The notes under the pieces: generated by a model
What the model was told of the DNA's origin: nothing
Seen by the model: the letters and a program-made list of their open reading frames with translations, nothing else
Databases searched by the model: none
Shown here: positions 1 through 64,000 of the stretch, one piece after another
Position numbering within the stretch: position 1 is the first letter of the stretch
Layout of the letters: each line of letters opens with the position of its first letter
Program-made: the position numbers and the translations under genes
Source of the DNA: Candidatus Shapirobacteria bacterium
Lineage (GTDB): Bacteria; Patescibacteriota; Microgenomatia; UBA12405
DNA length: 64,000 nt
Assembly: GCA_041659325.1 (NCBI GenBank)
Contig: JBAZYN010000002.1
Coordinates: 270,082-334,081, forward strand
Reading direction: 5' to 3'

Positions 1-428
1 ATAAATGAAGGCTTGGCTCCATGCCATAAAATTTTTTGGAAATAATCAGTTTGGTTTTGGTAGTCATCTTTTGTTGTGGTAATCCATAGCCTGGCATTAG
101 AAGCATCTGGACCGTATGAAGTTACTTTATGGGAGATATTTCTGGCATAATCGCCTCCATTATCAACCATGCACCAGTTGTTTTTTATATTCAAATTTGG
201 GCAATACGTTTGCCGAAGTGTTGATAAACGGCTACAGTTTGAAGTTTCATTTGGATGATCAACCAGGCGGGATCCTCTGCCCAGACAGAACTCGATGTAC
301 ATCTGGTTATACTCTTCACAGGAAAAGGTAAATGTATCGGCCATGGTGGGCCGGATCAAAGGTATCAAAAGAAGTGCGGCGGAACTAACAAGAGCGATAA
401 GGGAAATGATCATTATTTTTCTTTTCAT
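1..428 (-). CDS. Secreted hypothetical protein, 5'-partial (runs off the window start)
   Basis: Reverse-strand ATG at ~428 opens an ORF with no stop before position 1. N-terminus MKRKIMIISLIALVSSAALLLIPL is signal-peptide-like. The + strand ORFs 116..331 and 255..473 are its shadows. Confidence 0.45.
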   Translation of the reverse strand, partial: MKRKIMIISLIALVSSAALLLIPLIRPTMADTFTFSCEEYNQMYIEFCLGRGSRLVDHPNETSNCSRLSTLRQTYCPNLNIKNNWCMVDNGGDYARNISHKVTSYGPDASNARLWITTTKDDYQNQTDYFQKILWHGAKPSF

Positions 429-684
429 ACCCCGTATTATAACTATTCTTTTATAATATACAAGATATCGTAAGCTATCACCATATTCTATTTTTACTGT
501 CACAGATCATGCCTATTTATACACCATAAGTTCATGTAATTGTTACCTGGGTGTATCGAAATATAAGGTATGAGCTGAAGTTTTCGGGAAAAAAGTGATT
601 CTATAGGAAGGCTTATAGAAAAACAGATAGGCGTGATTTAATTCGGTGGCGGTCAATCCAATAAATCTGGTGGTAACATGTCAA

Positions 685-1269
685 CTAGCTTTTTCTAATT
701 TGGATTTTCCCTTTTTGATACAAGAATTGTGATAAAGCGGCTACACTTCTACCTTCTCTCATTTGTCCGGACAAGCATATGACCGCCGCCTGGGCACTAC
801 TTACCCACATGGCTTTTATATCTTCTTCGGTTTCTAGTTGCTGTTTACCGAGGGCTTTAAATTTGGTGGCTACAAAATAATATAAATCCCAGCCGATAGT
901 CGGTCCTCCACTCCCAAAATTTGTAAACAATTCAATGTTTTCCACTTCCATTCCTACTTCCTCTCTTGCCTCTTTCATACAGGCTTGACCAATTAAACTA
1001 AGCACGTCCGGTCTGTCTTTAATTTCATCCCAATCCCTAATTTTGTCTCTAACTTTTCCTCCGGGTAATCTATAGTCAGTTTCACCTAACTCAGGCCGGT
1101 ACTCCTGGCTTAACAGTATCTGATCATTAATTTCATCGTATATTATTATTCTTGTTCCGGGTGATCTACTGGCTTTTTCAAAAATCCTTCCGTCTGCCGT
1201 GTTGGTTGCCTCTACTCTGATAATCTGTCCCTCGTAAGCAACATTTTTACTTGATATCTTTTTTGGCAC
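685..1269 (-). CDS. NUDIX hydrolase
   Basis: Nudix box GX5EX7REUXEEXGU is visible as GGKVRDK...ACMKEAREEVGMEV. Confidence 0.75.
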   Translation of the reverse strand: MPKKISSKNVAYEGQIIRVEATNTADGRIFEKASRSPGTRIIIYDEINDQILLSQEYRPELGETDYRLPGGKVRDKIRDWDEIKDRPDVLSLIGQACMKEAREEVGMEVENIELFTNFGSGGPTIGWDLYYFVATKFKALGKQQLETEEDIKAMWVSSAQAAVICLSGQMREGRSVAALSQFLYQKGKIQIRKS

Positions 1270-1297
1270 TCCATATTATAAAACATTCATATAGATA

Positions 1298-1780
1298 CTA
1301 AACCTCTTTCTCGTAATCAATTAAGTCATACTCAGGATCAGGCCCACCTTTTCTTCTTTTAATTTCTTTAAAACCTAGTGATTCATAATTCTTTCTTGCT
1401 GGGTTAAAGAAGGGGTGACAGCTGGTAGTAACAATGACCTTTTTTAACCCTCTATTTTTTAGAATTTTTAGTACTTTTGCCAATTGTTTTTTGCCATAAC
1501 CCCGGCCCCGGAATTCAGGTAATATACAATTATGGCCGATTTCACCAATATTTGGTTCATACGATGCAAACCCAATTACTTTATCGTCAACCCAAGTGAT
1601 CAAAACACATATACCAATAGTATTTGGATTGGTAAAAGCTTCTTGGTCGAATTTATCCCATTTGACTTTTTCACCACTCCATTTTTGCGGGTTACTTTCT
1701 ACCAATGACTGGTAACTTAAAAATATTATTTTTCCCAAATCGCCTTTGACTACCGAAGATATGGGTAAGAACCGGATCAT
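1298..1780 (-). CDS. GNAT family N-acetyltransferase
   Basis: Acetyl-CoA binding motif FRGRGYGKKQLAKVLKIL. Length 160 aa. Confidence 0.75.
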   Translation of the reverse strand: MIRFLPISSVVKGDLGKIIFLSYQSLVESNPQKWSGEKVKWDKFDQEAFTNPNTIGICVLITWVDDKVIGFASYEPNIGEIGHNCILPEFRGRGYGKKQLAKVLKILKNRGLKKVIVTTSCHPFFNPARKNYESLGFKEIKRRKGGPDPEYDLIDYEKEV

Positions 1781-1903
1781 AACAATATTATAGATTAATA
1801 GATTTTAAAATTATTCCCCCCCCAATAACCGTGTGTGACGGAATTGCGGACGGGTATCCCGATAGATAACGAAATCTTTTTGGTTCTTTGATAAAATCAA
1901 GCT

Positions 1904-2437
1904 GTGATAAGACCAATAATTTTAGCTAACTACCTTGTAAAAAAAGACGGCAAATATTTACTGGTCCAGGAGGCGACTGACAAGGTTTGGGGTAATATAA
2001 ATACCCACTCAAAGGGAAAATGGACCTTTCCGCACGGCGAGGTGGATAAAGGCGAGACCATTCGGGAGGCAGCGGAAAGAAAACTTGTTGAAGAAACCGG
2101 AGGTAGATCTAATTTCGTTCGATTGGGGGCGATTGCCCATGGTTTAATAAAAAATACCGTTTATTTTATAGGTTTTGTTTTTTATGGAGAAGGTTTTGAA
2201 GAGATTGGTTTGAGATGGGAACATGAAATTAAAGCAACGAAATGGTTTTCCAGAAAAGAAATAATCGATTTGGAAAAACAGGGTTTGGTTCGGGATAATG
2301 TGCCACTGTCTCGGATAATTGATGCGGTCGAAATGAATTCAGGGGTTGATTTTATTGAGTGGGAACAACCCGATTATGTTATCGACATTCTCAACTTATT
2401 GGAAAAGAGAAACGTCGAGAAGGAATCAAGAAGTTAA
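1904..2437 (+). CDS. NUDIX hydrolase
   Basis: Nudix box PHGEVDKGETIREAAERKLVEETGG. Confidence 0.7.
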   Translation: MIRPIILANYLVKKDGKYLLVQEATDKVWGNINTHSKGKWTFPHGEVDKGETIREAAERKLVEETGGRSNFVRLGAIAHGLIKNTVYFIGFVFYGEGFEEIGLRWEHEIKATKWFSRKEIIDLEKQGLVRDNVPLSRIIDAVEMNSGVDFIEWEQPDYVIDILNLLEKRNVEKESRS

Positions 2438-2588
2438 ATATCAATATCTCGTGAGCAATTTACCTGCTAGAAAGTCTGATAAAAAAGGAACCTCGTGATG
2501 TTAGTGGAACTGGTGATAGGCGATCGCTCTCCCAAAAAAGTATTGTCTTTATACTATTTTTCAAAAACTCCTATTTTCTCACCGGATG

Positions 2589-2996
2589 TTAAGGTTGCGG
2601 TGGTAGATCCGCTACTCTTAGTTTGGCCTCCAATTGGCTAAGAGATGGTATACCACCACCAAACGGGCCTTCTGGTAGTCCCTCATCACTATGGAGACTA
2701 TCGAGTAATTCACGGATATCACCATTAAAACGTATGGCTTTTATTTCTTCTTCTCCTTCTTTGCCGAACGGTATTTCGGTTAAAGCGTTTTCGTTTTGAA
2801 TAGCAAAGCGGAGCAGTTCTTTTTCTGCCGGTCTGTTTTTTGGGACCAGAAATGTCCTTTCCCCTTCTTCTTGTCCTTCCATTCCTGGTTTATACCCATA
2901 AACAAGGGTGTAATTGGGAGTTTGTTCTATAATAAGACCGTCACTAAAATCCTGGATTTTTTTAACAGATTCCACAGTTTTATTTTGTTCTGACAT
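2589..2996 (-). CDS. Hypothetical protein
   Basis: 135-aa ORF with no recognisable motif. Confidence 0.35.
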   Translation of the reverse strand: MSEQNKTVESVKKIQDFSDGLIIEQTPNYTLVYGYKPGMEGQEEGERTFLVPKNRPAEKELLRFAIQNENALTEIPFGKEGEEEIKAIRFNGDIRELLDSLHSDEGLPEGPFGGGIPSLSQLEAKLRVADLPPQP

Positions 2997-3310
2997 ATTT
3001 TTTTTATTAATAAATATATCCGTCTAACCGGGATGGCTAGCAAGGTGGTTTTAAAAGCAAATACTAGTTGGCTATTTCAAACCTTGTTTCAAGGATACCA
3101 TACTTTATTGTTTAGCCACTCGAAGTTTAGCCTCGCTCATCAATAAATAAGAGAATTGTTTTTTGCAAGTGCTTTTTTTAATTTCAATTTTAATTAGCTT
3201 TATTGTCTCTAGGTATTTTATTTGCTACTACGACAGTTCGTGGGTGGTGGTATTTGAAAGGTAAAAAATAAACAAGTTGTAAAAAATAAATTTTTGGTGA
3301 TAATGTTGAT

Positions 3311-4567
3311 ATGGGCGAAGCATCAGAAGGCGGCAGTGCCGGGGTTAAAAGTGGCATAAAATTATCCAGACGAAAATTTCTTGTTACAACTGGCTTAGCC
3401 GCCGTTGCGGCCGTAGCCCACAAGCCGATAGAAGCCAGCCGGACCCTTTTTGAGATAAATCAAGGTTATGTAACCGGCGAGACCAATACTGGGTCAATTA
3501 CCAGCGAAACTCCCAAGCATATACGGAAAGAGGATATCCCCCCAGAAAATGAATGGTTAAAAAACGCTGACAAGGTCTTATCCAGCGGGATTGCTATCTA
3601 CCAACATTGGCGGAAAGGTAACCCCGATTTACCCTCCCCTCACTATCAGAAACCGGAAAACTATTTAGATGTGCCATCAGTAGCAGTGAATCTCAAGAAG
3701 CAAATACCACATGCCCGGGGAGAACCCGGTAACCCAGATTTTTTTAGAAACTTGCTTATAGATTGTGGCGTCGAAAAATTTGACAAGCCTTATGCCAGAT
3801 TCATCGGTGGATCCGGGGCAAATATCACTAGTCTCCAGGAATTGATAAGTACAGACCCCGGTACGGGTGTTGTCAGAAACATCCGTTATTCAATGTCGGA
3901 AAAGTTTGGTAGCGAATTCGATGTTTTTAGATCTTGTGTCAGCAATTCTTTAACGGAAGAACAGCATAAGTTTATCGCAGATCAATTTCATGATTGGTAT
4001 TTTGGGGCAATGAACTATGTTGAAGATGCCCGAGCCAAAAGCAGTGAACCAATTTCAACTAGCGTTTTATTCGCCTTTTTCCTGCATCAAAATCAGGGAG
4101 ACATTTTATCCAGTGCCTGGGATACTTCGGTTTGGCTGAAAATACTCGCCAGAAACGACCCCGAGGATGGGTTAAAACGTGACCCGAATTATGATCGGGC
4201 CCACTTGGCTACCAGGATATTTAAAGATGAATTCTCTCCCCACCTATCTGCCAATTGGGTAGTTGATCATGTCGGCAGAGACGACGGTGGGCTAAATTTT
4301 GTAGGAGACCCATATAAGATGTCAGAATACAAAGACTTTATGCCGGCGAACCGGGCCGGTGGATTTTATCATGCCTGGAATATTATCGCCCTATCCATGT
4401 GCATGTCTCCATTTTTTATTAAAAGAGCTACTGCCACATACGATGTTCCCATAACGTGGGGTTCTGGGTTCGTGTTTTCAGAGTACGGCCGGGAAAAAAA
4501 CACTGCCGATTTATTGGTTGCCAAACGGGCTCATAAAATAAAGGGGATGCTAAGAAAATATAGTTAG
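3311..4567 (+). CDS. Secreted hypothetical protein with twin-arginine signal peptide
   Basis: N-terminal SRRKFLVTTGLAAVAAVAH matches a Tat motif (S-R-R-x-F-L) followed by a hydrophobic stretch. Length 418 aa. Confidence 0.55.
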   Translation: MGEASEGGSAGVKSGIKLSRRKFLVTTGLAAVAAVAHKPIEASRTLFEINQGYVTGETNTGSITSETPKHIRKEDIPPENEWLKNADKVLSSGIAIYQHWRKGNPDLPSPHYQKPENYLDVPSVAVNLKKQIPHARGEPGNPDFFRNLLIDCGVEKFDKPYARFIGGSGANITSLQELISTDPGTGVVRNIRYSMSEKFGSEFDVFRSCVSNSLTEEQHKFIADQFHDWYFGAMNYVEDARAKSSEPISTSVLFAFFLHQNQGDILSSAWDTSVWLKILARNDPEDGLKRDPNYDRAHLATRIFKDEFSPHLSANWVVDHVGRDDGGLNFVGDPYKMSEYKDFMPANRAGGFYHAWNIIALSMCMSPFFIKRATATYDVPITWGSGFVFSEYGREKNTADLLVAKRAHKIKGMLRKYS

Positions 4568-4856
4568 TTTATTGAACAACGCACGGGTCTTTGCTTTTGA
4601 AACGACCAATAGAAATTACCGCCTCAACACCGCTTCCGCAATCACTACCATCCCAACACGCTGCACCCCGGGCGTTTCAGCCAATGTTAACCCGACTAAA
4701 CTCTTGCCTGGGTGCATATGGAGGCGGTTGGCTTTTGTGCTACTCATATTTCTGAAGAATTCAAAAAATACAATGCAGATAGGTTTAAAATCTTCCTGCT
4801 AATCAGGAGTACAAAGTCTTGACTATTGTCGGGGAAGTATTTAGACTGATTGTAAT

Positions 4857-5252
4857 ATGACAGATTTAGCAAGAAATACCAGAACACTGATAGTATGTTT
4901 TTCGTTAGCCATTTTTGCCCTGATACCTTTGAGGTTTGTGGAAATAAGCCAGGAAGTTTCTGAGGACTATGGGGGAGCCAGTGTTTTGGGTGAAGCACAG
5001 ATGCTCGAAGAGCCAGAAGTGGCACTTCCTAGCGCAGATGAATATGTATCCGGAGAGTTGGAAGCGCCGTATGACGAAATGGACAACGGAGAAGTATCAG
5101 GAGTAACAGATGGGGCAGAGTGCATGCCAGAAGAGCATGTTAGTGAGGCGGTAGCCAGAGTGAATGAAGGTTTGTCCACCGGTTTGTATGCTGATTCTGA
5201 GCAGGCATATGCTGAGATACAGTGGCTAAACGATCAGCTTTGCCGCGAATAA
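4857..5252 (+). CDS. Hypothetical membrane-anchored acidic protein
   Basis: N-terminal transmembrane segment followed by a Glu/Asp-rich tail. Confidence 0.3.
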   Translation: MTDLARNTRTLIVCFSLAIFALIPLRFVEISQEVSEDYGGASVLGEAQMLEEPEVALPSADEYVSGELEAPYDEMDNGEVSGVTDGAECMPEEHVSEAVARVNEGLSTGLYADSEQAYAEIQWLNDQLCRE

Positions 5253-5262
5253 CAGATGGTTT

Positions 5263-6486
5263 TTATCTAATGGTAAGAGTATAAAGGTTTTCTTGGCCTC
5301 CTGAATAGCTTGGAGTTAGGATTACGATTTTACTGCCATCAGCCCAGGGAGTGGTTGATTCAGGATTAAAATTATTGTTAAAAAGGATGTGTTGATTGGT
5401 ATTGTCGTAATCAACAACTTTTATGGCGTTGTCCTGAACGTACATGAGGTTATCCGAGTTTGGAATCCAGGCGATGTTGGTGAGGGCATTGCTGTTTTCG
5501 ATCAGAAAGTTAGTATCTTCCTTCATGTCATAAACATACCAGTTGCCGGGGGTAATATCTCGGCTTTGTTTTTGGATGCTTTGAACCGGTGGTGGGGTAA
5601 TAATATTTTGGGGAAGTTGACGGTTGGTTTTGGCCAGATAGAGTAATTTGTCCTCGCTAGTGGAAAAAGAAATGTGTTTGGCGGATTCGGTGGAGACTAA
5701 TTCTTTTAATTCGAGGGGAATTTTGTCTAATTTGGGCTGATTAATCTGGGCTAGCTGTTTTTCCCAATCCAGATAGATTTGGTCAAGTTGGTAGGTAACA
5801 TCGACGAGCATTTTTGGGGAAAAGACAGAATCAATGGGGATTTGGTAGGTTGCCTTGCCGTTGGTGGCGAGAATGCTTCTGGAGTTGGGTGAAAAAGTGA
5901 ATTTGAAATCAGACCAATTGAGGTAGGCATAGTTTGGCGCGATTTGCCGTGGTTGGTTGCGACCTAAAGGGATGGGGTTGCTGATGGTGTCGAGAATGTA
6001 TAAACCATTATCTTTGGAGGCTGAAGCGGAGGCAACGGCATAAACGATTCTTGATCCGTCGTGGTTGATGGATGGGTTGATGGCGCCGGTAAAAGTCAGC
6101 GGTTTTATGTCTGAAACGGAGCGGAATAACTGAGCATCGGTTTGAACAACTAACTCTTTTTTGATCCGAACTTGCTTTTGCCAGGGAAGATAGCCGTCTT
6201 TTATGATTTTAACCAAGTAATCGCCGGGGGTAAGGTTGATTATGTCGTCGGTAGCAGTGAAGAGACGGTCATCGATGTAGACCGAGGCGCCCTTTGGTTT
6301 TGATGTGGCAGAAAGAAGGCCACTAGCGTTTATGACCGAACCATTTTTCATATCATTTATATTGAGGGTGTAGCCGCGGGCGACAAAAGAAATCATAACG
6401 GTGCCGGAGATGACGAAAAAAAGAACGGAAAGGATAGTGATTAGGCTTTTTTTAGTTGAGTGGTCAGACATATCTGTATTATACAA
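5263..6486 (-). CDS. PEGA-domain protein with TolB-like beta-propeller, membrane anchored
   Basis: N-terminal transmembrane segment. PEGA-like segment VYIDDRLFTATDDIINLTPGDYLVKIIKDGY. C-terminal repeats are TolB/WD-like. Confidence 0.5.
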   Translation of the reverse strand: MYNTDMSDHSTKKSLITILSVLFFVISGTVMISFVARGYTLNINDMKNGSVINASGLLSATSKPKGASVYIDDRLFTATDDIINLTPGDYLVKIIKDGYLPWQKQVRIKKELVVQTDAQLFRSVSDIKPLTFTGAINPSINHDGSRIVYAVASASASKDNGLYILDTISNPIPLGRNQPRQIAPNYAYLNWSDFKFTFSPNSRSILATNGKATYQIPIDSVFSPKMLVDVTYQLDQIYLDWEKQLAQINQPKLDKIPLELKELVSTESAKHISFSTSEDKLLYLAKTNRQLPQNIITPPPVQSIQKQSRDITPGNWYVYDMKEDTNFLIENSNALTNIAWIPNSDNLMYVQDNAIKVVDYDNTNQHILFNNNFNPESTTPWADGSKIVILTPSYSGGQENLYTLTIR

Positions 6487-6579
6487 GCAATAAGAATTGG
6501 TAAAATGGGGTGATGAAATTGTTTAACCCACCCACTAGTATGCTTCGACGGGCAAAGAAATCTGGGGGTAGTATTTAAT

Positions 6580-7581
6580 ATGAAACTTTTTAAAAAACTT
6601 GGAATTGATTTGGGAACAGCAAATAGCGTGGTGTGGGAGGCCGGGGTGGGGATTGTGTTGAATGAGCCGACCGTGGTGGCAGTAGGGGTAGAGGACAGGA
6701 AAGTTTTGGCAGTGGGCAACGAGGCCAAGAAAATGTTGGGAAAAACTCCGGAATACATTGAGATTATATGTCCGATGGAGGAAGGGGTTATCTCTGATTA
6801 TGAGGTGACCGAGGCGATGCTAAGGTATTTTATGAAGCAGGTAATGGGGGTGGGATGGTTTTTTGGGCCCGAGGTGATGATTTGTGTTCCGGCAGGGGTG
6901 ACTCAGGTAGAGCAGAGGGCGGTTTTGGATGCAACTTTGGCGGCCGGAGCAAAAAAAGCATACCTGATAGATGAACCTTTGGCGGCGGCAATCGGGGCAA
7001 AAATCCCGGTGTCTGAAGCTCATGGAAATATGATTATGGACGTGGGAGGCGGGGCGGCGGAGGCGGCGGTGATAGCTTTGGGGGGAGTGGTGACACATAG
7101 GGGGACTAGAACCGGGGGGAAGAAAATGGATATGGCGATTGCTGATTATTTGAGGAAGAAACATAATTTGATTATTGGAGATCAGACGGCGGAAAATATT
7201 AAGATAGTCCTGGGGAGTGCAATAAAGCTTAAGAAAACTGAGACGTTGGAGGTCAACGGGAGGGATTCAATCTATGGTCTACCAAAAAGTATGATGATTG
7301 ACTCAGATGAAATTCATGAGGCGATAAAACCAATACTGGATCTGATAGTTAAAGTTATACGGGATACTTTGGAGGTGACTCCTCCGGAATTGGTGGCAGA
7401 CATAATGGACACGGGAATAGTCTTGAGCGGCGGAACTTCACAACTTCGGAATTTCAATATCCTGGTAACCAGAGAGATAGGTGTCTCGGCGCATGTGGCT
7501 CCGGAGCCACAGTTTTGTGTGATAAAGGGGACCGGGATTGCAATTGAAAATTTGGAAATTTATCATAGAGCGATAAGGTGA
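6580..7581 (+). CDS. mreB: Rod shape-determining protein MreB
   Basis: Actin-fold motifs GIDLGTANS, ...VLSGGTSQL, and full-length similarity to MreB. Confidence 0.9.
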   Translation: MKLFKKLGIDLGTANSVVWEAGVGIVLNEPTVVAVGVEDRKVLAVGNEAKKMLGKTPEYIEIICPMEEGVISDYEVTEAMLRYFMKQVMGVGWFFGPEVMICVPAGVTQVEQRAVLDATLAAGAKKAYLIDEPLAAAIGAKIPVSEAHGNMIMDVGGGAAEAAVIALGGVVTHRGTRTGGKKMDMAIADYLRKKHNLIIGDQTAENIKIVLGSAIKLKKTETLEVNGRDSIYGLPKSMMIDSDEIHEAIKPILDLIVKVIRDTLEVTPPELVADIMDTGIVLSGGTSQLRNFNILVTREIGVSAHVAPEPQFCVIKGTGIAIENLEIYHRAIR

Positions 7582-7949
7582 TACATTTCAAATATTTGGC
7601 TTATATTGTAATTGGTAATTGGTAAACGGTAATTGGTAAACTAAGAAAGTGTTATCAATATAGCACGAAAAGTGAATGAAGGTCAGATATCTAGTAAATG
7701 TTGAGTTACTCCCAGTATATTTGACAGTTTCGTGAGTAATATTTTTACTCGTAATAGCGTAAATTGAATATATTTATAATTATTTCAGAAGGCCTGTAGT
7801 ATTGAAGGTTTTTGGAGGATGATATAGATAGCTAGAAGGACTTATAATTAATGGTTTCGGTGAGGATAAATGACATACTCGGTGTGTATAAACAACCTAT
7901 AAAAAAATAAAGAGGAAAATAAAGCCTGATTTTTGATAAAATCAGGGTA

Positions 7950-8807
7950 GTGAGAACTAAAAAAGGGAAGAGGGAAGATTTTAAAAAAGCCGTATCAGAC
8001 TGGGAAATATATGGGATACCGGTTTTTGGCGGAGGCGAGGTGGAAGTGCTAAAAAAAGCAGAACAATGGCTGTCGCGGGGTGAGAAGGGTAAGTGGATAG
8101 CGACGGTAAATCCGGAGTTTGTTATGAGGGCGATTGGGGATGATAATTTTATGGGATTGTTGGCTAAAACAGATATGAATGTGGTCGATGGAATTGGGCT
8201 GATTTGGGCAAAAAAGGTGAAAGCCATGCCTGCCGGCAGGCAAGTCTCAAAGTCAAAAAGTCTAAAAGTCTTAAAGAAGATATTTTACGGGGTGAAGGTT
8301 GGGGGGGAGATATTGAGGGGGAAATATAGAGATGAGCTGGCCGCGGGGGCGGATTTGATGATAAAGATGGCTTGTCTGAAAGTCCAAAAGTCTGAAAGTC
8401 TGAAAGTCTTTTTCTTGGGTGGGTGGGGGGATAGGGCGGAGAGGACGGCTAAACAATTATCAATTACGAATTACGAATTACGAATTGGTTGGTCCTCAGG
8501 AGGACCAAAAGTGAAGAATGAAGAAGTAATAAGACAAATTAATAAGTTTAAACCTGATCTTCTGTTTGTGGCTTATGGGATGCAGAAACAGGAAGAGTGG
8601 ATTTATAAAAATATAAAGGATCTGGATGTGGGGGTGGCAATGGGGGTGGGGAGAAGCTTTGACTATTACAGCGGGGACTTAAAACGGGCGCCCGGGTGGG
8701 TTAGAAGGATGGGGATGGAGTGGCTGTATTCTCTAATTGTTGAGCCCAAAAGGTGGAAGAGGCAGCTTGTTTTGCCTCAATTTGTTTGGAAAGTGATTAT
8801 CAATTAA
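7950..8807 (+). CDS. WecB/TagA/CpsF family glycosyltransferase
   Basis: VNPEFVMRAI...VVDGIGLIWA resembles the TagA family. Three in-frame microrepeat insertions are present (SKSKSLKVLKK, LKVQKSESLKVF, SITNYELRIG). Confidence 0.65.
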   Translation: MRTKKGKREDFKKAVSDWEIYGIPVFGGGEVEVLKKAEQWLSRGEKGKWIATVNPEFVMRAIGDDNFMGLLAKTDMNVVDGIGLIWAKKVKAMPAGRQVSKSKSLKVLKKIFYGVKVGGEILRGKYRDELAAGADLMIKMACLKVQKSESLKVFFLGGWGDRAERTAKQLSITNYELRIGWSSGGPKVKNEEVIRQINKFKPDLLFVAYGMQKQEEWIYKNIKDLDVGVAMGVGRSFDYYSGDLKRAPGWVRRMGMEWLYSLIVEPKRWKRQLVLPQFVWKVIIN

Positions 8808-9306
8808 TTTAATAAATGAGAGACAGAGAAGATCCGGTAAAAGCAACATTTAGATTGCAACGGGTTGTTTCGATAGATACGGGAAGGACTGTTTTTATGG
8901 TTATATATCGCGCCGATAAGGTTGGTGGAGGTGTTGGTATAAATAATCTCGTGAGTTTGAGGAAAGATTTGGTAGGAAAACAGGGGGTGACAAGTGAGAT
9001 TTTTGTCTTGCCCCCTGAAGTGCAAGTCAGAAAACAGGCACGTAAAGACGGTCGGTGGAGTGGTAGAGAGAAGGAAATAAATTAATTGTAAGCGGTTTGT
9101 TTTTGGTGTTATAATCGGGAAATATGATACAACAAGAAAGAAGAACACAAAAACCTGCTATCGGCGGAAGATTGGGTTTTTTGAGAAAGCCAGGAGATGA
9201 TAGGGGTGTATTGAGTCCGGATCCGGTCATTGAAGAGAAAAAGAAACCACAGTCTGGTGGTGGGAGTATACCGGGACAACCGGTGGTTTCTGATACACAG
9301 CCACCA

Positions 9307-10458
9307 CTAAATCCCTAGTAATTTTACTTCCGTTTCAAGTTTAAAATGGAATTTTTGTTTGCAGGTGGACTGGATTAGGCGGACAAGACTCAGATAGTCT
9401 TTGGCGGTGGCATGCCCGGTATTGACAATAAAATTAGCGTGGAGAGGAGAGGTTTGGGCGCCACCAATGGCGTGGCCTTTGAGCCCGAGCTCATGGTCGA
9501 TAATCCAACCGGCTGATTTTTGCTCGCCCCAGATCTTTTGGCAAATTGCCAGGGGAGGATTGGCAAAGGCGGAGCCGGCAGAATTCATGGGCTGAACTTT
9601 GACCTTTTGGCTAATCCAGGCTTGGACGACCTTTTTGGCCAAATTGGTATCGCCTTTAAAAAGACGGAGAGTAGCCGAAAGGATTATTAGGTGAGGATTT
9701 TGTTGGAAAAATGATTTTTCATACTGCCATTTTAGATTTGATTTTTTAAAGGTTTTTATTTTACCGGTTTTTAGGTTAAAAGTATTTACTGAGTGAATAT
9801 AGTCGGCGAAGTGATAAGAGCCGCCGTGAATGTTGTACCAGACAGCCCCGCCGATGGTCCCGGGGATATAGGCAAACCATTGGAGGCCGGTCAATCCATG
9901 TTCAATCAGATTGTTGATAGCAAGGGGGAGGGGGGTACCCGAGGAGAGACGAACCAGGCGGGAGGGGAGGTGGGATTCATCGTAGTTTACTTTTGAAAAA
10001 TCCAGATATTTTTCCGGTTCATTTTCCATTCTTTGAGTATAGGTAGGGGAAAAAGTAGCCGGAGCGCAAGATTTTAGAATTTTGATATCCTGAGAGGAAT
10101 TTTTGACAACCAGACCGCGGATGCCGGTGTCGGAAATTAAAACATTGGAGCCATTGCCGAGGATGGTTATATGGCTTGTCAATGAATTTTTGCAGTGCTC
10201 GCTACCTTCGGGCTCATCCGCTTCGGCGGATTCGCGTTCGCTGTGCGCTGAAAAACTATTGACTGCGCCAAATTGGTCCAAGTTATGATATACAAGTTTA
10301 AGTATTGATATAAAGTGTTCCTGGGTTTTGGAGTTGATAAAGATATCGGCGGGGCCGCCGATTTTGAGGGTGGTGTAGGGGGCGAGGGGGTGATTTTGAT
10401 AAATTTCTAAGTCGGGAAAGTGTTTTTTTAGATCAAAATAAATTTTGGAGTAATCCAT
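9307..10458 (-). CDS. murB: UDP-N-acetylenolpyruvoylglucosamine reductase MurB
   Basis: FAD-binding motifs YTTLKIGGPAD and LGNGSNVL. Carries an in-frame insertion derived from an intergenic repeat element (…SAHSERESAEADEPEG…). Confidence 0.8.
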   Translation of the reverse strand: MDYSKIYFDLKKHFPDLEIYQNHPLAPYTTLKIGGPADIFINSKTQEHFISILKLVYHNLDQFGAVNSFSAHSERESAEADEPEGSEHCKNSLTSHITILGNGSNVLISDTGIRGLVVKNSSQDIKILKSCAPATFSPTYTQRMENEPEKYLDFSKVNYDESHLPSRLVRLSSGTPLPLAINNLIEHGLTGLQWFAYIPGTIGGAVWYNIHGGSYHFADYIHSVNTFNLKTGKIKTFKKSNLKWQYEKSFFQQNPHLIILSATLRLFKGDTNLAKKVVQAWISQKVKVQPMNSAGSAFANPPLAICQKIWGEQKSAGWIIDHELGLKGHAIGGAQTSPLHANFIVNTGHATAKDYLSLVRLIQSTCKQKFHFKLETEVKLLGI

Positions 10459-10471
10459 TGGTGAATTATAC

Positions 10472-10504
10472 AGTTACGAATTACGAATTACGAATTACGA
10501 ATTT
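10472..10504. repeat. AATTACGA octamer tandem array
   Basis: cagttacgaattacgaattacgaattacgaattt. Similar arrays sit at ~8461, 19914, 38048, 58856 and 60304. Confidence 0.8.
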
Positions 10505-10636
10505 ATTTATTGGTAATATAGGTATATTCATATGTTTTATTGTATAGTAAAAGATATATATAATAATTGTGGAAAAGTGGATATTAATAGGGCTATCCTA
10601 TAAGAAAGAGTGGGAATTTTGCTGTTATACTGAAGA

Positions 10637-11362
10637 GTGCAAAAGACGGTATTGCTAATTCACGGCTGGCCGCAGCCGGTTGAGGATAATGATTTAATAT
10701 GGCGGTATTTTACATGTAAAGGTTATAAGGTATATTGTCCGTATTTGTTTAAAACAGGCCGAAATTTTTCTTTGGTAGAAACGAGGAAAAGATTGATAGA
10801 GTGCCTTGAGGGGAAGTGCCCTGATGTGATAGTGGGTATTTCCATAGGAGGGTTGATTTTACCGGGTTTAGCAAAAGATTATCCGGAGGCGAAATTAATT
10901 TTTATAGCATCAGGAGTGTGCTTTTCTCCTGACCATTGGTTGGCGAAACATGGATTGAAATTGTGCGGACGGAAGATTGTAAAATTAGTGAAAATGATTG
11001 ATGAAAAATGGCTATTGCGGTTATACCGGTTTATTAATCCAAATAGATGTTGGGGTAGCGGGGTGGATCAGGCTAAAGAGGAATTGGAAGATAATTTGAA
11101 GAAGGTACTTGAATTGTCTGAAGACCGGATAGTTGAAGTATTAAACACAATCCGTAAGATTGATAACGCGGAATTGTTGGCTAAATTGGATAATAAGGCA
11201 GTTATATTTTCCGGGGATAAGGATACAATGATGCCCGTGGAACAGGGAGAGAAGTTAAACCTGTTAATGAAAAACAGCCGTTTTTTTATTTTGGGGGGGA
11301 GACACCATGATTTAATAGGTAGCCGGATGTTGAAGATTTTGGGTGATTTTTTGGAGTTTTAA
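10637..11362 (+). CDS. Alpha/beta-fold hydrolase
   Basis: LLIHGW…GISIGG fits the nucleophile elbow. Confidence 0.6.
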   Translation: MQKTVLLIHGWPQPVEDNDLIWRYFTCKGYKVYCPYLFKTGRNFSLVETRKRLIECLEGKCPDVIVGISIGGLILPGLAKDYPEAKLIFIASGVCFSPDHWLAKHGLKLCGRKIVKLVKMIDEKWLLRLYRFINPNRCWGSGVDQAKEELEDNLKKVLELSEDRIVEVLNTIRKIDNAELLAKLDNKAVIFSGDKDTMMPVEQGEKLNLLMKNSRFFILGGRHHDLIGSRMLKILGDFLEF

Positions 11363-11381
11363 AATGGGGGTAAAATAGATT

Positions 11382-11846
11382 ATGGTTTTGGGAATTGATC
11401 CGGGGTTGGCAAATACTGGTTGGGCAGTGTTAAAAGACGAAGAAACATTGGTGGAGTGTGGATGCCTGGTGACTAAAATCAGTGATGCCTCGGCAGTGAG
11501 GTTGGGGAAGATTTATAATGAAATTTTCCGATTGATAAAAAAATATAAGGTGGAAGAGGTGGCGCTGGAAACTTTATTTTTTGCCAAGAATGCCAAGTCA
11601 GCAACTAAGGTGTCAGAGGCAATTGGGGTGATTAAATTGTGTGGGGTTAGATGTGGTTTGGAGGTATTTGGATATACCCCCTTACAGGTAAAGATGGCAT
11701 TGGTGGGTTATGGCCGGGCAGAAAAGGAACAGGTGGAAATAATGGTTAGGCACTTTTTGAAACTGGAGAAAGCGGTGTCTCCTGCGCATGCTTCGGATGC
11801 GGTGGCGGTGGGGTTAACTCATTTGTTTACAAACAAAAGTTTGTAG
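11382..11846 (+). CDS. ruvC: Holliday junction resolvase RuvC
   Basis: VLGIDPGLANTGWAV is the RNase H-fold N-terminus. Gene order ruvC-ruvA-ruvB. Confidence 0.9.
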   Translation: MVLGIDPGLANTGWAVLKDEETLVECGCLVTKISDASAVRLGKIYNEIFRLIKKYKVEEVALETLFFAKNAKSATKVSEAIGVIKLCGVRCGLEVFGYTPLQVKMALVGYGRAEKEQVEIMVRHFLKLEKAVSPAHASDAVAVGLTHLFTNKSL

Positions 11847-11993
11847 TTTGCTTGTAATATAATTTTCTCGTGCTTCCGCCATAGGCGGACTCCGCTTTGC
11901 TTCGCACACCTTCGGGCTCTCTTCGTTCGCGTTCGCCGTGCGCTTGGAAGTTGTTATTTCACATCATGAAGTTTGGACAAGATATAATGGGGT

Positions 11994-12566
11994 ATGATTT
12001 CGAGCTTAAGGGGGAAAGTAAATAGGGTTTGGGGAGATAGTGTTGAAATGGATGTTAACGGAGTGGGGTATTTGGTTAAGATTGGGATGAGGTTAAGCCA
12101 AAATATACATGAGGGGGAGGAGAGGACGATTCAGACCTATATGGCAGTATCGGAAAATGATATAAGCCTTTACGGATTTGAAAACTGGGAAGAGGTGGAG
12201 CTTTTTAAAATGCTTATAACCGTGTCGGGGGTGGGGCCAAAAACTGCGGCGCAGATTGTGGGCCAGATAGAGTGTTTAAGCATTATTAAAGCTATTGGGG
12301 ATGCCGATGTGAACTTTTTTCAAAAAATTAAGGGAATCGGGAAAAAGACAGCACAAAGAATTATTGTGGATTTGAAATCGAAAATAGGAGGACTGGGGGA
12401 GTTGCAGTTAGATTCCGATTTACCGCTTTTGGAGGATGAATTGGTGATGAGTTTAAAACAGCTTGGCTTTGACAGAAGAGAGATTGAAAGGGTGACGAAG
12501 AAATTACCGATTGAATTGCAAAATATTGAGGATAAGTTATCGTGGTGTTTGAGAAATTTAGGATAA
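11994..12566 (+). CDS. ruvA: Holliday junction helicase subunit RuvA
   Basis: HhH motif LITVSGVGPKTAAQIV. Confidence 0.9.
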   Translation: MISSLRGKVNRVWGDSVEMDVNGVGYLVKIGMRLSQNIHEGEERTIQTYMAVSENDISLYGFENWEEVELFKMLITVSGVGPKTAAQIVGQIECLSIIKAIGDADVNFFQKIKGIGKKTAQRIIVDLKSKIGGLGELQLDSDLPLLEDELVMSLKQLGFDRREIERVTKKLPIELQNIEDKLSWCLRNLG

Positions 12567-12590
12567 AAGTTTTGGGTTATATTTGGTAAA

Positions 12591-13574
12591 ATGGGTAGTA
12601 AAAATATGAAGGTGCAAAAAGGTGAAGAATTAAATCCCCAACCAAAAAGTGATGAAAAAATTGTAGAGACAAACTTGCGGCCACAACGATTGGCGGAGTT
12701 TATTGGCCAGCCGAAATTAAAAGAGCAACTGTCGATATTTTTGCAGGCGGCGAAGGCCAGAGGGGAGAGCCTTGATCATATTTTGTTTTATGGGCCGCCG
12801 GGGTTGGGAAAGACAACTTTAGCCAATCTGTTGGCCAAAGAAATGGGGGCGAATATCAAGATTACTTCGGGACCGGCTTTAACCCGGGTGGGGGATTTGG
12901 CCTCAATTTTGACGGGGCTAAAGAAGGGGGATTTTTTGTTTATTGACGAGGTGCACAGATTAAACAAATTGGTCGAAGAGACTTTATATTCAGCGATGGA
13001 AGATTATGTTTTGGATATCGTGCTTGGTAAGGGGCCATCGGCTAAAACAGTAAGATTGAATTTGCAGAGGTTTACGATTGTGGGGGCAACAACCCGGATA
13101 GGTTTGATTTCGGGGCCAATGAGAGACAGGTTTGGGTATGTACAACAACTGGATTTTTATGAAGAAGATAATTTGACGGAAATAGTGGAGCGGACAGCCG
13201 GGGTGTTAAAGACAAAAATAGAATTGCCGGCGGCGGCCGAAATTGCCAGACGGGCGAGGGGGACACCACGGATAGCCAATCGGCTGCTGCGGAGAGTGAG
13301 GGATTATGCTCAGATTAACAACGATGGCTTGATAACGACTAAAGAAACCTGCGAGGCCTTGAAGATGTTGGGGGTGGATGAAATGGGATTGTCTGATGCA
13401 GACAGGAAGTATTTGGATGTGGTAAAGAGACAGTATGGGGGTGGGCCGGTGGGAGTGGAAAATATTGCGGCGGCCCTGACTGAAGATGTCGGGACGATTA
13501 CAGAAGTGTATGAACCATACTTAATGAAAAGGGGATTGGTGAAAAGGACTCCACGGGGAAGGGTGGTAGAGTAG
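12591..13574 (+). CDS. ruvB: Holliday junction helicase RuvB
   Basis: Walker A GPPGLGKTT and full-length similarity to RuvB. Confidence 0.92.
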   Translation: MGSKNMKVQKGEELNPQPKSDEKIVETNLRPQRLAEFIGQPKLKEQLSIFLQAAKARGESLDHILFYGPPGLGKTTLANLLAKEMGANIKITSGPALTRVGDLASILTGLKKGDFLFIDEVHRLNKLVEETLYSAMEDYVLDIVLGKGPSAKTVRLNLQRFTIVGATTRIGLISGPMRDRFGYVQQLDFYEEDNLTEIVERTAGVLKTKIELPAAAEIARRARGTPRIANRLLRRVRDYAQINNDGLITTKETCEALKMLGVDEMGLSDADRKYLDVVKRQYGGGPVGVENIAAALTEDVGTITEVYEPYLMKRGLVKRTPRGRVVE

Positions 13575-13613
13575 TTTCGCGGTTTTCCCCGAGGGGGCAT
13601 CGGGGGTGGGCTT

Positions 13614-13871
13614 TTATTCGGTTTGTATTCCCAATAGCCAGAGTACGGCTTCTTTGCGGTAGCGGCGATCGCCACGGGCGTTTATTCTTATGGCCGGAAG
13701 TTTGCCGCGTTTTCCCCAGCGTTTGATGGTTAGTTTGCTAACCCGGAGTAAGTCGGCAACTTCGGCGACTGTGAGAAGGTCGGGAAGATTGTCGATGCTG
13801 ACACCGTTGATCTTTTTCGGGGCGGGGTTTTGTTTCACAAGTTTCTCTTGTGATGTGGTTTGTTCATCCAT
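13614..13871 (-). CDS. Excisionase/AlpA-family helix-turn-helix DNA-binding protein
   Basis: LLTVAEVADLLRVSKLTIKRW…KLPAIRI matches the Xis-type HTH consensus. No integrase is nearby. Confidence 0.55.
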   Translation of the reverse strand: MDEQTTSQEKLVKQNPAPKKINGVSIDNLPDLLTVAEVADLLRVSKLTIKRWGKRGKLPAIRINARGDRRYRKEAVLWLLGIQTE

Positions 13872-13948
13872 ATGGTGGCTCCTCTTGCATCAAAATAATC
13901 AATAACTGATAACAGTAAAACATATTGGATATTTGTGTGTCAAGAAGT

Positions 13949-13988
13949 TGGTAATCGGTAACTGGTAATTGGTAATTGGTAATCAGTA
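13949..13988. repeat. GGTAATTG-type octamer tandem array
   Basis: ggtaatcggtaactggtaattggtaattggtaatcagtaag. Similar arrays sit at ~7606, 51227 and 59525, with a CTGTAAAC variant at ~46582. Confidence 0.75.
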
Positions 13989-14100
13989 AGAATAGGTGAA
14001 AAGGAAATTGGAGAGTCTAAAAGTCGAAAGTCTTAAAGTCCAAAAGTCTCAAGGTCTGAAAGGAGAAAGCCGGAAAGGGGAAATTTTGGTATTATTGTTT

Positions 14101-15117
14101 ATGACTGAAGATAAACAGTACAAAATTGCGTTTTTTGGGGTAAAGAGTTGGGAGAAGGAGGTTATCGAAAAACAGATTATAAAGTTGGATACCTTTGGGG
14201 TGGGAATATTTAGAGGGGAGGTTCAGGATAATATAGATCTGGCAGCAAAGTATGATATTTTGTCTCTGTCAGTGAATTCAAAGCTGACGGGAGAAGTGTT
14301 GGCGAAATTGCCTAAGCTAAAACTGGTGACGACGAGATCCACCGGGAAAGATCACATTGATGGCAGGGAGTGTTTGGAAAGAAAAATTGCGGTGGTAAAT
14401 GTGCCAACGTACGGGTCCGGGACAGTGGCGGAGTATGCGATGGGGTTGTTGCTGGCGGTAACCAAAAGAATTGTAGTGGCGCATCAGTCGGTGGAAGAGG
14501 GAACCTTTAATACCGAGGGGTTGACGGGAGTGGATTTGACGGGAAAGACCATAGGGGTGATAGGTGTCGGATCTATAGGGCAAAATGTGATACACATCGC
14601 CAGGGGCTTTAGAATGAAGGTCTTGGGGGTGGACCGCAAGCGTGATCCCAAATTAGCAAAAAGGATGGGGTTTAGGTACGTCGATTTGGAAAGTTGTCTG
14701 AAACAGGCTGATTTTGTAACCATTCATGTGCCGTTTGTGCCGGAGACTTTTCACATGATTAATAAGAAAAACATTAAGCTTTTAAAAACAGGGAGCTTTT
14801 TGATAAACGTTTCAAGGGGGCCGGTGGTAGAGATTGAGTCGCTAGTGTGGGCTTTGAACAACAAAATATTGGCCGGGGTGGGATTGGATGTAACCGAGGA
14901 AGAGCGTTTGGTCGATAAGGTATCAACAGTGATGGGGGACAAGATAAGCAAGGATGATCTGAAGGAAATTGTCAGCTTTCATTTGTTGAGGGACAGAGAC
15001 GATGTGGTGTTTACCCCGCATAATGCGTTTAACACCAAAGAAGCAATCGAGCGGATTGTGACGGCGACGGTGGAGAGTATAGGAAACTATATAAAGTCTG
15101 AGAGTCGAAAGTCTTAA
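14101..15117 (+). CDS. D-isomer-specific 2-hydroxyacid dehydrogenase (NAD-binding)
   Basis: GKTIGVIGVGSIGQ Rossmann motif and family-wide similarity. The ORF-track start (13996) begins inside an AAGTCTNA repeat array; internal Met at 14101 is preferred. The C-terminal tail is also repeat-derived. Confidence 0.75.
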   Translation: MTEDKQYKIAFFGVKSWEKEVIEKQIIKLDTFGVGIFRGEVQDNIDLAAKYDILSLSVNSKLTGEVLAKLPKLKLVTTRSTGKDHIDGRECLERKIAVVNVPTYGSGTVAEYAMGLLLAVTKRIVVAHQSVEEGTFNTEGLTGVDLTGKTIGVIGVGSIGQNVIHIARGFRMKVLGVDRKRDPKLAKRMGFRYVDLESCLKQADFVTIHVPFVPETFHMINKKNIKLLKTGSFLINVSRGPVVEIESLVWALNNKILAGVGLDVTEEERLVDKVSTVMGDKISKDDLKEIVSFHLLRDRDDVVFTPHNAFNTKEAIERIVTATVESIGNYIKSESRKS

Positions 15118-15183
15118 AGTCTGAAAGTAAAAATATTTAAATTATTTTAAAGTCGAAAGTCTTAAAGTCTGAAAGTCTGAAGC
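15094..15183. repeat. AAGTCTNA octamer tandem arrays (two blocks) upstream of the four-helix-bundle gene
   Basis: agtctgagagtcgaaagtcttaaagtctgaaag … agtcgaaagtcttaaagtctgaaagtctgaag. Confidence 0.8.
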
Positions 15184-15187
15184 AAAA

Positions 15188-15553
15188 ATGAAAATAGAAA
15201 GATTTGAAGACAGTTTGGTTTGGAAAAAATCGAGAGATTTGACATTGGGAATATATAAAAACCTGAAAGATTGTCGGGATTTTTCTTTTAGAGATCAAAT
15301 TTGTCGAGCATCAGTGTCAATTATGAATAATATCGCCGAAGGTTTTGAAAAAGGAACAGACAAAGATCTAGCTAAATTCTTATTTATTGCTAAAGGTTCT
15401 TCGGGGGAAACAAGGTCAATGTTATACTTGGCAAGAGATTTGAAATATTTGGATGACAATAGATTTAAATTGCTGTATCAAAGTTCGATAGAAATATCAA
15501 AAATGTTGTGGGGTTTTATTAAAAGTTTAAAAATAAAGGAAACAAGTCTTTAA
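15188..15553 (+). CDS. Four-helix-bundle protein (23S rRNA intervening-sequence protein family)
   Basis: SIMNNIAEGF…KGSSGETRSML is the signature of the IVS four-helix-bundle family. The gene is flanked by inverted AAGTCTNA arrays. Confidence 0.7.
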   Translation: MKIERFEDSLVWKKSRDLTLGIYKNLKDCRDFSFRDQICRASVSIMNNIAEGFEKGTDKDLAKFLFIAKGSSGETRSMLYLARDLKYLDDNRFKLLYQSSIEISKMLWGFIKSLKIKETSL

Positions 15554-15589
15554 GACTTTTAGACTTTGAGACTTTTAGACTTTAAGACT
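15547..15589. repeat. Inverted AAGTCTNA array (TNAGACTT orientation) downstream of the four-helix-bundle gene
   Basis: ctttaagacttttagactttgagacttttagactttaagact. Confidence 0.8.
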
Positions 15590-15594
15590 AAATT

Positions 15595-16659
15595 ATGAAG
15601 CCAGTAATAATTTGTGGTGGAGTTGGTTCTAAAATGTGGCCGGAGAGCCGGCAAAAAAGCCCGAAACATTTTTTAAAGCTGATCGGGGAAAAGTCGTTGT
15701 TCCAACTTAATTATGAAACTTTGAGGAAGAAGTTTGAGCCGGAAGAGATATTTTTGCAAACAAATGCTCAACAGGCAATAATAGCCAAAGAACAGGAACC
15801 GGAGATACCCGAAGATAATATTTTTATAGAACCGGAGATGAGAAACCACGGCCCAGCCACCGGTTTGGCGGCGGCGATGTTGTTTAAACGGGGATTTCAA
15901 GATGAGCCATTTATGTTGGTGCAGGCTGATGTGTTACGGGAACCGGAAGAGAAATTTTTTGAGATGATCGATCAGTGTGATCGGCTGGTAAGAAAAGAAG
16001 GAAAGTTGGTGACCGGCGGATACAGGCCGCCTTATGCAATGATGGGAGTGGATTATTTGATAAGGGGAGAGAGAGTGCCTGATACCGGAGAGGTGGTGAT
16101 TTGGCGGATGGAAAAATGGCTAGGAAGGGATGCAAAAGAAAGCGTGGAGGGATTTTTGAAGGACGGGAGGGCACTTTTGCACAGCAACCATTATTGTTGG
16201 ACGCCGAGGTCGTGGATGGAGTCGTTTAAAAAACATACCGAAGTTGACTGGTATCAACCGCTGCAAAATATAATAAACGGATCAGCGGTGGCAGAAGAAT
16301 ATCCGAAAATGATGAAAGGACCGATTGAGCTTGTAACAAATACAGAGCTTTTAGAAGGCCAGGTAGTAGAACATGATTTTAAATGGATTGATTTTGGAAC
16401 ATGGGAGTCGGTGGCAGTGTATCTTAATAGTCGAAAGTCTGAAAGTCTGAAAGTCGAAAGTAGGGATATGCAAGAAATTGAGGCAAAAAATAATTTTGTC
16501 CGCAAGCCGGCGGGGAAATATGTGGCTATGATTGGGGTGGAGGATTTGGTGGTAATAGACACAGCAGACGCGCTTTTGATTATGAAGAGAGACAAAAGCG
16601 GGATGGTGGGGCAGGTGGTGGATAAATTAAAGGCTGATAACCGAATCGAGTTACTTTAG
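15595..16659 (+). CDS. manC: Mannose-1-phosphate guanylyltransferase (GDP-mannose pyrophosphorylase)
   Basis: IICGGVGSKMWP nucleotidyltransferase motif and family-wide similarity. In-frame microrepeat insertion NSRKSESLKVESR. Confidence 0.7.
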   Translation: MKPVIICGGVGSKMWPESRQKSPKHFLKLIGEKSLFQLNYETLRKKFEPEEIFLQTNAQQAIIAKEQEPEIPEDNIFIEPEMRNHGPATGLAAAMLFKRGFQDEPFMLVQADVLREPEEKFFEMIDQCDRLVRKEGKLVTGGYRPPYAMMGVDYLIRGERVPDTGEVVIWRMEKWLGRDAKESVEGFLKDGRALLHSNHYCWTPRSWMESFKKHTEVDWYQPLQNIINGSAVAEEYPKMMKGPIELVTNTELLEGQVVEHDFKWIDFGTWESVAVYLNSRKSESLKVESRDMQEIEAKNNFVRKPAGKYVAMIGVEDLVVIDTADALLIMKRDKSGMVGQVVDKLKADNRIELL

Positions 16660-16749
16660 GAAGTTGAGGGGTAAAAAACAACTCTATTATAGACCTGTCG
16701 GGAAAGAAATGGGTTGAATTGGTGGGTAGGGAATATGTAGAATGGGAGA

Positions 16750-18384
16750 ATGAAATATATTTTTATTTCCGGCGGGGTGGTGTCCGGATTGGGAAAAGGA
16801 ATCACGGCAGCATCGATTGGGCTACTGCTAGAGTCTCGGGGTTATGTTGTAACCAATGTCAAAATTGACATGTATCTGAATATTGATGCGGGAACAATTC
16901 GCCCGCAAGAGCATGGAGAGGTGTTTGTGTGTGATGACGGGATAGAAACAGACCAGGATTTGGGGAATTATGAAAGATTTTTGGGAAAATCTCTCCGACG
17001 GGAAAATTATATGACAACCGGGCAGGTTTACTGGACAGTCATAGCCAAAGAGCGGGCAATGGAATACAAAGGTGAGGACGTGGAGGCGATTCCTCATTTG
17101 ACGGATGAAATAAGCAGGAGAATAAAGACAGCCGGAAAAGTAAACGGGGCGGAGATTGTAGTGGTGGAGTTGGGGGGAACAGTTGGGGAATACCAAAATG
17201 GAATATTTTATGAGGCTAGCCGGATTATGAAGCTGCAACAGCCGAAAGATGTAATTCAAATTCATGTGTCATATTTACCGGTTATCAAGAGCTTGGGGGA
17301 ATTAAAGAGTAAGCCGGCCCAACAATCGGTTCATTTGCTAAATTCGATGGGGATTATGCCTGATTTTTTGGTAGCTAGGAGTGAAAAAGAAATCGACCAG
17401 AAACGACGGGAAAGATTGGCGATGTTTTGTAATATGAATGATGGAGATATCATTGTAAATCCGGATTTAGATAATATCTATGAAGTACCGATATTTTTAG
17501 AGAAACAAAAGTTTTCGGATAAGATTATTAAGAAATTACATTTGAGAAAGAAGAATAAAAATAATAAGTTATCGGAGTGGAAAAAATTTGTAGAAAAATT
17601 AAAAAATCCGAGGGAAGAGGTTAAAATCGCGATGGTGGGGAAATATTTTGCCACCGGAGATTTTAAGTTAAATGATTCGTATTTATGTGTGTTGGAGGCC
17701 CTAAAACATGCGGGTGCAGTGGCCGGGGTAAAGGTGGTGGTGGAAGCGATAAATGCGGAGGATATTGAGGAAGTCGGAGCAGAAAAGAGACTTGAGGGTT
17801 ACGGTGGGATTATTGTTCCCCAGGGGTGGGGGTTACGGGGGGTAGAGGGCAAAGTCAAGGCGGTGGAATATGCCCGAAAAAATAAAATACCATATTTGGG
17901 ATTGTGTTTTGGAATGCAGATGGCAGTGATTGAGTATGCGAGAAATGTGTTGGGGCTGAAAGATGCGAACTCTGAGGAAGTAAACCCGAAAACTAAATAT
18001 CCGGTGATTCATGTAATGCCCGATCAAAAAGAATATCTGGAGAAACACCAGTATGGAGGAACAATCAGACTAGGGGCGTGGCCGTGTAAAATTAATGAGG
18101 GGACTTTGTTGGAGAAAATATATGGAGATAATTTGGTAAAAGAACGCCATCGGCATCGATATGAATTTAATAACGAATTCAGAGAGAAGTTGGAAAAGGC
18201 GGGGATGGTGATTTCGGGAACCAGCCCGGATGGGAAACTAGTGGAAGCAGTGGAGCTAAAAAATCACCCGTTTTTTGTGGGAACACAGTTTCATCCGGAG
18301 TATAAGTCGAGACCGCTTGAACCGCATCCGATATTTGTGGAATTTATAAAGGCTGTTTGTGATTTACCAAAAATCCCCCGGTAA
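16750..18384 (+). CDS. pyrG: CTP synthase
   Basis: N-terminal synthetase domain (KYIFISGGVVSGLGKG). C-terminal glutamine amidotransferase domain with GLCFGMQ and HPE motifs. Confidence 0.95.
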   Translation: MKYIFISGGVVSGLGKGITAASIGLLLESRGYVVTNVKIDMYLNIDAGTIRPQEHGEVFVCDDGIETDQDLGNYERFLGKSLRRENYMTTGQVYWTVIAKERAMEYKGEDVEAIPHLTDEISRRIKTAGKVNGAEIVVVELGGTVGEYQNGIFYEASRIMKLQQPKDVIQIHVSYLPVIKSLGELKSKPAQQSVHLLNSMGIMPDFLVARSEKEIDQKRRERLAMFCNMNDGDIIVNPDLDNIYEVPIFLEKQKFSDKIIKKLHLRKKNKNNKLSEWKKFVEKLKNPREEVKIAMVGKYFATGDFKLNDSYLCVLEALKHAGAVAGVKVVVEAINAEDIEEVGAEKRLEGYGGIIVPQGWGLRGVEGKVKAVEYARKNKIPYLGLCFGMQMAVIEYARNVLGLKDANSEEVNPKTKYPVIHVMPDQKEYLEKHQYGGTIRLGAWPCKINEGTLLEKIYGDNLVKERHRHRYEFNNEFREKLEKAGMVISGTSPDGKLVEAVELKNHPFFVGTQFHPEYKSRPLEPHPIFVEFIKAVCDLPKIPR

Positions 18385-18400
18385 GGGGGGATTTTTATAT
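18370..18400. terminator. Bidirectional intrinsic terminator between convergent pyrG and rplL
   Basis: aaaaaTCCCCCggtaaGGGGGGAttttta: GC stem with an A-tract upstream and a T-tract downstream. Confidence 0.5.
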
Positions 18401-18470
18401 TAAAACAAGATTGCCACGTTCGGCGGGGCCGAACTTCCGCTAAAGGCGGACAAGCGCAATGACGATTATT

Positions 18471-18878
18471 TTACTTAAGTTCTACTGTTGCTCCAGCGGC
18501 TTCGAGTTTGGTCTTGGCTTCGTTGGCAGCATCTTTTTTCATGGTGCCAAGATTGGCCGGACAGGCGTCAACCATGTCTTTGGCTTCTTTAAGACCGAGT
18601 TCCGGTTTGAATTCACGAACGGCTTTGATGACGGCGATCTTGTTGGTACCGGCGCTGGTGATGGTGACATCAAATTCGGTTTTTTCCTCAGCGGCGGGGG
18701 CAGCGGCTTCTCCGGCAGCGACAGCACCGGCAGACGGGGCAGCGACAGCAGCAACGGCTTTGACGTCGAATTTAACTTCCAGGGCTTTAACAAGCTCGGA
18801 AAGCTCGATAACTGATAATTCGGATACAGAATCGATTACTTTCTGTAATTTTGCGGAAACTTTTGTTTCTTCTGACAT
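18471..18878 (-). CDS. rplL: 50S ribosomal protein L7/L12
   Basis: Ala-rich hinge and C-terminal domain (…[11 protein letters not shown]…LKEAKDMVD…). Confidence 0.92.
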
Positions 18879-18975
18879 AATTTTTTTATTAATTTTTAAT
18901 TATTAATTGTTTTATTTAAACCCCTCTTTTGGTTCTCCCCTTGACAGGGGAGAAAAGAAGATAGCTCCCGCCCTG

Positions 18976-19506
18976 TCAAGGGAGGGTGGGGGAGGGTTTG
19001 TTTTTTTCGGAAATGGCCTTGAGGGTCATAACGAACTGGGTTTGGTTAAAGCGGAGAGCGTAAACCAAACGTTGTAAAGGATTGATCAGGCTGCCAACAA
19101 GATTGGACATGAGGGCTGATTTGCTGGGGAGAGTTAATAGCTTTTTGAGCTCGTCGACGGTTAATAATTTTTTGTCGTAGATACCATATTTGAATTGGGT
19201 CAATTCCTTTTCTTTGTTGACTTTTTCAATTTCTTTGAGAGGAGCGATTTCATCGGTATTGCAAAAGGCGATGGAGGTCGGACCGGTGAGGGGAGCGGGA
19301 AGATTGATACCGAATTTGATAAGGGCTCTGATGATCAGAGTGTTTTTGGCTACTTCCATGACTCCACCTTTTTGTTTAACCTGGTCGCGAAGGGCTGCGA
19401 TGCCGGCAGCATTTAGTCCCTGATATTGGACCAGGGCAGCTGATTTGGCTGATTCCAATTTTTTTGCCAAGTCTTCGACCTGGTTGATTTTTTGTTGGTT
19501 TGGCAT
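18976..19506 (-). CDS. rplJ: 50S ribosomal protein L10
   Basis: Similarity to L10 and its position upstream of rplL. Start taken at MPNQQK; the ORF track extends 13 codons further to 19545. Confidence 0.85.
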   Translation of the reverse strand: MPNQQKINQVEDLAKKLESAKSAALVQYQGLNAAGIAALRDQVKQKGGVMEVAKNTLIIRALIKFGINLPAPLTGPTSIAFCNTDEIAPLKEIEKVNKEKELTQFKYGIYDKKLLTVDELKKLLTLPSKSALMSNLVGSLINPLQRLVYALRFNQTQFVMTLKAISEKNKPSPTLP

Positions 19507-19655
19507 AGTTTTTAAATAATAATGGCCTCGAAGGTCGAGGCGCAAAAAATATAAAAACTATATTTTGCCTCGGTGGGATTTATTTTTGTACCCACTGTCT
19601 TCGGTTTAGTAGAGTATTGTATCACATAATAATAGGGCCGTGATAGGATGAAATA

Positions 19656-20720
19656 GTGAAGAAAATATTGGGCGGGGCGTTGATATTTTTGGGTTTGTCG
19701 GGATTGGCATTGATGGGGTGGAGGGTATGGAGAGGAGAGGGTTTCATAAATCCATTGGTGGGGGAAAGCGATAGGGTGGCTTTGCCTTTGGAGAGGTATG
19801 ATTTTGATAGTTTAAGAAATAGTCTTAAAGTCTTAAAGTCTGAAAATCTAAAAATCGAAAGTCGAAAGTTTGAAATATTGGGAAATATACCTGAAGTAGA
19901 GAGCCGGAGGAAATTAATTACGAATGATCAATTACGAATTACGAATTTTGAAACCAAGAAGTTTAGATTTATGAGTGAGGGGAAGTGGATAACGGGAATG
20001 ATCAATATACCTATGACGCCGGATAGCAGGAAAAAGAGGGCGATTATAATGGTGCGGGGGTATGCAGACAAGCCGGGATACTATACAGGCTTTGGAACGT
20101 GGAAAGCGGCCGATGAGTTTGCAAAACAGGGGTGGGTAACAGTGAGCTTGGATTTTTTAGGTTTTGGAGGAAGTGACGAGGAGAGCCTGGAAATGCTTCA
20201 AGCCAGGTTTGAAAAGGTGGTGGCGGTATTGGATTTGATTGAGACAGTCAAACAATTAGGGTATGTAGACACAAATAATATCGGGATTTGGTCGCATTCA
20301 AACGGGGGGCAAATTGTGTTATCGGTTTTGGAAATCACGGGGGGTAATTATCCAACGGTTATGTGGGCGCCAATGACCAATCCGTTTCCGCAAAGTGTGT
20401 TGGATACGGCGTCGGATTTGGATGACGGAGGAAAAGCGGTGATAAAAGCGGTGGCGGAGTTCCAAAAGCAGTACGATAGTCGAAGGTATGCGTTTGAAAA
20501 TTATTATAAGTGGATTAATGCGCCGGTGTTGATTCAACAGGGGACAGCAGATGAATGGTGTGAGGTGGCGTGGCAAGAGAAAGTAGTCAATGCCTTAAGG
20601 GCAGAGGGGAAAAAGGCGGAATTAGTGATTTACAAAGGTGATGATCATAATTTGAAAAAGAATTGGGATGAGGCGGTAGAGAGGGATGTAGAATTTTTTA
20701 ATACGGAGTTTTTAAACTGA
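19656..20720 (+). CDS. Secreted/membrane-anchored alpha/beta hydrolase (S9/dienelactone-hydrolase-like esterase)
   Basis: N-terminal signal/transmembrane segment. Nucleophile elbow WSHSNGG. In-frame AAGTCTNA and AATTACGA repeat insertions (NSLKVLKSENLKIESRKFE…ITNDQLRITNFE). Confidence 0.6.
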   Translation: MKKILGGALIFLGLSGLALMGWRVWRGEGFINPLVGESDRVALPLERYDFDSLRNSLKVLKSENLKIESRKFEILGNIPEVESRRKLITNDQLRITNFETKKFRFMSEGKWITGMINIPMTPDSRKKRAIIMVRGYADKPGYYTGFGTWKAADEFAKQGWVTVSLDFLGFGGSDEESLEMLQARFEKVVAVLDLIETVKQLGYVDTNNIGIWSHSNGGQIVLSVLEITGGNYPTVMWAPMTNPFPQSVLDTASDLDDGGKAVIKAVAEFQKQYDSRRYAFENYYKWINAPVLIQQGTADEWCEVAWQEKVVNALRAEGKKAELVIYKGDDHNLKKNWDEAVERDVEFFNTEFLN

Positions 20721-20786
20721 CAAAGATTGGCTGTATGTAAAAAATATATAGGTAATGGCTAGTAAAAGCAGTGTTTTTAGGATAAA

Positions 20787-21656
20787 ATGCAGGCAATGAA
20801 AATACCACCGGTTGTTACCTGGCGGGTGACTTCCCGTTGTAATAACGACTGTGCTTACTGTTATGGTCCGGATAAAAATAATACGGAAATGTCTATGGTT
20901 GAGGTAAAAAGGATGTTGAAAATGTTTTATGAAATGGGGGTGAGGGTGATTGATCTGACCGGGGGTGAGCCCCTTTTAAGAAAGGGTTTTGAAGAAATTA
21001 TTGTCCTGATGAAAGAATACGGGTTTGAAATATTTATTGATACTAATGGGGACTATTTTTTTGAATATGATAAGTTGGTGGCAGAAGCTGTCCGAGGGAT
21101 CGGTCTGACAGTTGATTTTCCGGATGAAAATCGAAGATATAAAACACCGGGGAATTTGGGGCGGGTATTGAAAATTTTGGATTACCTGATGACCTTGGAG
21201 CGTAGGCCAATAATCCGGGTGGCGACGGTGGTGACAAGGGATAATTATGACAAATTGTTTCGGATAGGGAATTTGATCAGTAAGTATAAGGTAGACTTGT
21301 GGAAGTTGTATCAGTTTATTCCTCAAAATAAAAATGCCCTTAAAAACCGTAAAGACTTGGAGATTACCAAAAGTGAGTTTTTGGAAGCAACTAATAGTCT
21401 GGAGAGAAAATTCTCAAAAGAGTTTAAGGTAGTGGTGTCAAAAATGGAGGACAGAGATTCCTGTTATTTTTTTGTTGAGTCGGATGGAAGAGTATTTATG
21501 CCGACTCAAAGGGGCGATATATTTGAAGAAGTAATACTTGGGCATATTTTTGACGATGATATTTTTGACAAGTGGAGAAAATCAGTTTCGGTAGATAATT
21601 TTATCCGGAATACTGAAGTTAGCCGGAAATATAGATTTAAAAGGGGGCAAAATTGA
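20787..21656 (+). CDS. Radical SAM protein, viperin-like (candidate prokaryotic viperin, pVip)
   Basis: CNNDCAYC (CxxxCxxC) plus GGEPLL. C-terminal segments LWKLYQFIPQNKN and DSCYFFVESDGRVF align with viperin NPVRWKVFQCLLIEGEN and KDSYLILDEYMRF. No second Fe-S cysteine cluster, so not MoaA/SPASM. Confidence 0.6.
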   Translation: MQAMKIPPVVTWRVTSRCNNDCAYCYGPDKNNTEMSMVEVKRMLKMFYEMGVRVIDLTGGEPLLRKGFEEIIVLMKEYGFEIFIDTNGDYFFEYDKLVAEAVRGIGLTVDFPDENRRYKTPGNLGRVLKILDYLMTLERRPIIRVATVVTRDNYDKLFRIGNLISKYKVDLWKLYQFIPQNKNALKNRKDLEITKSEFLEATNSLERKFSKEFKVVVSKMEDRDSCYFFVESDGRVFMPTQRGDIFEEVILGHIFDDDIFDKWRKSVSVDNFIRNTEVSRKYRFKRGQN

Positions 21657-21668
21657 GGAGATTTTGTA

Positions 21669-21697
21669 TTGACAAAGTTGGTCGGTTTGGATATAGT
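21669..21697 (+). promoter_or_regulatory. Sigma70-like promoter (TTGACA-17-TATAGT) immediately upstream of the NDT-like gene
   Basis: TTGACAaagttggtcggtttggaTATAGT. The -10 ends ~8 nt before ATG 21706, giving a leaderless or near-leaderless transcript. Confidence 0.35.
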
Positions 21698-21699
21698 AA

Positions 21700-22275
21700 G
21701 TGATAATGAAAGTCTATTTTGGGACAAGCCCCAGGATCAAGGAACAGTATCCGGAAGAGGTGACGGAAATATTTGAGCAGATTAAGAAATTGGGTTATAT
21801 TCATACCAGTGATTGGATCAAAAAGGTCGACCCAAAAGATTTTTATAGTATGAATACGGGAGAGTTGGAAGAAAATAATAATCGGTCGATTAGAGATATC
21901 AAAAAGGCGGATATTTGTGTTTTTGAAGCATCAATGCCAAGTTTGTCGGTGGGGTATTTGGTGAACTTGTCACTCGAATTGGGGAAACAGGTGGTGGTTT
22001 TGACCCAAAATAAAAACCCGTCCTTTATGTTCGGACCCATAAAATCCAACAGTTTTAATCTGGTTAGTTATTCGCGTGATACTTTGGCAAGCGAGCTGGA
22101 AAGAGCATTGAAAAAAGCGGTGGAGGGAAGTGATGTCCGGTTTAATTTTTTTGTGTCATCAAAAATATTGAATTACCTCGATTGGGTGGCAAAAAAGAGG
22201 ATGGAGCCAAGGTCGGTCTTTTTGAGAAATTTGATTGAAAAAGAGATGAAAAAGGACAAGGAATTTAAGGGGTGA
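21700..22275 (+). CDS. Nucleoside 2-deoxyribosyltransferase-like (NDT/SLOG Rossmann) domain protein with C-terminal ribbon-helix-helix-like tail
   Basis: KVYFGTSP…ADICVFEAS…SVGYLVNLSLELGKQVVVL resembles the NDT/LOG-like fold. C-terminus RFNFFVSSKILNYLDWVAKKRMEPRSVFLRNLIEKEM is a beta-strand plus two helices (RHH-like). GTG start at 21700, or ATG at 21706. Confidence 0.45.
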   Translation: MIMKVYFGTSPRIKEQYPEEVTEIFEQIKKLGYIHTSDWIKKVDPKDFYSMNTGELEENNNRSIRDIKKADICVFEASMPSLSVGYLVNLSLELGKQVVVLTQNKNPSFMFGPIKSNSFNLVSYSRDTLASELERALKKAVEGSDVRFNFFVSSKILNYLDWVAKKRMEPRSVFLRNLIEKEMKKDKEFKG

Positions 22276-22308
22276 TATAATCTGCTGTTATAGTTTTATG
22301 TAAAAACT

Positions 22309-22566
22309 ATGAGTAATAGATGTGAAGTTCCGTCAGATCAAAGAACAGGATGTAGCTTCTTGGATCGCATTTATTGTCGCCATGGATTGATAGCAGGCCA
22401 TCAGAGAATATGTGATCAGTTTCCATTGGTTAGGTCTTCGAGAGAAAGTGTAAGACAAATATCAGTTTTACCAATGATGGTGAAGGCCTTGATCACAGAT
22501 ACATTTGGTGAAGAAGGGAGGACTGTTCGTGAAAAGGTGGTCGGTTGGACCCGAAATCGTGGTTAA
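22309..22566 (+). CDS. Small Cys/His-rich hypothetical protein
   Basis: C-x9-C-x7-C-x-H…H…C spacing suggests a Zn-binding protein. No homology recognised. Confidence 0.25.
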   Translation: MSNRCEVPSDQRTGCSFLDRIYCRHGLIAGHQRICDQFPLVRSSRESVRQISVLPMMVKALITDTFGEEGRTVREKVVGWTRNRG

Positions 22567-22648
22567 TTTTTTTAGCTTAGGTTTTTATTTTTCTCTTTGG
22601 TTTTGAGCCAGTAAGGGGGTAGTTAAAAGAACTGGTATAATTTAAAAC

Positions 22649-23821
22649 ATGAGTAAAAGAGTAATGGTGTTGTATGGCGGGGTGAGTACGGAGCATGAGG
22701 TGGCGATCATTTCGGCATTACAGGTGATGAGCGCCCTGAAAGAAGCCGGTCATGAGGTGGTGCCGGTTTATATTAGCAAGAAGGGTGAATGGTTTTGGGG
22801 AGATGAGAGGTTTTTAAAACCGGAGTTTTATAAAAATTTAAATGAGATACGGACCTTGGGAAAGAAGGTAGAGATGGGGGCCGGTAGCGGAGGGAAGATA
22901 CTTATGAAAAAAATGGCTTGGTGGCAGGAAACGGACAAAAAGATTGATGTGGTATTTCCGGTATTTCATGGTAAAAACGGCGAGGATGGGGCGGTGCAGG
23001 GGTGGCTTAATTTGGTGAATTTACCCTATGTAGGGTGCCCTCTTTTGGCATCGGCAGTGGCAATGGATAAGTCAATTTCAAAAATGGCGGCGACCAGTAT
23101 CGGGTTAAGGGTAGCAGAGGAGGTGTTGGTAGTCAAAAGTGACTGGGAGAGAGATAGAAAAGTGATTTTAGAAAAGATTAAAAAATTAGGGAAGAGTGTG
23201 TTTGTGAAGCCGTCGGGCGGGGGTTCGACAATTGCCGTAGGCAGAGCCGATAACCAAAAAGATACGGAAAGATTGTTGGAGGTGGCGCTTGTTTATGATG
23301 ACCGAGTGGTGGTGGAAAAAGAGATTGAAAGGCCCATCGAGGTTAACATTTCGATTTTGGGAAATAACCCTTATGAAGTGTCGATAACCGAGCAGCCGAT
23401 AGCCAGCGGTAAGGTTTTATCATTTGAAGATAAATATGTGCGGGGGAGCAAGGGCGGTAAAAGTCAGGGAATGGCGGGTTCCCAACGGTTGATGCCGGCC
23501 GGGGTGTCGGAAAAGATAATAATAGAAATTGAAGAAGCAGCGAAAAGTTTTTTTGCTACTATCGGAGGAAGGGGTATTGCCAGAATTGATTTTATGGTGG
23601 ATAAGGGTGGCGTAGTATATTTTAACGAAATCAATCCAATGCCCGGGTCGATTGCTTTTTATTTATGGGAAAAGAGAGGAGTGAAGATAGGTGATTTGGT
23701 GGATAGGTTGGTGAATTTGGCAATTGAAGATTGGCTAGGGCGGCAAAAATTGGTGACGACATTTGAAAGTAATATTTTGGCAGGATATGCCGGATCAAGT
23801 GGAACTAAAGGCAAGATTTAG
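22649..23821 (+). CDS. ddl: D-alanine--D-alanine ligase
   Basis: N-terminal VLYGGVSTEHEVAIISA and an ATP-grasp core. Confidence 0.9.
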   Translation: MSKRVMVLYGGVSTEHEVAIISALQVMSALKEAGHEVVPVYISKKGEWFWGDERFLKPEFYKNLNEIRTLGKKVEMGAGSGGKILMKKMAWWQETDKKIDVVFPVFHGKNGEDGAVQGWLNLVNLPYVGCPLLASAVAMDKSISKMAATSIGLRVAEEVLVVKSDWERDRKVILEKIKKLGKSVFVKPSGGGSTIAVGRADNQKDTERLLEVALVYDDRVVVEKEIERPIEVNISILGNNPYEVSITEQPIASGKVLSFEDKYVRGSKGGKSQGMAGSQRLMPAGVSEKIIIEIEEAAKSFFATIGGRGIARIDFMVDKGGVVYFNEINPMPGSIAFYLWEKRGVKIGDLVDRLVNLAIEDWLGRQKLVTTFESNILAGYAGSSGTKGKI

Positions 23822-25212
23822 TAGTTTTGGGGTAGGTCATTTTCGAGAAGTATCCAGTCGAATTTTGTGCTTAGGTTGCGAACGGTTGGCCAATAATCAT
23901 GACGGTTTATAACATGGATTATGGCGTTTGGTTTGACTAGCTTGATCCCATGGGTAATATTTTGAGTTCGATGACTTTGGCCAATAAGAATAACTTCGTC
24001 GAAAATATCGGCTATTTTTTTACCCAACTCTTGGTGCAAGGAATCAGATTCCAGGCCTAACTCGACTAACCCGGGAGTAATTAAAGCTTTGGTCCCCTTT
24101 AGATTGGACAAATCAGACATAATTTGATTAAAACCATCAAAGTTGCTGGAGTAAGTATTGTCGACGACAGTAGCTTGATTTATTTTTACTAGCTCCAGTC
24201 GATGAGGAGCGGGGGCAAGGACAGCCACACTCTTTTGGATGGTTTCAATGGGGATTTTTAATAAGATTGATTGACTAATGGCGGCTAATAGATTTAATAG
24301 ATTGCCGGAGCCAAAGAGCGGAGAAATAAAGCGGAAGGATTGTTGGTGATAATTGAGAGTAAAGACGGAGCCATTTTGGTCAAAGTGGAATTGGCTAAGA
24401 AAGAAAGTGGCTTTTGGGGAGGCGAGGGAGTAGGTGTGGGCTGATTGAAAATGGGGATGGGAGTCGAGGTATTTGTGGATGTATTGATTGTCGAAATTTA
24501 GTAATAAGTGATTCGTTTTGATATGTTTGGCGAGTTCAAATTTGGTATCAAGGATATTTTGAATGGTACGAAAACGTTCCAGATGTTGGGGGCCGATACC
24601 GGTGATAATGGCTGATTGGGGTGGGAAAAGAGTAGAAAGTTTCTGAATATCCCCGGGGTAATGGGCACCAAATTCAGCCAGAAAATATTTGGTGTGTCGG
24701 GTCAGTCCCATTAAGATCGACTGGGAGATGCCTAGAGGAGTGTTGTAGCTATGAGTGGTTTTGAGAGTAGGGAAGGCGGCATCAAGAATTTGGAAGAGAA
24801 AATCTTTGGTTGTGGTTTTGCCAAAAGAACCGGTAATGCCAATGGTGTGGGGGTTGACTTGGGCAAGAAGTTTTTTGGCTTTTTGAATTTTGAGATTTTT
24901 TGGGATACTCTCGAAAGGGGCCAGGAGGGTGATCGCTATCAGCAGTGGGAGGGGGGTGAAAAAAAATAAAGCGAGGGAAAGAATAAAAACTAAAGAGGTA
25001 AAATAGGAGTCAAGAAATAACCAGGACAAGGCAAAATATTGAAGAATAGATAAAATAAGGAGGAGCTTAACTTTGAGGGTAATTTTGAGGGGGGTGATTT
25101 GGGGTAGAGAAAAAGTCAGGGGGTGGGAAAGATACCAGCGGAGGAGTTTGGTGGGCTGATAGTATTCTAGTTGGAGGATCTGAAGATAGACAAAAAAGGG
25201 GAAGTGTTTCAT
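23818..25212 (-). CDS. Mur ligase family protein (MurF-like) with hydrophobic N-terminal extension
   Basis: P-loop IGITGSFGKTTTKD, Mur ligase middle and C-terminal domains. The first ~100 aa are predicted transmembrane helices rather than a canonical MurF N-domain. Confidence 0.65.
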   Translation of the reverse strand: MKHFPFFVYLQILQLEYYQPTKLLRWYLSHPLTFSLPQITPLKITLKVKLLLILSILQYFALSWLFLDSYFTSLVFILSLALFFFTPLPLLIAITLLAPFESIPKNLKIQKAKKLLAQVNPHTIGITGSFGKTTTKDFLFQILDAAFPTLKTTHSYNTPLGISQSILMGLTRHTKYFLAEFGAHYPGDIQKLSTLFPPQSAIITGIGPQHLERFRTIQNILDTKFELAKHIKTNHLLLNFDNQYIHKYLDSHPHFQSAHTYSLASPKATFFLSQFHFDQNGSVFTLNYHQQSFRFISPLFGSGNLLNLLAAISQSILLKIPIETIQKSVAVLAPAPHRLELVKINQATVVDNTYSSNFDGFNQIMSDLSNLKGTKALITPGLVELGLESDSLHQELGKKIADIFDEVILIGQSHRTQNITHGIKLVKPNAIIHVINRHDYWPTVRNLSTKFDWILLENDLPQNY

Positions 25213-25958
25213 AAGGTTAGGCTAAAAATATGTTTTAAGGTAGGAATTAGCTGAGATTGGAGGTTGAGATGAGGGTTGTGATCGGATTGGAGGATATAAA
25301 GCCGACAGTCGGGAAAAAGATTAGCAATAATCCGGCCGGAATAAGGAATTTCCGTATCGTTTTCCCCCCAAACTAAAAAGGAGGGGATTTTTGCTTGATT
25401 AAGCTGGCTCATTAAATCAAAATTAACTATTTTTTTGAGAATGTCGCGGTGCTCGGGAGAGCTGTTGTAATAATCGGTGGAGGAAATGCGGGAGAGTAAA
25501 AAGCAGAGAAGGGGTTCGGGGAGGATGGCTTTGAGGAAGCTAAATTGGCGATAGACGAAGATTTTGAGTTTTTGTTTCAGGGATTTGCGACGGTCAATAG
25601 CCGGAGAAATCAGAATCAAAAAGGAAATAACCGAGGGGTGAGTGGCGGCGATATGGGTAGCGATTTGGCCACCAAAAGAATGACCTAAAATAATTGGGTG
25701 TTTTATATTATTTTTTTTGATAAAGGCGAGAACAAAATCGGAGTATTGGGGGATACCGGAACTGATTGGGAGTAGGGGGCTGCGACCGAAACCGGGAAGG
25801 TCCAGAAGGTAGTAGCGAAAATCGGGAGGGAGATGGGAGACTGCATTGGCCCAGAGGTGGCCGTTTTGGCCCCAACCGTGGAGAACAAGGCAATCTTTTT
25901 TGGCTTTGGGGTTGACAATTTCAAAGTGAACCAGATTATGATCGATAACAATATCCAT
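25209..25958 (-). CDS. Alpha/beta-fold hydrolase
   Basis: LVLHGWGQNG…ILGHSFGG. Confidence 0.65.
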   Translation of the reverse strand: MDIVIDHNLVHFEIVNPKAKKDCLVLHGWGQNGHLWANAVSHLPPDFRYYLLDLPGFGRSPLLPISSGIPQYSDFVLAFIKKNNIKHPIILGHSFGGQIATHIAATHPSVISFLILISPAIDRRKSLKQKLKIFVYRQFSFLKAILPEPLLCFLLSRISSTDYYNSSPEHRDILKKIVNFDLMSQLNQAKIPSFLVWGENDTEIPYSGRIIANLFPDCRLYILQSDHNPHLNLQSQLIPTLKHIFSLTL

Positions 25959-25985
25959 ACTGGATATATTCTATAATATAATGCG

Positions 25986-27077
25986 ATGAAGTTGAGGTTT
26001 AGAGTTGATAAAATAATTCGGGTTTTTGAGAAAAAATTGAAACCGTTTAACCGGATAGAAATTTCGAGAGGGAAGATGCTGGGAAACTATAGAAGTTTTG
26101 TGAAGATGGGAAAGAAGATGGAATTTTGGCCGGTGATGAAAGCTAACGCATATGGGTGTGGAATTGAACAAATAACAGAAATACTGGATGGTGTAAATTT
26201 TGAATATTGGGTGGCGGACAGTCTGGTGGAGGCTCAAAAAATCTGGGAGAAGTCCTCCAAGAGGGTCTTGCTGATAGGTCCAATACAAAAGGAGAATTAT
26301 AAATATATCGATTTCAGAAAAATTACTTTATCAGTCCAAAGTAAGGAAGATTTGGAAGTTTTGGGAGGGTTGAATAAAGATATCAAAATACATCTAAAGG
26401 TCAATACGGGCATGAATCGGCAGGGGTTTGAGATAGAGGAAATAAAGGAGGTCGTCAAAGTGTTAGAAAAATACCCGAGAATCGAAGTGGAGGGGGTGTT
26501 TTCTCATTTGGCTCAGGCGGAAAGTGACATTTTGGTTGAAAGACAAGAGGAGAAATTCAAGAAAGCAATAGATCTATTGGAATTATACGGAATCAAGCCC
26601 AGGTGGGTGCATTTGGCGGCAAGTGCCGGGGCCTTTAGGACAAAAGATAGCCGGATAAATGCGGTAAGGCTGGGAATCGGGCTTTATGAGGGGGGAGTAA
26701 GACTGGTGTCGACGATTGTGAAGGCCCGCTGGGTAAGAGAGGGAGAGAGAGTCGGGTACGGGGGAACATATACCATGAAAGAGGATGGGTGGCTGGGGGT
26801 AATCCCGGTGGGGTATTATGAGGCCTTGGACAGAGGATTGAGTAATCGGGGACAGGTGAAATACAAAGATAGATATTATCCGCTGGCCGGAAATATATGT
26901 ATGAATATGATCACGGTAAACTTTGGGAGGACGGAGATTACCGAGGGGGAAGAGGTGGAAGTTATTGGGGCAGAGGGCAAAAATTCGTTTAAAGAAATGG
27001 CCCAAGTGTGCGGGACTGTTGATTATGAGCTGATGGTTCGACTTAACGCGTCGGTCAGGCGGGAAATAGTGGACTAA
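25986..27077 (+). CDS. alr: Alanine racemase
   Basis: PLP-lysine motif PVMKANAYGCG and similarity to Alr. Confidence 0.85.
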   Translation: MKLRFRVDKIIRVFEKKLKPFNRIEISRGKMLGNYRSFVKMGKKMEFWPVMKANAYGCGIEQITEILDGVNFEYWVADSLVEAQKIWEKSSKRVLLIGPIQKENYKYIDFRKITLSVQSKEDLEVLGGLNKDIKIHLKVNTGMNRQGFEIEEIKEVVKVLEKYPRIEVEGVFSHLAQAESDILVERQEEKFKKAIDLLELYGIKPRWVHLAASAGAFRTKDSRINAVRLGIGLYEGGVRLVSTIVKARWVREGERVGYGGTYTMKEDGWLGVIPVGYYEALDRGLSNRGQVKYKDRYYPLAGNICMNMITVNFGRTEITEGEEVEVIGAEGKNSFKEMAQVCGTVDYELMVRLNASVRREIVD

Positions 27078-28855
27078 TCCATTTTAGTTCTTTTTTGGAT
27101 TTGCCAAAGCTGGTAGAAATGTTTTTTGAGAGCTACCAGTTCGTCAAAGCCACCGCTTTCACAAATACTACCTTTATCAAAAACAACAATCCTATTGGTA
27201 AAGCGAAGGGTGGAGAGGCGATGGGCGATCCAGATAACGATTTTGTCTTTTAGATATTCTTCGATGCTATGAAGAATTTTTTCTTCGGTGATGGAATCAA
27301 GGGATGAGGTACTTTCATCAAAAATTATAATGGGTGAATTTTTGTAAATGGCCCGGGCGATGCCGAGTCTTTGGCGCTCGCCGCCCGAGAGACGGATGCC
27401 CTTTTCTCCCAAAAGCCGGTTGTGGTTGTGTTTGATTTTTTCAAGAATCGGCTCGCACTGAGAAATTGTGAGAGCCAAATTGTAGAGAGAGGGATTAAAT
27501 TTTTGGGATTCTGAGGCGATGGTGATATTTTCTTTAAAACTCAAATTAAAAATTTCACTTTCCTGCGGAACAATGGCGATATTGGGCCGGAGCTTATCGG
27601 TGGCGATGCTTTTTATGTTGATATTGTTGATTTTGATACTGCCTTTTTTGGAAAGATAAAGCTTTAGAAGAAGCTTGACGAGAGTGGATTTACCGGAGCC
27701 GGATTTGCCGACCAGACCGATTTTTTCACTTTTGTGGATTGCCAGGTTGACATTTTTTAAAACTTTGTCGGGCCGGAGTTTGTATTTAAAGCTAAGATTG
27801 TTGATAGAAAGAGTTTGGACGGGAGAGGGGAAATCCAGATGGCCGCAGATGGTGGTGGTTTTGCCGGTCTTGATAAGCTGGATCATACGAAAGAGAACGA
27901 GTTTGTAGTTTATAAGCTCATCAATCCAGTCGGCGACACCGGAAAGACCATCCTGCAGACGATTGATATAACCCATGTAGATAAAAAAGGAGCCAACCGA
28001 CATGCGCTGGTAATAGATGTCGGAAATGATAAGAATTAAGCTGATACCGGTAAATATTTGGGAGATGCTGTTGATAATGATCCATTTGTTGAAACCCATT
28101 TTTGAAGATTGGATGGCTTTTTGGGTGTAGCTGTGCTCACGGTTAAAAATTGCCCGATTGACCTGGTTTCCAATCCCCAGGCTTTTTATAAGATGAATAT
28201 TGGAGAAATATTCATAATTTTTACCGATAACCCCTTCAAATTGTTTATTAAGCCGATGCCATCTTTTGACCAGGTTTCGGTTTAGGTATTGATTGACCAG
28301 AAGATAAATGGAAGTGTTTAAGAGGGCGAGAACAAAAAATTTGAAGTTGAAGCCTAAAAAAATTATCAGAACGGCAAAAACGTCAACAAAAATATCCAAG
28401 CCTCCACCAGATGAGCTTAGAAAGCGGATAAAACTTTTGATTGAGTCGGCGCCTTTGCTGATAACGGTGATTTTTTTACCTGAAGCCTGGGATTCATGCC
28501 ATTCCAAATCAAAATCAAGCAGGCGGGAGGTTTCTTGTTGGCGGGTTTTGAGTCTGACTTGTTCGGCATACTGATTGACCCAGAATTTTGATTTTAGACG
28601 GAGAATATTTCTAAGGAGGTTATTGCCGGTGAGGGCGGCAATAAGCCATAAAATATCGGTAACAGAGGTAGCTTTTGAGGAGAGACCGTCGATGATGCGG
28701 GCAATAATCAGCGGGGGGAGCAGACCCTGAAGTGTGCTTAGTAGCCGGACACTTGACCAAAAAATAATCCGGCGGTGATAGTGGTCGGTGTAGTACCAAA
28801 TGTGTTTTAGAAAATCAGAAATAGCGTATTTTTCGTTTTTAATGGCAGGGGGCAT
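27074..28855 (-). CDS. ABC transporter, fused permease/ATPase (exporter type)
   Basis: N-terminal 6-transmembrane domain. Walker A GKSGSGKST, signature LSGGERQRL, Walker B IIIFDE. Confidence 0.85.
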   Translation of the reverse strand: MPPAIKNEKYAISDFLKHIWYYTDHYHRRIIFWSSVRLLSTLQGLLPPLIIARIIDGLSSKATSVTDILWLIAALTGNNLLRNILRLKSKFWVNQYAEQVRLKTRQQETSRLLDFDLEWHESQASGKKITVISKGADSIKSFIRFLSSSGGGLDIFVDVFAVLIIFLGFNFKFFVLALLNTSIYLLVNQYLNRNLVKRWHRLNKQFEGVIGKNYEYFSNIHLIKSLGIGNQVNRAIFNREHSYTQKAIQSSKMGFNKWIIINSISQIFTGISLILIISDIYYQRMSVGSFFIYMGYINRLQDGLSGVADWIDELINYKLVLFRMIQLIKTGKTTTICGHLDFPSPVQTLSINNLSFKYKLRPDKVLKNVNLAIHKSEKIGLVGKSGSGKSTLVKLLLKLYLSKKGSIKINNINIKSIATDKLRPNIAIVPQESEIFNLSFKENITIASESQKFNPSLYNLALTISQCEPILEKIKHNHNRLLGEKGIRLSGGERQRLGIARAIYKNSPIIIFDESTSSLDSITEEKILHSIEEYLKDKIVIWIAHRLSTLRFTNRIVVFDKGSICESGGFDELVALKKHFYQLWQIQKRTKMD

Positions 28856-28884
28856 GCAGAGTAATTAAAGCATAATTGGGAGCC

Positions 28885-28918
28885 AACAAAAAGCCCCCTC
28901 GGGAACTCGGGGGGCTTT
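28885..28918 (-). terminator. Intrinsic terminator downstream of rplA
   Basis: On the minus strand, GCCCCCCGAGttcCCGAGGGGGC followed by TTTTT. Confidence 0.55.
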
Positions 28919-28935
28919 GAGAAGTTAAAAAAAGT

Positions 28936-29730
28936 TTACTTAATGACTTCGATTTTAACCGATGGGCCCATGGTGGCACAGACGGCGAGTTTTTTAATTT
29001 TAGCCGGGTTGACAACTTTGACAAGCTCGCTGATGTTGGCGGAAAGCTCTTCTTCTGATTGGGAAACCTTGCCGACAACAATGTGAATAATGGGGGCTTT
29101 CTTTTCGGTCTTTACGGCAGTTTTGGCCACTGAGAGCCGGGCGACGGCTTCTTCGGGCTTGTCGGTTAGGGTACCATTTTTTGGATTTGGCATCAGACCT
29201 TTGGGGCCAAGAACACGGGCAAAAGGGAGAAGTTTTGGCATGGTAATGGGAGTGGCAATAAGGATGTCAAAATTTACTTTGCCGTCTTTTATTTCGGCAA
29301 GGACCGCGTCGTTTAGGACAACTATTTTTTTGCCGACGGTTTCCAGATGGGGAAAAGTGATTTCGCCAACAGTCCCAATGTCAAAGGTGGTGATGTGGGC
29401 CTCAATTTTGCCGTCGAATTTGGAGAGGGAAGTAGTTTTTACCAGTTTGACAGCCTCGTTCAGAGGATAATATTTGTTGACGTCAATGTTTTTTTTGGCG
29501 GCAAGATATTTTTTGCCCCTAACTTTGGCGACTCTGACAGTTTTTTCACCGGAGGGTTCTTCTTTAACTTGGGTAGGAATTTCTTCGGCTGGAGTATTTT
29601 TTACTTCTTCAACTGAAGCGTTGCGCCCTTCGACTTTGTCTTGGACTTCCACAGCAAGATCTCCGCCAGAGGCGGATTTCGTTTCACTCAATTTTTTTTT
29701 GAGTTTCATTTCTTGAGAGGTTTTGCTCAT
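28936..29730 (-). CDS. rplA: 50S ribosomal protein L1 (with Lys/Glu-rich N-terminal extension)
   Basis: L1 core (…FDILIATPITMPKL…GPKGLMPNPK…). Position downstream of rplK. Confidence 0.9.
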   Translation of the reverse strand: MSKTSQEMKLKKKLSETKSASGGDLAVEVQDKVEGRNASVEEVKNTPAEEIPTQVKEEPSGEKTVRVAKVRGKKYLAAKKNIDVNKYYPLNEAVKLVKTTSLSKFDGKIEAHITTFDIGTVGEITFPHLETVGKKIVVLNDAVLAEIKDGKVNFDILIATPITMPKLLPFARVLGPKGLMPNPKNGTLTDKPEEAVARLSVAKTAVKTEKKAPIIHIVVGKVSQSEEELSANISELVKVVNPAKIKKLAVCATMGPSVKIEVIK

Positions 29731-29752
29731 TTTTTGATTAAAATTTAACTAG

Positions 29753-29962
29753 TTATGATACCACGAGATCAGCATTAGGTTGATTTTGACGGGGAGTAAG
29801 GCATTCGGTACAGGAAGTGACTTGGAAATTATATTCGGAGAGAAAAAATGCTCTTTGGGGGATGGCTTGGTGGCATGGTTTAGAGAGCTTGTCGCAATAT
29901 GGTCTGTTACCTATAATAACTGTGGTATGGCGGAAATTTTCTGCAGAATATCTAGTAGCCAT
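29753..29962 (-). CDS. Small Cys-rich hypothetical protein (paralog A)
   Basis: 69 aa. Four Cys plus a His are conserved with the adjacent paralog (C…CHQAIPQR…FQVTSCTEC). The opposite strand also carries paralogous ORFs, so strand assignment is uncertain. Confidence 0.3.
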   Translation of the reverse strand: MATRYSAENFRHTTVIIGNRPYCDKLSKPCHQAIPQRAFFLSEYNFQVTSCTECLTPRQNQPNADLVVS

Positions 29963-30028
29963 AATTAATGTTTGAATGAATTATTAACTATCAAATTATA
30001 TCACTATATCAGTTAGGATAGCACAAAA

Positions 30029-30265
30029 TTAGGGTTTAGGTTGGTTTTGACTGAAGGTGCGGCACTTGGCACAGCCGGGAACTTGGAAAGAATATTTAGC
30101 AACAATGTTTACCCTCTGCAGAGGAATAGCTTGATGACATATGGCTATTCTGTCTTTGACCAAATCGCATCGAGGACTTTCGGTACCCAGCCCAACGATA
30201 CATGTAATGCCTGGAAAATCATCTTTGCTATAAGGGAATGTTTGAGCTGCTTCAATTTCGTCCAT
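30029..30265 (-). CDS. Small Cys-rich hypothetical protein (paralog B)
   Basis: 78 aa. C…ICHQAIPLQR…FQVPGCAKC…SQNQPKP, paralogous to ORF 29753..29962. Confidence 0.3.
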   Translation of the reverse strand: MDEIEAAQTFPYSKDDFPGITCIVGLGTESPRCDLVKDRIAICHQAIPLQRVNIVAKYSFQVPGCAKCRTFSQNQPKP

Positions 30266-30315
30266 AGTTGGTTTTACTTAAGGATTATGTATCGAATTAT
30301 ATCATCAAACGGAGT

Positions 30316-30741
30316 TTAGTTTGTTATTTCGAACCCCATTGAGAGGGCGGTGCCGGCGACCATGTGCTTGGCGGCCTCAAGGTCTTTGGTATTTAAGTCA
30401 ACCAATTTGTCTTTGGCAATTTGCTCAATTTGGGACTGGGTGATTTTGCCGATTTTTTCCCGACCGGTGGTGCCGGAACCTTTGGTAATACCGGTGATTT
30501 TTTTGATCATATCGGAGACCGGAGGTTTTTTGATGACAAAGGTGAAAGACCGGTCTTCGTAGATGGTAATGACAGAGGGAATAAGGGAGCCCTTCATGTC
30601 TTTGGTTTTTTCATTAAATTCGTTGCAGAAGTCCATGATCTTGATACCTTTTGGTCCGAGGGCGGTGCCGACGGGGGGAGCGGGATTAGCTGTTCCGGCC
30701 ATGAGGGCCAATTTGACGATACTTGTTATTTTTTTTGCCAT
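30316..30741 (-). CDS. rplK: 50S ribosomal protein L11
   Basis: N-terminal …PAPPVGTALGPKG… is the L11 signature. Confidence 0.92.
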   Translation of the reverse strand: MAKKITSIVKLALMAGTANPAPPVGTALGPKGIKIMDFCNEFNEKTKDMKGSLIPSVITIYEDRSFTFVIKKPPVSDMIKKITGITKGSGTTGREKIGKITQSQIEQIAKDKLVDLNTKDLEAAKHMVAGTALSMGFEITN

Positions 30742-30745
30742 ATAA

Positions 30746-30985
30746 TTATCTGCGGGAGAAAAATTCTAATATTTGTTGACCAAGGGGGATTTTTGCTGAC
30801 TCCATTTTTCGAGCAACTGGAGAGTCCGCAAGGGGTTCTAAGGCCTCAGCCACTTGATCGAGCCCGTTTTGTTGTAAACCATCCACTATTCTTAACATTA
30901 TCTGCGCGCCGGTTGCGATGCCAATACCGGCGAATCCATGGTGTAGTAAGCCTAACCCTGATTGTTCTTGGCCTCGATTAATCAT
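30746..30985 (-). CDS. Small hypothetical protein with glycine-zipper helix
   Basis: 79-aa ORF between nusG and rplK, starting at an internal Met of track ORF 30746..31300. Contains GLGLLHHGFAGIGIATGAQIM. Confidence 0.25.
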   Translation of the reverse strand: MINRGQEQSGLGLLHHGFAGIGIATGAQIMLRIVDGLQQNGLDQVAEALEPLADSPVARKMESAKIPLGQQILEFFSRR

Positions 30986-30989
30986 GAGG

Positions 30990-31586
30990 TTATAATTCTT
31001 TGGTAACCTGTAAAAAGTCAAGTTCGACCGGGGTTTCGCGCTCAAAAAAGGAAACGAGACAGCGGATTTTGCCTTTTTCCTGATCAATAGAATCGATAGT
31101 GCCAATGAAGTCAGCGAAGGGACCGTTGGTGATCTTGACGACGTCGCCGATGCCAAAAGGAGCCTGATATCGTGGCTTGTCTTCTTCGGTAGTTTGAAGT
31201 ATTCTTTCGACTTCTTCCTGAGAGATGGCCGATGGTTGGTTATTGATACCAATAAACCCAGTGACTCCCTGGGTAGTGCGGACAGTGATCCAGGAATCAT
31301 CAGTTAGTTCCATTTGGACAATGACGTAACCCGGAAAAGTTTTCTCCTGGGTTTTTACTTTTTGTCCGCGGCGGATAACCATTTTGCTTTGGATGGGGAC
31401 AATGGCCTGAAAGATCTTGTCTTCGAGGTTCATGGTCTTGATCCTGGTTTTGAGAGCTTCGATGACTTTGTATTCGTGGCCGGAATAGGTGTTTATAACG
31501 TACCATCTGGCATCAAAAGAGGGTTCGTACGAGGAAAGTTTAAAAAGAAACTCTCTTTTGTTGGTTTTGGTTGAAGTTTTTGGCAT
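30990..31586 (-). CDS. nusG: Transcription antitermination factor NusG
   Basis: NGN domain plus KOW motif (…GDVVKITNGPFADFIGTI…). Confidence 0.9.
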   Translation of the reverse strand: MPKTSTKTNKREFLFKLSSYEPSFDARWYVINTYSGHEYKVIEALKTRIKTMNLEDKIFQAIVPIQSKMVIRRGQKVKTQEKTFPGYVIVQMELTDDSWITVRTTQGVTGFIGINNQPSAISQEEVERILQTTEEDKPRYQAPFGIGDVVKITNGPFADFIGTIDSIDQEKGKIRCLVSFFERETPVELDFLQVTKEL

Positions 31587-31587
31587 A

Positions 31588-31890
31588 TTATTTGGTTGTT
31601 GACGGTATAACTGTGGGTTCTGTAATGGTTATGGTGACCATGGCGGCAGAGGGTGAAGAAACCGCTTCCTGCAGACTCGGTTGGTTTGTAGTATTTTGTT
31701 TGTTTTGACCAGTGGTTAAATAACCAATGGCGTTTGTAAAAAGAAAATCGAAACCGCCTAATATTAGGGAGATAGCGATTGAGATAGATATTACCACAAA
31801 AGTAAGCTGAATTAAAGCATCTTTTTTGGGCCAGGTGATATTTTTGAATTCTGTCCTGACTTCATTGATAAACTGACGGATTTTTTGCAT
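31588..31890 (-). CDS. secE: Preprotein translocase subunit SecE
   Basis: FINEVRTEFKNITWPKKDALIQLTFVVISI… matches SecE. Position upstream of nusG. Confidence 0.8.
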   Translation of the reverse strand: MQKIRQFINEVRTEFKNITWPKKDALIQLTFVVISISIAISLILGGFDFLFTNAIGYLTTGQNKQNTTNQPSLQEAVSSPSAAMVTITITEPTVIPSTTK

Positions 31891-31967
31891 GAGGTATTAT
31901 AGCAAGAAGAATGGAAAATATGGTTAGCTTCAACGCAGGCGGGGATGGTGTTATATTAAGGTAAATA

Positions 31968-33380
31968 ATGTCATTTTTGTCGAATAGGTTTATTTTGTTT
32001 TTTTTGGCGGTGTGGGGGTTGTCGATAGTTTTACGGCCCCACAAGAGGGTATATAAATCTTTGATTGTAATTGCCAGTTTTGTTTTTTACGGTTTTTTTG
32101 GGATTTACGGGGTTTTGGTATTGACGGTCGACGTACTGATAAATTATGGGCTTATAAGATTATTGGAGCGGGACAAAGCCAAAAGAGAAATTTTGGGGTT
32201 GGCGGTAGGGTTTAACGTGCTTTTTCTGGCAGCTTATAAATATTTTAATGTTTTTGCGGAGGGGATGGCCGGGCGCGGACTGGGGGTGGGGGCGGAAATA
32301 ATAGTGCCGGTGGGAATTTCTTTTATTACTTTTAAAATAATCAGTGTTTTAGTCGATAGCTATCGGCAAAAAATAAGGGTAAAAAGTTTAGCGGATTACA
32401 TAGCTTTTGTTAGTTTTTTCCCCCAGATTACTGCCGGGCCGATTGGCAGGTATAGGGAGTTTGAGCAGGATTTAAATCGGCTAAACGGATTTGGAGTTGA
32501 TATTTACAAATTGGAGACGGGAAGGTTTTGGACGCTAATGATTGGCGGGTGGTTGAAAATGTATCTAATCGGGGGGGCTTTATTTGAGGTAGTAAATCAA
32601 ACTATTAATTCGCCGCAGAGTTTCGGGCGGGTGGATTTGCTTTTGGGAATGGTGAGTCTGAGTTTTTTTATTTACGCAAATTTTTCTGGTTATTCGGATA
32701 TGTCGGAGGCAGTGGCCGGAGCCTTGGGGTTTAGAACACCTAAAAATTTTGACGATCCATATCGATCGGGGGGGGTGGGGGAGTTTTGGCAAAGATGGCA
32801 TATAAGTTTATCAAGCTGGCTCCGCGATTACCTTTATATACCGCTGGGGGGAAACCGGAAAGGGATGCCCCGGAAATATTTTAATTTATTGGCGACAATG
32901 ACAATTGGGGGAGTTTGGCATGGGGTGGGGGTAAATTTTTTGGTTTGGGGAGGAATACATGGGGTGATGTTAGTGCTAGATCACGCTCTGGGTAATTTAA
33001 TCCGGCCAAAGTTTGTCGGGATAACGAAAGGGATAAAAGCACTTTTTAAAGGAGTGGGGTGGCTTTTGACTTTCGGATTAATAAATATCACCTGGATTAT
33101 TTTTTATCCAAAAAATATAGGGTTTTCAATTAGGTATTTGGAGAATTTGGTTGGTTCAAGAGAGCCTTTGGTGACATTGTGGTCGGTAAAATTAGGATGC
33201 GTGTTGGTATTGTCCGGGATATTGAGTGTTTTTGGAGGTAAAATTCAGGAAACAGTTTCAGGAGTGCTGACAAAAGCGCCGTGGGTGGCTAGATATTTTT
33301 TGCTGATAGCGATATTTTATTTAATAATTTTATTTGGACCTAGTACTTATGTTGCCCCAGCCGCATATTTCAATTTTTAG
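31968..33380 (+). CDS. MBOAT family membrane-bound O-acyltransferase (AlgI/DltB/PatA-like)
   Basis: Multi-transmembrane protein. Conserved His region WHISLSSWLRDYLYIPLGG. Confidence 0.85.
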   Translation: MSFLSNRFILFFLAVWGLSIVLRPHKRVYKSLIVIASFVFYGFFGIYGVLVLTVDVLINYGLIRLLERDKAKREILGLAVGFNVLFLAAYKYFNVFAEGMAGRGLGVGAEIIVPVGISFITFKIISVLVDSYRQKIRVKSLADYIAFVSFFPQITAGPIGRYREFEQDLNRLNGFGVDIYKLETGRFWTLMIGGWLKMYLIGGALFEVVNQTINSPQSFGRVDLLLGMVSLSFFIYANFSGYSDMSEAVAGALGFRTPKNFDDPYRSGGVGEFWQRWHISLSSWLRDYLYIPLGGNRKGMPRKYFNLLATMTIGGVWHGVGVNFLVWGGIHGVMLVLDHALGNLIRPKFVGITKGIKALFKGVGWLLTFGLINITWIIFYPKNIGFSIRYLENLVGSREPLVTLWSVKLGCVLVLSGILSVFGGKIQETVSGVLTKAPWVARYFLLIAIFYLIILFGPSTYVAPAAYFNF

Positions 33381-33411
33381 AAACCTAAGCCAGTCTTGGG
33401 AAAATTGGTTT

Positions 33412-34212
33412 ATGGCGATAATGGTATTGGTTTCGATGGGATTTGTTTTAAAGATTAAAGAAGCGGGTAAACAGGGAGGAATGGTCAATTCTTTAGGTCA
33501 AGTTCAGCCGGTGGTGTCGGTGACGGTAGCGGAAAATCAAGGGCCTACTGAGACTCCTGTTATCAAGAAAAAATTATCTTCGATTTTGATTTTGGGGGAT
33601 TCGATGATAGTGGAGGGGTTTGGACCGAGACTGGCAAATGACTTGGTGGTTTTTCCGAATCTAGAGGTGGCAAGAAGGGGGAAATATTCGACCGGGTTAA
33701 ACAGAAGAGATGTTTTTGACTGGTATAAGGAAACCGTTGATCTGGTGGTGGAACATAAACCAGAGGTGTTGGTGGTAATGTTTGGGGCCAATGACAGTCA
33801 AAATATATTGGATAAGCAGGGTAACCCTTTTGGGCTAGATGAGCCTGAATGGGATGAAGTATATAGGGAGAGGGTAGCGGAATATATGGGACTGGTTTCC
33901 CATATAACGGAAAAAATATATTGGGTGGGGCAACCGGCCGCCCGTGAAGTTGTCTTTTCTGAAAGGTTGAGGCATTTGAATCAGATATATGAGCAAGAGG
34001 CTCAAAAATGGGAAAATATTGAGTATATTTCTACCTGGGAGCGATTTGTCGGAGAAGGAGGTAAATACAGATCGGTGGTGGCTGATAACGAGGGAATAGT
34101 AAAACGGGTAAAGACAGATGACGGAATCCATATGACTAACCATGGTTCCAAAATTATGAGCCGGCTAGTGGTCGAAGAGATTCAAAATGATTATAAACTA
34201 GACTTCAATTAG
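33412..34212 (+). CDS. SGNH/GDSL hydrolase-fold protein (AlgJ/DltD/PatB-like partner of MBOAT)
   Basis: ILILGDS (block I), MFGANDS (block III), DDGIHMT (block V). Internal Met start preferred over track start 33334, which overlaps the MBOAT gene. Confidence 0.65.
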   Translation: MAIMVLVSMGFVLKIKEAGKQGGMVNSLGQVQPVVSVTVAENQGPTETPVIKKKLSSILILGDSMIVEGFGPRLANDLVVFPNLEVARRGKYSTGLNRRDVFDWYKETVDLVVEHKPEVLVVMFGANDSQNILDKQGNPFGLDEPEWDEVYRERVAEYMGLVSHITEKIYWVGQPAAREVVFSERLRHLNQIYEQEAQKWENIEYISTWERFVGEGGKYRSVVADNEGIVKRVKTDDGIHMTNHGSKIMSRLVVEEIQNDYKLDFN

Positions 34213-34278
34213 GGACGGGTGTTATTTGTCGTTTGAGTTTTTTCTGGTTTACAATGGGATTGCAGCACCTTGGGATGT

Positions 34279-34977
34279 TTACGCTTTTTTGCTGGAAGCT
34301 ATTACTGATCCGGCAAGAACGTGAAGGGAGTCATAAACTGTTTGGGCGGCTTCCTGTCCAGTTCTTCTTTCAGCAACTGTGTTGGCAACAGTTTCACAAA
34401 CTTGACGGACTTTTTCAAGAATTTCTGGGGTGGGAGTGTTTGGGGTGAGGGTGAGATGGGACTGGCGTGTTAATGTATCTGCTAATTCCTGTCTCCCCGC
34501 GCCGACAATACATACTCTTGCAAGAACACTAAGAGCGTCGTGTGCTCTTTGCCCGGCTTCCTGCCCCTCACTGCCGGCTTTGATGATTTCCGCTATGTCA
34601 ACGATAGCGATATCAGCAAAATTTGACAGGTCGGTTGATGAAGTATCAGAATTTATCGGAATACCTGGTCTGTGCGCCAGGCTATCAGCTAGTTCCTGTC
34701 TTCCCGCACCGGAAGTAGATGCTCCGGCGAACACATGAAGTTCGTCATAGACTGCTTGTGCGTGGGCTGGTCCCTTTTCTGCGGAGGAGAGAGCTAATGC
34801 AACTCTACTGCAGGCTTTTGCGGTGTAGCTTTGGAGTTGGGCCGATGGAGTTTCGGGAGTGAGGGGTAAATTTGTGACTTTGCCTAGCGCCGATACTATT
34901 TCTGGCCTTGGGGTTATGGCTGATGATGATATTTCTACCTTCAGTTGGGGATGGGAGGGGGTTGTGTCTAGTGTCAT
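34279..34977 (-). CDS. Hypothetical protein built from three ~75-aa internal repeats
   Basis: Repeats share …GQEA.Q.VYD.LHV.AG…GAGRQELAD.L…. GC content and codon usage differ from neighbouring genes. Confidence 0.4.
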   Translation of the reverse strand: MTLDTTPSHPQLKVEISSSAITPRPEIVSALGKVTNLPLTPETPSAQLQSYTAKACSRVALALSSAEKGPAHAQAVYDELHVFAGASTSGAGRQELADSLAHRPGIPINSDTSSTDLSNFADIAIVDIAEIIKAGSEGQEAGQRAHDALSVLARVCIVGAGRQELADTLTRQSHLTLTPNTPTPEILEKVRQVCETVANTVAERRTGQEAAQTVYDSLHVLAGSVIASSKKA

Positions 34978-35091
34978 GGAAATATTATATATTAATTTGA
35001 ATTATTTGATGGGTTTTGATGGGGGAGTGTACCAAAAGTTTGTAGTTGACGGGTACTGCCAGTAGTGGGTATGATGTTAACTATTCACTAT

Positions 35092-35574
35092 ATGTTGTGT
35101 CCATATTGTAAACACCAAGAGTCAAATGTGTTGGAGAGCCGCGATGCTCAAGACGGGAAAGCTACCCGCCGGCGCCGTGAGTGCGTAGGGTGCGGTAAGA
35201 GATTTACGACCTATGAAGAGGTGGGGAATGTTGATCTGAAGGTTATAAAAAAGGACGGGCGGGTGGAAGATTATAACCGGGAGAAGTTGGATAGGTGTTT
35301 TGAAAAGGCTTGTTGGAAGCTGACGGCAGAACAGCGGACGAAATTAATAGATGAGATTGAGATGAAGCTTTTAAATTGGAATAGTGTGGAGATTCCAAGC
35401 AGAGAAATCGGTCTAATGGTTATGGAGAAATTGAGAGGGATTGATCCGGTAGCATACATCCGGTTTGCAACCGTGTATTTGGACGTAAGGTCGATTGATG
35501 ATTTTGAAAAGTTAATAGTTGATTATAAAAAAGGAAAAAATATTTCCAAAGGTTTTAATAAAAAAAATGGATAA
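35092..35574 (+). CDS. nrdR: Transcriptional repressor NrdR
   Basis: MLCPYCKH…CVGCGKRF zinc ribbon plus ATP-cone. Start taken at the Met preceding LCPYC; the track ORF begins at 35065 with GTG. Confidence 0.85.
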   Translation: MLCPYCKHQESNVLESRDAQDGKATRRRRECVGCGKRFTTYEEVGNVDLKVIKKDGRVEDYNREKLDRCFEKACWKLTAEQRTKLIDEIEMKLLNWNSVEIPSREIGLMVMEKLRGIDPVAYIRFATVYLDVRSIDDFEKLIVDYKKGKNISKGFNKKNG

Positions 35575-38044
35575 TTTACCCGAACCACAACTATCAGATA
35601 ATGCCCGGTATATTGCCGAGACCCGATATTCGATGAAAGATCCAAGCGGAGCAAGCCTGGAGAAGGTGGGGGATATTTTTTGGCGGGTAGCGATAAACGT
35701 GGCAAGGGGGAACAAAAGCTTTGGGGCAAACGATACACAGGTAGACAGTACGGCTCGGGAGTTTTATCTTTTAATGGCGGATCAGAAATTTTTTCCCAAC
35801 ACGCCGTGTCTGGTTAACGCTGGGAAAACGCATCAGCAATTGTCGGCCTGTTTTGTTTTGCCGATTGAAGATTCGATGGAGTCGATTCTAAAAACAATGT
35901 CGGATATGGCGATGATCCACAAGAGCGGGGGGGGGACGGGATTTTCTTTTACCCGATTACGGCCGAGCGGGGATTATATATCAACAAGCGGTGGGACAAC
36001 AGTGGGGCCGGTATCGTTTATGCAGGCGTACAACGATGTGACATCCCAGATTAAACAGGGCGGGGTAAGACGGGGAGCGAATATGGGGATGTTGTCGGTT
36101 GACCATCCGGATGTATTGAGGTTTGCAGTAGTAAAACTGGACGAATACAGTTTGACGAATTTTAATATATCTTTGGCGATAACTAATGCTTTCATGGACA
36201 AAATAGAGAGTGACAAAAAGTTTTCGGCAGATGATTCTATCCCCGAAGAGGTGGTTGAAGAGATCAGAGCGGCAGAAGGTAACCGGGATGTAGATGCGAG
36301 GCTGAGACAAGTGGAGGCGGGAGTAAAGAAATTATATGACTGGGCGAAAGCAACGCAAGAAGGAGAGGGCTATCCACTGATAAATCCGAGAACAGGGACA
36401 GAGACAATGAAGTTAAACGCATACAAAGTCTTTAACCTGATAACCCGATTGGCCTGGCAGTATGGTGATCCGGGGTTGGTTTTTATTGACAGAATGAACG
36501 AGGCAAAATCTAATCCCGTACCATCGATGGGGCGGATAGAAGCGACCAATCCGTGTGGTGAACAGCCGCTTTTGCCTTATGATGCCTGTAACCTGGGAAG
36601 TATTAATCTGGCCAAATTTGTGGTTGGAAACGGGGTGGATTGGGAGATATTGGGAAAAACGGTGGAGATGGCGGTGCATTTTTTGGATAACGTGGTTGAA
36701 GTTAATGAATTTCCGGTGGAAAAAATTCGGGAGATGGTTGATAAAACCAGGAGGATTGGCTTGGGGGTAATGGGTTTTGCCGATGCATTGTTCAAACTGG
36801 GGGTTCGGTATGATTCCCCGGAGGGGTTGGAATGGGCGGAAAAGTTTATGAAGTTTATCGAGGAAAAGGCAAAAAAGGCGACGGTGGAATTGGCAAATCA
36901 GCGGGGAGTTTTCCCCAGTTGGCCGATGAGTGTATATTCGGGAACGGATTATAGACCGAGAAATATGGCTCTGACAACGATTGCTCCAACCGGGACAATT
37001 AGTATGATTGCCGATGCCAGTTCCGGGATTGAACCGGTGTTTTCTCTGGCCTATCAAAAAAATGCAGTGGAGGGAAAAACTTTGTATATTGTAAATCCGG
37101 TACTGACGGAAGAGCTTCGGAAAAGGGGTTTGTATACCGAGGATTTGGTAAAAAAAATTGCCGGGAATGGGGGAGTCTTGGGTGGAATTGAGGAGATACC
37201 GGCGGAGATAAAGGAAGTATTTAGAACGGCTCTGGAGATTGAACCGGAGTGGCATATAAAAATCCAGGCGGCTTTTCAAAAGTATGTGGATAATGCGGTC
37301 TCGAAGACGATTAACTTTCCTAAAGAGGCGACGGTGGAAGACGTCCGAAAGTCGTATCTTTTGGCATATTCTCTAGGAACTAAGGGAATTACGATATATC
37401 GGTCGGGATCGAGAGAAAAGGAGGTAATACAAACAGTCTTAAAGTCTCAGAGTCTCAAAGTCGAAAGTCAAAAGGCGGAAGTAGAAATGCCAAAAAAGAA
37501 GAAAACGCCAGATGCGGCCAGGGGGGTACGAATAAAAAAACTTTGCGATATGGGCAACGTTTATACTTCGGTATTTTTTGAGTCCGGGGATGGCCCGGTA
37601 GAGGTTTTTGTGGCTTTGGGAAAAAGCGGAGGCTACATGGCAGGGACGGCAGAAGTGACCGGACGGTTAGCGTCTCTAGCGCTGAAATATGGGGCCAGTT
37701 TGGAGGAAGTGGCCGAGGATTTGGTGGGGATAGCCTGCGGACAGAGAGTGGGGATGGGAAAATTGGCGGTATTGAGTATGTTTGATGCAGTTGGAAAGTC
37801 GTTGCTGGAAATTTCTCAGGGCGAACAGCTGGATTTGTTTAAGGAGGAGAAGGCGGAAATTCAAGTGCCGGTGGTAAACGGAGAGAAAAAAACGGCGGCG
37901 GAGGTGCTGGTGAAGATGAAGGATAGACAGGAATCAGGTGATTCAAAATTCAGTGCTTGCCCGGATTGCGGAAGCCCGTTGTATGCGGAGGAGGGGTGCT
38001 TTAAATGTTCTAATCCGTTTTGCGGGTACAGTAAGTGCTCGTAA
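35567..38044 (+). CDS. nrdJ: Ribonucleoside-diphosphate/triphosphate reductase, class II (adenosylcobalamin-dependent)
   Basis: FFPNTPCLVNAG, NPCGEQPL, C-terminal CPDCGS…CFKCSNPFCG. Gene immediately follows nrdR. An in-frame repeat insertion LKSQSLKVESQK sits in a linker. Confidence 0.88.
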   Translation: MDNLPEPQLSDNARYIAETRYSMKDPSGASLEKVGDIFWRVAINVARGNKSFGANDTQVDSTAREFYLLMADQKFFPNTPCLVNAGKTHQQLSACFVLPIEDSMESILKTMSDMAMIHKSGGGTGFSFTRLRPSGDYISTSGGTTVGPVSFMQAYNDVTSQIKQGGVRRGANMGMLSVDHPDVLRFAVVKLDEYSLTNFNISLAITNAFMDKIESDKKFSADDSIPEEVVEEIRAAEGNRDVDARLRQVEAGVKKLYDWAKATQEGEGYPLINPRTGTETMKLNAYKVFNLITRLAWQYGDPGLVFIDRMNEAKSNPVPSMGRIEATNPCGEQPLLPYDACNLGSINLAKFVVGNGVDWEILGKTVEMAVHFLDNVVEVNEFPVEKIREMVDKTRRIGLGVMGFADALFKLGVRYDSPEGLEWAEKFMKFIEEKAKKATVELANQRGVFPSWPMSVYSGTDYRPRNMALTTIAPTGTISMIADASSGIEPVFSLAYQKNAVEGKTLYIVNPVLTEELRKRGLYTEDLVKKIAGNGGVLGGIEEIPAEIKEVFRTALEIEPEWHIKIQAAFQKYVDNAVSKTINFPKEATVEDVRKSYLLAYSLGTKGITIYRSGSREKEVIQTVLKSQSLKVESQKAEVEMPKKKKTPDAARGVRIKKLCDMGNVYTSVFFESGDGPVEVFVALGKSGGYMAGTAEVTGRLASLALKYGASLEEVAEDLVGIACGQRVGMGKLAVLSMFDAVGKSLLEISQGEQLDLFKEEKAEIQVPVVNGEKKTAAEVLVKMKDRQESGDSKFSACPDCGSPLYAEEGCFKCSNPFCGYSKCS

Positions 38045-38081
38045 ATATAATTACGAATTATCAATTACGAATTACGAATTA

Positions 38082-38240
38082 AAATCAAAATCTCCCCCTG
38101 CCCCCTCTTTGAGGAAAGAGGGGAAAATATAACGTCAAACGTCATTGCGAAGGAAGGAATGACTGCGGCAATCTTAACAAGATTGCTTTGTCGTTTGGAA
38201 TCCTCCCTCCATGGGCGGGTAGGCGCAATGACGTGAAGTA
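38082..38240. repeat. Composite GC-rich hairpin repeat element (intergenic)
   Basis: cccctctttgaggaaagagggg hairpin plus …caagattgc… and …gcgcaatgacg… modules. These are shared with elements at ~18402-18465, 18922-18992, 60318-60440 and 11872-11958, and with the in-frame copy in murB (~10205-10262). Confidence 0.6.
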
Positions 38241-38272
38241 TACTAATTATAAAATTATTAATTAAAAAAAAT

Positions 38273-38536
38273 ATGCCGGATGAAATTAAGATGAGCGAAC
38301 AAGCGTTGTCTTTGAAACCAGGTATTTATGAACACTATAGTGGTAAAAAATACGACTTGGTAGGTGTAGCTCACCACAGTGAGACTCTGGAAGAAGTGGT
38401 TGTTTATAGGGCACGATACGGGGAGAAGTTGATTTGGGTTAGACCTTTGGGGATGTTTCTAGAAACAGTTGAACATGAGGGAGTTATTAAACCGAGATTC
38501 CGATATATAGGAGATGATAACAACGAAAGCAGGTGA
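38273..38536 (+). CDS. DUF1653-family small protein
   Basis: YEHYSGKKYDLVGVAHHSETLEEVVVYRARYGEKLIWVRPLGMF matches the DUF1653 pattern. Confidence 0.55.
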   Translation: MPDEIKMSEQALSLKPGIYEHYSGKKYDLVGVAHHSETLEEVVVYRARYGEKLIWVRPLGMFLETVEHEGVIKPRFRYIGDDNNESR

Positions 38537-38975
38537 TGGGGGGAAGACATTAGTAAAGGGAGTGATGATGGACAAAGATAGTGCCCTGATAGAAGCTCTG
38601 GGGGAGATTGATGAGTTGCAGGCGGTACTATTAATAGTAGATCTAAGAGATATTGCCGAGGATTTGGTGAAGATAATGGGAGAACTAGGGTGCGGGGTGA
38701 GATTTAGCGAGTGTGCTTTGCGAACTACATTTATGGAGGAGGAGATTAAAAAGGGGGAGAATGAACTGGATGCGCAAAAAAAGTTTTTGTTGTTTAAAAA
38801 AGAGGAAGCGATATATCTTAATTGGGTACGGACGGTGGCCAGAAGAATAGAAAGAAGAATGGCCGGTTTAAGTAAGATGTCGGAAGTTAGAGGTGATTTG
38901 CTGAAATATTTTAATAGATTGTCTGATTACTTGTTTATTTTAGCCCGCCAACAGGAAGACCAGTTAGGCGGGTAA
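38514..38975 (+). CDS. ATP:cob(I)alamin adenosyltransferase, PduO-type
   Basis: N-terminal TKAGDGGKT…EALGEIDEL matches the PduO/MMAB motif TGDxGxT…EAxGxxDEL. Confidence 0.65.
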   Translation: MITTKAGDGGKTLVKGVMMDKDSALIEALGEIDELQAVLLIVDLRDIAEDLVKIMGELGCGVRFSECALRTTFMEEEIKKGENELDAQKKFLLFKKEEAIYLNWVRTVARRIERRMAGLSKMSEVRGDLLKYFNRLSDYLFILARQQEDQLGG

Positions 38976-39002
38976 ACCGACAAGAAGAAGAAAAAAAATG
39001 AA

Positions 39003-39088
39003 GTAGGGTGTAATTCCCTCACAGTGCCGCTACGGTTATAGTCCGAGCCTTAAAACCCTCCTACCGGCGGGTTGACTTTCGAGCAAAA
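39003..39088 (+). ncRNA. Cobalamin-riboswitch-like element (candidate)
   Basis: GGTGTAATTCCCTCACAGTGCCGCTACGG resembles the conserved 5' core of cobalamin riboswitches. A degenerate or interrupted B12-box-like AGTCCGAG…ACCGGC follows. Lies between PduO and a downstream hypothetical gene. Confidence 0.3.
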
Positions 39089-39093
39089 GTAAT

Positions 39094-40026
39094 ATGATAA
39101 TTAAAGAATTTGAAAAAGGATTCGATCCTTATGCCGAGGCTCGTTTTTTGGCAGGGTTGCCGTTAGGGGTGAGGAAGGCAGTATTGGAAAGCGAGATTAA
39201 AACGGCTGCGTATGAAGCGTATTTGGTCGAGTTTCGGAGAGATTACCAATGGCGGGAGGGGCGGATATATGATGCGGAATCGGAATTGTATATTTCTGAT
39301 TTAATCAGAAGTGGAAACCGGCCGGAGGAGGAAGCGGCAATGGCGGCGATAGAGGTTGGGTTGGAGAAAGGCAAGATGGTGGTAAATTTTAGTCCGAAAA
39401 ATGAAAAATATGATTATCCGCAAAATTGTGTTGATTTCTGGAGAAGATACGGAGATAAAATAATTTGGTTGAGATTTGTAACCACGGATGAGATAGAGGA
39501 TTTTAAAAGAGTTTGGGGGGAGTTGGGCGGGAAAGGGGAGGTAGCGGATAAATTTGAAATGTTGGCTAGACCGGTGGAAACGGATGAAAAGTTGGTTGAT
39601 GTGTTTGAAAGGTTGGAGGTGGCGAAGGAGAGCGGGGAGGTGACGAGAGAGAAAATATGTGAGACGGTGGCAAGATTAGTTTCAGAGTTTAGATCCGAGT
39701 TTGGTGAGGAGAGATTATTTCATTCGGAAACAATCTTCCGGTTATTTTCGGCAGTGATGGCCGAGATTGAGAGAGGAAATATGATAACGTTGGCAGACAT
39801 TCCAATCGATAGATATTTGTATGGAGAGATGATGAAGGTTCAGGTAAAAACCGGCGGGTGCGCAGGATTTAATACTATCGGTCAGTTTGCCCAGGGACAG
39901 GGCTATTTTGTGGTTTCCGGGGGTGAGGGGGTGAGGGTGATGAAGGGAATCGTCCCCGAGGGGTATAAGTTTTGCAGCAGATGTGGGGTATGGCATTCGG
40001 GGCAAAAATGCCCTTTTTGTGATTAG
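39094..40026 (+). CDS. Hypothetical protein with C-terminal zinc ribbon
   Basis: 310 aa ending in CSRCGVWHSGQKCPFC. No other motif recognised. Confidence 0.5.
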   Translation: MIIKEFEKGFDPYAEARFLAGLPLGVRKAVLESEIKTAAYEAYLVEFRRDYQWREGRIYDAESELYISDLIRSGNRPEEEAAMAAIEVGLEKGKMVVNFSPKNEKYDYPQNCVDFWRRYGDKIIWLRFVTTDEIEDFKRVWGELGGKGEVADKFEMLARPVETDEKLVDVFERLEVAKESGEVTREKICETVARLVSEFRSEFGEERLFHSETIFRLFSAVMAEIERGNMITLADIPIDRYLYGEMMKVQVKTGGCAGFNTIGQFAQGQGYFVVSGGEGVRVMKGIVPEGYKFCSRCGVWHSGQKCPFCD

Positions 40027-40046
40027 GGATTTGGTATCATTGGCTA

Positions 40047-40700
40047 ATGATTCTTGATCGGCGACAGAAATATTTGCAAGTAGCCCTAAACTCAACAATT
40101 AATGAAGCGATGAGGGTAATAGATAGATTGCCGGTGAGTGAAAGAGTAATTCTTGAGGCGGGGACGCCATTTATAAAACGATATGGGTTGTCGGCAATAA
40201 GGGATGTGCGGGCAGCCTGGGCGGCCAAGTGGTGGGGGCAGAAGGGAATTCCGTATGTGGTGGCGGATTTGAAAACAATGGACCGGGGCAGTACGGAGGT
40301 AATGATGGCCAGGGAAGCCGGAGCTAGTGCAGTAGTGGCGTTGGGCCAGTCGCCACTGGAAACTATTAACAGTTTTGTTGATTCGTGTGCGAAGTTGGGA
40401 GTAGACAGTATGCTGGATATGATGAACGTGGAGGCGCCGGTGAAAGTGTTGAGGAGGCTTAAAAAGCTTCCGGATGTAGTGATATTGCACCGGGGAGTAG
40501 ATGAGGAAGATTTTAACCGTGATAAGCCCGTGCCCTATATTCAGATAAACAAAATCAGAAGCAGTTTTGACGTAATGATTTCAATTGCGGGCGGGGATAC
40601 GATACGGGAGGTTAAGAGGGCGATTTTTAATGATGCGGATATCGTGGTGGTATGGCGGGATTTGAGTTTGGTAGAGGAGTTTTTGAAAGAGGTAAAGTAA
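40047..40700 (+). CDS. OMP-decarboxylase family protein (3-hexulose-6-phosphate synthase / KGPDC-like)
   Basis: LQVALNSTINEAMRVI…EAGTPFIK…VVADLKTMDRGS…EAGASAVVALG matches the HPS/OMPDC-family consensus. Confidence 0.6.
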   Translation: MILDRRQKYLQVALNSTINEAMRVIDRLPVSERVILEAGTPFIKRYGLSAIRDVRAAWAAKWWGQKGIPYVVADLKTMDRGSTEVMMAREAGASAVVALGQSPLETINSFVDSCAKLGVDSMLDMMNVEAPVKVLRRLKKLPDVVILHRGVDEEDFNRDKPVPYIQINKIRSSFDVMISIAGGDTIREVKRAIFNDADIVVVWRDLSLVEEFLKEVK

Positions 40701-40749
40701 ACACTTTAGACGCGAGTTTGGTATAATCACTATTACTTTATATATCAAT

Positions 40750-41016
40750 ATGACTCGAGAAAGATCTGGTTTATATCTACGCTTCGGAGAGGAGGTGAGA
40801 AGTAAAAAAGGGAGGCAGTTGTGGCCGGAAAGAATGAGGTTTATTTCCGATCAATCTGAAAGTTTCAGCTTTGGAGGTTTGCAGGCGAGAGATCTACTGG
40901 CCGTAGTTTCTTGTGTGGGGGAAACGATAGGTCTGAGAGATGATGAAATACAGAGAGTGGAGTTTCTATTCGGTGATCATATAGCTGTTGAAAAAGAGGG
41001 GGTGTTCGTAATGTAA
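40750..41016 (+). CDS. Hypothetical protein (possibly the 5' part of a frameshifted gene)
   Basis: 88-aa ORF. The downstream ORF 41199..41582 has an in-frame stop-free upstream extension back to ~40992. Confidence 0.3.
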   Translation: MTRERSGLYLRFGEEVRSKKGRQLWPERMRFISDQSESFSFGGLQARDLLAVVSCVGETIGLRDDEIQRVEFLFGDHIAVEKEGVFVM

Positions 41017-41198
41017 CATGGGCGAGAACGTATCCGATTTATCAAGAAGACGAAGAAAATCCGGGCATAGCTGGCTGTTCGATAGTTATCAATCGATCGA
41101 GGGAAATTATCGAGTCGGCAATATTAGATGTCGCGGATGGAGGCAAAAGAAATTTTTCTGAGGATGGGGCGGAGGTAATATTTGATGAACCTTGGGAG

Positions 41199-41582
41199 TT
41201 GGTATGGTGGATTATTGCTGAAGAATTGATTCATGCGAAGGATTTTCTTCAGGCAGGGGATATACAGACGGTAGGTAGATGGCAGGAAAAGATGGACCAG
41301 ATTCGGGTGGGACAGAATTTGGGTCTGGTTGATGTGATGGAATTTTCGGCCTCAAGGATATGTACCAGGTTATTGGCGGCGGTTTGTTCTGATGTCATGG
41401 GGAACCTTGGCCGATCCAGTTATTATGAAGATAAGTACAGACAATCTTTGGGAGCAAAGGATATGGTACATGTGGACATCTCCAGAGTGTGGCGTCAAGT
41501 ATTTACGCCGACGGGGTTTGATTTAAATTCCTTGCCAAAAAGTGCGGAAAATCCGGGTATTAATACTGGAGCTAATGGATGA
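41199..41582 (+). CDS. Hypothetical protein (TTG start; possibly the 3' part of a frameshifted gene)
   Basis: 127-aa ORF starting at TTG. Confidence 0.3.
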   Translation: MVWWIIAEELIHAKDFLQAGDIQTVGRWQEKMDQIRVGQNLGLVDVMEFSASRICTRLLAAVCSDVMGNLGRSSYYEDKYRQSLGAKDMVHVDISRVWRQVFTPTGFDLNSLPKSAENPGINTGANG

Positions 41583-41597
41583 GTTGATTAAAAAAAA

Positions 41598-42479
41598 TTA
41601 TTGGGTATGTAATGATTTATTTTGTCTGAGAAGTTGAGGCAGAATGGCCGAGAGAAGAATAAAAAAGGTGCCGATGAGGGTGGTGACGGTGAGGGCTTCG
41701 TGAAAAAAGATAAAGCCAAAAAGCAGGCCAAAGATAATTTCGGCCAGGCCCAAGAGGCTGCCGATACTGGCGTCAAAGTGACGATAACCGATAATGGCCG
41801 CCCAGTTTGCCAGGATCATGGCGGCGGCATAAGCGAATTGAGCCAACCACGGAAAGGAGAGGTTTATAGCGGGCAGGGGATCGTGAAAAATCAGGCCAAG
41901 GAGGAAATTGGCGACTATACCGACGGAAAAATAGCCAATCATAATTTGGAATTCGTGATAGTTGCCGACTAATTTTTTGGGAAGAATAACGGTGGCACTG
42001 CCCATAAAGCCGGCGATAATAGTCAGTAGGGCAGGCAGATATTGGGCCGGTTGGAGCTGAAACCGGTAAATGGTAAACATACCGATAAAGGCCAAAAGGA
42101 GACTAATGAGTTTGATCAGATTGATAGTTTCTTTAAAAGCGACTTTTCCCAAAAGGTATCCACCGGTGACCAGAGAAGCATAAAAGAGCAAGGTAGCGGT
42201 ACCAATGGGCAGATATTTGAATCCATAAAAATAGGGCGCCTGATTAAGACCACCTGACAGGGCAATAATGATCAACCAGGGAAGATCGGTGCGGGAAAGA
42301 GGTTTGATAAATTTGAATTTATGGTTTAAAAGAATGATAAAGACCAGAAGAATTAAAGCCCGGGTCCAGGCTTGGGAAAACTCGCCAAAATTAGCCGACA
42401 TCAGTCGGGACCAAATGCCATAGGTGGCATAAAAAAAGGCTGAAGTAACAATCAGACCGGCGCCTTTGGTTTGAGTCAT
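41598..42479 (-). CDS. EamA/DMT-family transporter
   Basis: Ten predicted transmembrane helices. Duplicated EamA-like halves. Confidence 0.7.
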   Translation of the reverse strand: MTQTKGAGLIVTSAFFYATYGIWSRLMSANFGEFSQAWTRALILLVFIILLNHKFKFIKPLSRTDLPWLIIIALSGGLNQAPYFYGFKYLPIGTATLLFYASLVTGGYLLGKVAFKETINLIKLISLLLAFIGMFTIYRFQLQPAQYLPALLTIIAGFMGSATVILPKKLVGNYHEFQIMIGYFSVGIVANFLLGLIFHDPLPAINLSFPWLAQFAYAAAMILANWAAIIGYRHFDASIGSLLGLAEIIFGLLFGFIFFHEALTVTTLIGTFFILLSAILPQLLRQNKSLHTQ

Positions 42480-42517
42480 GGTTGATTATAAGATTGAGGG
42501 GAGATAGAATACAGCTG

Positions 42518-43342
42518 ATGTCCGAACAAGCAGACAAAATATATCAGCTGCTTAAACCTTATGGCTTAGACCAAGAAGAATCAAATATATACCTATATTT
42601 GTTGGAAAAGGGCTCTACCAGTGCTTTGGGTATCAGCCGAGAGCTAGGGGTGGCCAGGACAAAAGTGTATAGAATTTTGGACAGACTAATTGAAAACGGC
42701 ATGGTAGTGTCGCAGGTAGCCAGCAGCGGCTTTAAATTTGTGGCTAGTGAACCGTTAAAGCTTCAAATGGAGCTAACCCGAAGAGAAGGGGAATTGGTGG
42801 GCTTAAGAAAGAATCTACCAGATTTGGTGGAAATGTTGGAAACGAGGTCGATGGCCGGGGTGGCGGGGTCAAAGATTTTATATTATCGGGGACAAAAGGG
42901 GCTGTCGCAGGTAAATTGGAATTTACTAAATGCCCGGGGGGAGTTTTTGAGCTACGAGGTAGCCACGGCCGATGCCTATATTCCGCAGGAAGAGGCGGAG
43001 AAGTTGAGAAAAGAGCTGGTAAAAAGAAAAATAGTGATCAGAACTTTGACCAATAAAACTTTGATAGAGCCGTTTACCAAAGTGGTGGAAATGGTGGAAA
43101 ACTATTGGCAGGTGAGATATATTCCAAAAGAAATCGTGGATGTAAGAATGGATATATTTATCTACAACAACATAATGGCAGTATGTCATTATCTGGAAAA
43201 AAAGGATGTGTTTTGCATGGAAATGATAAATGAGCCGATGGTGGAAATGCAAAAACAGATTTTTGAAAACCTGTGGAGCCAGGCCAAAATTATGGAGATT
43301 AAAAACAGTAACGGAGCGGCAGAAGTTATCGGGAGCCGGTGA
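42518..43342 (+). CDS. TrmB-family transcriptional regulator
   Basis: N-terminal wHTH (EESNIYLYLLEKGSTSALGISRELGVARTKVYRILDRLIENGMV) plus a C-terminal TrmB-like domain. Internal Met start preferred over track start 42482. Confidence 0.6.
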   Translation: MSEQADKIYQLLKPYGLDQEESNIYLYLLEKGSTSALGISRELGVARTKVYRILDRLIENGMVVSQVASSGFKFVASEPLKLQMELTRREGELVGLRKNLPDLVEMLETRSMAGVAGSKILYYRGQKGLSQVNWNLLNARGEFLSYEVATADAYIPQEEAEKLRKELVKRKIVIRTLTNKTLIEPFTKVVEMVENYWQVRYIPKEIVDVRMDIFIYNNIMAVCHYLEKKDVFCMEMINEPMVEMQKQIFENLWSQAKIMEIKNSNGAAEVIGSR

Positions 43343-43344
43343 GT

Positions 43345-43555
43345 TTTTAAAACCTTCAAGAATCTCGATGGGGAGGGCAAAGCGGTAACATCAACTCCCC
43401 AATCGGTGGCTTCCCGGTCAATAATGGTTTTTATTTCACCACTTAATTTTTGACGTTCGGTCAAAAGGCAGTTTTTAATGACGCCGATATTGTAGTGGTA
43501 TGGCGGGATTTGAGTTTGGTGGAGGAGCTTTTGAAAGAAATTAAATAAAATTAAA
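43345..43555 (-). pseudogene. Mosaic of gene fragments: internally deleted SPFH remnant plus a copy of the OMPDC-family gene 3' end
   Basis: 43350-43460 resembles SPFH gene segments 44915-44960 joined to 45206-45290 (encoding TERQKLSGEIKTIIDREATDWGVDVTA). 43465-43550 resembles 40621-40700 (FNDADIVVVWRDLSLVEELLKEIK*). Confidence 0.5.
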
Positions 43556-43576
43556 TTTCTGTTGGCTAATTTTTGC

Positions 43577-43831
43577 CTACCAGGTTGTTTTCTGTCTAAC
43601 TCCCCTCACTTTTATTTCTCCTGCCGCTATAGCATTGTGTCGTTTGCCTAAATCTTGAAGATATGAAACTACTGCCGGGGGGTCGCATAGGGCTTCTCGT
43701 AATCTTGCCGTGGCTTGATTATATTCAGCCAAAGATCCAAATCGTTTTCTAGTATCTTCACTACCGGTTTCTATAAACTCTCTTCCGGTTCTTATCATCT
43801 GTAATGCCAATCTTTCTATGTTTGGATTCAT
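43577..43831 (-). CDS. Hypothetical protein
   Basis: 84-aa ORF with no recognisable motif. Confidence 0.25.
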   Translation of the reverse strand: MNPNIERLALQMIRTGREFIETGSEDTRKRFGSLAEYNQATARLREALCDPPAVVSYLQDLGKRHNAIAAGEIKVRGVRQKTTW

Positions 43832-44239
43832 AAATTTAAGTCGATGATACTACTATATTGGGGTTATGTCCATCATAAATATTTTACTTCTGACAATCCT
43901 TCTCCAAAATTTTTTTTGTCTAGATTATACCTATAAATTATTTTGGGATTTTGGGGAAGAAAGCGAGATTGATGAGAACAATAAACGATAATGGAGAAGC
44001 GGGGGTTGTGGGGAGTTATAATAAGAAGTGGCCAAAATAGAATTGGGGGGAGTAATAAATATGACTAATGCGGTATCAGGTTTGTTGCAGGTGGTTTTGG
44101 GAGTACCTTGGTATTTTTCTGAACCTGCGGTGGAGAAAGCAAGGCAGAGAGTTGACTTTGAATTAAGGCAGACGGGAATTGCGACTAGGAATTTTGTTGG
44201 ATGGTGGGAAGGGGAAATGATCAGAGACTGGCAAAGGTA

Positions 44240-44308
44240 AGTTTATTTTCCGGTCAATTTTTTGAAGCCTTCGAGAATTTCGATGGGGAGGGCAAAGACG
44301 ATGGTGTT
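44240..44308. repeat. ~65-bp direct repeat: copy of the SPFH gene 3' end (second copy at ~44918-44980)
   Basis: gtttattttccggtcaattttttgaagccttcgagaatttcgatggggagggc… is present on both sides of the RAYT module. Confidence 0.6.
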
Positions 44309-44910
44309 TGTATAAGTGGGCGATTCATGAATCGCCCATACACAAATTTTTATTTTATTTATTAAAAAACCAGTTTTTAGGATTATTTTTAACGTAGTAT
44401 CGGTAGGCGAGTAATTCTTTTTTGTTTCTGATTATGTGTTCGTAATAATTTCGTAGCCAGACTTTTTCTGTTTTTAACAAAGATTTTCCCATAATTTCTT
44501 TAGCAGTGTTCATTTTGAAATATCCAATAACTTGAGGAAGTAATTGGCGATGGTTGTGGGTGGGCGAATCGTAATTTGCCCTTACACAAATCGTCTTTCC
44601 GAAAAAATTACCTTTTATAAGAATAATTAAATGCATGTGATTTGGCATTAGTTGATAACAATCGATGTATATTTCGGGATAACGTGTTGGAAGATAATTA
44701 ATCCATTTATCAATAATTGTTCCTACGGTGTTGGATATAAATATATTATCCTTGATGTCGCCAAAAATAAATTCATGTTTAAAAGTATCAATGGTAACAA
44801 AATAGTAGCCAGGTCGAGAGTAATTTCGGTGGTATAGACGGATTGTGTGTCGTTTATTTTCCATTAGTGTATGGGCGAATCATGATTCGCCCATAAAAAT
44901 GGGTGACTAT
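44300..44910 (-). mobile_element. RAYT (REP-associated tyrosine transposase) module flanked by REP-like palindromes
   Basis: Perfect 20-22-bp palindromes GGGCGATTCATGAATCGCCC (~44309-44338) and TGGGCGAATCATGATTCGCCCA (~44872-44905) bracket ORF 44355..44864. Confidence 0.6.
44355..44864 (-). CDS. IS200/IS605-like HuH Y1 transposase of the RAYT/TnpA_REP type
   Basis: HuH motif MPNHMHLI. C-terminal catalytic Tyr region WLRNYYEHIIRN…YRYYVKNNP. Confidence 0.7.
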   Translation of the reverse strand: MENKRHTIRLYHRNYSRPGYYFVTIDTFKHEFIFGDIKDNIFISNTVGTIIDKWINYLPTRYPEIYIDCYQLMPNHMHLIILIKGNFFGKTICVRANYDSPTHNHRQLLPQVIGYFKMNTAKEIMGKSLLKTEKVWLRNYYEHIIRNKKELLAYRYYVKNNPKNWFFNK

Positions 44911-44912
44911 GT

Positions 44913-45656
44913 TTATTTTCCGGTCAATTTTTTGAAGCCTTCGAGAATTTCGATGGGGAGGGCGAAAACAATAGTGTTTGAGGGGTTGGCCATGGTGGCT
45001 TCGACGGTTTGGAGAGTACGAAGAGAGATGGCGCCTGATTCGGATAAACCTTTCATGGCCTTGTTTAGGTTTTCCGAGGCGGTTAGTTCACCATTGGCTC
45101 TGATGATGGTGGCGCGGCGTTCACGTTCGGCTTCGGCCTGTTTGGCCATAACCCGTTTCATATCGGCCGGGACTTCAATGTCCTGAATTTTTATAGCGGT
45201 AACGTCAACTCCCCAGTCAGTGGTTTCCTGATCAACTATAGTTTTTATTTCATCGCTTAATTTTTGACGTTCGGTTAAAAGAGCATCAAGCTCAACCCCG
45301 CCGATAACATCGCGGAGGGCAGTTTGGGCGTATTGGGTAATAGCGTAGGAAAAATCTTTGATTTTTAAAATAGCGTCTTCGGGTTTTATAACCTGAAAGT
45401 AAACAACGGCATTGATGCCGACGGGGACATTATCTTTGGTAATTACTTCCTGTTGGGGGATGTCGGCGGTGGTAATGCGGATGTCGACTTTTATAACCCG
45501 CTGAACAATGGGAAAGACTAATTTTAAACCCGGATTGAGGGTGTAGGAATAGGTGCCGAGAGTGAGGACAATGCCCCGCTCATATTGGTTTATTATGATG
45601 ATTGATTTGGCCAGAAGATAAATGACGATGAGGATTGTAATTAATGTTGGTACCAT
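44913..45656 (-). CDS. SPFH/band-7 (stomatin-like) protein
   Basis: N-terminal transmembrane segment plus SPFH core (…VDIRITTADIPQQEVITKDN…ALRDVIG…). Confidence 0.85.
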   Translation of the reverse strand: MVPTLITILIVIYLLAKSIIIINQYERGIVLTLGTYSYTLNPGLKLVFPIVQRVIKVDIRITTADIPQQEVITKDNVPVGINAVVYFQVIKPEDAILKIKDFSYAITQYAQTALRDVIGGVELDALLTERQKLSDEIKTIVDQETTDWGVDVTAIKIQDIEVPADMKRVMAKQAEAERERRATIIRANGELTASENLNKAMKGLSESGAISLRTLQTVEATMANPSNTIVFALPIEILEGFKKLTGK

Positions 45657-45929
45657 AGTTATATTGTATGGCAGGTTGGCACGGGGGTCAATGGGGGTTT
45701 GGTCTTATTTCGTGGTTTTTGTGGTAGAATCAGGTATGGCTGATAAAAAAGAGGGGGGTTTGGTTCATCATGGGGTGGTGGATGTGGCTCAATTGGTAGT
45801 TGGAGCTGGTTTCGTTGTCATGTTTTGCAGAGGAGGGTTTGTTTTGGGGGCGGTTGGTGTGGCTGCCGATGTGTGGATGTGGAATAGACGGCATACCAAG
45901 GCGGAAATGCCGGCGACCAGGTAAAGGGT

Positions 45930-46601
45930 TTATTCGTTTTTCTTGAGCCATTTTTCTCTTTTGAGAAAAAGAAAGCCAAGCATTAAACCGGCGCCGATAA
46001 CGGTTAAGAGAGATTCGATTTTATCAAGCCCGTGGGCCAGACCAATAAACGCTTCTCCCATCTCAAAGCCGATGAATCCCAGGATGGTGGCTCTGATGAG
46101 CAAGGCCACAAAAACCATGGGATAAAATTTGGAGGGAGGGATTTTGAAACCGCCGCAAAAGGCGGTAATTAACGAAACGGGGACAATCGGGATGGAGCAG
46201 GCGACAAGGATAAAGAGCTCGTCGGCGATTGTTTTTTGAAAATCGGCTTTGATTTTTTCGATTAACTTCCAGCTGACACCGATATATTTGCCAAATTTAT
46301 CAATGAGGGGTTTGCCGCCATAGAAGGCAATAAAATAAACCAAACTGGTGCCAAGGGTAGCGCCAATAGTGTAGGGAAGAGTGACTTTGTTGAAGATTTG
46401 CCAGATGGCTTCAAAAATCGGTAGGTTTCTGTCGACGATTAAAGCGCCGCCGGCCATGGTGATAATGGGAGAAGGAATGGGGACGATGATTTGTTCGATA
46501 AAACCTCCGCCAAACATGGCCAGGAGGGCGTTGGTTTTGATGAGGTCAAGAATTGAGTTGAGGATGTGGGTCATGGGAAGATTGTAAACTGTAAACGGCA
46601 A
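45930..46601 (-). CDS. DedA/SNARE-associated family membrane protein
   Basis: GGGFIEQIIVPIPSPIITMAGGAL matches the DedA motif. Confidence 0.65.
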   Translation of the reverse strand: MPFTVYNLPMTHILNSILDLIKTNALLAMFGGGFIEQIIVPIPSPIITMAGGALIVDRNLPIFEAIWQIFNKVTLPYTIGATLGTSLVYFIAFYGGKPLIDKFGKYIGVSWKLIEKIKADFQKTIADELFILVACSIPIVPVSLITAFCGGFKIPPSKFYPMVFVALLIRATILGFIGFEMGEAFIGLAHGLDKIESLLTVIGAGLMLGFLFLKREKWLKKNE

Positions 46602-46644
46602 ACTGTAAACTGCAATTGAGACGGTATTCGGTTAAAATGGACAG

Positions 46645-47484
46645 ATGACAGAATTTGATTTGAAATATCAACAGGCTTTGAGAGAAATAATGGAGAAGGG
46701 GATTGAAGAGATTAATGAGCGAACAGGGCACAAGACCAAGGCGTTGCCCGGGGTGACTTTTTCCATTACGGCAGGATTTCCGGTGTTGACCTTGAGACGA
46801 ATTCCGGTAAGGATTTTTGTGGCAGAACAGATTTGGTTTTTGATGGGGAGCCGAAGACCGTCGGAGTTTTTAAATAATTTCACCAAAATTTGGGATGATT
46901 TTACTAATGTCGATGGAGCAGTAAGTACGGCTTATGGTTATCGGTGGCGGCATCATTTTGGCCGTGATCAGATTGCGGGCCTGGTGGAATTATTGGAAAA
47001 ACAACCATCTTCGAGGCATGGAGTGGTGATAACTTGGGATCCGGCTGACGACGGGCTGATGTCGAGCTTGGGGGGGAGATATAAGAAAAATGTGCCTTGC
47101 CCATTTTGCTTTGTGGTAAATATTATCGGTGGCAAATTGAATATGCACAATATTGTTCGATCAAACGATATGATCTTGGGATGCCCACATGACGTGGGTG
47201 GATTTGCCCTGCTACAATGTATTTTGGCGGCCAGATTGGGAGTAGAAGTGGGAACTTACACTCATACTATTTCCAATGCCCATGTTTACGATATTCACTA
47301 TGAAGTGGCCAAAGAGCTAATCGGCCGGAAAAATGATCATGAGGAGATAAAGTTGACTCCCAAAAAAGAGTGGTTAAAGCGGGCTGAAGACGCCCAGGTG
47401 GCTTTGGCGGAAGAAATTGTGGAGCAAATAAAAAGCCAATATAAGCCGATGAGTCCAATTAATGGTTTGCAGATAGTTTTGTGA
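46645..47484 (+). CDS. thyA: Thymidylate synthase (ThyA type)
   Basis: RRIPVRIF…, PCPFCFVVNI…, SNDMILGCPHDV. Confidence 0.88.
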   Translation: MTEFDLKYQQALREIMEKGIEEINERTGHKTKALPGVTFSITAGFPVLTLRRIPVRIFVAEQIWFLMGSRRPSEFLNNFTKIWDDFTNVDGAVSTAYGYRWRHHFGRDQIAGLVELLEKQPSSRHGVVITWDPADDGLMSSLGGRYKKNVPCPFCFVVNIIGGKLNMHNIVRSNDMILGCPHDVGGFALLQCILAARLGVEVGTYTHTISNAHVYDIHYEVAKELIGRKNDHEEIKLTPKKEWLKRAEDAQVALAEEIVEQIKSQYKPMSPINGLQIVL

Positions 47485-47999
47485 AAATAATTTTGGTGAA
47501 TGCGGTGAGTGTGGATGGAAAAATTGCCCAATCTGGGACAGATGAGCTTAAATGGACCGGAAGCGAGGATAAAAAATGGTTTGCCGATGTAAGCAAAAAA
47601 GCGGGAGTAATAATAATGGGAAGAAAAGCCTATGAGGTATTGGGGAAACCATTGAAAGATAGGCTGATAAAGGTGATGACGCGGCAACCGACGAAGTACA
47701 AAGATGTGGCAGGGCGGGTTGAATTTTCAGACAAAAGCCCGGGGGAGACGATAAGAGAGTTAAGCGATCGGAACTATGAGGAGGTGATAATCGGAGGGGG
47801 GGCGAAGATAAATACCATATTTCTGAAAGAGAAATTGATTGATGAGATTTGGCTGTCGGTGATACCGGTGGTTTTGGGAAAAGGCTTGGAGATTTTTGAT
47901 AATAAGATAAAAGAAAAAGTTGAGTTAGAGCTTTTGGAATCAGAAAAGCTGGGAATCAATGGGGTGGTGGTGAAATACAAATTAATTTATCGTCTGTAG
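47481..47999 (+). CDS. Dihydrofolate reductase-like (RibD C-terminal-domain type)
   Basis: MKIILVNAVSVDGKIA…IIMGRKAYE. Overlaps the thyA stop, a typical thyA-folA arrangement. Confidence 0.65.
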   Translation: MKIILVNAVSVDGKIAQSGTDELKWTGSEDKKWFADVSKKAGVIIMGRKAYEVLGKPLKDRLIKVMTRQPTKYKDVAGRVEFSDKSPGETIRELSDRNYEEVIIGGGAKINTIFLKEKLIDEIWLSVIPVVLGKGLEIFDNKIKEKVELELLESEKLGINGVVVKYKLIYRL

Positions 48000-48430
48000 A
48001 TTTGATATGAGTCGTCCCGAAGGTAGACGTGAAGGATATTATGCTTGATAATATGAGCCCAACAATTTTGACAACACCACCAGTGGCCGTCAAGGTAGAG
48101 GTCGGAGCCGGTGGGGTCGTGATGGGTTTTTAGGGCGTTTTGGATGGCCATCACTTCGGCGTGCCCCTCTTGGTGGCAAATTTCCCGACAAAGATGGTAA
48201 CCCTGCCCGGTGGGGTAATGTTGTTGGACTCGCGGACAAACTTTGACTGAAATGCCGGCGTTACTGCCACGGCCGATTATCTGCTCGTCTTTAACCACAA
48301 TAGCACCGGTGGGCTGTTTAACACAGGATTTTGAGTTTTTTTGAGCAGTGGCAGCAAGCATAAAGGGGTGGTTGGCGGGAACATATTCGATAAGTCTACC
48401 GGGGGGTAAATAAGGGTAGCTAATAGCCAT
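47987..48430 (-). CDS. dCMP deaminase (cytidine/deoxycytidylate deaminase family)
   Basis: Zn-binding HAE…PCxxC (HAEVMAIQNA…CCQNC). Confidence 0.8.
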   Translation of the reverse strand: MAISYPYLPPGRLIEYVPANHPFMLAATAQKNSKSCVKQPTGAIVVKDEQIIGRGSNAGISVKVCPRVQQHYPTGQGYHLCREICHQEGHAEVMAIQNALKTHHDPTGSDLYLDGHWWCCQNCWAHIIKHNILHVYLRDDSYQIYRR

Positions 48431-48445
48431 AATAATTATGTTATC

Positions 48446-49096
48446 ATGGTTGGAATGTCTGTATTAACCAAAGAGGAAATCGAAGTTTTGATGAAAGAGG
48501 AAAAATTGTCATTGGTACCGGCGGCGGATAGTTTTCAGCTGCAGGGACATTCGATAGATTTACGACTGGGGTTGACTTTTATGGTACCAAAATTGTGGAG
48601 TCTGGGGTCGGAAGGACGAGTGGCATTAAATATGGATCGACTGGGGACAGAGAAGAAAAGTTCGTTTGAAGTGATTGTTTTGGAAGAGGGGCAATATTTT
48701 GAGATTTTGCCGGAAGAGTATGTAGTAGTGTCAACATTGGAGAAAATAAAAATGCCCAAGACTATTATGGGGGTGTTGTATCCGCGGTCATCGGTGAATC
48801 GGAGGGGGTTGTCTCTGGATTTGACCGGAATTGTGGATGCGGGGTATGAGGGAAATTTGGTAATTCCGGTAAGGAATAACACCAGGACCCAAGTGATTAG
48901 AGTGTATCCGGGAGAAAGGTTTTGCCAGATAGTGTTTTATTCAATTAACAATGAAGTAGAAATTGCCCAAAGCCGGTATCATGGTAAGGACGTAACGGCG
49001 GGGGTATTGCCGGAGAGAAACCAGGAGGAAACGGAATTAATAAAAGCCGGGAAAATAAGAGAGTTAAAGGAAAAATATAAAATAGATTTGAAATGA
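48446..49096 (+). CDS. dcd: dCTP deaminase
   Basis: dUTPase-like beta-barrel; N-terminal …LQGHSIDLRLG…. Confidence 0.75.
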   Translation: MVGMSVLTKEEIEVLMKEEKLSLVPAADSFQLQGHSIDLRLGLTFMVPKLWSLGSEGRVALNMDRLGTEKKSSFEVIVLEEGQYFEILPEEYVVVSTLEKIKMPKTIMGVLYPRSSVNRRGLSLDLTGIVDAGYEGNLVIPVRNNTRTQVIRVYPGERFCQIVFYSINNEVEIAQSRYHGKDVTAGVLPERNQEETELIKAGKIRELKEKYKIDLK

Positions 49097-49863
49097 GTGG
49101 TCAGAAAAAGAGGGCCAGAGGGAAGTTTATTGTAATTGAGGGGACAGACGGAAGTGGGAAGTCCGTCCAGAGTGGATTACTCAAGGATTTTTTGACAAAA
49201 AAGGGTTATAGAGTATCAGAGTTGGGTATTAAAAATATCCAAATTAGTTTATTGGAAGATTATCTTGAGAATAAGGGATATGATGTAAAAACTGATGACT
49301 ATCCGCATTATGAAACCAGTATTTGGGGTAAATTGATAGGAAGAATGTTGACTGGTGAATTTGGTAACCCACTAAACATTAGCCCTTATTTGACCGTGTT
49401 GCCATATATGATTGACGAATATTGGGGAAGTCAACAAATTAAGAAATGGGTTAATAGTGGTAGGTTGGTAATTTCAAATCGGTATTTTACTTCAAACGTT
49501 CACCAAGTGGCTAAGTTAAAGGGAGAAGCTCAAAATAAATACAGGGATTGGCTTTGGAATACCGGTTGGAAAGATATGAAAATTCTAAAACCGGATCTGG
49601 TAATAGTGTTGTTGGTTGAACCGGAGGTGAGCATTGAGTTGGTGAAAAAAAAGGCCGAGAGAAATTATGTGGGTGGTAAGGGGGCGGACTTGGTTGAAAA
49701 AAGTATTGAACACCAGAGAGGAGCGTATGACGAATATTTAAGAATGGTTGCAGCTGACAAAACCTGGGTGCAGATAAATTGTTGTAAAAATGGGAAGTTA
49801 TTAACTATTAGTAAAATAAACAAGTTGGTTTTGGAAGAAGTTAAAAAGGTGGGAATAATATAG
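49093..49863 (+). CDS. tmk: Thymidylate kinase
   Basis: P-loop FIVIEGTDGSGKS and LID-region similarity. Carries insertions relative to the canonical ~210-aa enzyme. Confidence 0.75.
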   Translation: MSGQKKRARGKFIVIEGTDGSGKSVQSGLLKDFLTKKGYRVSELGIKNIQISLLEDYLENKGYDVKTDDYPHYETSIWGKLIGRMLTGEFGNPLNISPYLTVLPYMIDEYWGSQQIKKWVNSGRLVISNRYFTSNVHQVAKLKGEAQNKYRDWLWNTGWKDMKILKPDLVIVLLVEPEVSIELVKKKAERNYVGGKGADLVEKSIEHQRGAYDEYLRMVAADKTWVQINCCKNGKLLTISKINKLVLEEVKKVGII

Positions 49864-49883
49864 GGAAATGTTAAAATTAAGTA

Positions 49884-51131
49884 ATGGATAACCATAGTCA
49901 AAAGTCTAAAAGTCGAAAGTATAAAGTCGAACAAGATAGTATTTTTAGTTTGATTAAGAAAGAGGAGGAAAGGCAGAGGAATACTATTGCCCTGATTCCC
50001 AGTGAGAATTTTGCCAGCGAGGGGGTGAGGGAGGCTTTGGGAAGTGTATTGACTAATAAATATGCTGAGGGGTATCCCGGCAGACGGTATTATCAGGGAA
50101 ATAGTATTGTTGATGAAATCGAGAATTTGGCGATTGAAAGAGGCAAGAAGTTATTGGGAGTGGAACATCTGAACGTCCAGCCGTATTCGGGCAGTCCGGC
50201 AAATTCGGCGGTGCAGATGGCACTACTGGAGCGAGGGGATAAAATTTGTGGCCTGAAATTATCAGCTGGAGGGCATTTAACTCACGGACATCCAAAAATT
50301 ACCTTTTCGGGTAAATTTTTTGAAAGTGTGCAATATGATGTGGAGGCGGATGGACGGATTGACTATGACAAACTATCTTTAATAGTAGATCAAACCAGGC
50401 CAAAAATGATCATGGCGGGGACAACCGCTTATCCATTTATTTTGGACTGGGAAAGATTTGGGCAAATCGCCGATAGGGTGGGGGCATGGCTGGTGGCCGA
50501 TATTTCTCATATTGTTGGGCTAGTGGTTGGCGGAGTCCACCCGAGCCCGGTGCCTTTTGTACATGTCCTGACTAGTACGACGCACAAAAGTTTGAGGGGG
50601 CCAAGAGGAGCGTTTATCGGAGTGACTAAAAAAGGGCTAGAAAAAGACGGGGAACTGGCAAAGAGAATTGACAAAGCGGTGTTTCCGGGATTGCAGGGCG
50701 GGCCGCACGAAAATCAGATTGCGGCAATGGCAGTGGCTTTCGGAGAGGCGGGCACTGTGGAATTTAGGGAATATGCTAGTCAGGTTGTAAAAAATGCAGG
50801 GGCATTGTCTCAAAGTCTAAAGTCTAAAAGTCTGAAAGTCTATGGAACAGAGAACCATTTGATGGTGGTGAAGATCGGGTTGGGGAAAGGAAAAGAGACA
50901 GCAGAAATGCTTGAAGAGGCGGGGATTATCTGCAATGCCAATACGGTGCCACATGATGAGGCCGGGCCAATGAAGCCGTCGGGAATTAGGCTGGGGACAC
51001 CGGCGATGACGACAAGAGGATTTAAAGAGACGGATTTTGAGAAAGTATCTGAGTGGATTTTTCGGGTAATAGGGGGCGAAGACAGACAGAAAATAAAAGG
51101 GGAAATAGTTGAGTATTTGAAGAGGTTTTGA
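49884..51131 (+). CDS. glyA: Serine hydroxymethyltransferase
   Basis: LIPSENFAS…, PLP-Lys region TTTHKSLRGPRG. N-terminus and one internal loop carry AAGTCTNA-repeat-derived residues (SQKSKSRKYKVEQ; KSKSLKV). Confidence 0.9.
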   Translation: MDNHSQKSKSRKYKVEQDSIFSLIKKEEERQRNTIALIPSENFASEGVREALGSVLTNKYAEGYPGRRYYQGNSIVDEIENLAIERGKKLLGVEHLNVQPYSGSPANSAVQMALLERGDKICGLKLSAGGHLTHGHPKITFSGKFFESVQYDVEADGRIDYDKLSLIVDQTRPKMIMAGTTAYPFILDWERFGQIADRVGAWLVADISHIVGLVVGGVHPSPVPFVHVLTSTTHKSLRGPRGAFIGVTKKGLEKDGELAKRIDKAVFPGLQGGPHENQIAAMAVAFGEAGTVEFREYASQVVKNAGALSQSLKSKSLKVYGTENHLMVVKIGLGKGKETAEMLEEAGIICNANTVPHDEAGPMKPSGIRLGTPAMTTRGFKETDFEKVSEWIFRVIGGEDRQKIKGEIVEYLKRF

Positions 51132-51134
51132 TAT

Positions 51135-53864
51135 TCAGAAATTTCTCTTAATTAACCTGAGGATGGGGATAAGAAATAATCCAAAACCAAGGAATTGGAG
51201 GAGTTGAGGCCAGAAGAAAACATAAATGGTAACTGGTAATCTGTAATCGGTAACCTGTAATTGCCAGCCGTTGGCCCAGTTGTTGATTAAAAGATGGGGA
51301 AGAAAAATAGGATAGGGCAAACACACCGGTTTGCCCGTACATTTAAAATAAAAGGCAAGCCAACCGGGGTGAAAGGATTGGGCAAGAAAAAGAGTGGAGT
51401 CAGAACGTGGTTTGTCCAAAGAAATTTTGTAAAAGGATTGATTCGGGTGGTGAACTTTGGGGATGGAAACAGTTGGTCGGCTGATGACGGAAGGATTGGA
51501 CGTGGGGGTAATCAAATAATTCCAGGGAACAACAGATATTTGAGCGGATTCGACTTGGTTGACACTGGCAGTATCGGAGAGGGAGAGGCTTCGAAAGTTG
51601 ATGCCGATTCCGTTATCAAACTCATAGATGGGAGGGAGGAAGAAGTAGTTGACGGATAAATTCGGATTGATTTTGCTATCGATATAGATTTTGTTGTCTT
51701 GGGATGAAAAGACGGTAATATTGAATGGCCGCCCCGAGATATTGGTGGTTTTTATTTTGAGAAGGTAAGCATTTTTGGTTTCGAGATTGCCACAGGAATA
51801 ATATTCGGACGTTTCAGTGTTTACAGCGGTAACAACCGAAGTAAAGCCGGTGCAGTCGAGCCACTGAGGGGTAAATTGGACAGAGTAAGGGGGATTGTTT
51901 AAATAGACGGTGTTTTGATCTTCGGTAAACCGGAAAGGATAATTTTCCGGTCGGCCGGTGAAGAGGGAGCCAAAGGGAAATTGGGCTTGAAAGGGTTTTG
52001 AATAATCGGTTTTATATGGTCCAAAGGATTGGAAACCCGGATCAAAATTGGAAAAACGCTCCGGGTTTTGGATATTGGACAGGTTTTTGAAGATGCCGAC
52101 ATTTTGAGGAAGGAGCTGACTTTGATTAACTTTGTAAAGGTTGATATCGCCAAAGCTTTTTTTGAGAGAAATGAGTTTTGAATTTTCGATTAGTTCTTTG
52201 TTTTCCCGGAGAACACGACCGGTGTTGGCGGCATCAGGGAAGGAAATAGTGTCGTCAAAAATAATGTAGGAAATGTTGTATTTGAGGAGAATGTTGTCAA
52301 AAAGATTTGAATCTCTGGTAATGAGAGCATGATGCAGTTGCCAGTAATAATTTTCCGATTCACTGCTCCAGACGTCAAAAGCCCGGTCAAGGATCGGCTG
52401 ATCGATACCGTACCAAAGGAAGCCAGAGCCGGTAAGGCCCCATTTGTAATTTTCCCAACCCCAATAATTGTATTGAGGGAGATTTATTATACGTTTGGAT
52501 GGTTCGATGTCTTTGAAATATTGAAACAATTCCAGATAAGAGGGTGGGATTTTGGCTCTCATCCGGGGGTGAATAAAGTTGCCTTTAAATGACGGCCAGG
52601 AGACGGCGATCAGAAGGGGGAAAATAAGTAGGGTAGTGGTATGGCCAATTTGCCTAAACCGGTGAATTAAAAAATTAATTGCCAGTCCGAAAGACACGGA
52701 AAGCGAAAGGACAGCGGGGGTGATGAGCTTGGTAAAGGAGTTTCTAAAAATCTGGTTGAGAGCCGGGATTGATCTGAAAAAAAGATTAACTTGCTTGAAA
52801 ATAGGGGTGTCAGATAAAAGCCCCACACAGGAAAAGAGGAGGATCCCTAGAAATATTTTTTTGTATTTATTTTTTGAGAAAAGACCAAGGAGTGAAGTAA
52901 AGGTAAGAATTATTGAAGCCAGTCTGATGATAAAAGAGGAAAAATGAGTATGCCAGACTTCGAGGAGAGGTTTGGGGACTCCGGAAAGGTAATCTTTTAT
53001 ATCGTAGTATTGGCCCTGGAGAAGCAAAAAGTCAGTTATATGGCCGCGGTGTTGGTTTTGTTCGATGAATTGATCAGTAACCTTTAGATTCATCATGGCA
53101 TTTTGGGTAACAGAGATATTGGTAAGGGTGAAAAAAATGTTTGGCAGCAGCCAAAAGGAGTTTAGAAAAAATATGGTCAGGGCAATAGAACTGTAGATCT
53201 TTAGAGCCTTAAAACGATGGTGAGATGGAGTGGAGAGAAAATGAAATAGAAAGACTAGAGAGAGGCTGATGAAATAGACCAGGAAGATGGTCTGAACGTA
53301 GGACATGGGAATGGATAGAATGTTGACAGCGATAAAAATGAACCAATGGCGGCGAGAGGGATGATCCAGGACTATCAAAAGGGACAACAAGAGCCAGGGA
53401 AGCATGCCCCAAAAGGTAGTGTATGGCTCAAAGGGTAAATTGAGATATTGAACCGATCCGAAGTTGAGAAGGTAGAAAAGGGAACTCAAAAGGGACGGGA
53501 GGGATGATTTTTGGGGCTTGAGAATAAAGGCTGTTAGATAAAAGGTGCCGAAAGATCCGGCGATGATCATGCTGAAGTGAAAAAGATAACGGAGAAGATG
53601 GGTGGGAATTATGGGAGAAAGGATTAAAAGGATTAGTTGCCGGGGGAGATCAGCGGCATGAGCCATGCCGGCTAATAGTCCTAGACCCTGGTATTCCTGC
53701 CAGACGGAAAAAACGGAGCGTTTGATGTTGGCGGGGAGGTTGAGTTCGGGGTGAAGATTGTCCCAACCACTAAGCCAGGTATCGGGCGAAAAATTGGCCG
53801 CTAAAAGAGGAAACAGAATCAGGCACAAGAGGAGCTGAGCCCAATATTTTTTAACCAGGGACAT
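51135..53864 (-). CDS. Large polytopic membrane protein, putative GT-C-fold glycosyltransferase (YfhO-like)
   Basis: 909 aa. More than 10 N-terminal transmembrane helices, then a ~450-aa extracytoplasmic domain. Sits in a cluster with GT4 and GT2 genes. Confidence 0.45.
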   Translation of the reverse strand: MSLVKKYWAQLLLCLILFPLLAANFSPDTWLSGWDNLHPELNLPANIKRSVFSVWQEYQGLGLLAGMAHAADLPRQLILLILSPIIPTHLLRYLFHFSMIIAGSFGTFYLTAFILKPQKSSLPSLLSSLFYLLNFGSVQYLNLPFEPYTTFWGMLPWLLLSLLIVLDHPSRRHWFIFIAVNILSIPMSYVQTIFLVYFISLSLVFLFHFLSTPSHHRFKALKIYSSIALTIFFLNSFWLLPNIFFTLTNISVTQNAMMNLKVTDQFIEQNQHRGHITDFLLLQGQYYDIKDYLSGVPKPLLEVWHTHFSSFIIRLASIILTFTSLLGLFSKNKYKKIFLGILLFSCVGLLSDTPIFKQVNLFFRSIPALNQIFRNSFTKLITPAVLSLSVSFGLAINFLIHRFRQIGHTTTLLIFPLLIAVSWPSFKGNFIHPRMRAKIPPSYLELFQYFKDIEPSKRIINLPQYNYWGWENYKWGLTGSGFLWYGIDQPILDRAFDVWSSESENYYWQLHHALITRDSNLFDNILLKYNISYIIFDDTISFPDAANTGRVLRENKELIENSKLISLKKSFGDINLYKVNQSQLLPQNVGIFKNLSNIQNPERFSNFDPGFQSFGPYKTDYSKPFQAQFPFGSLFTGRPENYPFRFTEDQNTVYLNNPPYSVQFTPQWLDCTGFTSVVTAVNTETSEYYSCGNLETKNAYLLKIKTTNISGRPFNITVFSSQDNKIYIDSKINPNLSVNYFFLPPIYEFDNGIGINFRSLSLSDTASVNQVESAQISVVPWNYLITPTSNPSVISRPTVSIPKVHHPNQSFYKISLDKPRSDSTLFLAQSFHPGWLAFYFKCTGKPVCLPYPIFLPHLLINNWANGWQLQVTDYRLPVTIYVFFWPQLLQFLGFGLFLIPILRLIKRNF

Positions 53865-55096
53865 TAATCAATTATAAGGGTTTTAAGATACATTTTGCCA
53901 ATTTGAGACCAGGCGCGTGACTGGGAAATTTTTTGGCTCAAGAGAGAAAGGTGGTCGAGCTTGACCGGGGAATTTTTGAGAGCTAAAAGACGGTGGAAAA
54001 AGTTTTTGGAATTTAGCGAAAAGGTAACCTGATTTGTTTTGAGATGGAACAGTTTGAAGCTATCGGCAATATCTTTGGTTTTTAAAATCGGGGCGATGGG
54101 GGCGGAAACCATGAACGGTTTGTGGTAGGTAAAGGCCAGAGAGAGGGGGCCTGAAGAGGACATACCAACCCGGTAGGGTAAAATAATAAGATCTGATTCG
54201 GAATAGTATTTAATAATATCGTTTTCGTTGACAAAGCCGGTTTGGACAATACTCGTCGGGTGTTTATCGGCAGAGACGGTGATCTTTTTTAGGTATTCCT
54301 GGTAGTATTCTTTGTCGAGGTGGTTTGGATTGGGGCCACCGGCGATGACCAGCCGGAGGCGGGATTTGGGATGTTTGTCAAGATAGTCAGAGAAGGTCTT
54401 GGCTATCCAGTCGGTGCCTTTGTACCAGGCTAAAAATCCGAAGGTGGTAATGGTAAATGAGGATGATTTTTCCGGTTTGAGATAGAGTTTTTTGGGCTCA
54501 ACCCCGTGGGGGATAATAACAATTTTGGAGTTATCAGGGTCAAGGCGGTCTTTGAGAAATTGTTCAAAAACGATAATCCGGTCCGCAATTTTTATGACCA
54601 GTTTATAGAAAACGGCGGCGAAGAAAGAAAGAATGGGGTTGAGAGGACTGTCTTTTTTTTGGCCGATATGCCCGCTTATTTCACTAAAATTGAGGACAAC
54701 CTGATGGAGAACTACGGTGGTGATTTTGCCGCTGACTTTGAGAATCAGAAGAAATAAGGGAAAAAAGACGTTTAGAAGAGGACTTCCTAACATGGCCATT
54801 TCAAACTCGATTAGGGTATTGGTGGTAGGAATTTGGGATATTTTTTTGAGGATTTGAAAAAAAGCCAGAAAAGAATTTCTTTGCCAGCAGCGGACAACAT
54901 GAATATTGTTTTCACGGTACTCGAGAGGTTGGTTGGGAAGAATTTCGGCCAGAATGGTGATTTGGATGTTTGGTTTTTGGCGCGAAATGGCCAAGAGAGT
55001 ATTTTTGGCATAGGAGGCAACCCCAACAGTTCCCTTACCGTGAACCTGTCCCTGGGGGGGATAACTAGTAACGACTACTAAATCCGGATTAGCCAT
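53864..55096 (-). CDS. Glycosyltransferase family 4 (GT-B, group 1)
   Basis: C-terminal sugar-donor binding region …IILPYRVGMSSSGPLSLAF…. Confidence 0.75.
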   Translation of the reverse strand: MANPDLVVVTSYPPQGQVHGKGTVGVASYAKNTLLAISRQKPNIQITILAEILPNQPLEYRENNIHVVRCWQRNSFLAFFQILKKISQIPTTNTLIEFEMAMLGSPLLNVFFPLFLLILKVSGKITTVVLHQVVLNFSEISGHIGQKKDSPLNPILSFFAAVFYKLVIKIADRIIVFEQFLKDRLDPDNSKIVIIPHGVEPKKLYLKPEKSSSFTITTFGFLAWYKGTDWIAKTFSDYLDKHPKSRLRLVIAGGPNPNHLDKEYYQEYLKKITVSADKHPTSIVQTGFVNENDIIKYYSESDLIILPYRVGMSSSGPLSLAFTYHKPFMVSAPIAPILKTKDIADSFKLFHLKTNQVTFSLNSKNFFHRLLALKNSPVKLDHLSLLSQKISQSRAWSQIGKMYLKTLIID

Positions 55097-55110
55097 ATAT
55101 AAGTATAGTA

Positions 55111-57141
55111 TTAATTAATTTTGTAAATTTGAACATCGGTATCTTCATATACAAATTCAATGGGCGCAGCCGGGGAGGGAGAGGATTTAACGCCGGTGAA
55201 GGTATACCAGACGGTCAGATAAGCGGTTTGGTTGAGCAAGGTGTCTGATCGGATATAAAAGGATTCGCCGGCGGAAAGGGATTGGTGATGGAGAAAGTCG
55301 GAAGTGGTTTTGATACCACCGGGATCATTTTCCCAGGTAGGGTAAAAAGAAGAGAGGCCGGAGTCCAAAAGATAGGTATCATTTAGGATGTTGGGGTAAA
55401 TTAACAGGCCGTGGATGGTTAGAACTCCCGGATCTTGGGCAAAAAATCTTAGGGACATTTTTGGATAAGAGTTAAACTCAAAATTCTTTACCTGAAGATT
55501 TTGATTTTGGGTGGAAATAATTTCGGTTTTGGGGTAGAGAGTGTACCACCATTGCCGGACCCCGGTGCATTCGTCGAAGAGGAATTTGCTGTTTTTGTGA
55601 AGCATTATTGTTCTGATGCCATTGCTTTTGAGTAGGTCTAGGGTGACTTGAGAGTCGGACGGGGTGATTTGGTAGTCTTCCGGAAGAGGTTTTTCGGATT
55701 GGCAGATAAAGCGCCGGAGAAAGTCTTGGCTGAGAAAGGTGTTGGCCGAGGGGTTGTCGGCCATATAGTGAAAATAACCGTCGACGATTTTTTTGTTGGT
55801 AACAGCCGGGATATGGCTGTAATAGGCGGTATATTTTGAGGTAGGAAGATTGAGAATGGCGAAGCCGGGAAGCCGGTTAATTTGTTCCCGAGCTGCCAGG
55901 GACAGGATCGGGGTGGAGATGGGCGAAAGGGTGGAGCGCTCGATGATCAAGAGAAATAAAATGAAAAGGGATAACGGTTTGGAGAAGGAGGGGGTGAGAG
56001 CAAGGAGGGTGGCGGCCAAAAACGAAAAAATAATTATTTGCCGCCCGCCTTCGGGAAAAAAGGGTAAAGCGAAAAAGCCAAGAGCGCTAAGGGCGAAATA
56101 CAAAAAATAAAAAAGGATGACTAGGCGGAAGCGAATAAAGGGTTTTTTGAGGATGGAAATCAGTAATAGTATCCAGCCGATTAATCCCAGACTGATGACT
56201 TTTTCAATAGAAGGGGGAGAGGAATTGAACTTTGACCAAATTGAATTTTGGTAGCTGTTGATGAGAATTATATCGGTGATACCGGGTTGGGCGTATTGTC
56301 GGTATTGGGTGATTTTTGCGGGGTCGTGAACTAGTTGACCGGTTAGGATGGCTCGAATATAACCCTGATAGAAAAAAGTGAAAATCAGGGAAAAGATAAG
56401 AGTAGAGAAGAAAAAACGAAGAATGTTTTTTGAGATAACAGTAATTGATTGTTTAAAAATAACAAAAGATTGTTGGGGAAAGATTAAAAAGATTAAAGGG
56501 ATGATAACAATTGAACTGTAAAGGAGAATCAGAAGGTATTGAAGGGAGCCGAAAGCAATGATTAAAACCGAAAGCATGGGGTAAAGAAAGTCGGTTAGAC
56601 GAAAAGATTTGGGGTGATTTATCTTTTTGATAAAGGAAAGTATCGATTGAGCAAGAAGGGGAAAACCGGCGACAAAGGCCAGGTTGGCGTGGGAGCCCAG
56701 GCGGGCCAGAACATACGGGGAGCCGCCAAAAATGAGAGAGGAGATGAAGGCAGATGGTAAGTTCGGAGAAAGTTTGACAAAAAATAAAAATGAACACCAG
56801 AGGTTTAAGGTGAGAATTATGATGAGAGTGAGATTGTAGGCCAGGGGTTGGGGGATAAAGAAGCTGATAAGGGCACCGGTAAAGGTAGAGAAAGCACCGT
56901 CGTAGCCGTAACTCAGGTCAAAGCCGGAAGGGTAGCGAAGGGTGTCGGTGCGGGAAAGGGGATATTTGGAGGCCAAAAGGTTTTCTTTGACCAAATTTTG
57001 GAAGGTCAGGTATTCGTAGCTGTCGTAGCCGTCGCCGATAACCCGGGTGGTGGGGGAGAGCTGGAAGAATTTAGTTAAAAGAAGCGAGACAACAACACAG
57101 ACCAGGAGACTTGTAATTTTTTGCTTTAAGTTGATAGACAC
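55111..57141 (-). CDS. Large polytopic membrane protein (putative GT-C-like / unknown)
   Basis: 676 aa. About 12 transmembrane helices plus a C-terminal soluble domain. Confidence 0.4.
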   Translation of the reverse strand: MSINLKQKITSLLVCVVVSLLLTKFFQLSPTTRVIGDGYDSYEYLTFQNLVKENLLASKYPLSRTDTLRYPSGFDLSYGYDGAFSTFTGALISFFIPQPLAYNLTLIIILTLNLWCSFLFFVKLSPNLPSAFISSLIFGGSPYVLARLGSHANLAFVAGFPLLAQSILSFIKKINHPKSFRLTDFLYPMLSVLIIAFGSLQYLLILLYSSIVIIPLIFLIFPQQSFVIFKQSITVISKNILRFFFSTLIFSLIFTFFYQGYIRAILTGQLVHDPAKITQYRQYAQPGITDIILINSYQNSIWSKFNSSPPSIEKVISLGLIGWILLLISILKKPFIRFRLVILFYFLYFALSALGFFALPFFPEGGRQIIIFSFLAATLLALTPSFSKPLSLFILFLLIIERSTLSPISTPILSLAAREQINRLPGFAILNLPTSKYTAYYSHIPAVTNKKIVDGYFHYMADNPSANTFLSQDFLRRFICQSEKPLPEDYQITPSDSQVTLDLLKSNGIRTIMLHKNSKFLFDECTGVRQWWYTLYPKTEIISTQNQNLQVKNFEFNSYPKMSLRFFAQDPGVLTIHGLLIYPNILNDTYLLDSGLSSFYPTWENDPGGIKTTSDFLHHQSLSAGESFYIRSDTLLNQTAYLTVWYTFTGVKSSPSPAAPIEFVYEDTDVQIYKIN

Positions 57142-57853
57142 CTTTAAAATAGTTTACACGAATTTGTAACAACTCCGATAAAGAGCGGAAGATGTCTTTT
57201 AAGAGATGAACTTTGGTATTTGGTTCGTCGGCCCAGATGACAGACTTTTCAGCAATGGAAAAATTAAGACGGGAAGCCAAAAAGATAATTTCACTATCAA
57301 AGCCCCAACGGGGGATGGTCATAAGGCGGCCAATGGTTTGATAGGCCGGTTTACTAAAAGCTTTAAAACCACAGGTAAAATCAGTTACATTGGTATTTAG
57401 AATTATTCGGGATAAAAGAGTGAAACATTTACCTAAGTTTTCACGGAGCCATGGCTGATGTTTGATAACAGTGGAATGACCGTTTTTGCGGGTGCCAAGG
57501 ATAACGGAAGTGTTGGCACTGATAAAAGGAATAAATTTTTTGATTTCGGAAAGGGGGGTGGACATGTCGGCATCAAAGAAGAGGGCATAGTCGGAGGTGG
57601 CGGCCAAAAAACCCTGTTTGATGGCAAAACCTTTGCCCATGTTTTTTGGATAGGAAACAATTTTTTTGGGAAACTTGATTTTGGCGGATTTGAGTAGGGC
57701 TAAAGTCTTATCGGTGGAACCATCGTTGATAAAGATAACTTTGGTTACTTTGAGATCTTTTGGAGCGGCGAAAGAATTTAGGGCTGAAACAGTGGAACTC
57801 AGACGCATTGATTCGTTGTAGACGGGAATGATAAAGTCGATAGTTTTGGTCAT
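57071..57853 (-). CDS. Glycosyltransferase family 2 (polyprenyl-phosphate sugar synthase, DPM1/GtrB-like)
   Basis: FIIPVYNE…FINDGSTDKT…FFDADMS (DxD-like) fits the GT-A fold. Confidence 0.8.
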   Translation of the reverse strand: MTKTIDFIIPVYNESMRLSSTVSALNSFAAPKDLKVTKVIFINDGSTDKTLALLKSAKIKFPKKIVSYPKNMGKGFAIKQGFLAATSDYALFFDADMSTPLSEIKKFIPFISANTSVILGTRKNGHSTVIKHQPWLRENLGKCFTLLSRIILNTNVTDFTCGFKAFSKPAYQTIGRLMTIPRWGFDSEIIFLASRLNFSIAEKSVIWADEPNTKVHLLKDIFRSLSELLQIRVNYFKGVYQLKAKNYKSPGLCCCLASFN

Positions 57854-57989
57854 GGGGGTAGGGTAGAGGAGCGTTTCGTTCCGATTTTAGTCGGAACTCA
57901 TCAGGTCCATCAATAGGACGACGCTAACCTAATTTCTTCTTCTCTCTCTTTCTCTTTTTTTTCTTTCTTTTTTCTTTTTTTCTTTCCTG

Positions 57990-58800
57990 CCGGGCCCGGA
58001 GGAGATTGACATATGTCAGCATCTCCTCCGGGAGTGGGTGGCCTTTTAGGCTACTTCCACCAGATGGTGGCTTCGCCGAAGGTCAGGCCCGAGCTGTAGG
58101 GTTTCTCGCCCTTGTCAACGGTCGGTTGCTCACCGGCGATCGAGGTCCAGGCGGCTTCGCCGTCCCACAAGTTCACGTTACCCGCGGTAAAGACACCAAG
58201 GGGGAACTTGAACTTTTCGCTTTCGTCGCGCGCCGCGAGCACTTTCCAGGCGGGCTGGACGGTGGCGTTGTCGGCCGGGTTCGTCTGGAGACGCTGGACG
58301 CGGTTCACGGGAATGCCGAGCTTGTCGGCGATGTCGCCAGCCGTATTCCCTTGCGGGTCCTTGCCATCCCAGATGGGATTGGCTTGGGCCGGAGCGGCGG
58401 TCGGAGCGACGGGCACAGCGGTCGGAGCGGCGGCGGGCACGGTCGTGGGCTCGGCGAGGGCCGGAGCGGCGGTAGGTGCGACGGGCACGGGTGTCGCGGG
58501 TACGACGGGGGCCGTGTAGCACGGGTAAGTCGCGCCGTCAACCGTCACAGAGTCCGGAGCCGGGTTACGATCGCACGAGATGGCGACCTTTTGCGCCAGT
58601 GTCAAAGCCGGGGCCGGGGGGGTCCTGAACCAAATGGCCCACACCGCTACACCAATGAGAACGACGATCAACGCATAGACCCAGAACGGCAGACGGTTTC
58701 GATACACCAAGGGACTTGCGGTCATTTTTTGCCTCCTTAAGGCAGAACAATATAGCCCGACCCACTTTGTGAGTTGGCTCTGAACATTACTTTTGGATTG
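57990..58800. other. High-GC (~65%) compositional island
   Basis: Sharp GC shift from a ~43% background. Bounded at the 5' side by a polypyrimidine tract plus the palindrome CCGGAGGAGAT…ATCTCCTCCGG, and at the 3' side by an AATTACGA array. Confidence 0.7.
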
Positions 58801-58812
58801 GGATTCTCCCAA
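58051..58812 (-). CDS. Membrane-anchored Pro/Ala/Thr-rich protein with LysM-like segment (on the GC island)
   Basis: Transmembrane helix LPFWVYALIVVLIGVAVWAIWF, a PAPT-rich linker, then a LysM-like GDIADKLGIPVNRVQRLQTNP. Codon usage is GC3-rich. The antisense ORF 58006..58740 is rejected. Confidence 0.45.
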   Translation of the reverse strand: MGESQSKSNVQSQLTKWVGLYCSALRRQKMTASPLVYRNRLPFWVYALIVVLIGVAVWAIWFRTPPAPALTLAQKVAISCDRNPAPDSVTVDGATYPCYTAPVVPATPVPVAPTAAPALAEPTTVPAAAPTAVPVAPTAAPAQANPIWDGKDPQGNTAGDIADKLGIPVNRVQRLQTNPADNATVQPAWKVLAARDESEKFKFPLGVFTAGNVNLWDGEAAWTSIAGEQPTVDKGEKPYSSGLTFGEATIWWK

Positions 58813-59211
58813 TAAGATGTATTCACTACACTAGTGATACCGTGCTGGATACAAATCAATTACGAATTACGAATTATTAATTACGAATTACAAAAGCCAC
58901 GAAGGTTGATTTTGATTTGATATCCAAAACGGTATCACCAGAGTGATGCCCAAGGAGAACAAAAAAGATTTTGAGAGATATGAAGAAATTAGGTTTTTAA
59001 AGAACAAATTGGCGAAATCTTGATCTACGCTTTGTAGATGTTGATAACTGCCAAAGGAGAATTGGGGGGTACAAAGTCGGGTTGCCCCGTCATACTCCCC
59101 ATCTCTCCTTTAACAATTATTGTCTATTTTTAAATGTGCTTCAAATAAACTGCGTCTACGGCCTATATTATAACCTATAACTAATTTTATGTCAAGTTAT
59201 AGGTTAGTAGG

Positions 59212-59463
59212 TTATTTCCAGGTTGAGGCATAACCTTTGTCGGCCATACAGACAGCGTAGATTTGTTTTTGTGGAGCGATGCTTTTGATATTTTTTTCGA
59301 TGTCATTGAATTCATAGGTTCCTGAGCTTTTCAGACATTCGGAGACGGCATCATTTTTTAGCTGTTGTGCCTTGAGGGTGACAAAGGAAGTAAAGAACAG
59401 ATATAAACCGGCAAAGACAAGAACGGTTTTTAATATAGAAGATAATATTGTTTCTAATTTCAT
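59212..59463 (-). CDS. Small secreted/membrane hypothetical protein
   Basis: 83 aa with an N-terminal signal peptide-like segment. Confidence 0.3.
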   Translation of the reverse strand: MKLETILSSILKTVLVFAGLYLFFTSFVTLKAQQLKNDAVSECLKSSGTYEFNDIEKNIKSIAPQKQIYAVCMADKGYASTWK

Positions 59464-59580
59464 GACCTATATTGTAATACGAGAATCCTATAATATCAAG
59501 GGGGGAAGTAAAAGATACATTTTTGTAATCAGTAATTGGTAATCAGTAACCTGTAATTTGTAAAAAGGTTATAGGGATAT

Positions 59581-59610
59581 AAAAACTCCCCGCATGAAGC
59601 GGGGAGTTTC
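59581..59610 (-). terminator. Intrinsic terminator downstream of the LPXTG protein gene
   Basis: aaaaaCTCCCCGCatgaaGCGGGGAGttt: hairpin followed by a U-tract on the minus strand. Confidence 0.55.
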
Positions 59611-59630
59611 GGATTAAGAATATATGTGGC

Positions 59631-60230
59631 TTAGTAACCTCGGGCGAATCTACGACCAAATAGGGCAATCCCAATCAGGGATACACCGATTGTGGTACCC
59701 AAGACTAATTGGTTTGTACCGGTGGCAGGTAAACCGCCGTTGTCGGAGGATTTTTGAATTTCTTTGGTGCCGTTGTTGGTAAAGAAGTAGGTCCAATCTT
59801 TGCCTTCGGTACCGATTTCGGTTTTGGCATAGGCAGAGATTTCGCTTTTGGTAACGGCTTGGTTGACAAAAGGCTTGTCTTTGACGGTGACCGTAACGTA
59901 CTTGACAACCTCGCTGCCGGGATTAATTTCCGGAATGGTATAGGTGAGGGGATCGGAGGTGGTCAAAACCGAGGGAAGGGTTTGGGTTACTTTTGTTTGG
60001 GTTTGAGTACGGTTGCCCAAATTTTTGACCGTAATCTGAACCTGGAATTTATCACCCGGACCAAAAAGGACTTTGTCCTGTTCAAGGTTGTTTACCCAGA
60101 TAGAATCGGCAAAACCTTTGGCTTTTAGGTCGACTTCGATTTTGCGGTATTCTTCGTCGGCAAGAACTGGAGAAATGGAATTAAGAGAAAATAACAGAGC
60201 AAGAACAAAGGCGGCAATATTTTTCCTCAT
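59631..60230 (-). CDS. LPXTG-motif cell-surface protein (sortase substrate)
   Basis: Signal peptide; C-terminal LPATG, then a hydrophobic segment and an RRFARGY tail. Confidence 0.7.
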   Translation of the reverse strand: MRKNIAAFVLALLFSLNSISPVLADEEYRKIEVDLKAKGFADSIWVNNLEQDKVLFGPGDKFQVQITVKNLGNRTQTQTKVTQTLPSVLTTSDPLTYTIPEINPGSEVVKYVTVTVKDKPFVNQAVTKSEISAYAKTEIGTEGKDWTYFFTNNGTKEIQKSSDNGGLPATGTNQLVLGTTIGVSLIGIALFGRRFARGY

Positions 60231-60446
60231 ATGTTTATTAAAATGATTAATAAATTATAATATGGGTTATTATATATCCAAAAAATGTGGTGTCAAATGA
60301 TAAATCAATTACGAATTAAATCAAAATCCACCCCTAACCCCTCCTTTGAGTAAAGGAGGGGGCACTAGTTTTAAAGTCTCCCTTGTCAAAGGGAGAGGCG
60401 GCGAAGCCGAGAGGGATTTTGATTGGGACAAGATTGCCGCGTTACT

Positions 60447-61328
60447 TTAGAGGGATTTGAGGAAGGCGGAAAGGTCGTCTTTGTAGTCGGGGTGTTTTAG
60501 AGCCAGGACAATGTTGGCTTTGAGCCAGCGGAGAGGGTCGCCAGTGGTCATCCAGGTACCATTTTTGATCTCCTGGGCCATTACGACATCGGTTTGGGCA
60601 AGGGTATTGTTGGCATCGGTGAACCAAAGCTCATTTTCCCTAGACAGGCCTTGTTTGTCCAGAACCGGGAATATTTTGGCTCCGGAAACGACAAAGCGGC
60701 CGCCTTGGGCAAAGGTGCTGGGGGCCTGATCACCGGGAAGTTTTTCTAAAGCGGCGGAGACCCGCTGAGGGTACATAGGATCGTCGATAAATTTTATAGA
60801 GCCATAACGACCGATTTCTGCCCGGGAGACATATTGTCCGCCCAAAAGTGAGGCCGGTTGATATTTTTCAAAAATTTCGATGAGCTCTTTTAAATATTGG
60901 CCGGGAGTGGACTCGACGGTTAGATCATCACCGTACATATAGACGAAGGGGTCGGAGCCGATGAAATGGCGGCAAGCCAGAATGGGAGAGCCGGTGCCAT
61001 AGGGTAGACTCGGGTCTTGAAAAATAAAGCTAAGTTTGGCGGAGTTTCGGATTTGTTTTAAGCTATCTAGGTAATCGAGCTTGTTGGTGCCGGTGAGATA
61101 AAGGTCTAGCTCGGGGTCGGGAGAGAAATATTTTTCAATTGCTGTTTCGCCCTGGCGCTGAACAACCATGATGTTGGTGATACCGGCGCCGATGGCTTCT
61201 TCGACCAGAAGCTGGATGTTGGGCTTGGAAAGGAGGGGAATAAGCTCTTTGGGATAGGCCTTAACTACCGGTAAAAAACGAGTGCCCCGGCCGGCGGCGG
61301 CGATGATGGCTTTGGTGACTTTGGTCAT
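60447..61328 (-). CDS. galU: UTP--glucose-1-phosphate uridylyltransferase
   Basis: AIIAAAGRGTRFLPVVKAYPKELIPL matches the GalU N-terminus. Confidence 0.82.
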   Translation of the reverse strand: MTKVTKAIIAAAGRGTRFLPVVKAYPKELIPLLSKPNIQLLVEEAIGAGITNIMVVQRQGETAIEKYFSPDPELDLYLTGTNKLDYLDSLKQIRNSAKLSFIFQDPSLPYGTGSPILACRHFIGSDPFVYMYGDDLTVESTPGQYLKELIEIFEKYQPASLLGGQYVSRAEIGRYGSIKFIDDPMYPQRVSAALEKLPGDQAPSTFAQGGRFVVSGAKIFPVLDKQGLSRENELWFTDANNTLAQTDVVMAQEIKNGTWMTTGDPLRWLKANIVLALKHPDYKDDLSAFLKSL

Positions 61329-61343
61329 AGTGGGGGTAAAGTT

Positions 61344-62225
61344 TTAAAGTGATTTTTTCATAAATTCTATTAGGCTATCTTTGAATTCCGGGTGCTTTAG
61401 GGCCATGGTGATATTGGCCTTGAGCCAACGAAGAGGATCACCGGTGGTCATCCAAACACCGTGCGGCAGCTCCTGGGTTAAAACAACATCATTTTTGGCC
61501 AGATAATTGTTGGCATCGGCTAACCAGAGCTCTCCCTTGGAGGTTTTGGTGTTTTGCAAAGTTTCAATGTATTTTGCCGACAGAACAAAACGTCCACCGA
61601 CACCAAAAAGTGACGGGGCTTCTGAAGCCGGGAGTTTTTCGAAAATGGCAGAGGCACGATGGGGATATTTGGGGTCGGGAGTATATTTTACGCTCCCGTA
61701 GCGGACAATTTCGGGGGCGGGAACTTCTTCGACGGCAGCGACCGCAGCAGGCTGGTATTGTTCGTAGGTGGCAATCATTTGAGAAAGAAAAGTGCCGGGA
61801 GTGTCTTCGATGTGAAGGTCGTCGGCGAATAAATAGACAAAAGGATCGGTGCCAATAAAATCTTTGGCAACCAGAATCGGGACACCGTTGCCGTAGGGAA
61901 AATCTTTGGTTTGAGGTAGGAACTGGATTGAATTGAACTTGGAAACAAGCTCATGCCATGAAGCCATAGCGGCAACTTTTCCGGTTTCCTGAAGATATGC
62001 TTCAAGCTCCAGATCGGGAGTGAAATATTTTTTGAGGCTGTCTTCGCCCTCACGGTGGACAATACAAATATCGGTAATGCCGGCGCCGGCTAGTTCTTCG
62101 AGAATATAGTGGATCTGGGGTTTGTCCAAAATAGGGACCATTTGTTTGGCAAAGGTTTTGACGGCGGGAAGGAAACGGGTAGACCAACCTCCGCAGGCGA
62201 GAACGGCTTTGGTGATTTTTGACAT
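61344..62225 (-). CDS. UTP--glucose-1-phosphate uridylyltransferase paralog
   Basis: AVLACGGWSTRFLPAVKTFAKQMVPI. The C-terminus is conserved with the adjacent galU. Start taken at MSKITKAV; the track ORF extends to 62297. Confidence 0.78.
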   Translation of the reverse strand: MSKITKAVLACGGWSTRFLPAVKTFAKQMVPILDKPQIHYILEELAGAGITDICIVHREGEDSLKKYFTPDLELEAYLQETGKVAAMASWHELVSKFNSIQFLPQTKDFPYGNGVPILVAKDFIGTDPFVYLFADDLHIEDTPGTFLSQMIATYEQYQPAAVAAVEEVPAPEIVRYGSVKYTPDPKYPHRASAIFEKLPASEAPSLFGVGGRFVLSAKYIETLQNTKTSKGELWLADANNYLAKNDVVLTQELPHGVWMTTGDPLRWLKANITMALKHPEFKDSLIEFMKKSL

Positions 62226-62353
62226 GTTTTTTTGGAATAAATTAATATGGGAGCAGAAACAAAGGGATGCTTTTTGTGGACTACCTGAGCATACCATAAA
62301 AATTTTTGATAAAACTACAAGAGTATTGTGGGTAGAAATGCTATATTTAATAA

Positions 62354-63268
62354 GTGGCGTTTAAAAATGCTTTTGTCTTGTTATTGGGTTTTATTGTAGT
62401 ATCGGTATTGGTTGATTGGTACATCATAAATTTCCCGGCCGACAGGGTAGATAAATTTTTTTCGGAGCTGCCGGGGCTGATTGAGGATGGTTTTTTGAAT
62501 ACAGTGGCCGATGATACGGTAATCGAGATGAAGGCGGGCAAACTTAGGATTAATAGGGAAAATCCGTATTGCCTGATTATTAATAATAAAACCAGAGACG
62601 GGATTGTTTTTGATTCGGAAGCATTGAGGGAAGTGATTGCTTCGGGAGGTGGCGGGAAATATGATGAATTGTGTCACCCGGTGGTATTTGCCGGGAAAAA
62701 CTATATATCGTATCTTGGCCAGGACGGGGAATATGTTTTGGAACAGCCCTCCGAGATGCTAAATTTTAGTTTGTCAAAGAATAAGCTTGGGAGCATGATT
62801 TCTACCTATTTGCCCCAGATAATTGCCGGAGGGAAGACGGTTTACTTGGTACTTCCGTGGGTGATGATTCCCGGATATGTGATATTTTTGATGTTAAAGG
62901 TTTATTGGTATGTTTTTGTGGTTAGAATGGCACTTAAGGTTTACAAGGTGAGAGGAAATTTTAATTCAAAGGAGCTTTATCCGATGGTGATGTTTGTGGC
63001 GGCGGTGTGGTATTGGGTGAAGTGGTTAATAATTCAGGTGGTGATGAATTATGTGGGGGGGCAGAGAATCAACACAAATATTTTGTTTTTTAATACGATT
63101 TTGATTACGGTGGGATCGATATTTTTTGTGCAAAATTTTAGCTTGGGGAGAGGAGAGACTATAATTTCTATGCCCGATAAGGAAAAGCGGAAGACCGGGG
63201 AATCCGGGGGCGAAGTCAGAGTAGAAAGAAAATTAAGGCAGGCAGTTAAGGAGATACCTTTGGAGTAG
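62354..63268 (+). CDS. Hypothetical polytopic membrane protein
   Basis: 304 aa with multiple hydrophobic helices. Confidence 0.4.
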   Translation: MAFKNAFVLLLGFIVVSVLVDWYIINFPADRVDKFFSELPGLIEDGFLNTVADDTVIEMKAGKLRINRENPYCLIINNKTRDGIVFDSEALREVIASGGGGKYDELCHPVVFAGKNYISYLGQDGEYVLEQPSEMLNFSLSKNKLGSMISTYLPQIIAGGKTVYLVLPWVMIPGYVIFLMLKVYWYVFVVRMALKVYKVRGNFNSKELYPMVMFVAAVWYWVKWLIIQVVMNYVGGQRINTNILFFNTILITVGSIFFVQNFSLGRGETIISMPDKEKRKTGESGGEVRVERKLRQAVKEIPLE

Positions 63269-63277
63269 AATGGGAAT

Positions 63278-64000
63278 ATGCCAAAGAAATTAGGAGTAGT
63301 GTTGGCCGTAATGGTTGTTTTTGTAATGGGCGGTGTTTTGGGGTATTTTTATAACCAGAGGATAGTCTCAAAGTCTGAAAGTCTTGGAGTCTCAAAGCCT
63401 GAAAGTGATAAATATGTTTTGTTTGTGGACGAAGTGTTTGCGGTGATAAAGGAAAACTATTGGAACGTACTGACTGAGGAGCAACTGGCGAAAGTGTTTG
63501 CCCTGGCCACCGAAAAAATTACCAGTCAGCCGGTGGGAGGAAAGATCGAGAGCCGGGCGGCGGTGACGAAAGTGACCCAAGAGGTGTTGAAGAACTACGA
63601 TACCGAAGACAAAAAGAAACAGTTTTGCGGAACCTTGGCGGATATGGTGTTGTCGAACCTGGAACCATTTGGAAGGAGCCGACTATATACAATCAAGGAG
63701 GAGAAGGCGCTGAGCGACAATGTAAACAACAAAAATCCGGCAGTTGATAGATACGAGGAATTAGGGGTAGGTAAGGAGGCAAGCGAGGCGGCGATAGCGG
63801 AGGCGTTTAAAAAGAAACCGGAGGCCCAAAAGGCCTATGAGGTTTTGTCTGATCCGGAGGCAAAAAAAGTATACGATGTATCGGGGGCGGAGCCGACAAT
63901 TGAATATAAGCTGTTGAGCCCCAAGGTGTTTTATATGCACATTACCAAGTTTTCGCCGTTAACTTTTGATGAATTAAAACGAGTGACGGAGAAGGCTGAC
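63278..64000 (+). CDS. Hypothetical membrane-anchored protein, 3'-partial (runs off the window end)
   Basis: ATG at 63278, no stop before 64000. N-terminal transmembrane segment, AAGTCTNA-derived SKSESLGVSKPES, and a J-domain-like stretch that lacks the HPD motif. Confidence 0.45.
   Translation, partial: MPKKLGVVLAVMVVFVMGGVLGYFYNQRIVSKSESLGVSKPESDKYVLFVDEVFAVIKENYWNVLTEEQLAKVFALATEKITSQPVGGKIESRAAVTKVTQEVLKNYDTEDKKKQFCGTLADMVLSNLEPFGRSRLYTIKEEKALSDNVNNKNPAVDRYEELGVGKEASEAAIAEAFKKKPEAQKAYEVLSDPEAKKVYDVSGAEPTIEYKLLSPKVFYMHITKFSPLTFDELKRVTEKAD

Follow-up and report, generated by a model that had tools for sequence, protein, structure and literature searches.

The arrays described here are read as dispersed short tandem repeats of the type known as STRR/LSSR. 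The window, a 64 kb segment of the chromosome of Candidatus Shapirobacteria, a candidate-phyla-radiation (CPR) bacterium, carries approximately one array per 3 kb, each a short block of fixed size with four to five repeats of 7 or 8 bases. The serine hydroxymethyltransferase (SHMT) encoded in the window is 100% identical to a protein encoded on a 335-kb contig of a Candidatus Shapirobacteria MAG, and the repeat families are common to several related genomes. The overall reading, to which we give a probability of roughly 0.5 and which is based on a small sample (64 kb and a handful of relatives), is that the arrays are dispersed mini-repeats of the STRR/LSSR type shaped by short-patch ectopic copying and a selection filter.

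Periodicity and architecture of the arrays

TRF identified 21 non-overlapping arrays of period 7 or 8 (2.8 copies or more) in the window, against a mean of 0.43 and a maximum of 3 in the chance baseline of 100 dinucleotide-preserving shuffles, and no arrays in the window with periods 4-6 or 9-11. The first-pass annotation had described at least 25 occurrences of three octamer families. Every position that it gave carries the motif assigned to it, and the sites are all present, but they number 23, including a remnant of 1.5 units at 60304. The octamer description is correct for the AAAGTCTN family only, while AATTACG, GGTAATY and TGTAAAC have a period of 7, so that two of the three families are in fact heptamers. 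GGTAATY resembles CGTAATT, the AATTACG unit read on the opposite strand, and scores accordingly. The AAAGTCTN family has a period of 8, yet a spacing of 7 nt is seen between its cores in 12 of 47 cases, each time with the variant AGTCGAA. As initially described, the families are non-palindromic, and scattered between genes and within housekeeping genes.

In Logan assemblies of run SRR18595301, stretches of 13.9 kb and 6.4 kb from the window recur without gaps at 99.99-100% identity, and six arrays are reproduced exactly in two independent assemblies (Logan, SRR18595301). Related arrays are also found in contigs from other samples, and the assembly artefact considered at first is therefore excluded.

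The arrays are discrete mini-elements, about 32-38 nt long, each with five 4-nt cores that are either AATT or AGTC. The AATT cores recur every 7 nt, as (AATTACG)4AATT, and the AGTC cores every 8 nt, or in some cases 7, as (AAAGTCTN)4-5. Lengths peak at 30-35 nt for heptamer arrays and 33-38 nt for octamer arrays, with few at 21-29 nt. Of the 18 AATTACG-type arrays found in the window and four related loci (five sources), 11 measure 30-34 nt.

Arrays and their genetic neighborhood

The TagA and murB region contains:

7606..7641, minus strand: intergenic heptamer array B1 (GGTAATT/GGTAAAC on the plus strand, AATTACC-type on the minus), 25 nt past the mreB stop
8226..8241, no strand: 16-nt palindrome TGCCTGCCGGCAGGCA, nested at the left edge of O1
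8242..8277, plus strand: AAAGTCTN array O1 in the hypervariable loop of TagA, peptide VSKSKSLKVLK
8374..8409, plus strand: AAAGTCTN array O2 in TagA, peptide CLKVQKSESLKVFF
8455..8486, plus strand: 32-nt AATTACG array A1 in TagA, peptide QLSITNYELRI
10472..10503, plus strand: 32-nt AATTACG array A2, 13 nt upstream of the start of murB (minus strand), divergent intergenic, adjoining a TATAAT box

O1 is common to L083/P0122, with 91% nucleotide identity versus 70% over the whole gene. The palindrome is translated within AMPAGRQ of TagA, and is also found within arrays of L083 and L008.

The region from 13.9 to 20 kb, around the 2-hydroxyacid dehydrogenase (2-HADH), IVP, manC and esterase genes, contains:

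13948..13989, minus strand: GGTAATY heptamer array B2, between an HTH_17 gene (minus strand) and the 2-HADH gene
14012..14062, plus strand: AAAGTCTN array O3, 5' non-coding, 39 nt before the conserved start of 2-HADH (14101)
15093..15130, plus strand: AAAGTCTN array O4, last 8 codons and stop of 2-HADH (IKSESRKS*)
15148..15181, plus strand: AAAGTCTN array O5, with 6 nt between its end and the start of a 23S-rRNA-IVP family gene
15544..15590, minus strand: AAAGTCTN array O6, the sole inverted one, spanning the IVP stop and ending 4 nt before the manC start; it pairs with O4 in the RNA fold
16429..16461, plus strand: AAAGTCTN array O7, inter-domain linker of manC, peptide NSRKSESLKVES
19821..19875, plus strand: AAAGTCTN array O8 in the esterase (S9/alpha-beta hydrolase), in the linker that joins its TM anchor to the hydrolase domain
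19916..19947, plus strand: 32-nt AATTACG array A3, same linker, peptide LITNDQLRITNF

Arrays had been proposed at both termini of 2-HADH, which holds for the C-terminus (O4); O3 falls in a mechanical ORF starting at 13996, upstream of the conserved start, and is non-coding.

The remaining arrays are:

37435..37480, plus strand: AAAGTCTN array O9 in NrdJ, in the linker connecting the RNR barrel to the TSCPD domain, identical in Logan contig L002
38049..38081, plus strand: 33-nt AATTACG array A4, starting 5 nt past the nrdJ stop
46583..46615, minus strand: TGTAAAC/GGCAAAC heptamer array B5, between a divergent VTT-domain gene and thyA
49896..49931, plus strand: AAAGTCTN array O10, residues 5-16 of SHMT, a lineage-specific N-terminal extension
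50806..50842, plus strand: AAAGTCTN array O11 within SHMT, peptide SQSLKSKSLKVY
51234..51263, minus strand: heptamer array B3, sense-read (QLQVTDYRLPVT), near the C-terminus of a 909-aa minus-strand ORF, directly preceding its hydrophobic tail
58858..58891, plus strand: 34-nt intergenic AATTACG array A5, inside which Logan contig L001 terminates
59524..59563, minus strand: heptamer array B4, with a terminator-like hairpin (59583-59610) on one side and, on the other, what resembles the promoter of a small minus-strand ORF
60307..60318, plus strand: 1.5-unit AATTACG remnant A6, followed, like A4, by AAATCAAAATC and a C-rich hairpin
63364..63406, plus strand: AAAGTCTN array O12 in the partial ORF starting at 63278, after an N-terminal TM helix (VSKSESLGVSKPES)

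The earlier observation that about half of the arrays lie in ORFs and are read in frame is borne out, with 12 of 23 in real coding sequence. The density of intergenic arrays is about 5-6 times that in ORFs. Across 785 kb of Shapirobacteria loci, intergenic regions make up 12% of the sequence and contain or adjoin approximately half of the 105 arrays. Tandem, divergent and convergent intergenic regions carry arrays in proportion to their length, while genic arrays are confined to termini, linkers and variable loops, much as first annotated, and are translated in frame. Mixed units of 7 and 8 nt, together with the choice of the variable base, hold the frames open, in agreement with the frame tolerance suggested before. 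Intragenic copies do share one orientation relative to their host gene, which in the case of the heptamers is because CGTAATT/GGTAATT repeats have TAA in all three frames. No gene family was enriched beside the same octamer arrays among 80 metagenome loci. The translated peptides, K-S-x-S-L-K-V and I-T-N-Y-E-L-R, are probably passengers and not functional modules.

Insertion and substitution

The proposal that the arrays are lineage-specific insertions is correct for manC, the esterase, O2 of TagA and the N-terminus of SHMT, but not for the internal array of SHMT or A1 of TagA. The net insertions in the first three range from 2 to 9 codons: O2 adds 2 codons relative to the TagA ortholog consensus, O7 adds 4 (12 nt) relative to L083, and in the esterase O8 adds 9 (27 nt) relative to the closest orthologs and A3 adds 3 (9 nt). 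O10, common to L204 and L206, adds approximately 16 codons to SHMT, the window being 9 nt shorter than L204, and an array insertion in ruvC of the sister genome L083 adds 5 codons (15 nt).

Simple insertion as the origin of all arrays is not supported, as O11 and A1 align without gaps to ancestral residues. A1 has the same length as the TagA orthologs, and the O11 peptide equals in length the ancestral AESLKSKGLKVF, without gaps against 45 SHMT orthologs. Among the changes in O11, four are synonymous and complete the AAAGTCT pattern, and SHMT orthologs without the array already agree with the pattern at 20-25 of 33 core positions (61-76%). O11 has been shown to arise purely through substitutions in pre-existing look-alike sequence. 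The count of changes toward the consensus is partly circular, since it was by resemblance to this consensus that the array was identified.

Spread of the arrays

Orthologous sites in the sister genome L083 keep an array, sometimes with another unit. The B1 site holds AATTACG arrays in the opposite orientation, the A1 site an AATTTMA x4.4 array, and the murB site TWTAGTA x5.3 between conserved flanks, in an interval that differs by only 1 nt. At the B2 site there is a AAAGTCTN octamer array of equal total length with the same flanks, aligning without gaps, and O5 is identical at 34 of 34 positions, while the genes of both genomes are 57-87% identical.

Loci that are not orthologous, in three genomes, also share a higher-order unit order. 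A4 matches the 32-nt order AATTACG-AATTATC-AATTACG-AATTACG-AATT exactly, and the order recurs with 1-2 substitutions at 19916 (A3, one substitution), L083:1202 and L083:1263. L083:9115 carries the exact 35-nt order AGTCTAAAAGTCGAAAGTCTTAAAGTCTGAAAGTC, which is found with 2-3 substitutions at positions 14014 (O3, two substitutions) and 15095 of the window and at L206:1347. Whole arrays have therefore probably been copied, and not grown by slippage. Moreover, 25 identical bases, TGAAAGCCATGCCTGCCGGCAGGCA, are common to tagA of the window and the region upstream of 2-HADH in L083; they span an array unit and the nested palindrome (the left junction), and an array continues beyond them in both genomes, showing that arrays can acquire one another's nested inserts.

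Length polymorphism or phase variation by slippage, as suggested in the first-pass annotation, is not supported either by the size of the arrays, which stays at about 4 units whatever the locus or genome, or by the assemblies, which show no length differences; the host genes are single-copy and essential, and a change of one unit would cause a frameshift. The suggested link to a RAYT transposase is likewise not supported, since the window's Y1 transposase, on the minus strand at 44355-44864, has GC-rich REP hairpins of its own on both sides, and these bear no relation to the arrays. Several features give a hint of constraint or of a trans-acting factor rather than drift. The five-core modal size is sharp and recurs in unrelated IMG/VR contigs, AATTACG arrays are 10-30 times commoner in IMG/VR than three composition-matched control heptamers, and the near-constant murB interval, the gapless alignment of two different arrays upstream of 2-HADH and the conservation of O5 before the IVP gene point the same way. 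A protein-binding role is conceivable, but the pattern can be explained without a dedicated role.

Under the copying reading, arrays would be spread and homogenised via short-patch, homology-assisted copying between arrays or array-like sequences, possibly by ectopic gene conversion or template switching. Copies in constrained positions, in stop-generating orientations or of frame-breaking lengths would then be lost to purifying selection. Permissive sites may be colonised repeatedly by different repeat types, because the compact, largely leaderless genome has very few of them. In the O2 loop of TagA, the window has an octamer array and L083 an in-frame RAYT-type REP, and the esterase linker is occupied by other repeats in P0246 and P0247. 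The arrays of Candidatus Shapirobacteria are members of a known but poorly understood class, the bacterial heptamer-type dispersed repeats, and not a new kind of system.

Repeat families, period and structure

A short array was found, by Tandem Repeats Finder (TRF) and in the raw sequence, at every position where the first-pass annotation had placed one. With overlaps merged, TRF returned 21 arrays in the window that have a period of 7 or 8 and 2.8 copies or more, whereas 100 dinucleotide-preserving shuffles gave 0.43 on average and never more than 3, which confirms within the window the enrichment beyond chance; no arrays of periods 4-6 or 9-11 were returned. The dispersed sites number 12 for the octamer AAAGTCTN (O1-O12), six for AATTACG (A1-A6) and five for the GGTAATY type (B1-B5) in 64 kb, a density of about one array per 3 kb. 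All families had been described as 8-nt-periodic. This holds for AAAGTCTN only, and AATTACG, GGTAATY and TGTAAAC are heptamers, GGTAATY being close to the reverse complement of AATTACG and scoring accordingly. The core spacings of AAAGTCTN (n=47) are 8 nt in 35 cases and 7 nt in 12, the 7-nt variant always being AGTCGAA.

The arrays span 30-55 nt and are non-palindromic. Single arrays are essentially unstructured and lack a stable self-structure, with folds of -1 to -7 kcal/mol, five out of six within 1.5 sd of shuffles; the sole outlier of the six is the GGTAATY array at 13945-13992 (z = -2.0). Eleven of the 12 octamer arrays run in the sense orientation of the local genes, and the window contains a single pair of inverted arrays. 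Solitary AAAGTCT heptamers are not enriched outside arrays (7 on the plus strand, 5 on the minus strand). An Rfam search of the window returned the L10 leader only, with no match of the arrays to a known RNA family, and no tRNA genes were found in the 64 kb. Other features observed in the window are the following:

9307-10458: MurB, 74 residues longer than its counterpart in the syntenic sister-genome contig L083, including a 53-residue internal insertion
19509-19622, minus strand: L10 leader (Rfam), upstream of rplJ
28936-29730: rplA, an L1 ORF of 264 aa in which the Pfam match spans residues 145-256 only
57933-57986: intergenic polypyrimidine (TTTC-rich) tract of 54 nt

Source genome and independent assemblies

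The product of the ORF at 49884-51131, serine hydroxymethyltransferase (SHMT, gene glyA), has a 100% identical counterpart in a Candidatus Shapirobacteria MAG, where it lies on a contig of 335 kb. The lengths annotated by NCBI and JGI for TagA, the hydrolase and SHMT equal those of the ORFs used here, and the protein clusters hold only GTG/ATG start variants of one MAG; manC as called here had no match in the gene-position index. Two Logan contigs from run SRR18595301, of 13,949 bp (99.99% identity) and 6,353 bp (100%), align to the window with zero gaps and jointly cover six arrays, none of which differs in length from the window. One of these contigs terminates within an AATTACG array. Related arrays are also found in contigs from other samples (ENA ERZ27250602, ENA ERZ27250635 and Logan SRR12762322). 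Because independent assemblies match gap-free and other samples carry related arrays, an assembly artefact, which the first-pass annotation had named as a possible refutation, is excluded.

The genome looks mostly leaderless, judging from its start regions: a TAnnnT -10-like box lies 4-12 nt before the start of 35 of 54 window genes, compared with 14% of random control positions, and an SD-like motif is found upstream of only four of the 54. The plus-strand GC skew is extreme: beyond about 4 kb it amounts to 0.14-0.43 per 2-kb bin, G being roughly twice as frequent as C independently of gene orientation. About 45 Shapirobacteria SHMT loci (L003-L047) likewise have a skew of 0.17-0.45.

Array size and unit order

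In 785 kb of Shapirobacteria loci, array lengths are bimodal, with a chance-level background below about 20 nt, few arrays at 21-29 nt, and a distinct peak at 30-35 nt for heptamer arrays and 33-38 nt for octamer arrays. Most arrays consist of four units plus a partial unit, and the size distribution has its mode at four units rather than decreasing monotonically. Among AATTACG-type arrays of the window and four related loci, 11 of 18 measure 30-34 nt. Their typical form, (AATTACG)4AATT, contains five AATT cores, and the recurring "master" order of the octamer likewise contains five AGTC cores. Copy number is thus not variable in the way that slippage predicts, given the four-unit mode and the identity of the independent assemblies.

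Loci of three genomes that are not orthologous have the order of variant units within their arrays in common. AATTACG-AATTATC-AATTACG-AATTACG-AATT occurs unchanged at 38049 and, with one or two substitutions, at 19916 and two sites of L083. The 35-nt octamer order AGTCTAAAAGTCGAAAGTCTTAAAGTCTGAAAGTC occurs unchanged in L083; copies with two or three substitutions are found at two sites of the window and, in the related locus L206, downstream of SHMT. A 16-nt perfect palindrome, TGCCTGCCGGCAGGCA, is nested in octamer arrays in the window tagA gene and upstream of the 2-hydroxyacid dehydrogenase (2-HADH) gene of L083, and these two loci share 25 identical bases including the left junction; it is also nested in a GGTAACT array of the related locus L008.

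Positions of the palindrome TGCCTGCCGGCAGGCA
Window: 8226-8241
L083: ~8064
L008: ~7219
L025: ~4594
L037: ~124

Several Shapirobacteria genomes contain the palindrome as a small dispersed element, which in three cases is nested in a 7/8-nt array. From the shared unit order and the shared nested guests it follows that whole arrays, with their guests, have been copied or converted between loci, and in-situ slippage therefore offers no explanation for them.

Arrays inside coding sequence

According to Pfam, PDB and ortholog alignments, 12 of the 23 arrays are translated, as follows.

Translated arrays and their hosts
TagA: three arrays
2-HADH: one array, forming the last eight codons and the stop
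ManC: one array, in the inter-domain linker
S9-type hydrolase: two arrays, in the linker from the membrane anchor to the hydrolase domain
NrdJ: one array, between the barrel and the TSCPD domain
SHMT: two arrays
909-residue ORF: one array, near the C-terminus
Partial ORF at 63278: one array, after a membrane helix

Hosts such as SHMT, NrdJ, ManC, TagA, 2-HADH and the hydrolase are not dispensable surface, antigen or R-M genes. Arrays had been placed at both termini of 2-HADH. The C-terminal one stands, but PDB relatives and the gene call in L083 put the start at 14101, and the upstream array, ending 39 nt before it, is non-coding. The uniform orientation noted for intragenic heptamers holds and is expected from sequence alone, because CGTAATT/GGTAATT, the opposite orientation, has a TAA stop in each of the three frames; the sense bias of arrays in ORFs is thus due to stop codons. 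Octamer frames are kept open by the choice of variable bases and by variants such as GTCCAA for GTCTAA.

The proposal that coding arrays are lineage-specific insertions was examined by ortholog comparison and stands for ManC, the hydrolase and the SHMT N-terminus, but fails for the TagA heptamer array and the internal SHMT array. The ManC array adds a net four codons relative to L083, the two hydrolase arrays a net nine and three codons relative to orthologs at 77-78% identity, and the SHMT N-terminal array about 16 codons, in an extension common to three relatives; this last array is 9 nt shorter in the window than in the related locus L204. In the RuvC gene of L083, an AATTACG array accounts for a net five codons. 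The TagA heptamer array, on the other hand, aligns gap-free to ancestral residues, and the TagA O2 array adds only two codons. The internal SHMT array has equal length in 45 orthologs, from which the window differs by substitutions alone, four of them synonymous and completing the AAAGTCT pattern. Array-less SHMT orthologs already match 20-25 of 33 core positions, because their S-L-K-S-K-G-L-K-V peptide in AT-rich codons resembles the repeat; the count of changes toward the consensus is partly circular and serves for description only. Interspecies differences in the length of coding arrays are multiples of 3.

Over about 900 nt the related locus L205 matches L204 at 100% identity; the divergence sets in shortly upstream of the internal SHMT array, which L205 has in common with the window, and the end of L205 consists of unrelated sequence. 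L205 is thus a recombinant allele or else a chimeric contig.

Comparison with the sister genome

The sister contig L083 (ENA, 11.6 kb) is collinear with the window at about 6.6-17.7 kb and carries the same repeat families. Its proteins share 49-94% identity with those of the window for 10 of the 11 genes compared (the 2-HADH pair being left out). Eight of the 11 array sites in the collinear stretch are occupied in both genomes, the unit not always being the same.

Array sites compared between the window and L083
Upstream of murB: AATTACG x4.3 in the window, TWTAGTA x5.3 in L083; the inter-flank stretch differs in length by only 1 nt
Upstream of 2-HADH: GGTAATY in the window, AAAGTCTN in L083; the arrays align gap-free between the same flanks
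TagA A1 site: AATTACG in the window, AATTTMA in L083
mreB-tagA spacer: heptamers in both genomes, in opposite orientation
TagA O2 loop: octamer array in the window, RAYT-type REP in frame in L083

Some arrays are more conserved than their surroundings. O1 in TagA shows 91% identity to L083, compared with 70% for the whole gene, and the array upstream of the gene for an IVP (23S-rRNA-intervening-sequence-protein family) is identical at 34 of 34 positions. Gain or loss of units between the two species is found around this same gene (+48 nt and +9 nt).

The IVP gene (15188-15553, PF05635) lies between 2-HADH and manC, with octamer arrays in inverted orientation on both sides (15093-15590). Folding joins these arrays in a stem of about 40 bp that resembles the stems of rRNA IVSs, and the arrangement is kept in L083. 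Arrays end 4-6 nt before the starts of both the IVP gene and manC, neither of which has an SD or a -10 box. An array also lies shortly upstream of the murB start, although distances to mechanically called ORFs are biased. An IVP homolog lies about 40 nt from an octamer array in one distant metagenome contig (L125). A general association of IVP genes with arrays was considered and rejected, as no family was enriched among 107 ORFs flanking octamer arrays in 80 metagenome loci.

Distribution of the arrays

TRF analysis of 80 SHMT loci found 7/8-nt arrays of about 4-5 copies to be common across Shapirobacteria and present in some loci of other Patescibacteria. The units are mostly species-specific, AATTACG being common to L008 and L025. 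Intergenic regions account for 12% of the 785 kb, and about half of 105 arrays fall within or at them; the preference for intergenic regions thus holds across these loci, and the window itself has 12 of 23 arrays in coding sequence. Among tandem, divergent and convergent spacers no preference was found, the number of arrays being proportional to spacer length, and a promoter or terminator role was rejected on these grounds.

Outside this lineage, the two main units behave differently. More than 120 metagenome contigs, ranging from 27 to 71% GC, carry arrays of AAAGTCTN, which frequently form inverted pairs. In IMG/VR, however, the octamer gives nine stretches, compared with eight for a composition-matched control, so that AAAGTCTN was rejected as a cross-phylum element and its count taken as background; the more specific 15-mer-order pattern had no match, and Pfam found no gene family enriched beside the arrays (107 flanking ORFs, 80 metagenome loci). 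Because the IMG/VR count is close to that of the control and no adjoining family is enriched, AAAGTCTN is specific to this Shapirobacteria subclade. For AATTACG, IMG/VR holds 64 stretches (L207-L270) of 24-67% GC, whereas three heptamers of matched composition gave 2, 3 and 6. Here too the commonest size is four units (32-33 nt), 17% of these arrays form inverted (hairpin) pairs with gaps of 7-41 nt, mostly 7-19 nt, and some contigs hold 5-13 copies. Among the array-rich contigs is a B3-like transposable phage similar to phages of Leptolyngbya and Microcystis.

RAYT, REPs and other repeats

The following repeats and mobile-element features accompany the arrays:

44355-44864, minus strand: RAYT-like Y1-transposase ORF, 29% identical to the Pfam-confirmed Y1_Tnp of L083, itself below Pfam thresholds
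44317-44893: inverted REP hairpins GGGCGATTCATGAATCGCCC flanking this ORF
40619-40701, 43344-43549, 44238-44310, 44908-44980 and 45195-45281: 70-90-nt segments duplicated at 85-93% identity
38082-38240 and 60319-60440: downstream of two AATTACG arrays, a common AAAATCAAAATC and C-rich hairpin CCCCTC(C)TTTGAG.AAAG(G)AGGGG, followed by a "cattgcga/gcaatgacg"-type repeat sequence, another repeat family
L083, 1975-2010: RAYT-associated REP GGGAACGGTTTGAAACCGTTCCGTACAAA, in frame in tagA, in the loop that bears octamer array O2 in the window
L083, 2381-3060: four tandem REPs preceding the RAYT gene, and one following it

The duplicated segments around the RAYT and an SPFH/Band7 gene suggest local rearrangement or partial gene duplication.

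A connection between the arrays and the RAYT in the window had been raised by the first-pass annotation, and the arrays could be pictured as footprints or cargo of this transposase homolog, all the more as REPs of L083 do enter tagA in frame. This origin is exceedingly improbable. Both RAYTs, that of the window and that of L083, stand between GC-rich palindromic REPs of their own (GGGCGATTCATGAATCGCCC and GGGAACGGTTTAAAACCGTTCC, respectively) and not between arrays, the arrays share no sequence with these REPs, and they are themselves non-palindromic and unstructured. The proposed link was accordingly rejected.

Relation to known repeats

Cyanobacterial STRR are heptamer repeats. Long simple-sequence repeats (LSSR) are composed of 5-11-nt units, especially heptanucleotides, as PMC4679880 relays from Mrazek, Guo & Shah 2007. 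The arrays described here share with LSSR/STRR the tandem direct 7/8-nt units, the occurrence of one unit at many loci, the location mostly at gene boundaries and the sporadic phylogeny. They differ from them in their CPR host, in octamers standing beside heptamers, in the fixed size of about four units (five cores), in being translated within core genes in half of the cases, and in the signs that arrays are copied whole.

The TAACTGA direct repeats of marine Beggiatoaceae, cyanobacteria and Bacteroidetes (MacGregor 2015, PMC4679880) come in sets of 2-6 heptamer copies that often adjoin SD-less starts, for which a translational role has been proposed, and overlap upstream stop codons. They occasionally enter the peripheries of ORFs in frame, only in the stop-free orientation, and the unit is found in unrelated phyla; in BOGUAY, sets are mostly of 2-3 copies, with monotonic sizes, and about 85% are intergenic (PMC4679880). 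The arrays are similar in their overlap with stop codons, the position of some of them next to SD-less starts, their stop-free orientation in ORFs and the presence of one unit in unrelated phyla. They differ in their units (AAAGTCTN, AATTACG and GGTAATY), in the four-unit mode, in showing no preference for a type of spacer, and in being coding in about half of the cases.

Other systems share individual traits with the arrays. The SDRs of Nostoc/Anabaena, reportedly described by Elhai and colleagues in 2008, are said to be non-coding, nested elements of 20-40 nt inferred to move by a copy mechanism; they resemble the repeats described here in being short and nested, with inferred copying, but the arrays, unlike SDRs, are internally tandem-periodic, and the SDR-like part is played by their guest, the palindrome TGCCTGCCGGCAGGCA, with the arrays as hosts. 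Rickettsia palindromic elements are palindromes of about 100-150 bp that reside in frame in conserved genes at permissive sites. The likeness to them suggested by the first-pass annotation is correct as regards the in-frame residence of repeats in housekeeping genes at permissive loops (manC, the esterase, the SHMT N-terminus, TagA and NrdJ); in structure the arrays differ, being non-palindromic and only 30-55 nt long. The genuine REP in TagA of L083 also resides in frame like a Rickettsia element. REP/REPIN-RAYT systems consist of imperfect-palindrome hairpins flanking a RAYT gene (PMC3116915), unlike the arrays, which are non-palindromic, tandem-periodic and not associated with RAYTs.

The omega/ParB protein of pSM19035 is a ribbon-helix-helix protein binding at least four heptad units in plasmid promoters or the centromere (PMC9499535). 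Such heptad operators and parS sites resemble the arrays in their contiguous 7-bp (or 8-bp) repeats, mostly of at least four units in direct or inverted orientation, and differ from them in that the arrays occur about once per 3 kb of chromosome, many of them in genes, and that the octamers mix 7- and 8-nt spacing. DNA uptake sequences of Pasteurellaceae and Neisseriaceae are hyper-abundant oriented motifs that enter coding sequence by substitution (PMC2817400). Abundance, orientation, substitution at poorly conserved positions and characteristic peptides are common to both, but an uptake sequence is a single 9-12-nt motif, one per species, unlike tandem arrays of two to three families together. 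Finally, the genic tandem repeats of Borgs are described in PMC9879509 as having units that are multiples of 3 and as creating disordered regions, unlike array units of 7 and 8 nt. A search of the literature for the repeat strings and for simple-sequence repeats in CPR found no description of them; in the literature searched, the CPR example is thus without a description, and its class is that of the known heptamer-type repeats.

Origin and possible function

The best-supported reading is that the arrays are dispersed mini-repeats of the STRR/LSSR type. The unit of spread would be the whole array of about 32-38 nt, for whose transfer among arrays and sequences resembling them short-patch ectopic recombination or template switching is inferred, and purifying selection would then confine the survivors to spacers and permissive protein segments. 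Such a filter fits the positions of the arrays, their stop-codon-free orientation and the net length changes in multiples of three. That the same sites are colonised by different repeats would be explained by the scarcity of permissive sites in a compact and apparently mostly leaderless genome. Copying leaves three features unexplained, namely the four-unit mode, the total length kept when units are swapped and the cross-phylum excess of AATTACG, and for this reason a model of the arrays as binding sites is kept alive. All other accounts (an RNA-level role, an uptake-like drive, slippage, phase variation and the RAYT origin) rank below these two.

As binding sites, the five even AATT/AGTC cores would be recognised by an oligomerising nucleic-acid-binding protein on DNA or RNA, forming regulons or architectural sites, some overprinted on coding sequence; this is a tentative possibility. 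MetJ binds tandem 8-bp boxes, and on DNA the subunits could be cooperative, as in ribbon-helix-helix proteins on contiguous 7-bp heptads or 8-bp boxes; on RNA they could resemble ring-shaped proteins on periodic motifs. A precedent exists in pSM19035 ParB/omega, which needs at least four contiguous 7-bp heptads in any orientation (PMC9499535). The sharp mode of four units plus a partial one, in CPR and unrelated contigs, is in line with such recognition, as are the persistence of positions (the near-constant murB stretch, the gap-free 2-HADH arrays), the conservation of O1 and the IVP-flanking arrays above their surroundings, the over-representation of AATTACG arrays across phyla, and the fact that some arrays directly adjoin the -10 box of a leaderless gene, for example that of murB or of a small ORF at 59463. 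Against it stand the lack of preference for divergent, tandem or convergent regions, the intragenic position of half of the arrays, far from promoters, and the mixed spacing of the octamers, which would upset strictly periodic binding; swapping of units at a site would also need regulatory rewiring each time, and no candidate binder emerged, Pfam scans of the window ORFs returning no ribbon-helix-helix gene. It is rather unlikely that the arrays constitute a modular recognition code of five 4-nt cores (AATT every 7 nt, AGTC every 8 nt) for a putative oligomeric binder, with (AATTACG)4AATT common to CPR and cyanobacteria-like phage contigs of 24-67% GC and overprinted on essential CPR genes. 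At the RNA level, arrays might serve as A-rich unstructured spacers or translation enhancers by the starts of a nearly SD-less genome, inverted pairs acting as stems for RNase III-type processing or stabilisation. The arrays shortly before the IVP and manC starts, the unstructured nature of single arrays, the conserved stem around the IVP gene, the frequency of inverted pairs of the same units in other taxa, the sense orientation of 11 of 12 octamer arrays and the similar role proposed for Beggiatoaceae TAACTGA repeats (PMC4679880) point in this direction. The proposal is nonetheless unlikely, since many arrays lie in divergent regions or upstream of promoters and may escape transcription, others lie deep within ORFs, heptamer orientation flips between genomes at mreB-tagA, the window has a single inverted pair, and stop codons account for the sense bias in ORFs.

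The remaining accounts concern how arrays arise or vary. A competence system preferring array-bearing DNA of relatives could spread arrays by recombination, also by substitution in genes. This would suit the internal SHMT array, made by substitutions at poorly conserved residues as are uptake sequences (PMC2817400), the density of arrays, the clade-specific "dialects" common to related species, the lack of a link to gene function and the recombinant-like divergence of L205 from L204 just before an array. It is very unlikely, because known uptake sequences are single 9-12-mers and not tandem arrays, two to three unrelated families share one genome, many arrays are insertions and not substitutions, AATTACG arrays occur in unrelated phyla, the window holds no competence genes, and L205 may be a chimeric contig. 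Replication slippage at each site, as in classical microsatellites and with no copying between loci, carries an equally small probability. It would suit the tandem structure and the unit changes around the IVP gene, and heptanucleotides are the commonest long SSR class in bacteria, with polymerase slippage as proposed origin (Mrazek et al. 2007, as reported in PMC4679880). It accounts poorly, on the other hand, for one unit at 12 loci in 64 kb, for bimodal lengths with a four-unit mode and for the unenriched solitary AAAGTCT, and the higher-order unit order common to non-orthologous loci in three genomes largely refutes pure slippage. The first-pass annotation had also proposed phase variation or length variation of essential enzymes. 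A change of one unit, not being a multiple of 3, does shift the frame, and some hosts are envelope-related (TagA, ManC), but contingency loci are highly improbable here: the hosts are single-copy core genes of a reduced genome (SHMT, NrdJ), units are degenerate and array size fixed, two assemblies of one sample show no length difference, and coding arrays differ between species by multiples of 3.

Implications

Overall, the feature reported by the first-pass annotation is real and abundant, and its interpretation was right in part. Arrays inflate ORFs, as at the N-terminus of 2-HADH, and break assemblies, as in the contig that stops within one, and the low-complexity peptides that they encode in annotated CPR proteins should not be read as functional motifs. 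If the recognition-code reading were true, the arrays would represent a hitherto undescribed system of wide distribution, either chromosome-organising or post-transcriptional in its action. Dispersed repeats of the heptamer type have been on record in bacteria for decades, and no mechanism or function has yet gained acceptance for them. To these repeats, the present locus contributes whole arrays, instead of single units, as the unit of spread, a fixed five-core architecture that is also present in unrelated genomes, and repeats that overwrite or extend essential enzymes of a minimal genome.

What the first reader, a model, noticed from the sequence alone, without database searches (positions are those of the whole stretch)
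20716..22566. Viperin-like radical-SAM gene (pVip) paired with an NDT/SLOG-fold plus ribbon-helix-helix protein instead of the usual nucleotide kinase
ORF 20787..21656 carries the radical-SAM CxxxCxxC (CNNDCAYC) and GGEPLL motifs. Its C-terminal half aligns with viperin-specific segments: LWKLYQFIPQNKN against NPVRWKVFQCLLIEGEN, and DSCYFFVESDGRVF against KDSYLILDEYMRF of RSAD2. It has no auxiliary-cluster cysteines, which argues against MoaA or SPASM enzymes. The next gene (21700..22275) begins with a Rossmann-like nucleoside 2-deoxyribosyltransferase/LOG-like (SLOG) fold and ends in an RHH-like DNA-binding segment. That partner is not the kinase typically described beside pVips. Both genes are preceded by the same TGACAAAG(A)TTGG motif (~20718 and ~21669). 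The second gene has a near-consensus TTGACA-17-TATAGT promoter giving an essentially leaderless start. A small Cys/His-rich ORF follows at 22309..22566. From established viperin biology the radical-SAM enzyme should make 3'-deoxy-3',4'-didehydro (ddh) nucleotides. The NDT/SLOG-RHH protein could process those nucleotides (N-glycosidase or transferase chemistry), or it could act as a nucleotide-sensing transcriptional switch for the locus. Either way this is a non-canonical, possibly undescribed pVip-associated module.
Basis: partly seen in the sequence, partly recalled or inferred. Interest (0 to 1): 0.85.

Follow-up and report, generated by a model that had tools for sequence, protein, structure and literature searches.

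The report
Divergent viperin-like gene beside nucleotide-sensor regulator
A candidate-phylum (Shapirobacteria) genome carries a divergent relative of the antiviral enzyme viperin, inserted next to a resident protein that joins a catalytically disabled nucleotide-hydrolase fold to a DNA-binding tail. Related bacteria pair near-canonical viperins with catalytically intact versions of that same partner, a combination I found no description of.

Summary
Gene 20787-21656 is a radical-SAM enzyme whose closest relatives by profile, profile-profile comparison and predicted fold are viperins. It is a divergent sister-clade member, not a canonical pVip: NCBIfam viperin scores 88 bits against a cut-off of 180, and two viperin-signature residues are lost.

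Gene 21706-22275 is a DNPH1/NDT-fold domain fused to a ribbon-helix-helix tail. It lacks the catalytic Glu and Asp, so it is more likely a nucleotide-binding regulator than a glycosidase.

The pairing is only partly supported:
- The partner is a resident gene of a large Patescibacteria family (at least 207 species). In the closest relatives it sits at this position without any radical-SAM gene.
- The window's radical-SAM clade is not next to such a gene in 54 other metagenome loci.
- Family-wide, however, these NDT-RHH genes recur beside nucleotide-acting enzymes. One case is a conserved PfkB kinase > near-canonical pVip > catalytic-type NDT-RHH operon. I found no description of this operon in the papers searched.

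The shared TGACAAAG motif is at chance level. ORF 22309-22566 is unsupported and lies in a decayed Mur-ligase remnant.

The finding is a new variant of a known kind and is moderately interesting.

The parts
19656..20720 (+). S9/alpha-beta hydrolase gene. In relatives it is the syntenic upstream neighbour, directly abutting the NDT-RHH gene.
   Evidence: Pfam Peptidase_S9 E=1.7e-13. Synteny in L006, L007, L010, L011 and other loci.
20717..20745 (+). Weak promoter-like site (CTGACA-17-AAAAAT). It contains the first TGACAAAGATTGG copy, which overlaps the hydrolase stop codon.
   Evidence: Matches 9 of 12 positions. The motif is at chance level.
20787..21656 (+). Divergent viperin-family radical-SAM gene (289 aa; the public annotation starts at 20796). 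CNNDCAYC cluster motif, GGEPLL, WK.YQ, and a C-terminal Y227..G234 signature.
21669..21697 (+). Near-consensus sigma-70 promoter TTGACA-17-TATAGT for the NDT-RHH gene. The ATG lies 9 nt after the -10 box, so the transcript is leaderless or has a very short leader.
21706..22134 (+). DNPH1/NDT-fold domain of the NDT-RHH protein (non-catalytic 'GYL' type). Tyr6, Ser10 and Ser81 are kept; the Glu104 equivalent is Leu87 and the Asp80 equivalent is Ser63.
22135..22275 (+). Ribbon-helix-helix-like tail (DVRFNFFVS strand segment plus two helices). It is the most conserved part of the family. Coordinates include the stop codon.
22309..22566 (+). 85-aa ORF. Most likely not a gene.
   Evidence: No family, homologue or RNA signal.
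22572..22622 (-). Remnant of the 3' end of a Mur-ligase paralogue (LPPYWLKTKEKNKNLS*). In relatives this gene follows NDT-RHH.
   Evidence: A 28-nt match at 93% identity to L004, plus tblastn matches to the C-terminal tail of the Mur-ligase cluster.

Best explanation
The 20787-21656 gene encodes a divergent member of the viperin branch of radical-SAM enzymes. Its clade is sister to the pVips.

By inference from established viperin chemistry, it binds SAM at the CxxxCxxC [4Fe-4S] cluster and makes a 5'-deoxyadenosyl radical. That radical would modify a nucleotide held in the closed barrel formed with the C-terminal extension, most likely by a ddh-type dehydration. The substrate may differ from that of canonical viperins, because two substrate-site signature residues are changed.

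The gene is sporadically distributed. Its relatives include fusions to TIR, caspase, WD40 and HD domains, so a role in biological conflict or defence is likely.

In this genome the gene sits as a roughly 1-kb insertion between an S9-type hydrolase gene and a resident gene for a DNPH1/NDT-fold plus RHH protein. That protein belongs to a large Patescibacteria family. The window's copy keeps the Tyr and the 5'-phosphate-binding Ser residues but lacks the Glu nucleophile and the Asp acid. It has its own strong leaderless promoter. It is therefore best read as a nucleotide-binding RHH transcription regulator rather than a glycosidase.

Across the family, NDT-RHH genes lie beside changing sets of nucleotide-acting genes. 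These include radical-SAM enzymes of at least 7 families, near-canonical pVips, PfkB and P-loop kinases, methyltransferases, NUDIX, HAD and PRTase genes. I therefore infer that the protein senses a nucleoside monophosphate and tunes transcription of itself and possibly its neighbour.

Shown: the folds, the residue states, the synteny and the neighbourhood statistics. Inferred: the chemistry, the ligand, DNA binding, and any coupling between the two genes in this window.
For: Viperin affinity of the radical-SAM gene:
- Best NCBIfam and PADLOC families are viperin/pVip.
- PDB profile hits to viperins extend to position 204, while MoaA hits stop at 134.
- The AlphaFold2 model has pLDDT 95. Foldseek top hits are viperins at TM 0.75-0.78 over the full length; MoaA gives 0.64.
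- Of 10 viperin-specific signature columns, 6 are kept unchanged (T, V, W, K, Y, G) and a seventh changes conservatively from K to R.
- hhalign of the window clade against viperins scores 494 (E=1e-72, 270 columns). Against NirJ-like enzymes it scores 300.
- One clade member is followed by an overlapping dTMP-kinase-family gene.
- Fusions to TIR, caspase, WD40 and HD domains are confirmed.

Insertion next to a resident partner:
- L006, L007, L010 and L011 have the hydrolase abutting NDT-RHH with no radical-SAM gene.
- NDT-RHH occurs in 207 GTDB species and in more than 444 protein clusters.
- The radical-SAM gene has 38.6% GC against 43.2% for the window.

Regulator reading of NDT-RHH:
- DNPH1 fold.
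- Leu87 and Ser63 at the catalytic positions.
- RHH profile hits in relatives.
- The tail is the most conserved part of the family.
- Own promoter.
- Nucleotide-themed, variable neighbours.
- 17 of 79 GTDB loci have a radical-SAM gene adjacent to NDT-RHH, and all 18 radical-SAM genes recognised in about 1000 genes of those loci are in these 17 loci.
Against: - The viperin score is far below the curated cut-off (88 against 180) and only 15 bits above the next radical-SAM family.
- A rough neighbour-joining tree did not place the clade inside the viperins.
- The N222 and R245 equivalents are lost, so ddhNTP synthesis is not assured.
- The gene's surroundings are housekeeping genes, not a defence island.
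- No operator could be identified, and DNA binding and ligand binding are untested.
- About a third of the NDT-RHH family keeps the catalytic Glu. The family may therefore be enzymatic at root, and E76, which is nearly invariant, could conceivably substitute for the missing nucleophile.
- The window's radical-SAM clade shows no NDT-RHH neighbour in 54 other loci. Coupling in this window may be nil.
Confidence: 0.45

Rival explanations
1. Pure coincidence of neighbours. The radical-SAM gene is a stand-alone, viperin-like defence gene that landed in a variable intergenic slot. The NDT-RHH protein is an unrelated housekeeping regulator or enzyme of nucleotide salvage. There is no functional link in this genome.
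For: - The nearest NDT-RHH orthologues (62-63% identity) lack any radical-SAM neighbour.
- None of the 54 metagenome loci of the window's radical-SAM clade has an NDT-RHH gene. L001 and L002 also lack one.
- NDT-RHH has its own promoter.
- Most bacterial viperins are single genes.
Against: - Radical-SAM genes of at least 7 families occupy exactly this slot or abut NDT-RHH genes, in 17 of 79 loci. Every recognised radical-SAM gene in those loci lies next to an NDT-RHH gene.
- Near-canonical pVips form tight operons with NDT-RHH, overlapping by 4 bp in L091.
Confidence: 0.3
2. The viperin-like enzyme makes ddh-nucleotides and the NDT-RHH protein processes them chemically, by N-glycosidase or base-transfer activity, as a dedicated two-gene system.
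For: - DNPH1 is a sanitiser of non-canonical nucleotides with the same fold.
- pVip-adjacent NDT-RHH copies in L018, L021, L031, L090, L091 and L092 keep the GYE nucleophile. One of them passes the Pfam NDT threshold at 34.1 bits.
Against: - The window's copy has Leu at the nucleophile position and Ser at the general-acid position.
- It belongs to the non-E subtype. That subtype mostly follows the hydrolase or methyltransferases, not viperins.
Confidence: 0.12
3. Housekeeping nucleotide metabolism rather than defence. In these reduced genomes the viperin-like radical-SAM enzyme, together with kinases and NDT-RHH, forms a salvage or modification route for nucleosides and nucleotides. NDT-RHH acts as a PutA-like enzyme-regulator.
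For: - The locus lies among pyrG, ribosomal and murein genes.
- Patescibacteria pVip operons sit between recR, cysS and ftsZ and recur across lineages.
- Neighbours include PfkB, P-loop kinases, NUDIX, HAD, PRTase-like, GTP-cyclohydrolase-II-like and CYTH-like genes.
Against: - The window's radical-SAM clade is rare (8 close clusters) and patchy. Its wider relatives are fused to TIR and caspase domains, which is typical of conflict systems.
- No known salvage route needs viperin chemistry (my own knowledge).
Confidence: 0.13
4. SAM by-product handling. NDT-RHH senses or removes adenosine-type by-products of SAM enzymes (5'-deoxyadenosine, S-adenosylhomocysteine). This would explain its linkage to both radical-SAM enzymes and methyltransferases.
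For: Radical-SAM genes of many unrelated families, and two class-I methyltransferase families, are the commonest variable neighbours.
Against: - The conserved Ser10 and Ser81 correspond to the 5'-phosphate-binding site of DNPH1. 5'-Deoxyadenosine has no 5' phosphate.
- Kinase, NUDIX and PRTase neighbours fit nucleotides better.
Confidence: 0.07

Closest known systems
Prokaryotic viperins (pVips; NCBIfam NF038283, PADLOC pVip), which are ddhNTP synthases
   Same: - Radical-SAM core and no auxiliary cluster.
- C-terminal extension closing the barrel.
- W-K of the RWK motif, the K220 equivalent (as Arg), and the Y..P.G signature.
- Best profile, profile-profile and fold matches are viperins.
   Different: - Less than half the curated cut-off score.
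- The N222 and R245 equivalents are replaced by Ala and Leu.
- It forms a separate clade whose members include TIR, caspase, WD40 and HD fusions.
- Product and antiviral activity are unknown.
pVip plus nucleotide-kinase gene pairs (viperin/CMPK2-type linkage)
   Same: One clade member (L002) is followed by an overlapping thymidylate-kinase-family gene. Patescibacteria pVips are preceded by a kinase gene.
   Different: The window has no kinase nearby. The Patescibacteria operons use a PfkB-family (ribokinase-like) kinase rather than a P-loop NMP kinase, and they add an NDT-RHH gene.
DNPH1/Rcl (2'-deoxynucleoside 5'-phosphate N-hydrolase) and nucleoside 2-deoxyribosyltransferases
   Same: Same fold (TMt 0.82-0.84). 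The N-terminal VYF..S.R motif, Tyr24 and the phosphate-binding Ser98 equivalents are conserved.
   Different: The Glu104 nucleophile is replaced by Leu and the Asp80 equivalent by Ser in the window's copy. An RHH tail is fused. Only about a third of the family keeps the Glu.
RHH regulators fused to an enzyme or sensor domain (PutA, NikR, MetJ-type logic; from my own knowledge)
   Same: A ribbon-helix-helix DNA-binding module joined to a small-molecule-binding domain, with its own promoter.
   Different: The RHH is C-terminal and the sensor is an NDT/DNPH1 fold. I am not aware of a described example. DNA binding is untested.
pVip genes linked to HicA/RelE toxins (PMC10865869)
   Same: Another documented case of pVips with non-kinase partners.
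   Different: The partners there are RNase toxins, not an NDT-fold regulator.

Membership tests
Viperin / pVip | Radical-SAM CxxxCxxC cluster motif and GGE SAM-binding motif | tested here: met
   CNNDCAYC and GGEPLL are present. Pfam Radical_SAM scores 68.5 bits.
Viperin / pVip | Score at or above the curated family cut-off (NF038283, 180 bits) | tested here: not met
   88.4 bits. Patescibacteria pVips score 161-177 bits.
Viperin / pVip | Partial (beta-alpha)6 barrel plus C-terminal extension, with full-length similarity to solved viperins | tested here: met
   AlphaFold2 pLDDT 95. Foldseek hits 9dfn, 6q2p and 7n7h give TM 0.72-0.78 over 288-303 columns.
Viperin / pVip | Viperin-specific conserved residues (columns at least 80% conserved in 113 viperins and not conserved in other radical-SAM enzymes) | tested here: inconclusive
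   Kept: the K220 equivalent (as Arg144), T147, V148, W172, K173, Y227 and G234. Lost: the N222 equivalent (Ala146), the R245 equivalent (Leu171), and Pro replaced by Ser232.
Viperin / pVip | Closer to viperins than to other radical-SAM families | tested here: met
   hhalign scores 494 against viperins and 300, 198 and 170 against the NirJ-like, MoaA-like and C groups. The rough neighbour-joining tree was unresolved.
Viperin / pVip | Produces ddhNTP and protects against phage | not testable with these tools
   Needs enzymology, LC-MS and plaque assays.
MoaA (GTP 3',8-cyclase) | C-terminal auxiliary [4Fe-4S] cysteine triad and full-length match | tested here: not met
   There is only one Cys outside the N-terminal motif. 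MoaA profile and PDB alignments stop at about residue 134-225, with scores near 70 bits against cut-offs of 231-325. Foldseek gives TM 0.64 and rmsd 7.5.
NDT / DNPH1 N-glycosidases | Rossmann-like NDT fold | tested here: met
   All top-50 Foldseek hits are DNPH1/Rcl. 23 of 40 relatives hit Pfam PF05014, but the window protein scores only 14.4 bits against a cut-off of 28.8.
NDT / DNPH1 N-glycosidases | Catalytic triad Tyr24 / Asp80 / Glu104 (human DNPH1 numbering, PMC10483697) | tested here: not met
   Tyr6 is present. The Asp80 equivalent is Ser63 and the Glu104 equivalent is Leu87. In the family, position 87 is Leu in 50% and Glu in 34% of sequences.
NDT / DNPH1 N-glycosidases | 5'-phosphate-binding Ser98 and N-terminal loop | tested here: met
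   Ser81 is in 228 of 232 sequences. Ser10 is in 212 of 232 (invariant among the 40 sequences of alignment A2). The VYFGTSPR motif aligns with VYFCGSIR.
LOG / SLOG | PGGxGTxxE motif and LOG-type fold match | tested here: not met
   The motif is absent from the sequence. The fold hits are DNPH1, not LOG.
Ribbon-helix-helix DNA-binding domain | Beta-strand plus two helices, with a profile match | tested here: inconclusive
   Helices 154-167 and 171-185 follow the conserved DVRFNFFVS segment. RHH_3 hits 7 and RHH_1 hits 2 of 40 relatives; the window protein itself has no hit. DNA binding is not testable here.
pVip-kinase two-gene system | Adjacent nucleotide-kinase gene | tested here: not met
   No kinase lies near the gene in the window. 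One is present in the relative L002.

The most novel reading that the evidence does not exclude
DNPH1-fold plus RHH proteins are a previously undescribed partner class of viperin-family enzymes in Patescibacteria. In the full version, a three-gene operon encodes a PfkB nucleoside kinase, a pVip and a catalytic 'GYE' NDT-RHH. The kinase feeds the pVip. The partner then senses the ddh-nucleotide and hydrolyses it, and represses the operon until it is needed. That would give a self-limiting antiviral nucleotide circuit. The window would hold a derived variant, in which a divergent viperin-like enzyme has been placed under a paralogue that has lost catalysis and kept only the sensor and repressor function.
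Probability: 0.3. Interest if true: 0.8.

Novelty: new variant of a known kind. Interest (0 to 1): 0.6.

Why it matters
Viperins are among the few immune enzymes shared by humans and bacteria, and their known bacterial partners are kinases and RNase toxins.

A conserved link to a DNPH1-like protein with a DNA-binding tail would suggest how cells control or clear chain-terminating ddh-nucleotides. Self-toxicity of these nucleotides is an open issue.

It would also give a function to a large, unannotated protein family present in at least 207 candidate-phyla species.

The divergent clade, with its changed substrate-site residues and its TIR and caspase fusions, may make a different antiviral nucleotide.

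For this window specifically, the lesson is more modest. The gene pair is probably an insertion next to a resident regulator, not a dedicated two-gene system.

Tried and rejected
- **MoaA, QueE or SPASM identity of the radical-SAM gene: rejected.** There is no auxiliary cysteine cluster, the alignments are short, and the fold scores are lower.
- **ORF 22309-22566 as an ncRNA, tRNA or tmRNA: rejected.** No Rfam or ARAGORN hit. Folding z-scores are -1.4 and -0.5.
- **ORF 22309-22566 as a conserved small protein: rejected.** No homologues in 147 loci.
- **TGACAAAG(A)TTGG as an operator or insertion footprint: rejected as at chance level**.
- **Search for a conserved operator upstream of about 100 NDT-RHH genes.** Only -10 boxes and subclade-specific palindromes were seen by eye. 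No formal motif search was done.
- **Neighbour-joining tree.** The first attempt failed because of saturated distances. The second was unresolved at the deep nodes. I replaced it with signature columns and hhalign.
- **Small 137-151-aa proteins near some distant relatives, which looked NDT-like by eye.** Only one has a weak Pfam Nuc_deoxyri_tr2 hit (E=0.0013). hhalign and the PDB search gave nothing for the other, so these were not used as evidence.
- **Viral contigs.** The window's radical-SAM clade has no relative in IMG/VR.
- **Literature.** No paper in the library links viperin with deoxyribosyltransferase, DNPH1 or PfkB.

Full report
**Setting.** The window comes from a Candidatus Shapirobacteria (Patescibacteria/CPR) genome. 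Both focal proteins are 100% identical to proteins of a 335-kb MAG contig. The locus reads pyrG (+), rplL and rplJ (-) with an Rfam L10 leader, an S9-type alpha/beta hydrolase at 19656-20720, the radical-SAM gene at 20787-21656, the NDT-like gene at 21700/21706-22275, a 373-bp spacer, then ddl and murF. These surroundings are housekeeping genes, not a defence island.

**The radical-SAM gene.**
- Among 18,950 NCBIfam models the best match is viperin_w_prok, covering positions 2-250 of 281. The score is 88.4 bits against a cut-off of 180. The next families (tungsten-cofactor maturase, MoaA) reach 69-73 bits.
- The PADLOC pVip model gives 106 bits over 4-240 of 262.
- For calibration, Patescibacteria pVips found later score 184 bits in PADLOC and 161-177 in NCBIfam over the full model, with the runner-up family near 90 bits. 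Unrelated radical-SAM enzymes score 45-73 bits on the N-terminal half only.
- A profile of the gene and its seven close homologues hits solved viperins up to position 204. MoaA alignments stop at 134.
- An AlphaFold2 model with pLDDT 95 matches viperin structures best, at TM 0.72-0.78 over about 290 columns. MoaA gives 0.64 with rmsd 7.5. SkfB and BlsE come close, at 0.73-0.74.
- I extracted the columns that are at least 80% conserved in 113 viperins and not conserved in other radical-SAM enzymes. The window clade keeps T, V, W, K of the RWK motif, and the Y and G of a C-terminal Y..P.G signature. Its K220 equivalent is Arg. It has lost the Asn (Ala146) and the Arg of RWK (Leu171).
- In profile-profile comparison the window clade scores 494 against viperins (E=1e-72, 270 columns). 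It scores 300 against NirJ-like enzymes, and viperins against NirJ-like enzymes score 305. A rough neighbour-joining tree did not resolve the deep nodes.

I conclude that this is a divergent sister clade of the viperins. It is viperin-like in fold and partly in active site, but it fails the curated membership threshold and differs at two likely substrate-contacting positions. Synthesis of ddhNTP is therefore inferred, not shown.

**Distribution of the radical-SAM clade.**
- Only eight close clusters exist among 5.8 billion proteins.
- An exhaustive profile search finds 177 relatives at E<=1e-30. Many are multidomain: TIR plus radical-SAM plus two Lrp/AsnC-like modules, caspase plus radical-SAM plus Lrp-like, WD40 plus TIR plus radical-SAM, and radical-SAM plus HD. 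These architectures are typical of conflict systems.
- Among contexts of close homologues, L003 is syntenic with the window and includes the NDT gene. L002 has an overlapping dTMP-kinase-family gene, the classical pVip-kinase layout. L001 has neither.
- In 54 metagenome loci of the clade (27-50% identity), none has an NDT-RHH gene.
- There are no relatives in IMG/VR viral contigs.

**The partner protein.**
- Its homologues start at MKVYF, so the real start is ATG 21706.
- The AlphaFold2 model (pLDDT 89) has a Rossmann-like domain whose 50 best PDB matches are all DNPH1/Rcl (TMt 0.82-0.84). Two C-terminal helices follow, preceded by the segment DVRFNFFVS.
- That tail is the most conserved part of the family. 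It hits the RHH_3 or RHH_1 profiles in 9 of 40 relatives.
- The phmmer alignment to rat Rcl is gap-free across the active-site loop.
- The DNPH1 literature names Tyr24, Asp80 and Glu104 as the catalytic residues and Ser98 as a phosphate ligand (PMC10483697). On that basis the window protein keeps Tyr (Y6), the N-terminal VYF..S.R motif and Ser98 (S81). It has Leu87 in place of the Glu nucleophile and Ser63 in place of Asp.
- Across 232 family members, position 87 is Leu in 50% and Glu in 34%.

There are thus two subtypes. The E-type has 'GYE/GHE' and looks catalytically competent. The non-E type includes the window's copy and is better read as a ligand-binding domain.

**Is the pairing meaningful?** The family is large: more than 444 clusters, and 207 of the GTDB species representatives, nearly all Shapirobacteria, Woesebacteria or other Patescibacteria.
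- The closest orthologues (L006, L007, L010, L011; 62-63% identity) have the hydrolase gene directly abutting or overlapping the NDT-RHH gene, with no radical-SAM gene. The window's radical-SAM gene is therefore an insertion of about 1 kb. Its GC content is lower: 38.6% against 43.2% for the window.
- Against pure coincidence, 17 of 79 GTDB loci have a radical-SAM gene immediately next to an NDT-RHH gene. All 18 recognised radical-SAM genes in about 1000 genes of these loci are in that position, and an unlabelled one sits upstream of the NDT-RHH genes in L025.
- These radical-SAM genes belong to at least seven unrelated families: viperin-like, near-canonical pVip, a MoaA-like group with a degenerate cluster motif, and several others. 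Some are on the opposite strand.
- Other recurrent neighbours are PfkB kinases, P-loop kinases, two class-I methyltransferase families, HAD, NUDIX, PRTase-like, GTP-cyclohydrolase-II-like and CYTH-like genes, and further NDT-RHH paralogues, up to four in tandem.
- The subtypes differ in their upstream neighbours. E-type copies follow a radical-SAM gene in 13 of 34 cases and a P-loop kinase in 8 of 34. Non-E copies follow the hydrolase in 17 of 68 cases, methyltransferases in 14 of 68, and the MoaA-like radical-SAM gene in 4 of 68.

**A conserved viperin operon elsewhere.** The viperin family of L018 and L031 has many members that JGI annotates as 'radical SAM domain-containing protein 2'. In three of four further contigs examined the order is PfkB kinase > pVip > NDT-like gene of 188-191 aa, with a 4-bp overlap in L091. 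The fourth contig has PfkB > pVip only. All pVip-adjacent copies (L018a, L021a, L031a, L090, L091a, L092) carry the RHH tail and the intact GYE/GHE motif. The second copy in tandem arrays is of the non-E type. L090's copy passes the Pfam NDT threshold. I found no paper linking viperins with NDT, DNPH1 or PfkB partners. The described partners are kinases, present beside about 12% of bacterial viperins, and HicA/RelE toxins.

**Regulatory signals.**
- TTGACA-17-TATAGT at 21669-21697 is real (11 of 12 positions) and conserved in L003 and L004.
- Nearly all family members have a -10 box 7-15 nt before the ATG. The leaderless reading is therefore well supported.
- The 'shared' motif is weak. The two copies differ by an indel. 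TGACAAAG is essentially the -35 region and occurs six times in the window against 1.9 expected. It is not upstream of L003's radical-SAM gene. Some twenty other two-copy repeats of similar length occur in the same 2.1 kb.

**The small ORF.** ORF 22309-22566 has no family, homologue or RNA signal. On the minus strand, 22572-22622 encodes LPPYWLKTKEKNKNLS*. This is the conserved C-terminal tail of a Mur-ligase paralogue that follows NDT-RHH in relatives. The spacer is therefore most likely a decayed gene.

**Verdict.** The window holds a divergent viperin-like enzyme inserted beside a resident, probably non-catalytic, nucleotide-binding RHH regulator. A dedicated two-gene enzymatic module is unlikely here. 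The follow-up did uncover a broader and apparently undescribed association between viperin-family enzymes, PfkB kinases and catalytic DNPH1-fold-RHH proteins in Patescibacteria. That association gives the finding its interest.

Noticed in passing
Loci L018 (3624-6570), L031 (2232-6582), L090 (3147-5464), L091 (2895-5502), L092 (3077-5443): A conserved operon, PfkB-family kinase > near-threshold pVip (NF038283 161-177 bits) > DNPH1-fold-RHH protein with an intact GYE nucleophile. It lies among housekeeping genes (recR, cysS) in several Patescibacteria lineages. I found no description of it in the papers searched.
   Followed up: partly
Proteins P0165, P0167-P0169, P0172, P0175, P0177, P0179, P0148, P0155, P0159, P0191 (relatives of window 20787-21656): The viperin-like radical-SAM domain is fused to TIR_2, caspase (Peptidase_C14), WD40 or HD domains. 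In most cases two Lrp/AsnC-like (HTH plus AsnC_trans_reg) modules follow at the C-terminus. These look like a conflict-system architecture.
   Followed up: partly
L004 4960-5979, L013 120-1133, L014 4903-5928, L015 4968-5984: A MoaA-like radical-SAM protein (133 bits to archaeal MoaA, cut-off 325) with a degenerate cluster motif, CNYNCSFPxxxxxWCH. It occupies the same slot between the S9 hydrolase and NDT-RHH.
   Followed up: partly
window 22572-22622 (-): Remnant of the C-terminal tail of a Mur-ligase paralogue that follows NDT-RHH in relatives. It implies gene decay in the 22276-22648 spacer.
   Followed up: yes
L019 5069-7388; L017, L031, L058, L083: Tandem arrays of two to four NDT-RHH paralogues, mixing catalytic-type (Glu) and non-catalytic-type copies.
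   Followed up: partly
window 19509-19622 (-): An Rfam ribosomal protein L10 leader (47 bits, gathering threshold 44) lies upstream of rplJ. It is the only Rfam hit in the 64-kb window.
   Followed up: no
About 100 NDT-RHH upstream regions (for example L022, L023, L043, L047, L066): Almost every NDT-RHH gene has a TATAAT-like box, often TGnTATAAT, only 7-15 nt before its ATG. This suggests leaderless or near-leaderless mRNAs as a family trait. One subclade shares the palindromic TATACTACCCTATAGATAATAATTATAAT.
   Followed up: partly
L138-L142 and L145 (about 2700-6930); L100 1366-1821; L117/L118 about 2816-3229: Distant relatives of the window's radical-SAM gene sit in a conserved cluster: methyltransferase > 132-aa protein > radical-SAM > 188-aa protein > 142-aa protein. 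The small 137-151-aa proteins look NDT-like by eye, but only one has a weak Pfam Nuc_deoxyri_tr2 hit (E=0.0013).
   Followed up: partly
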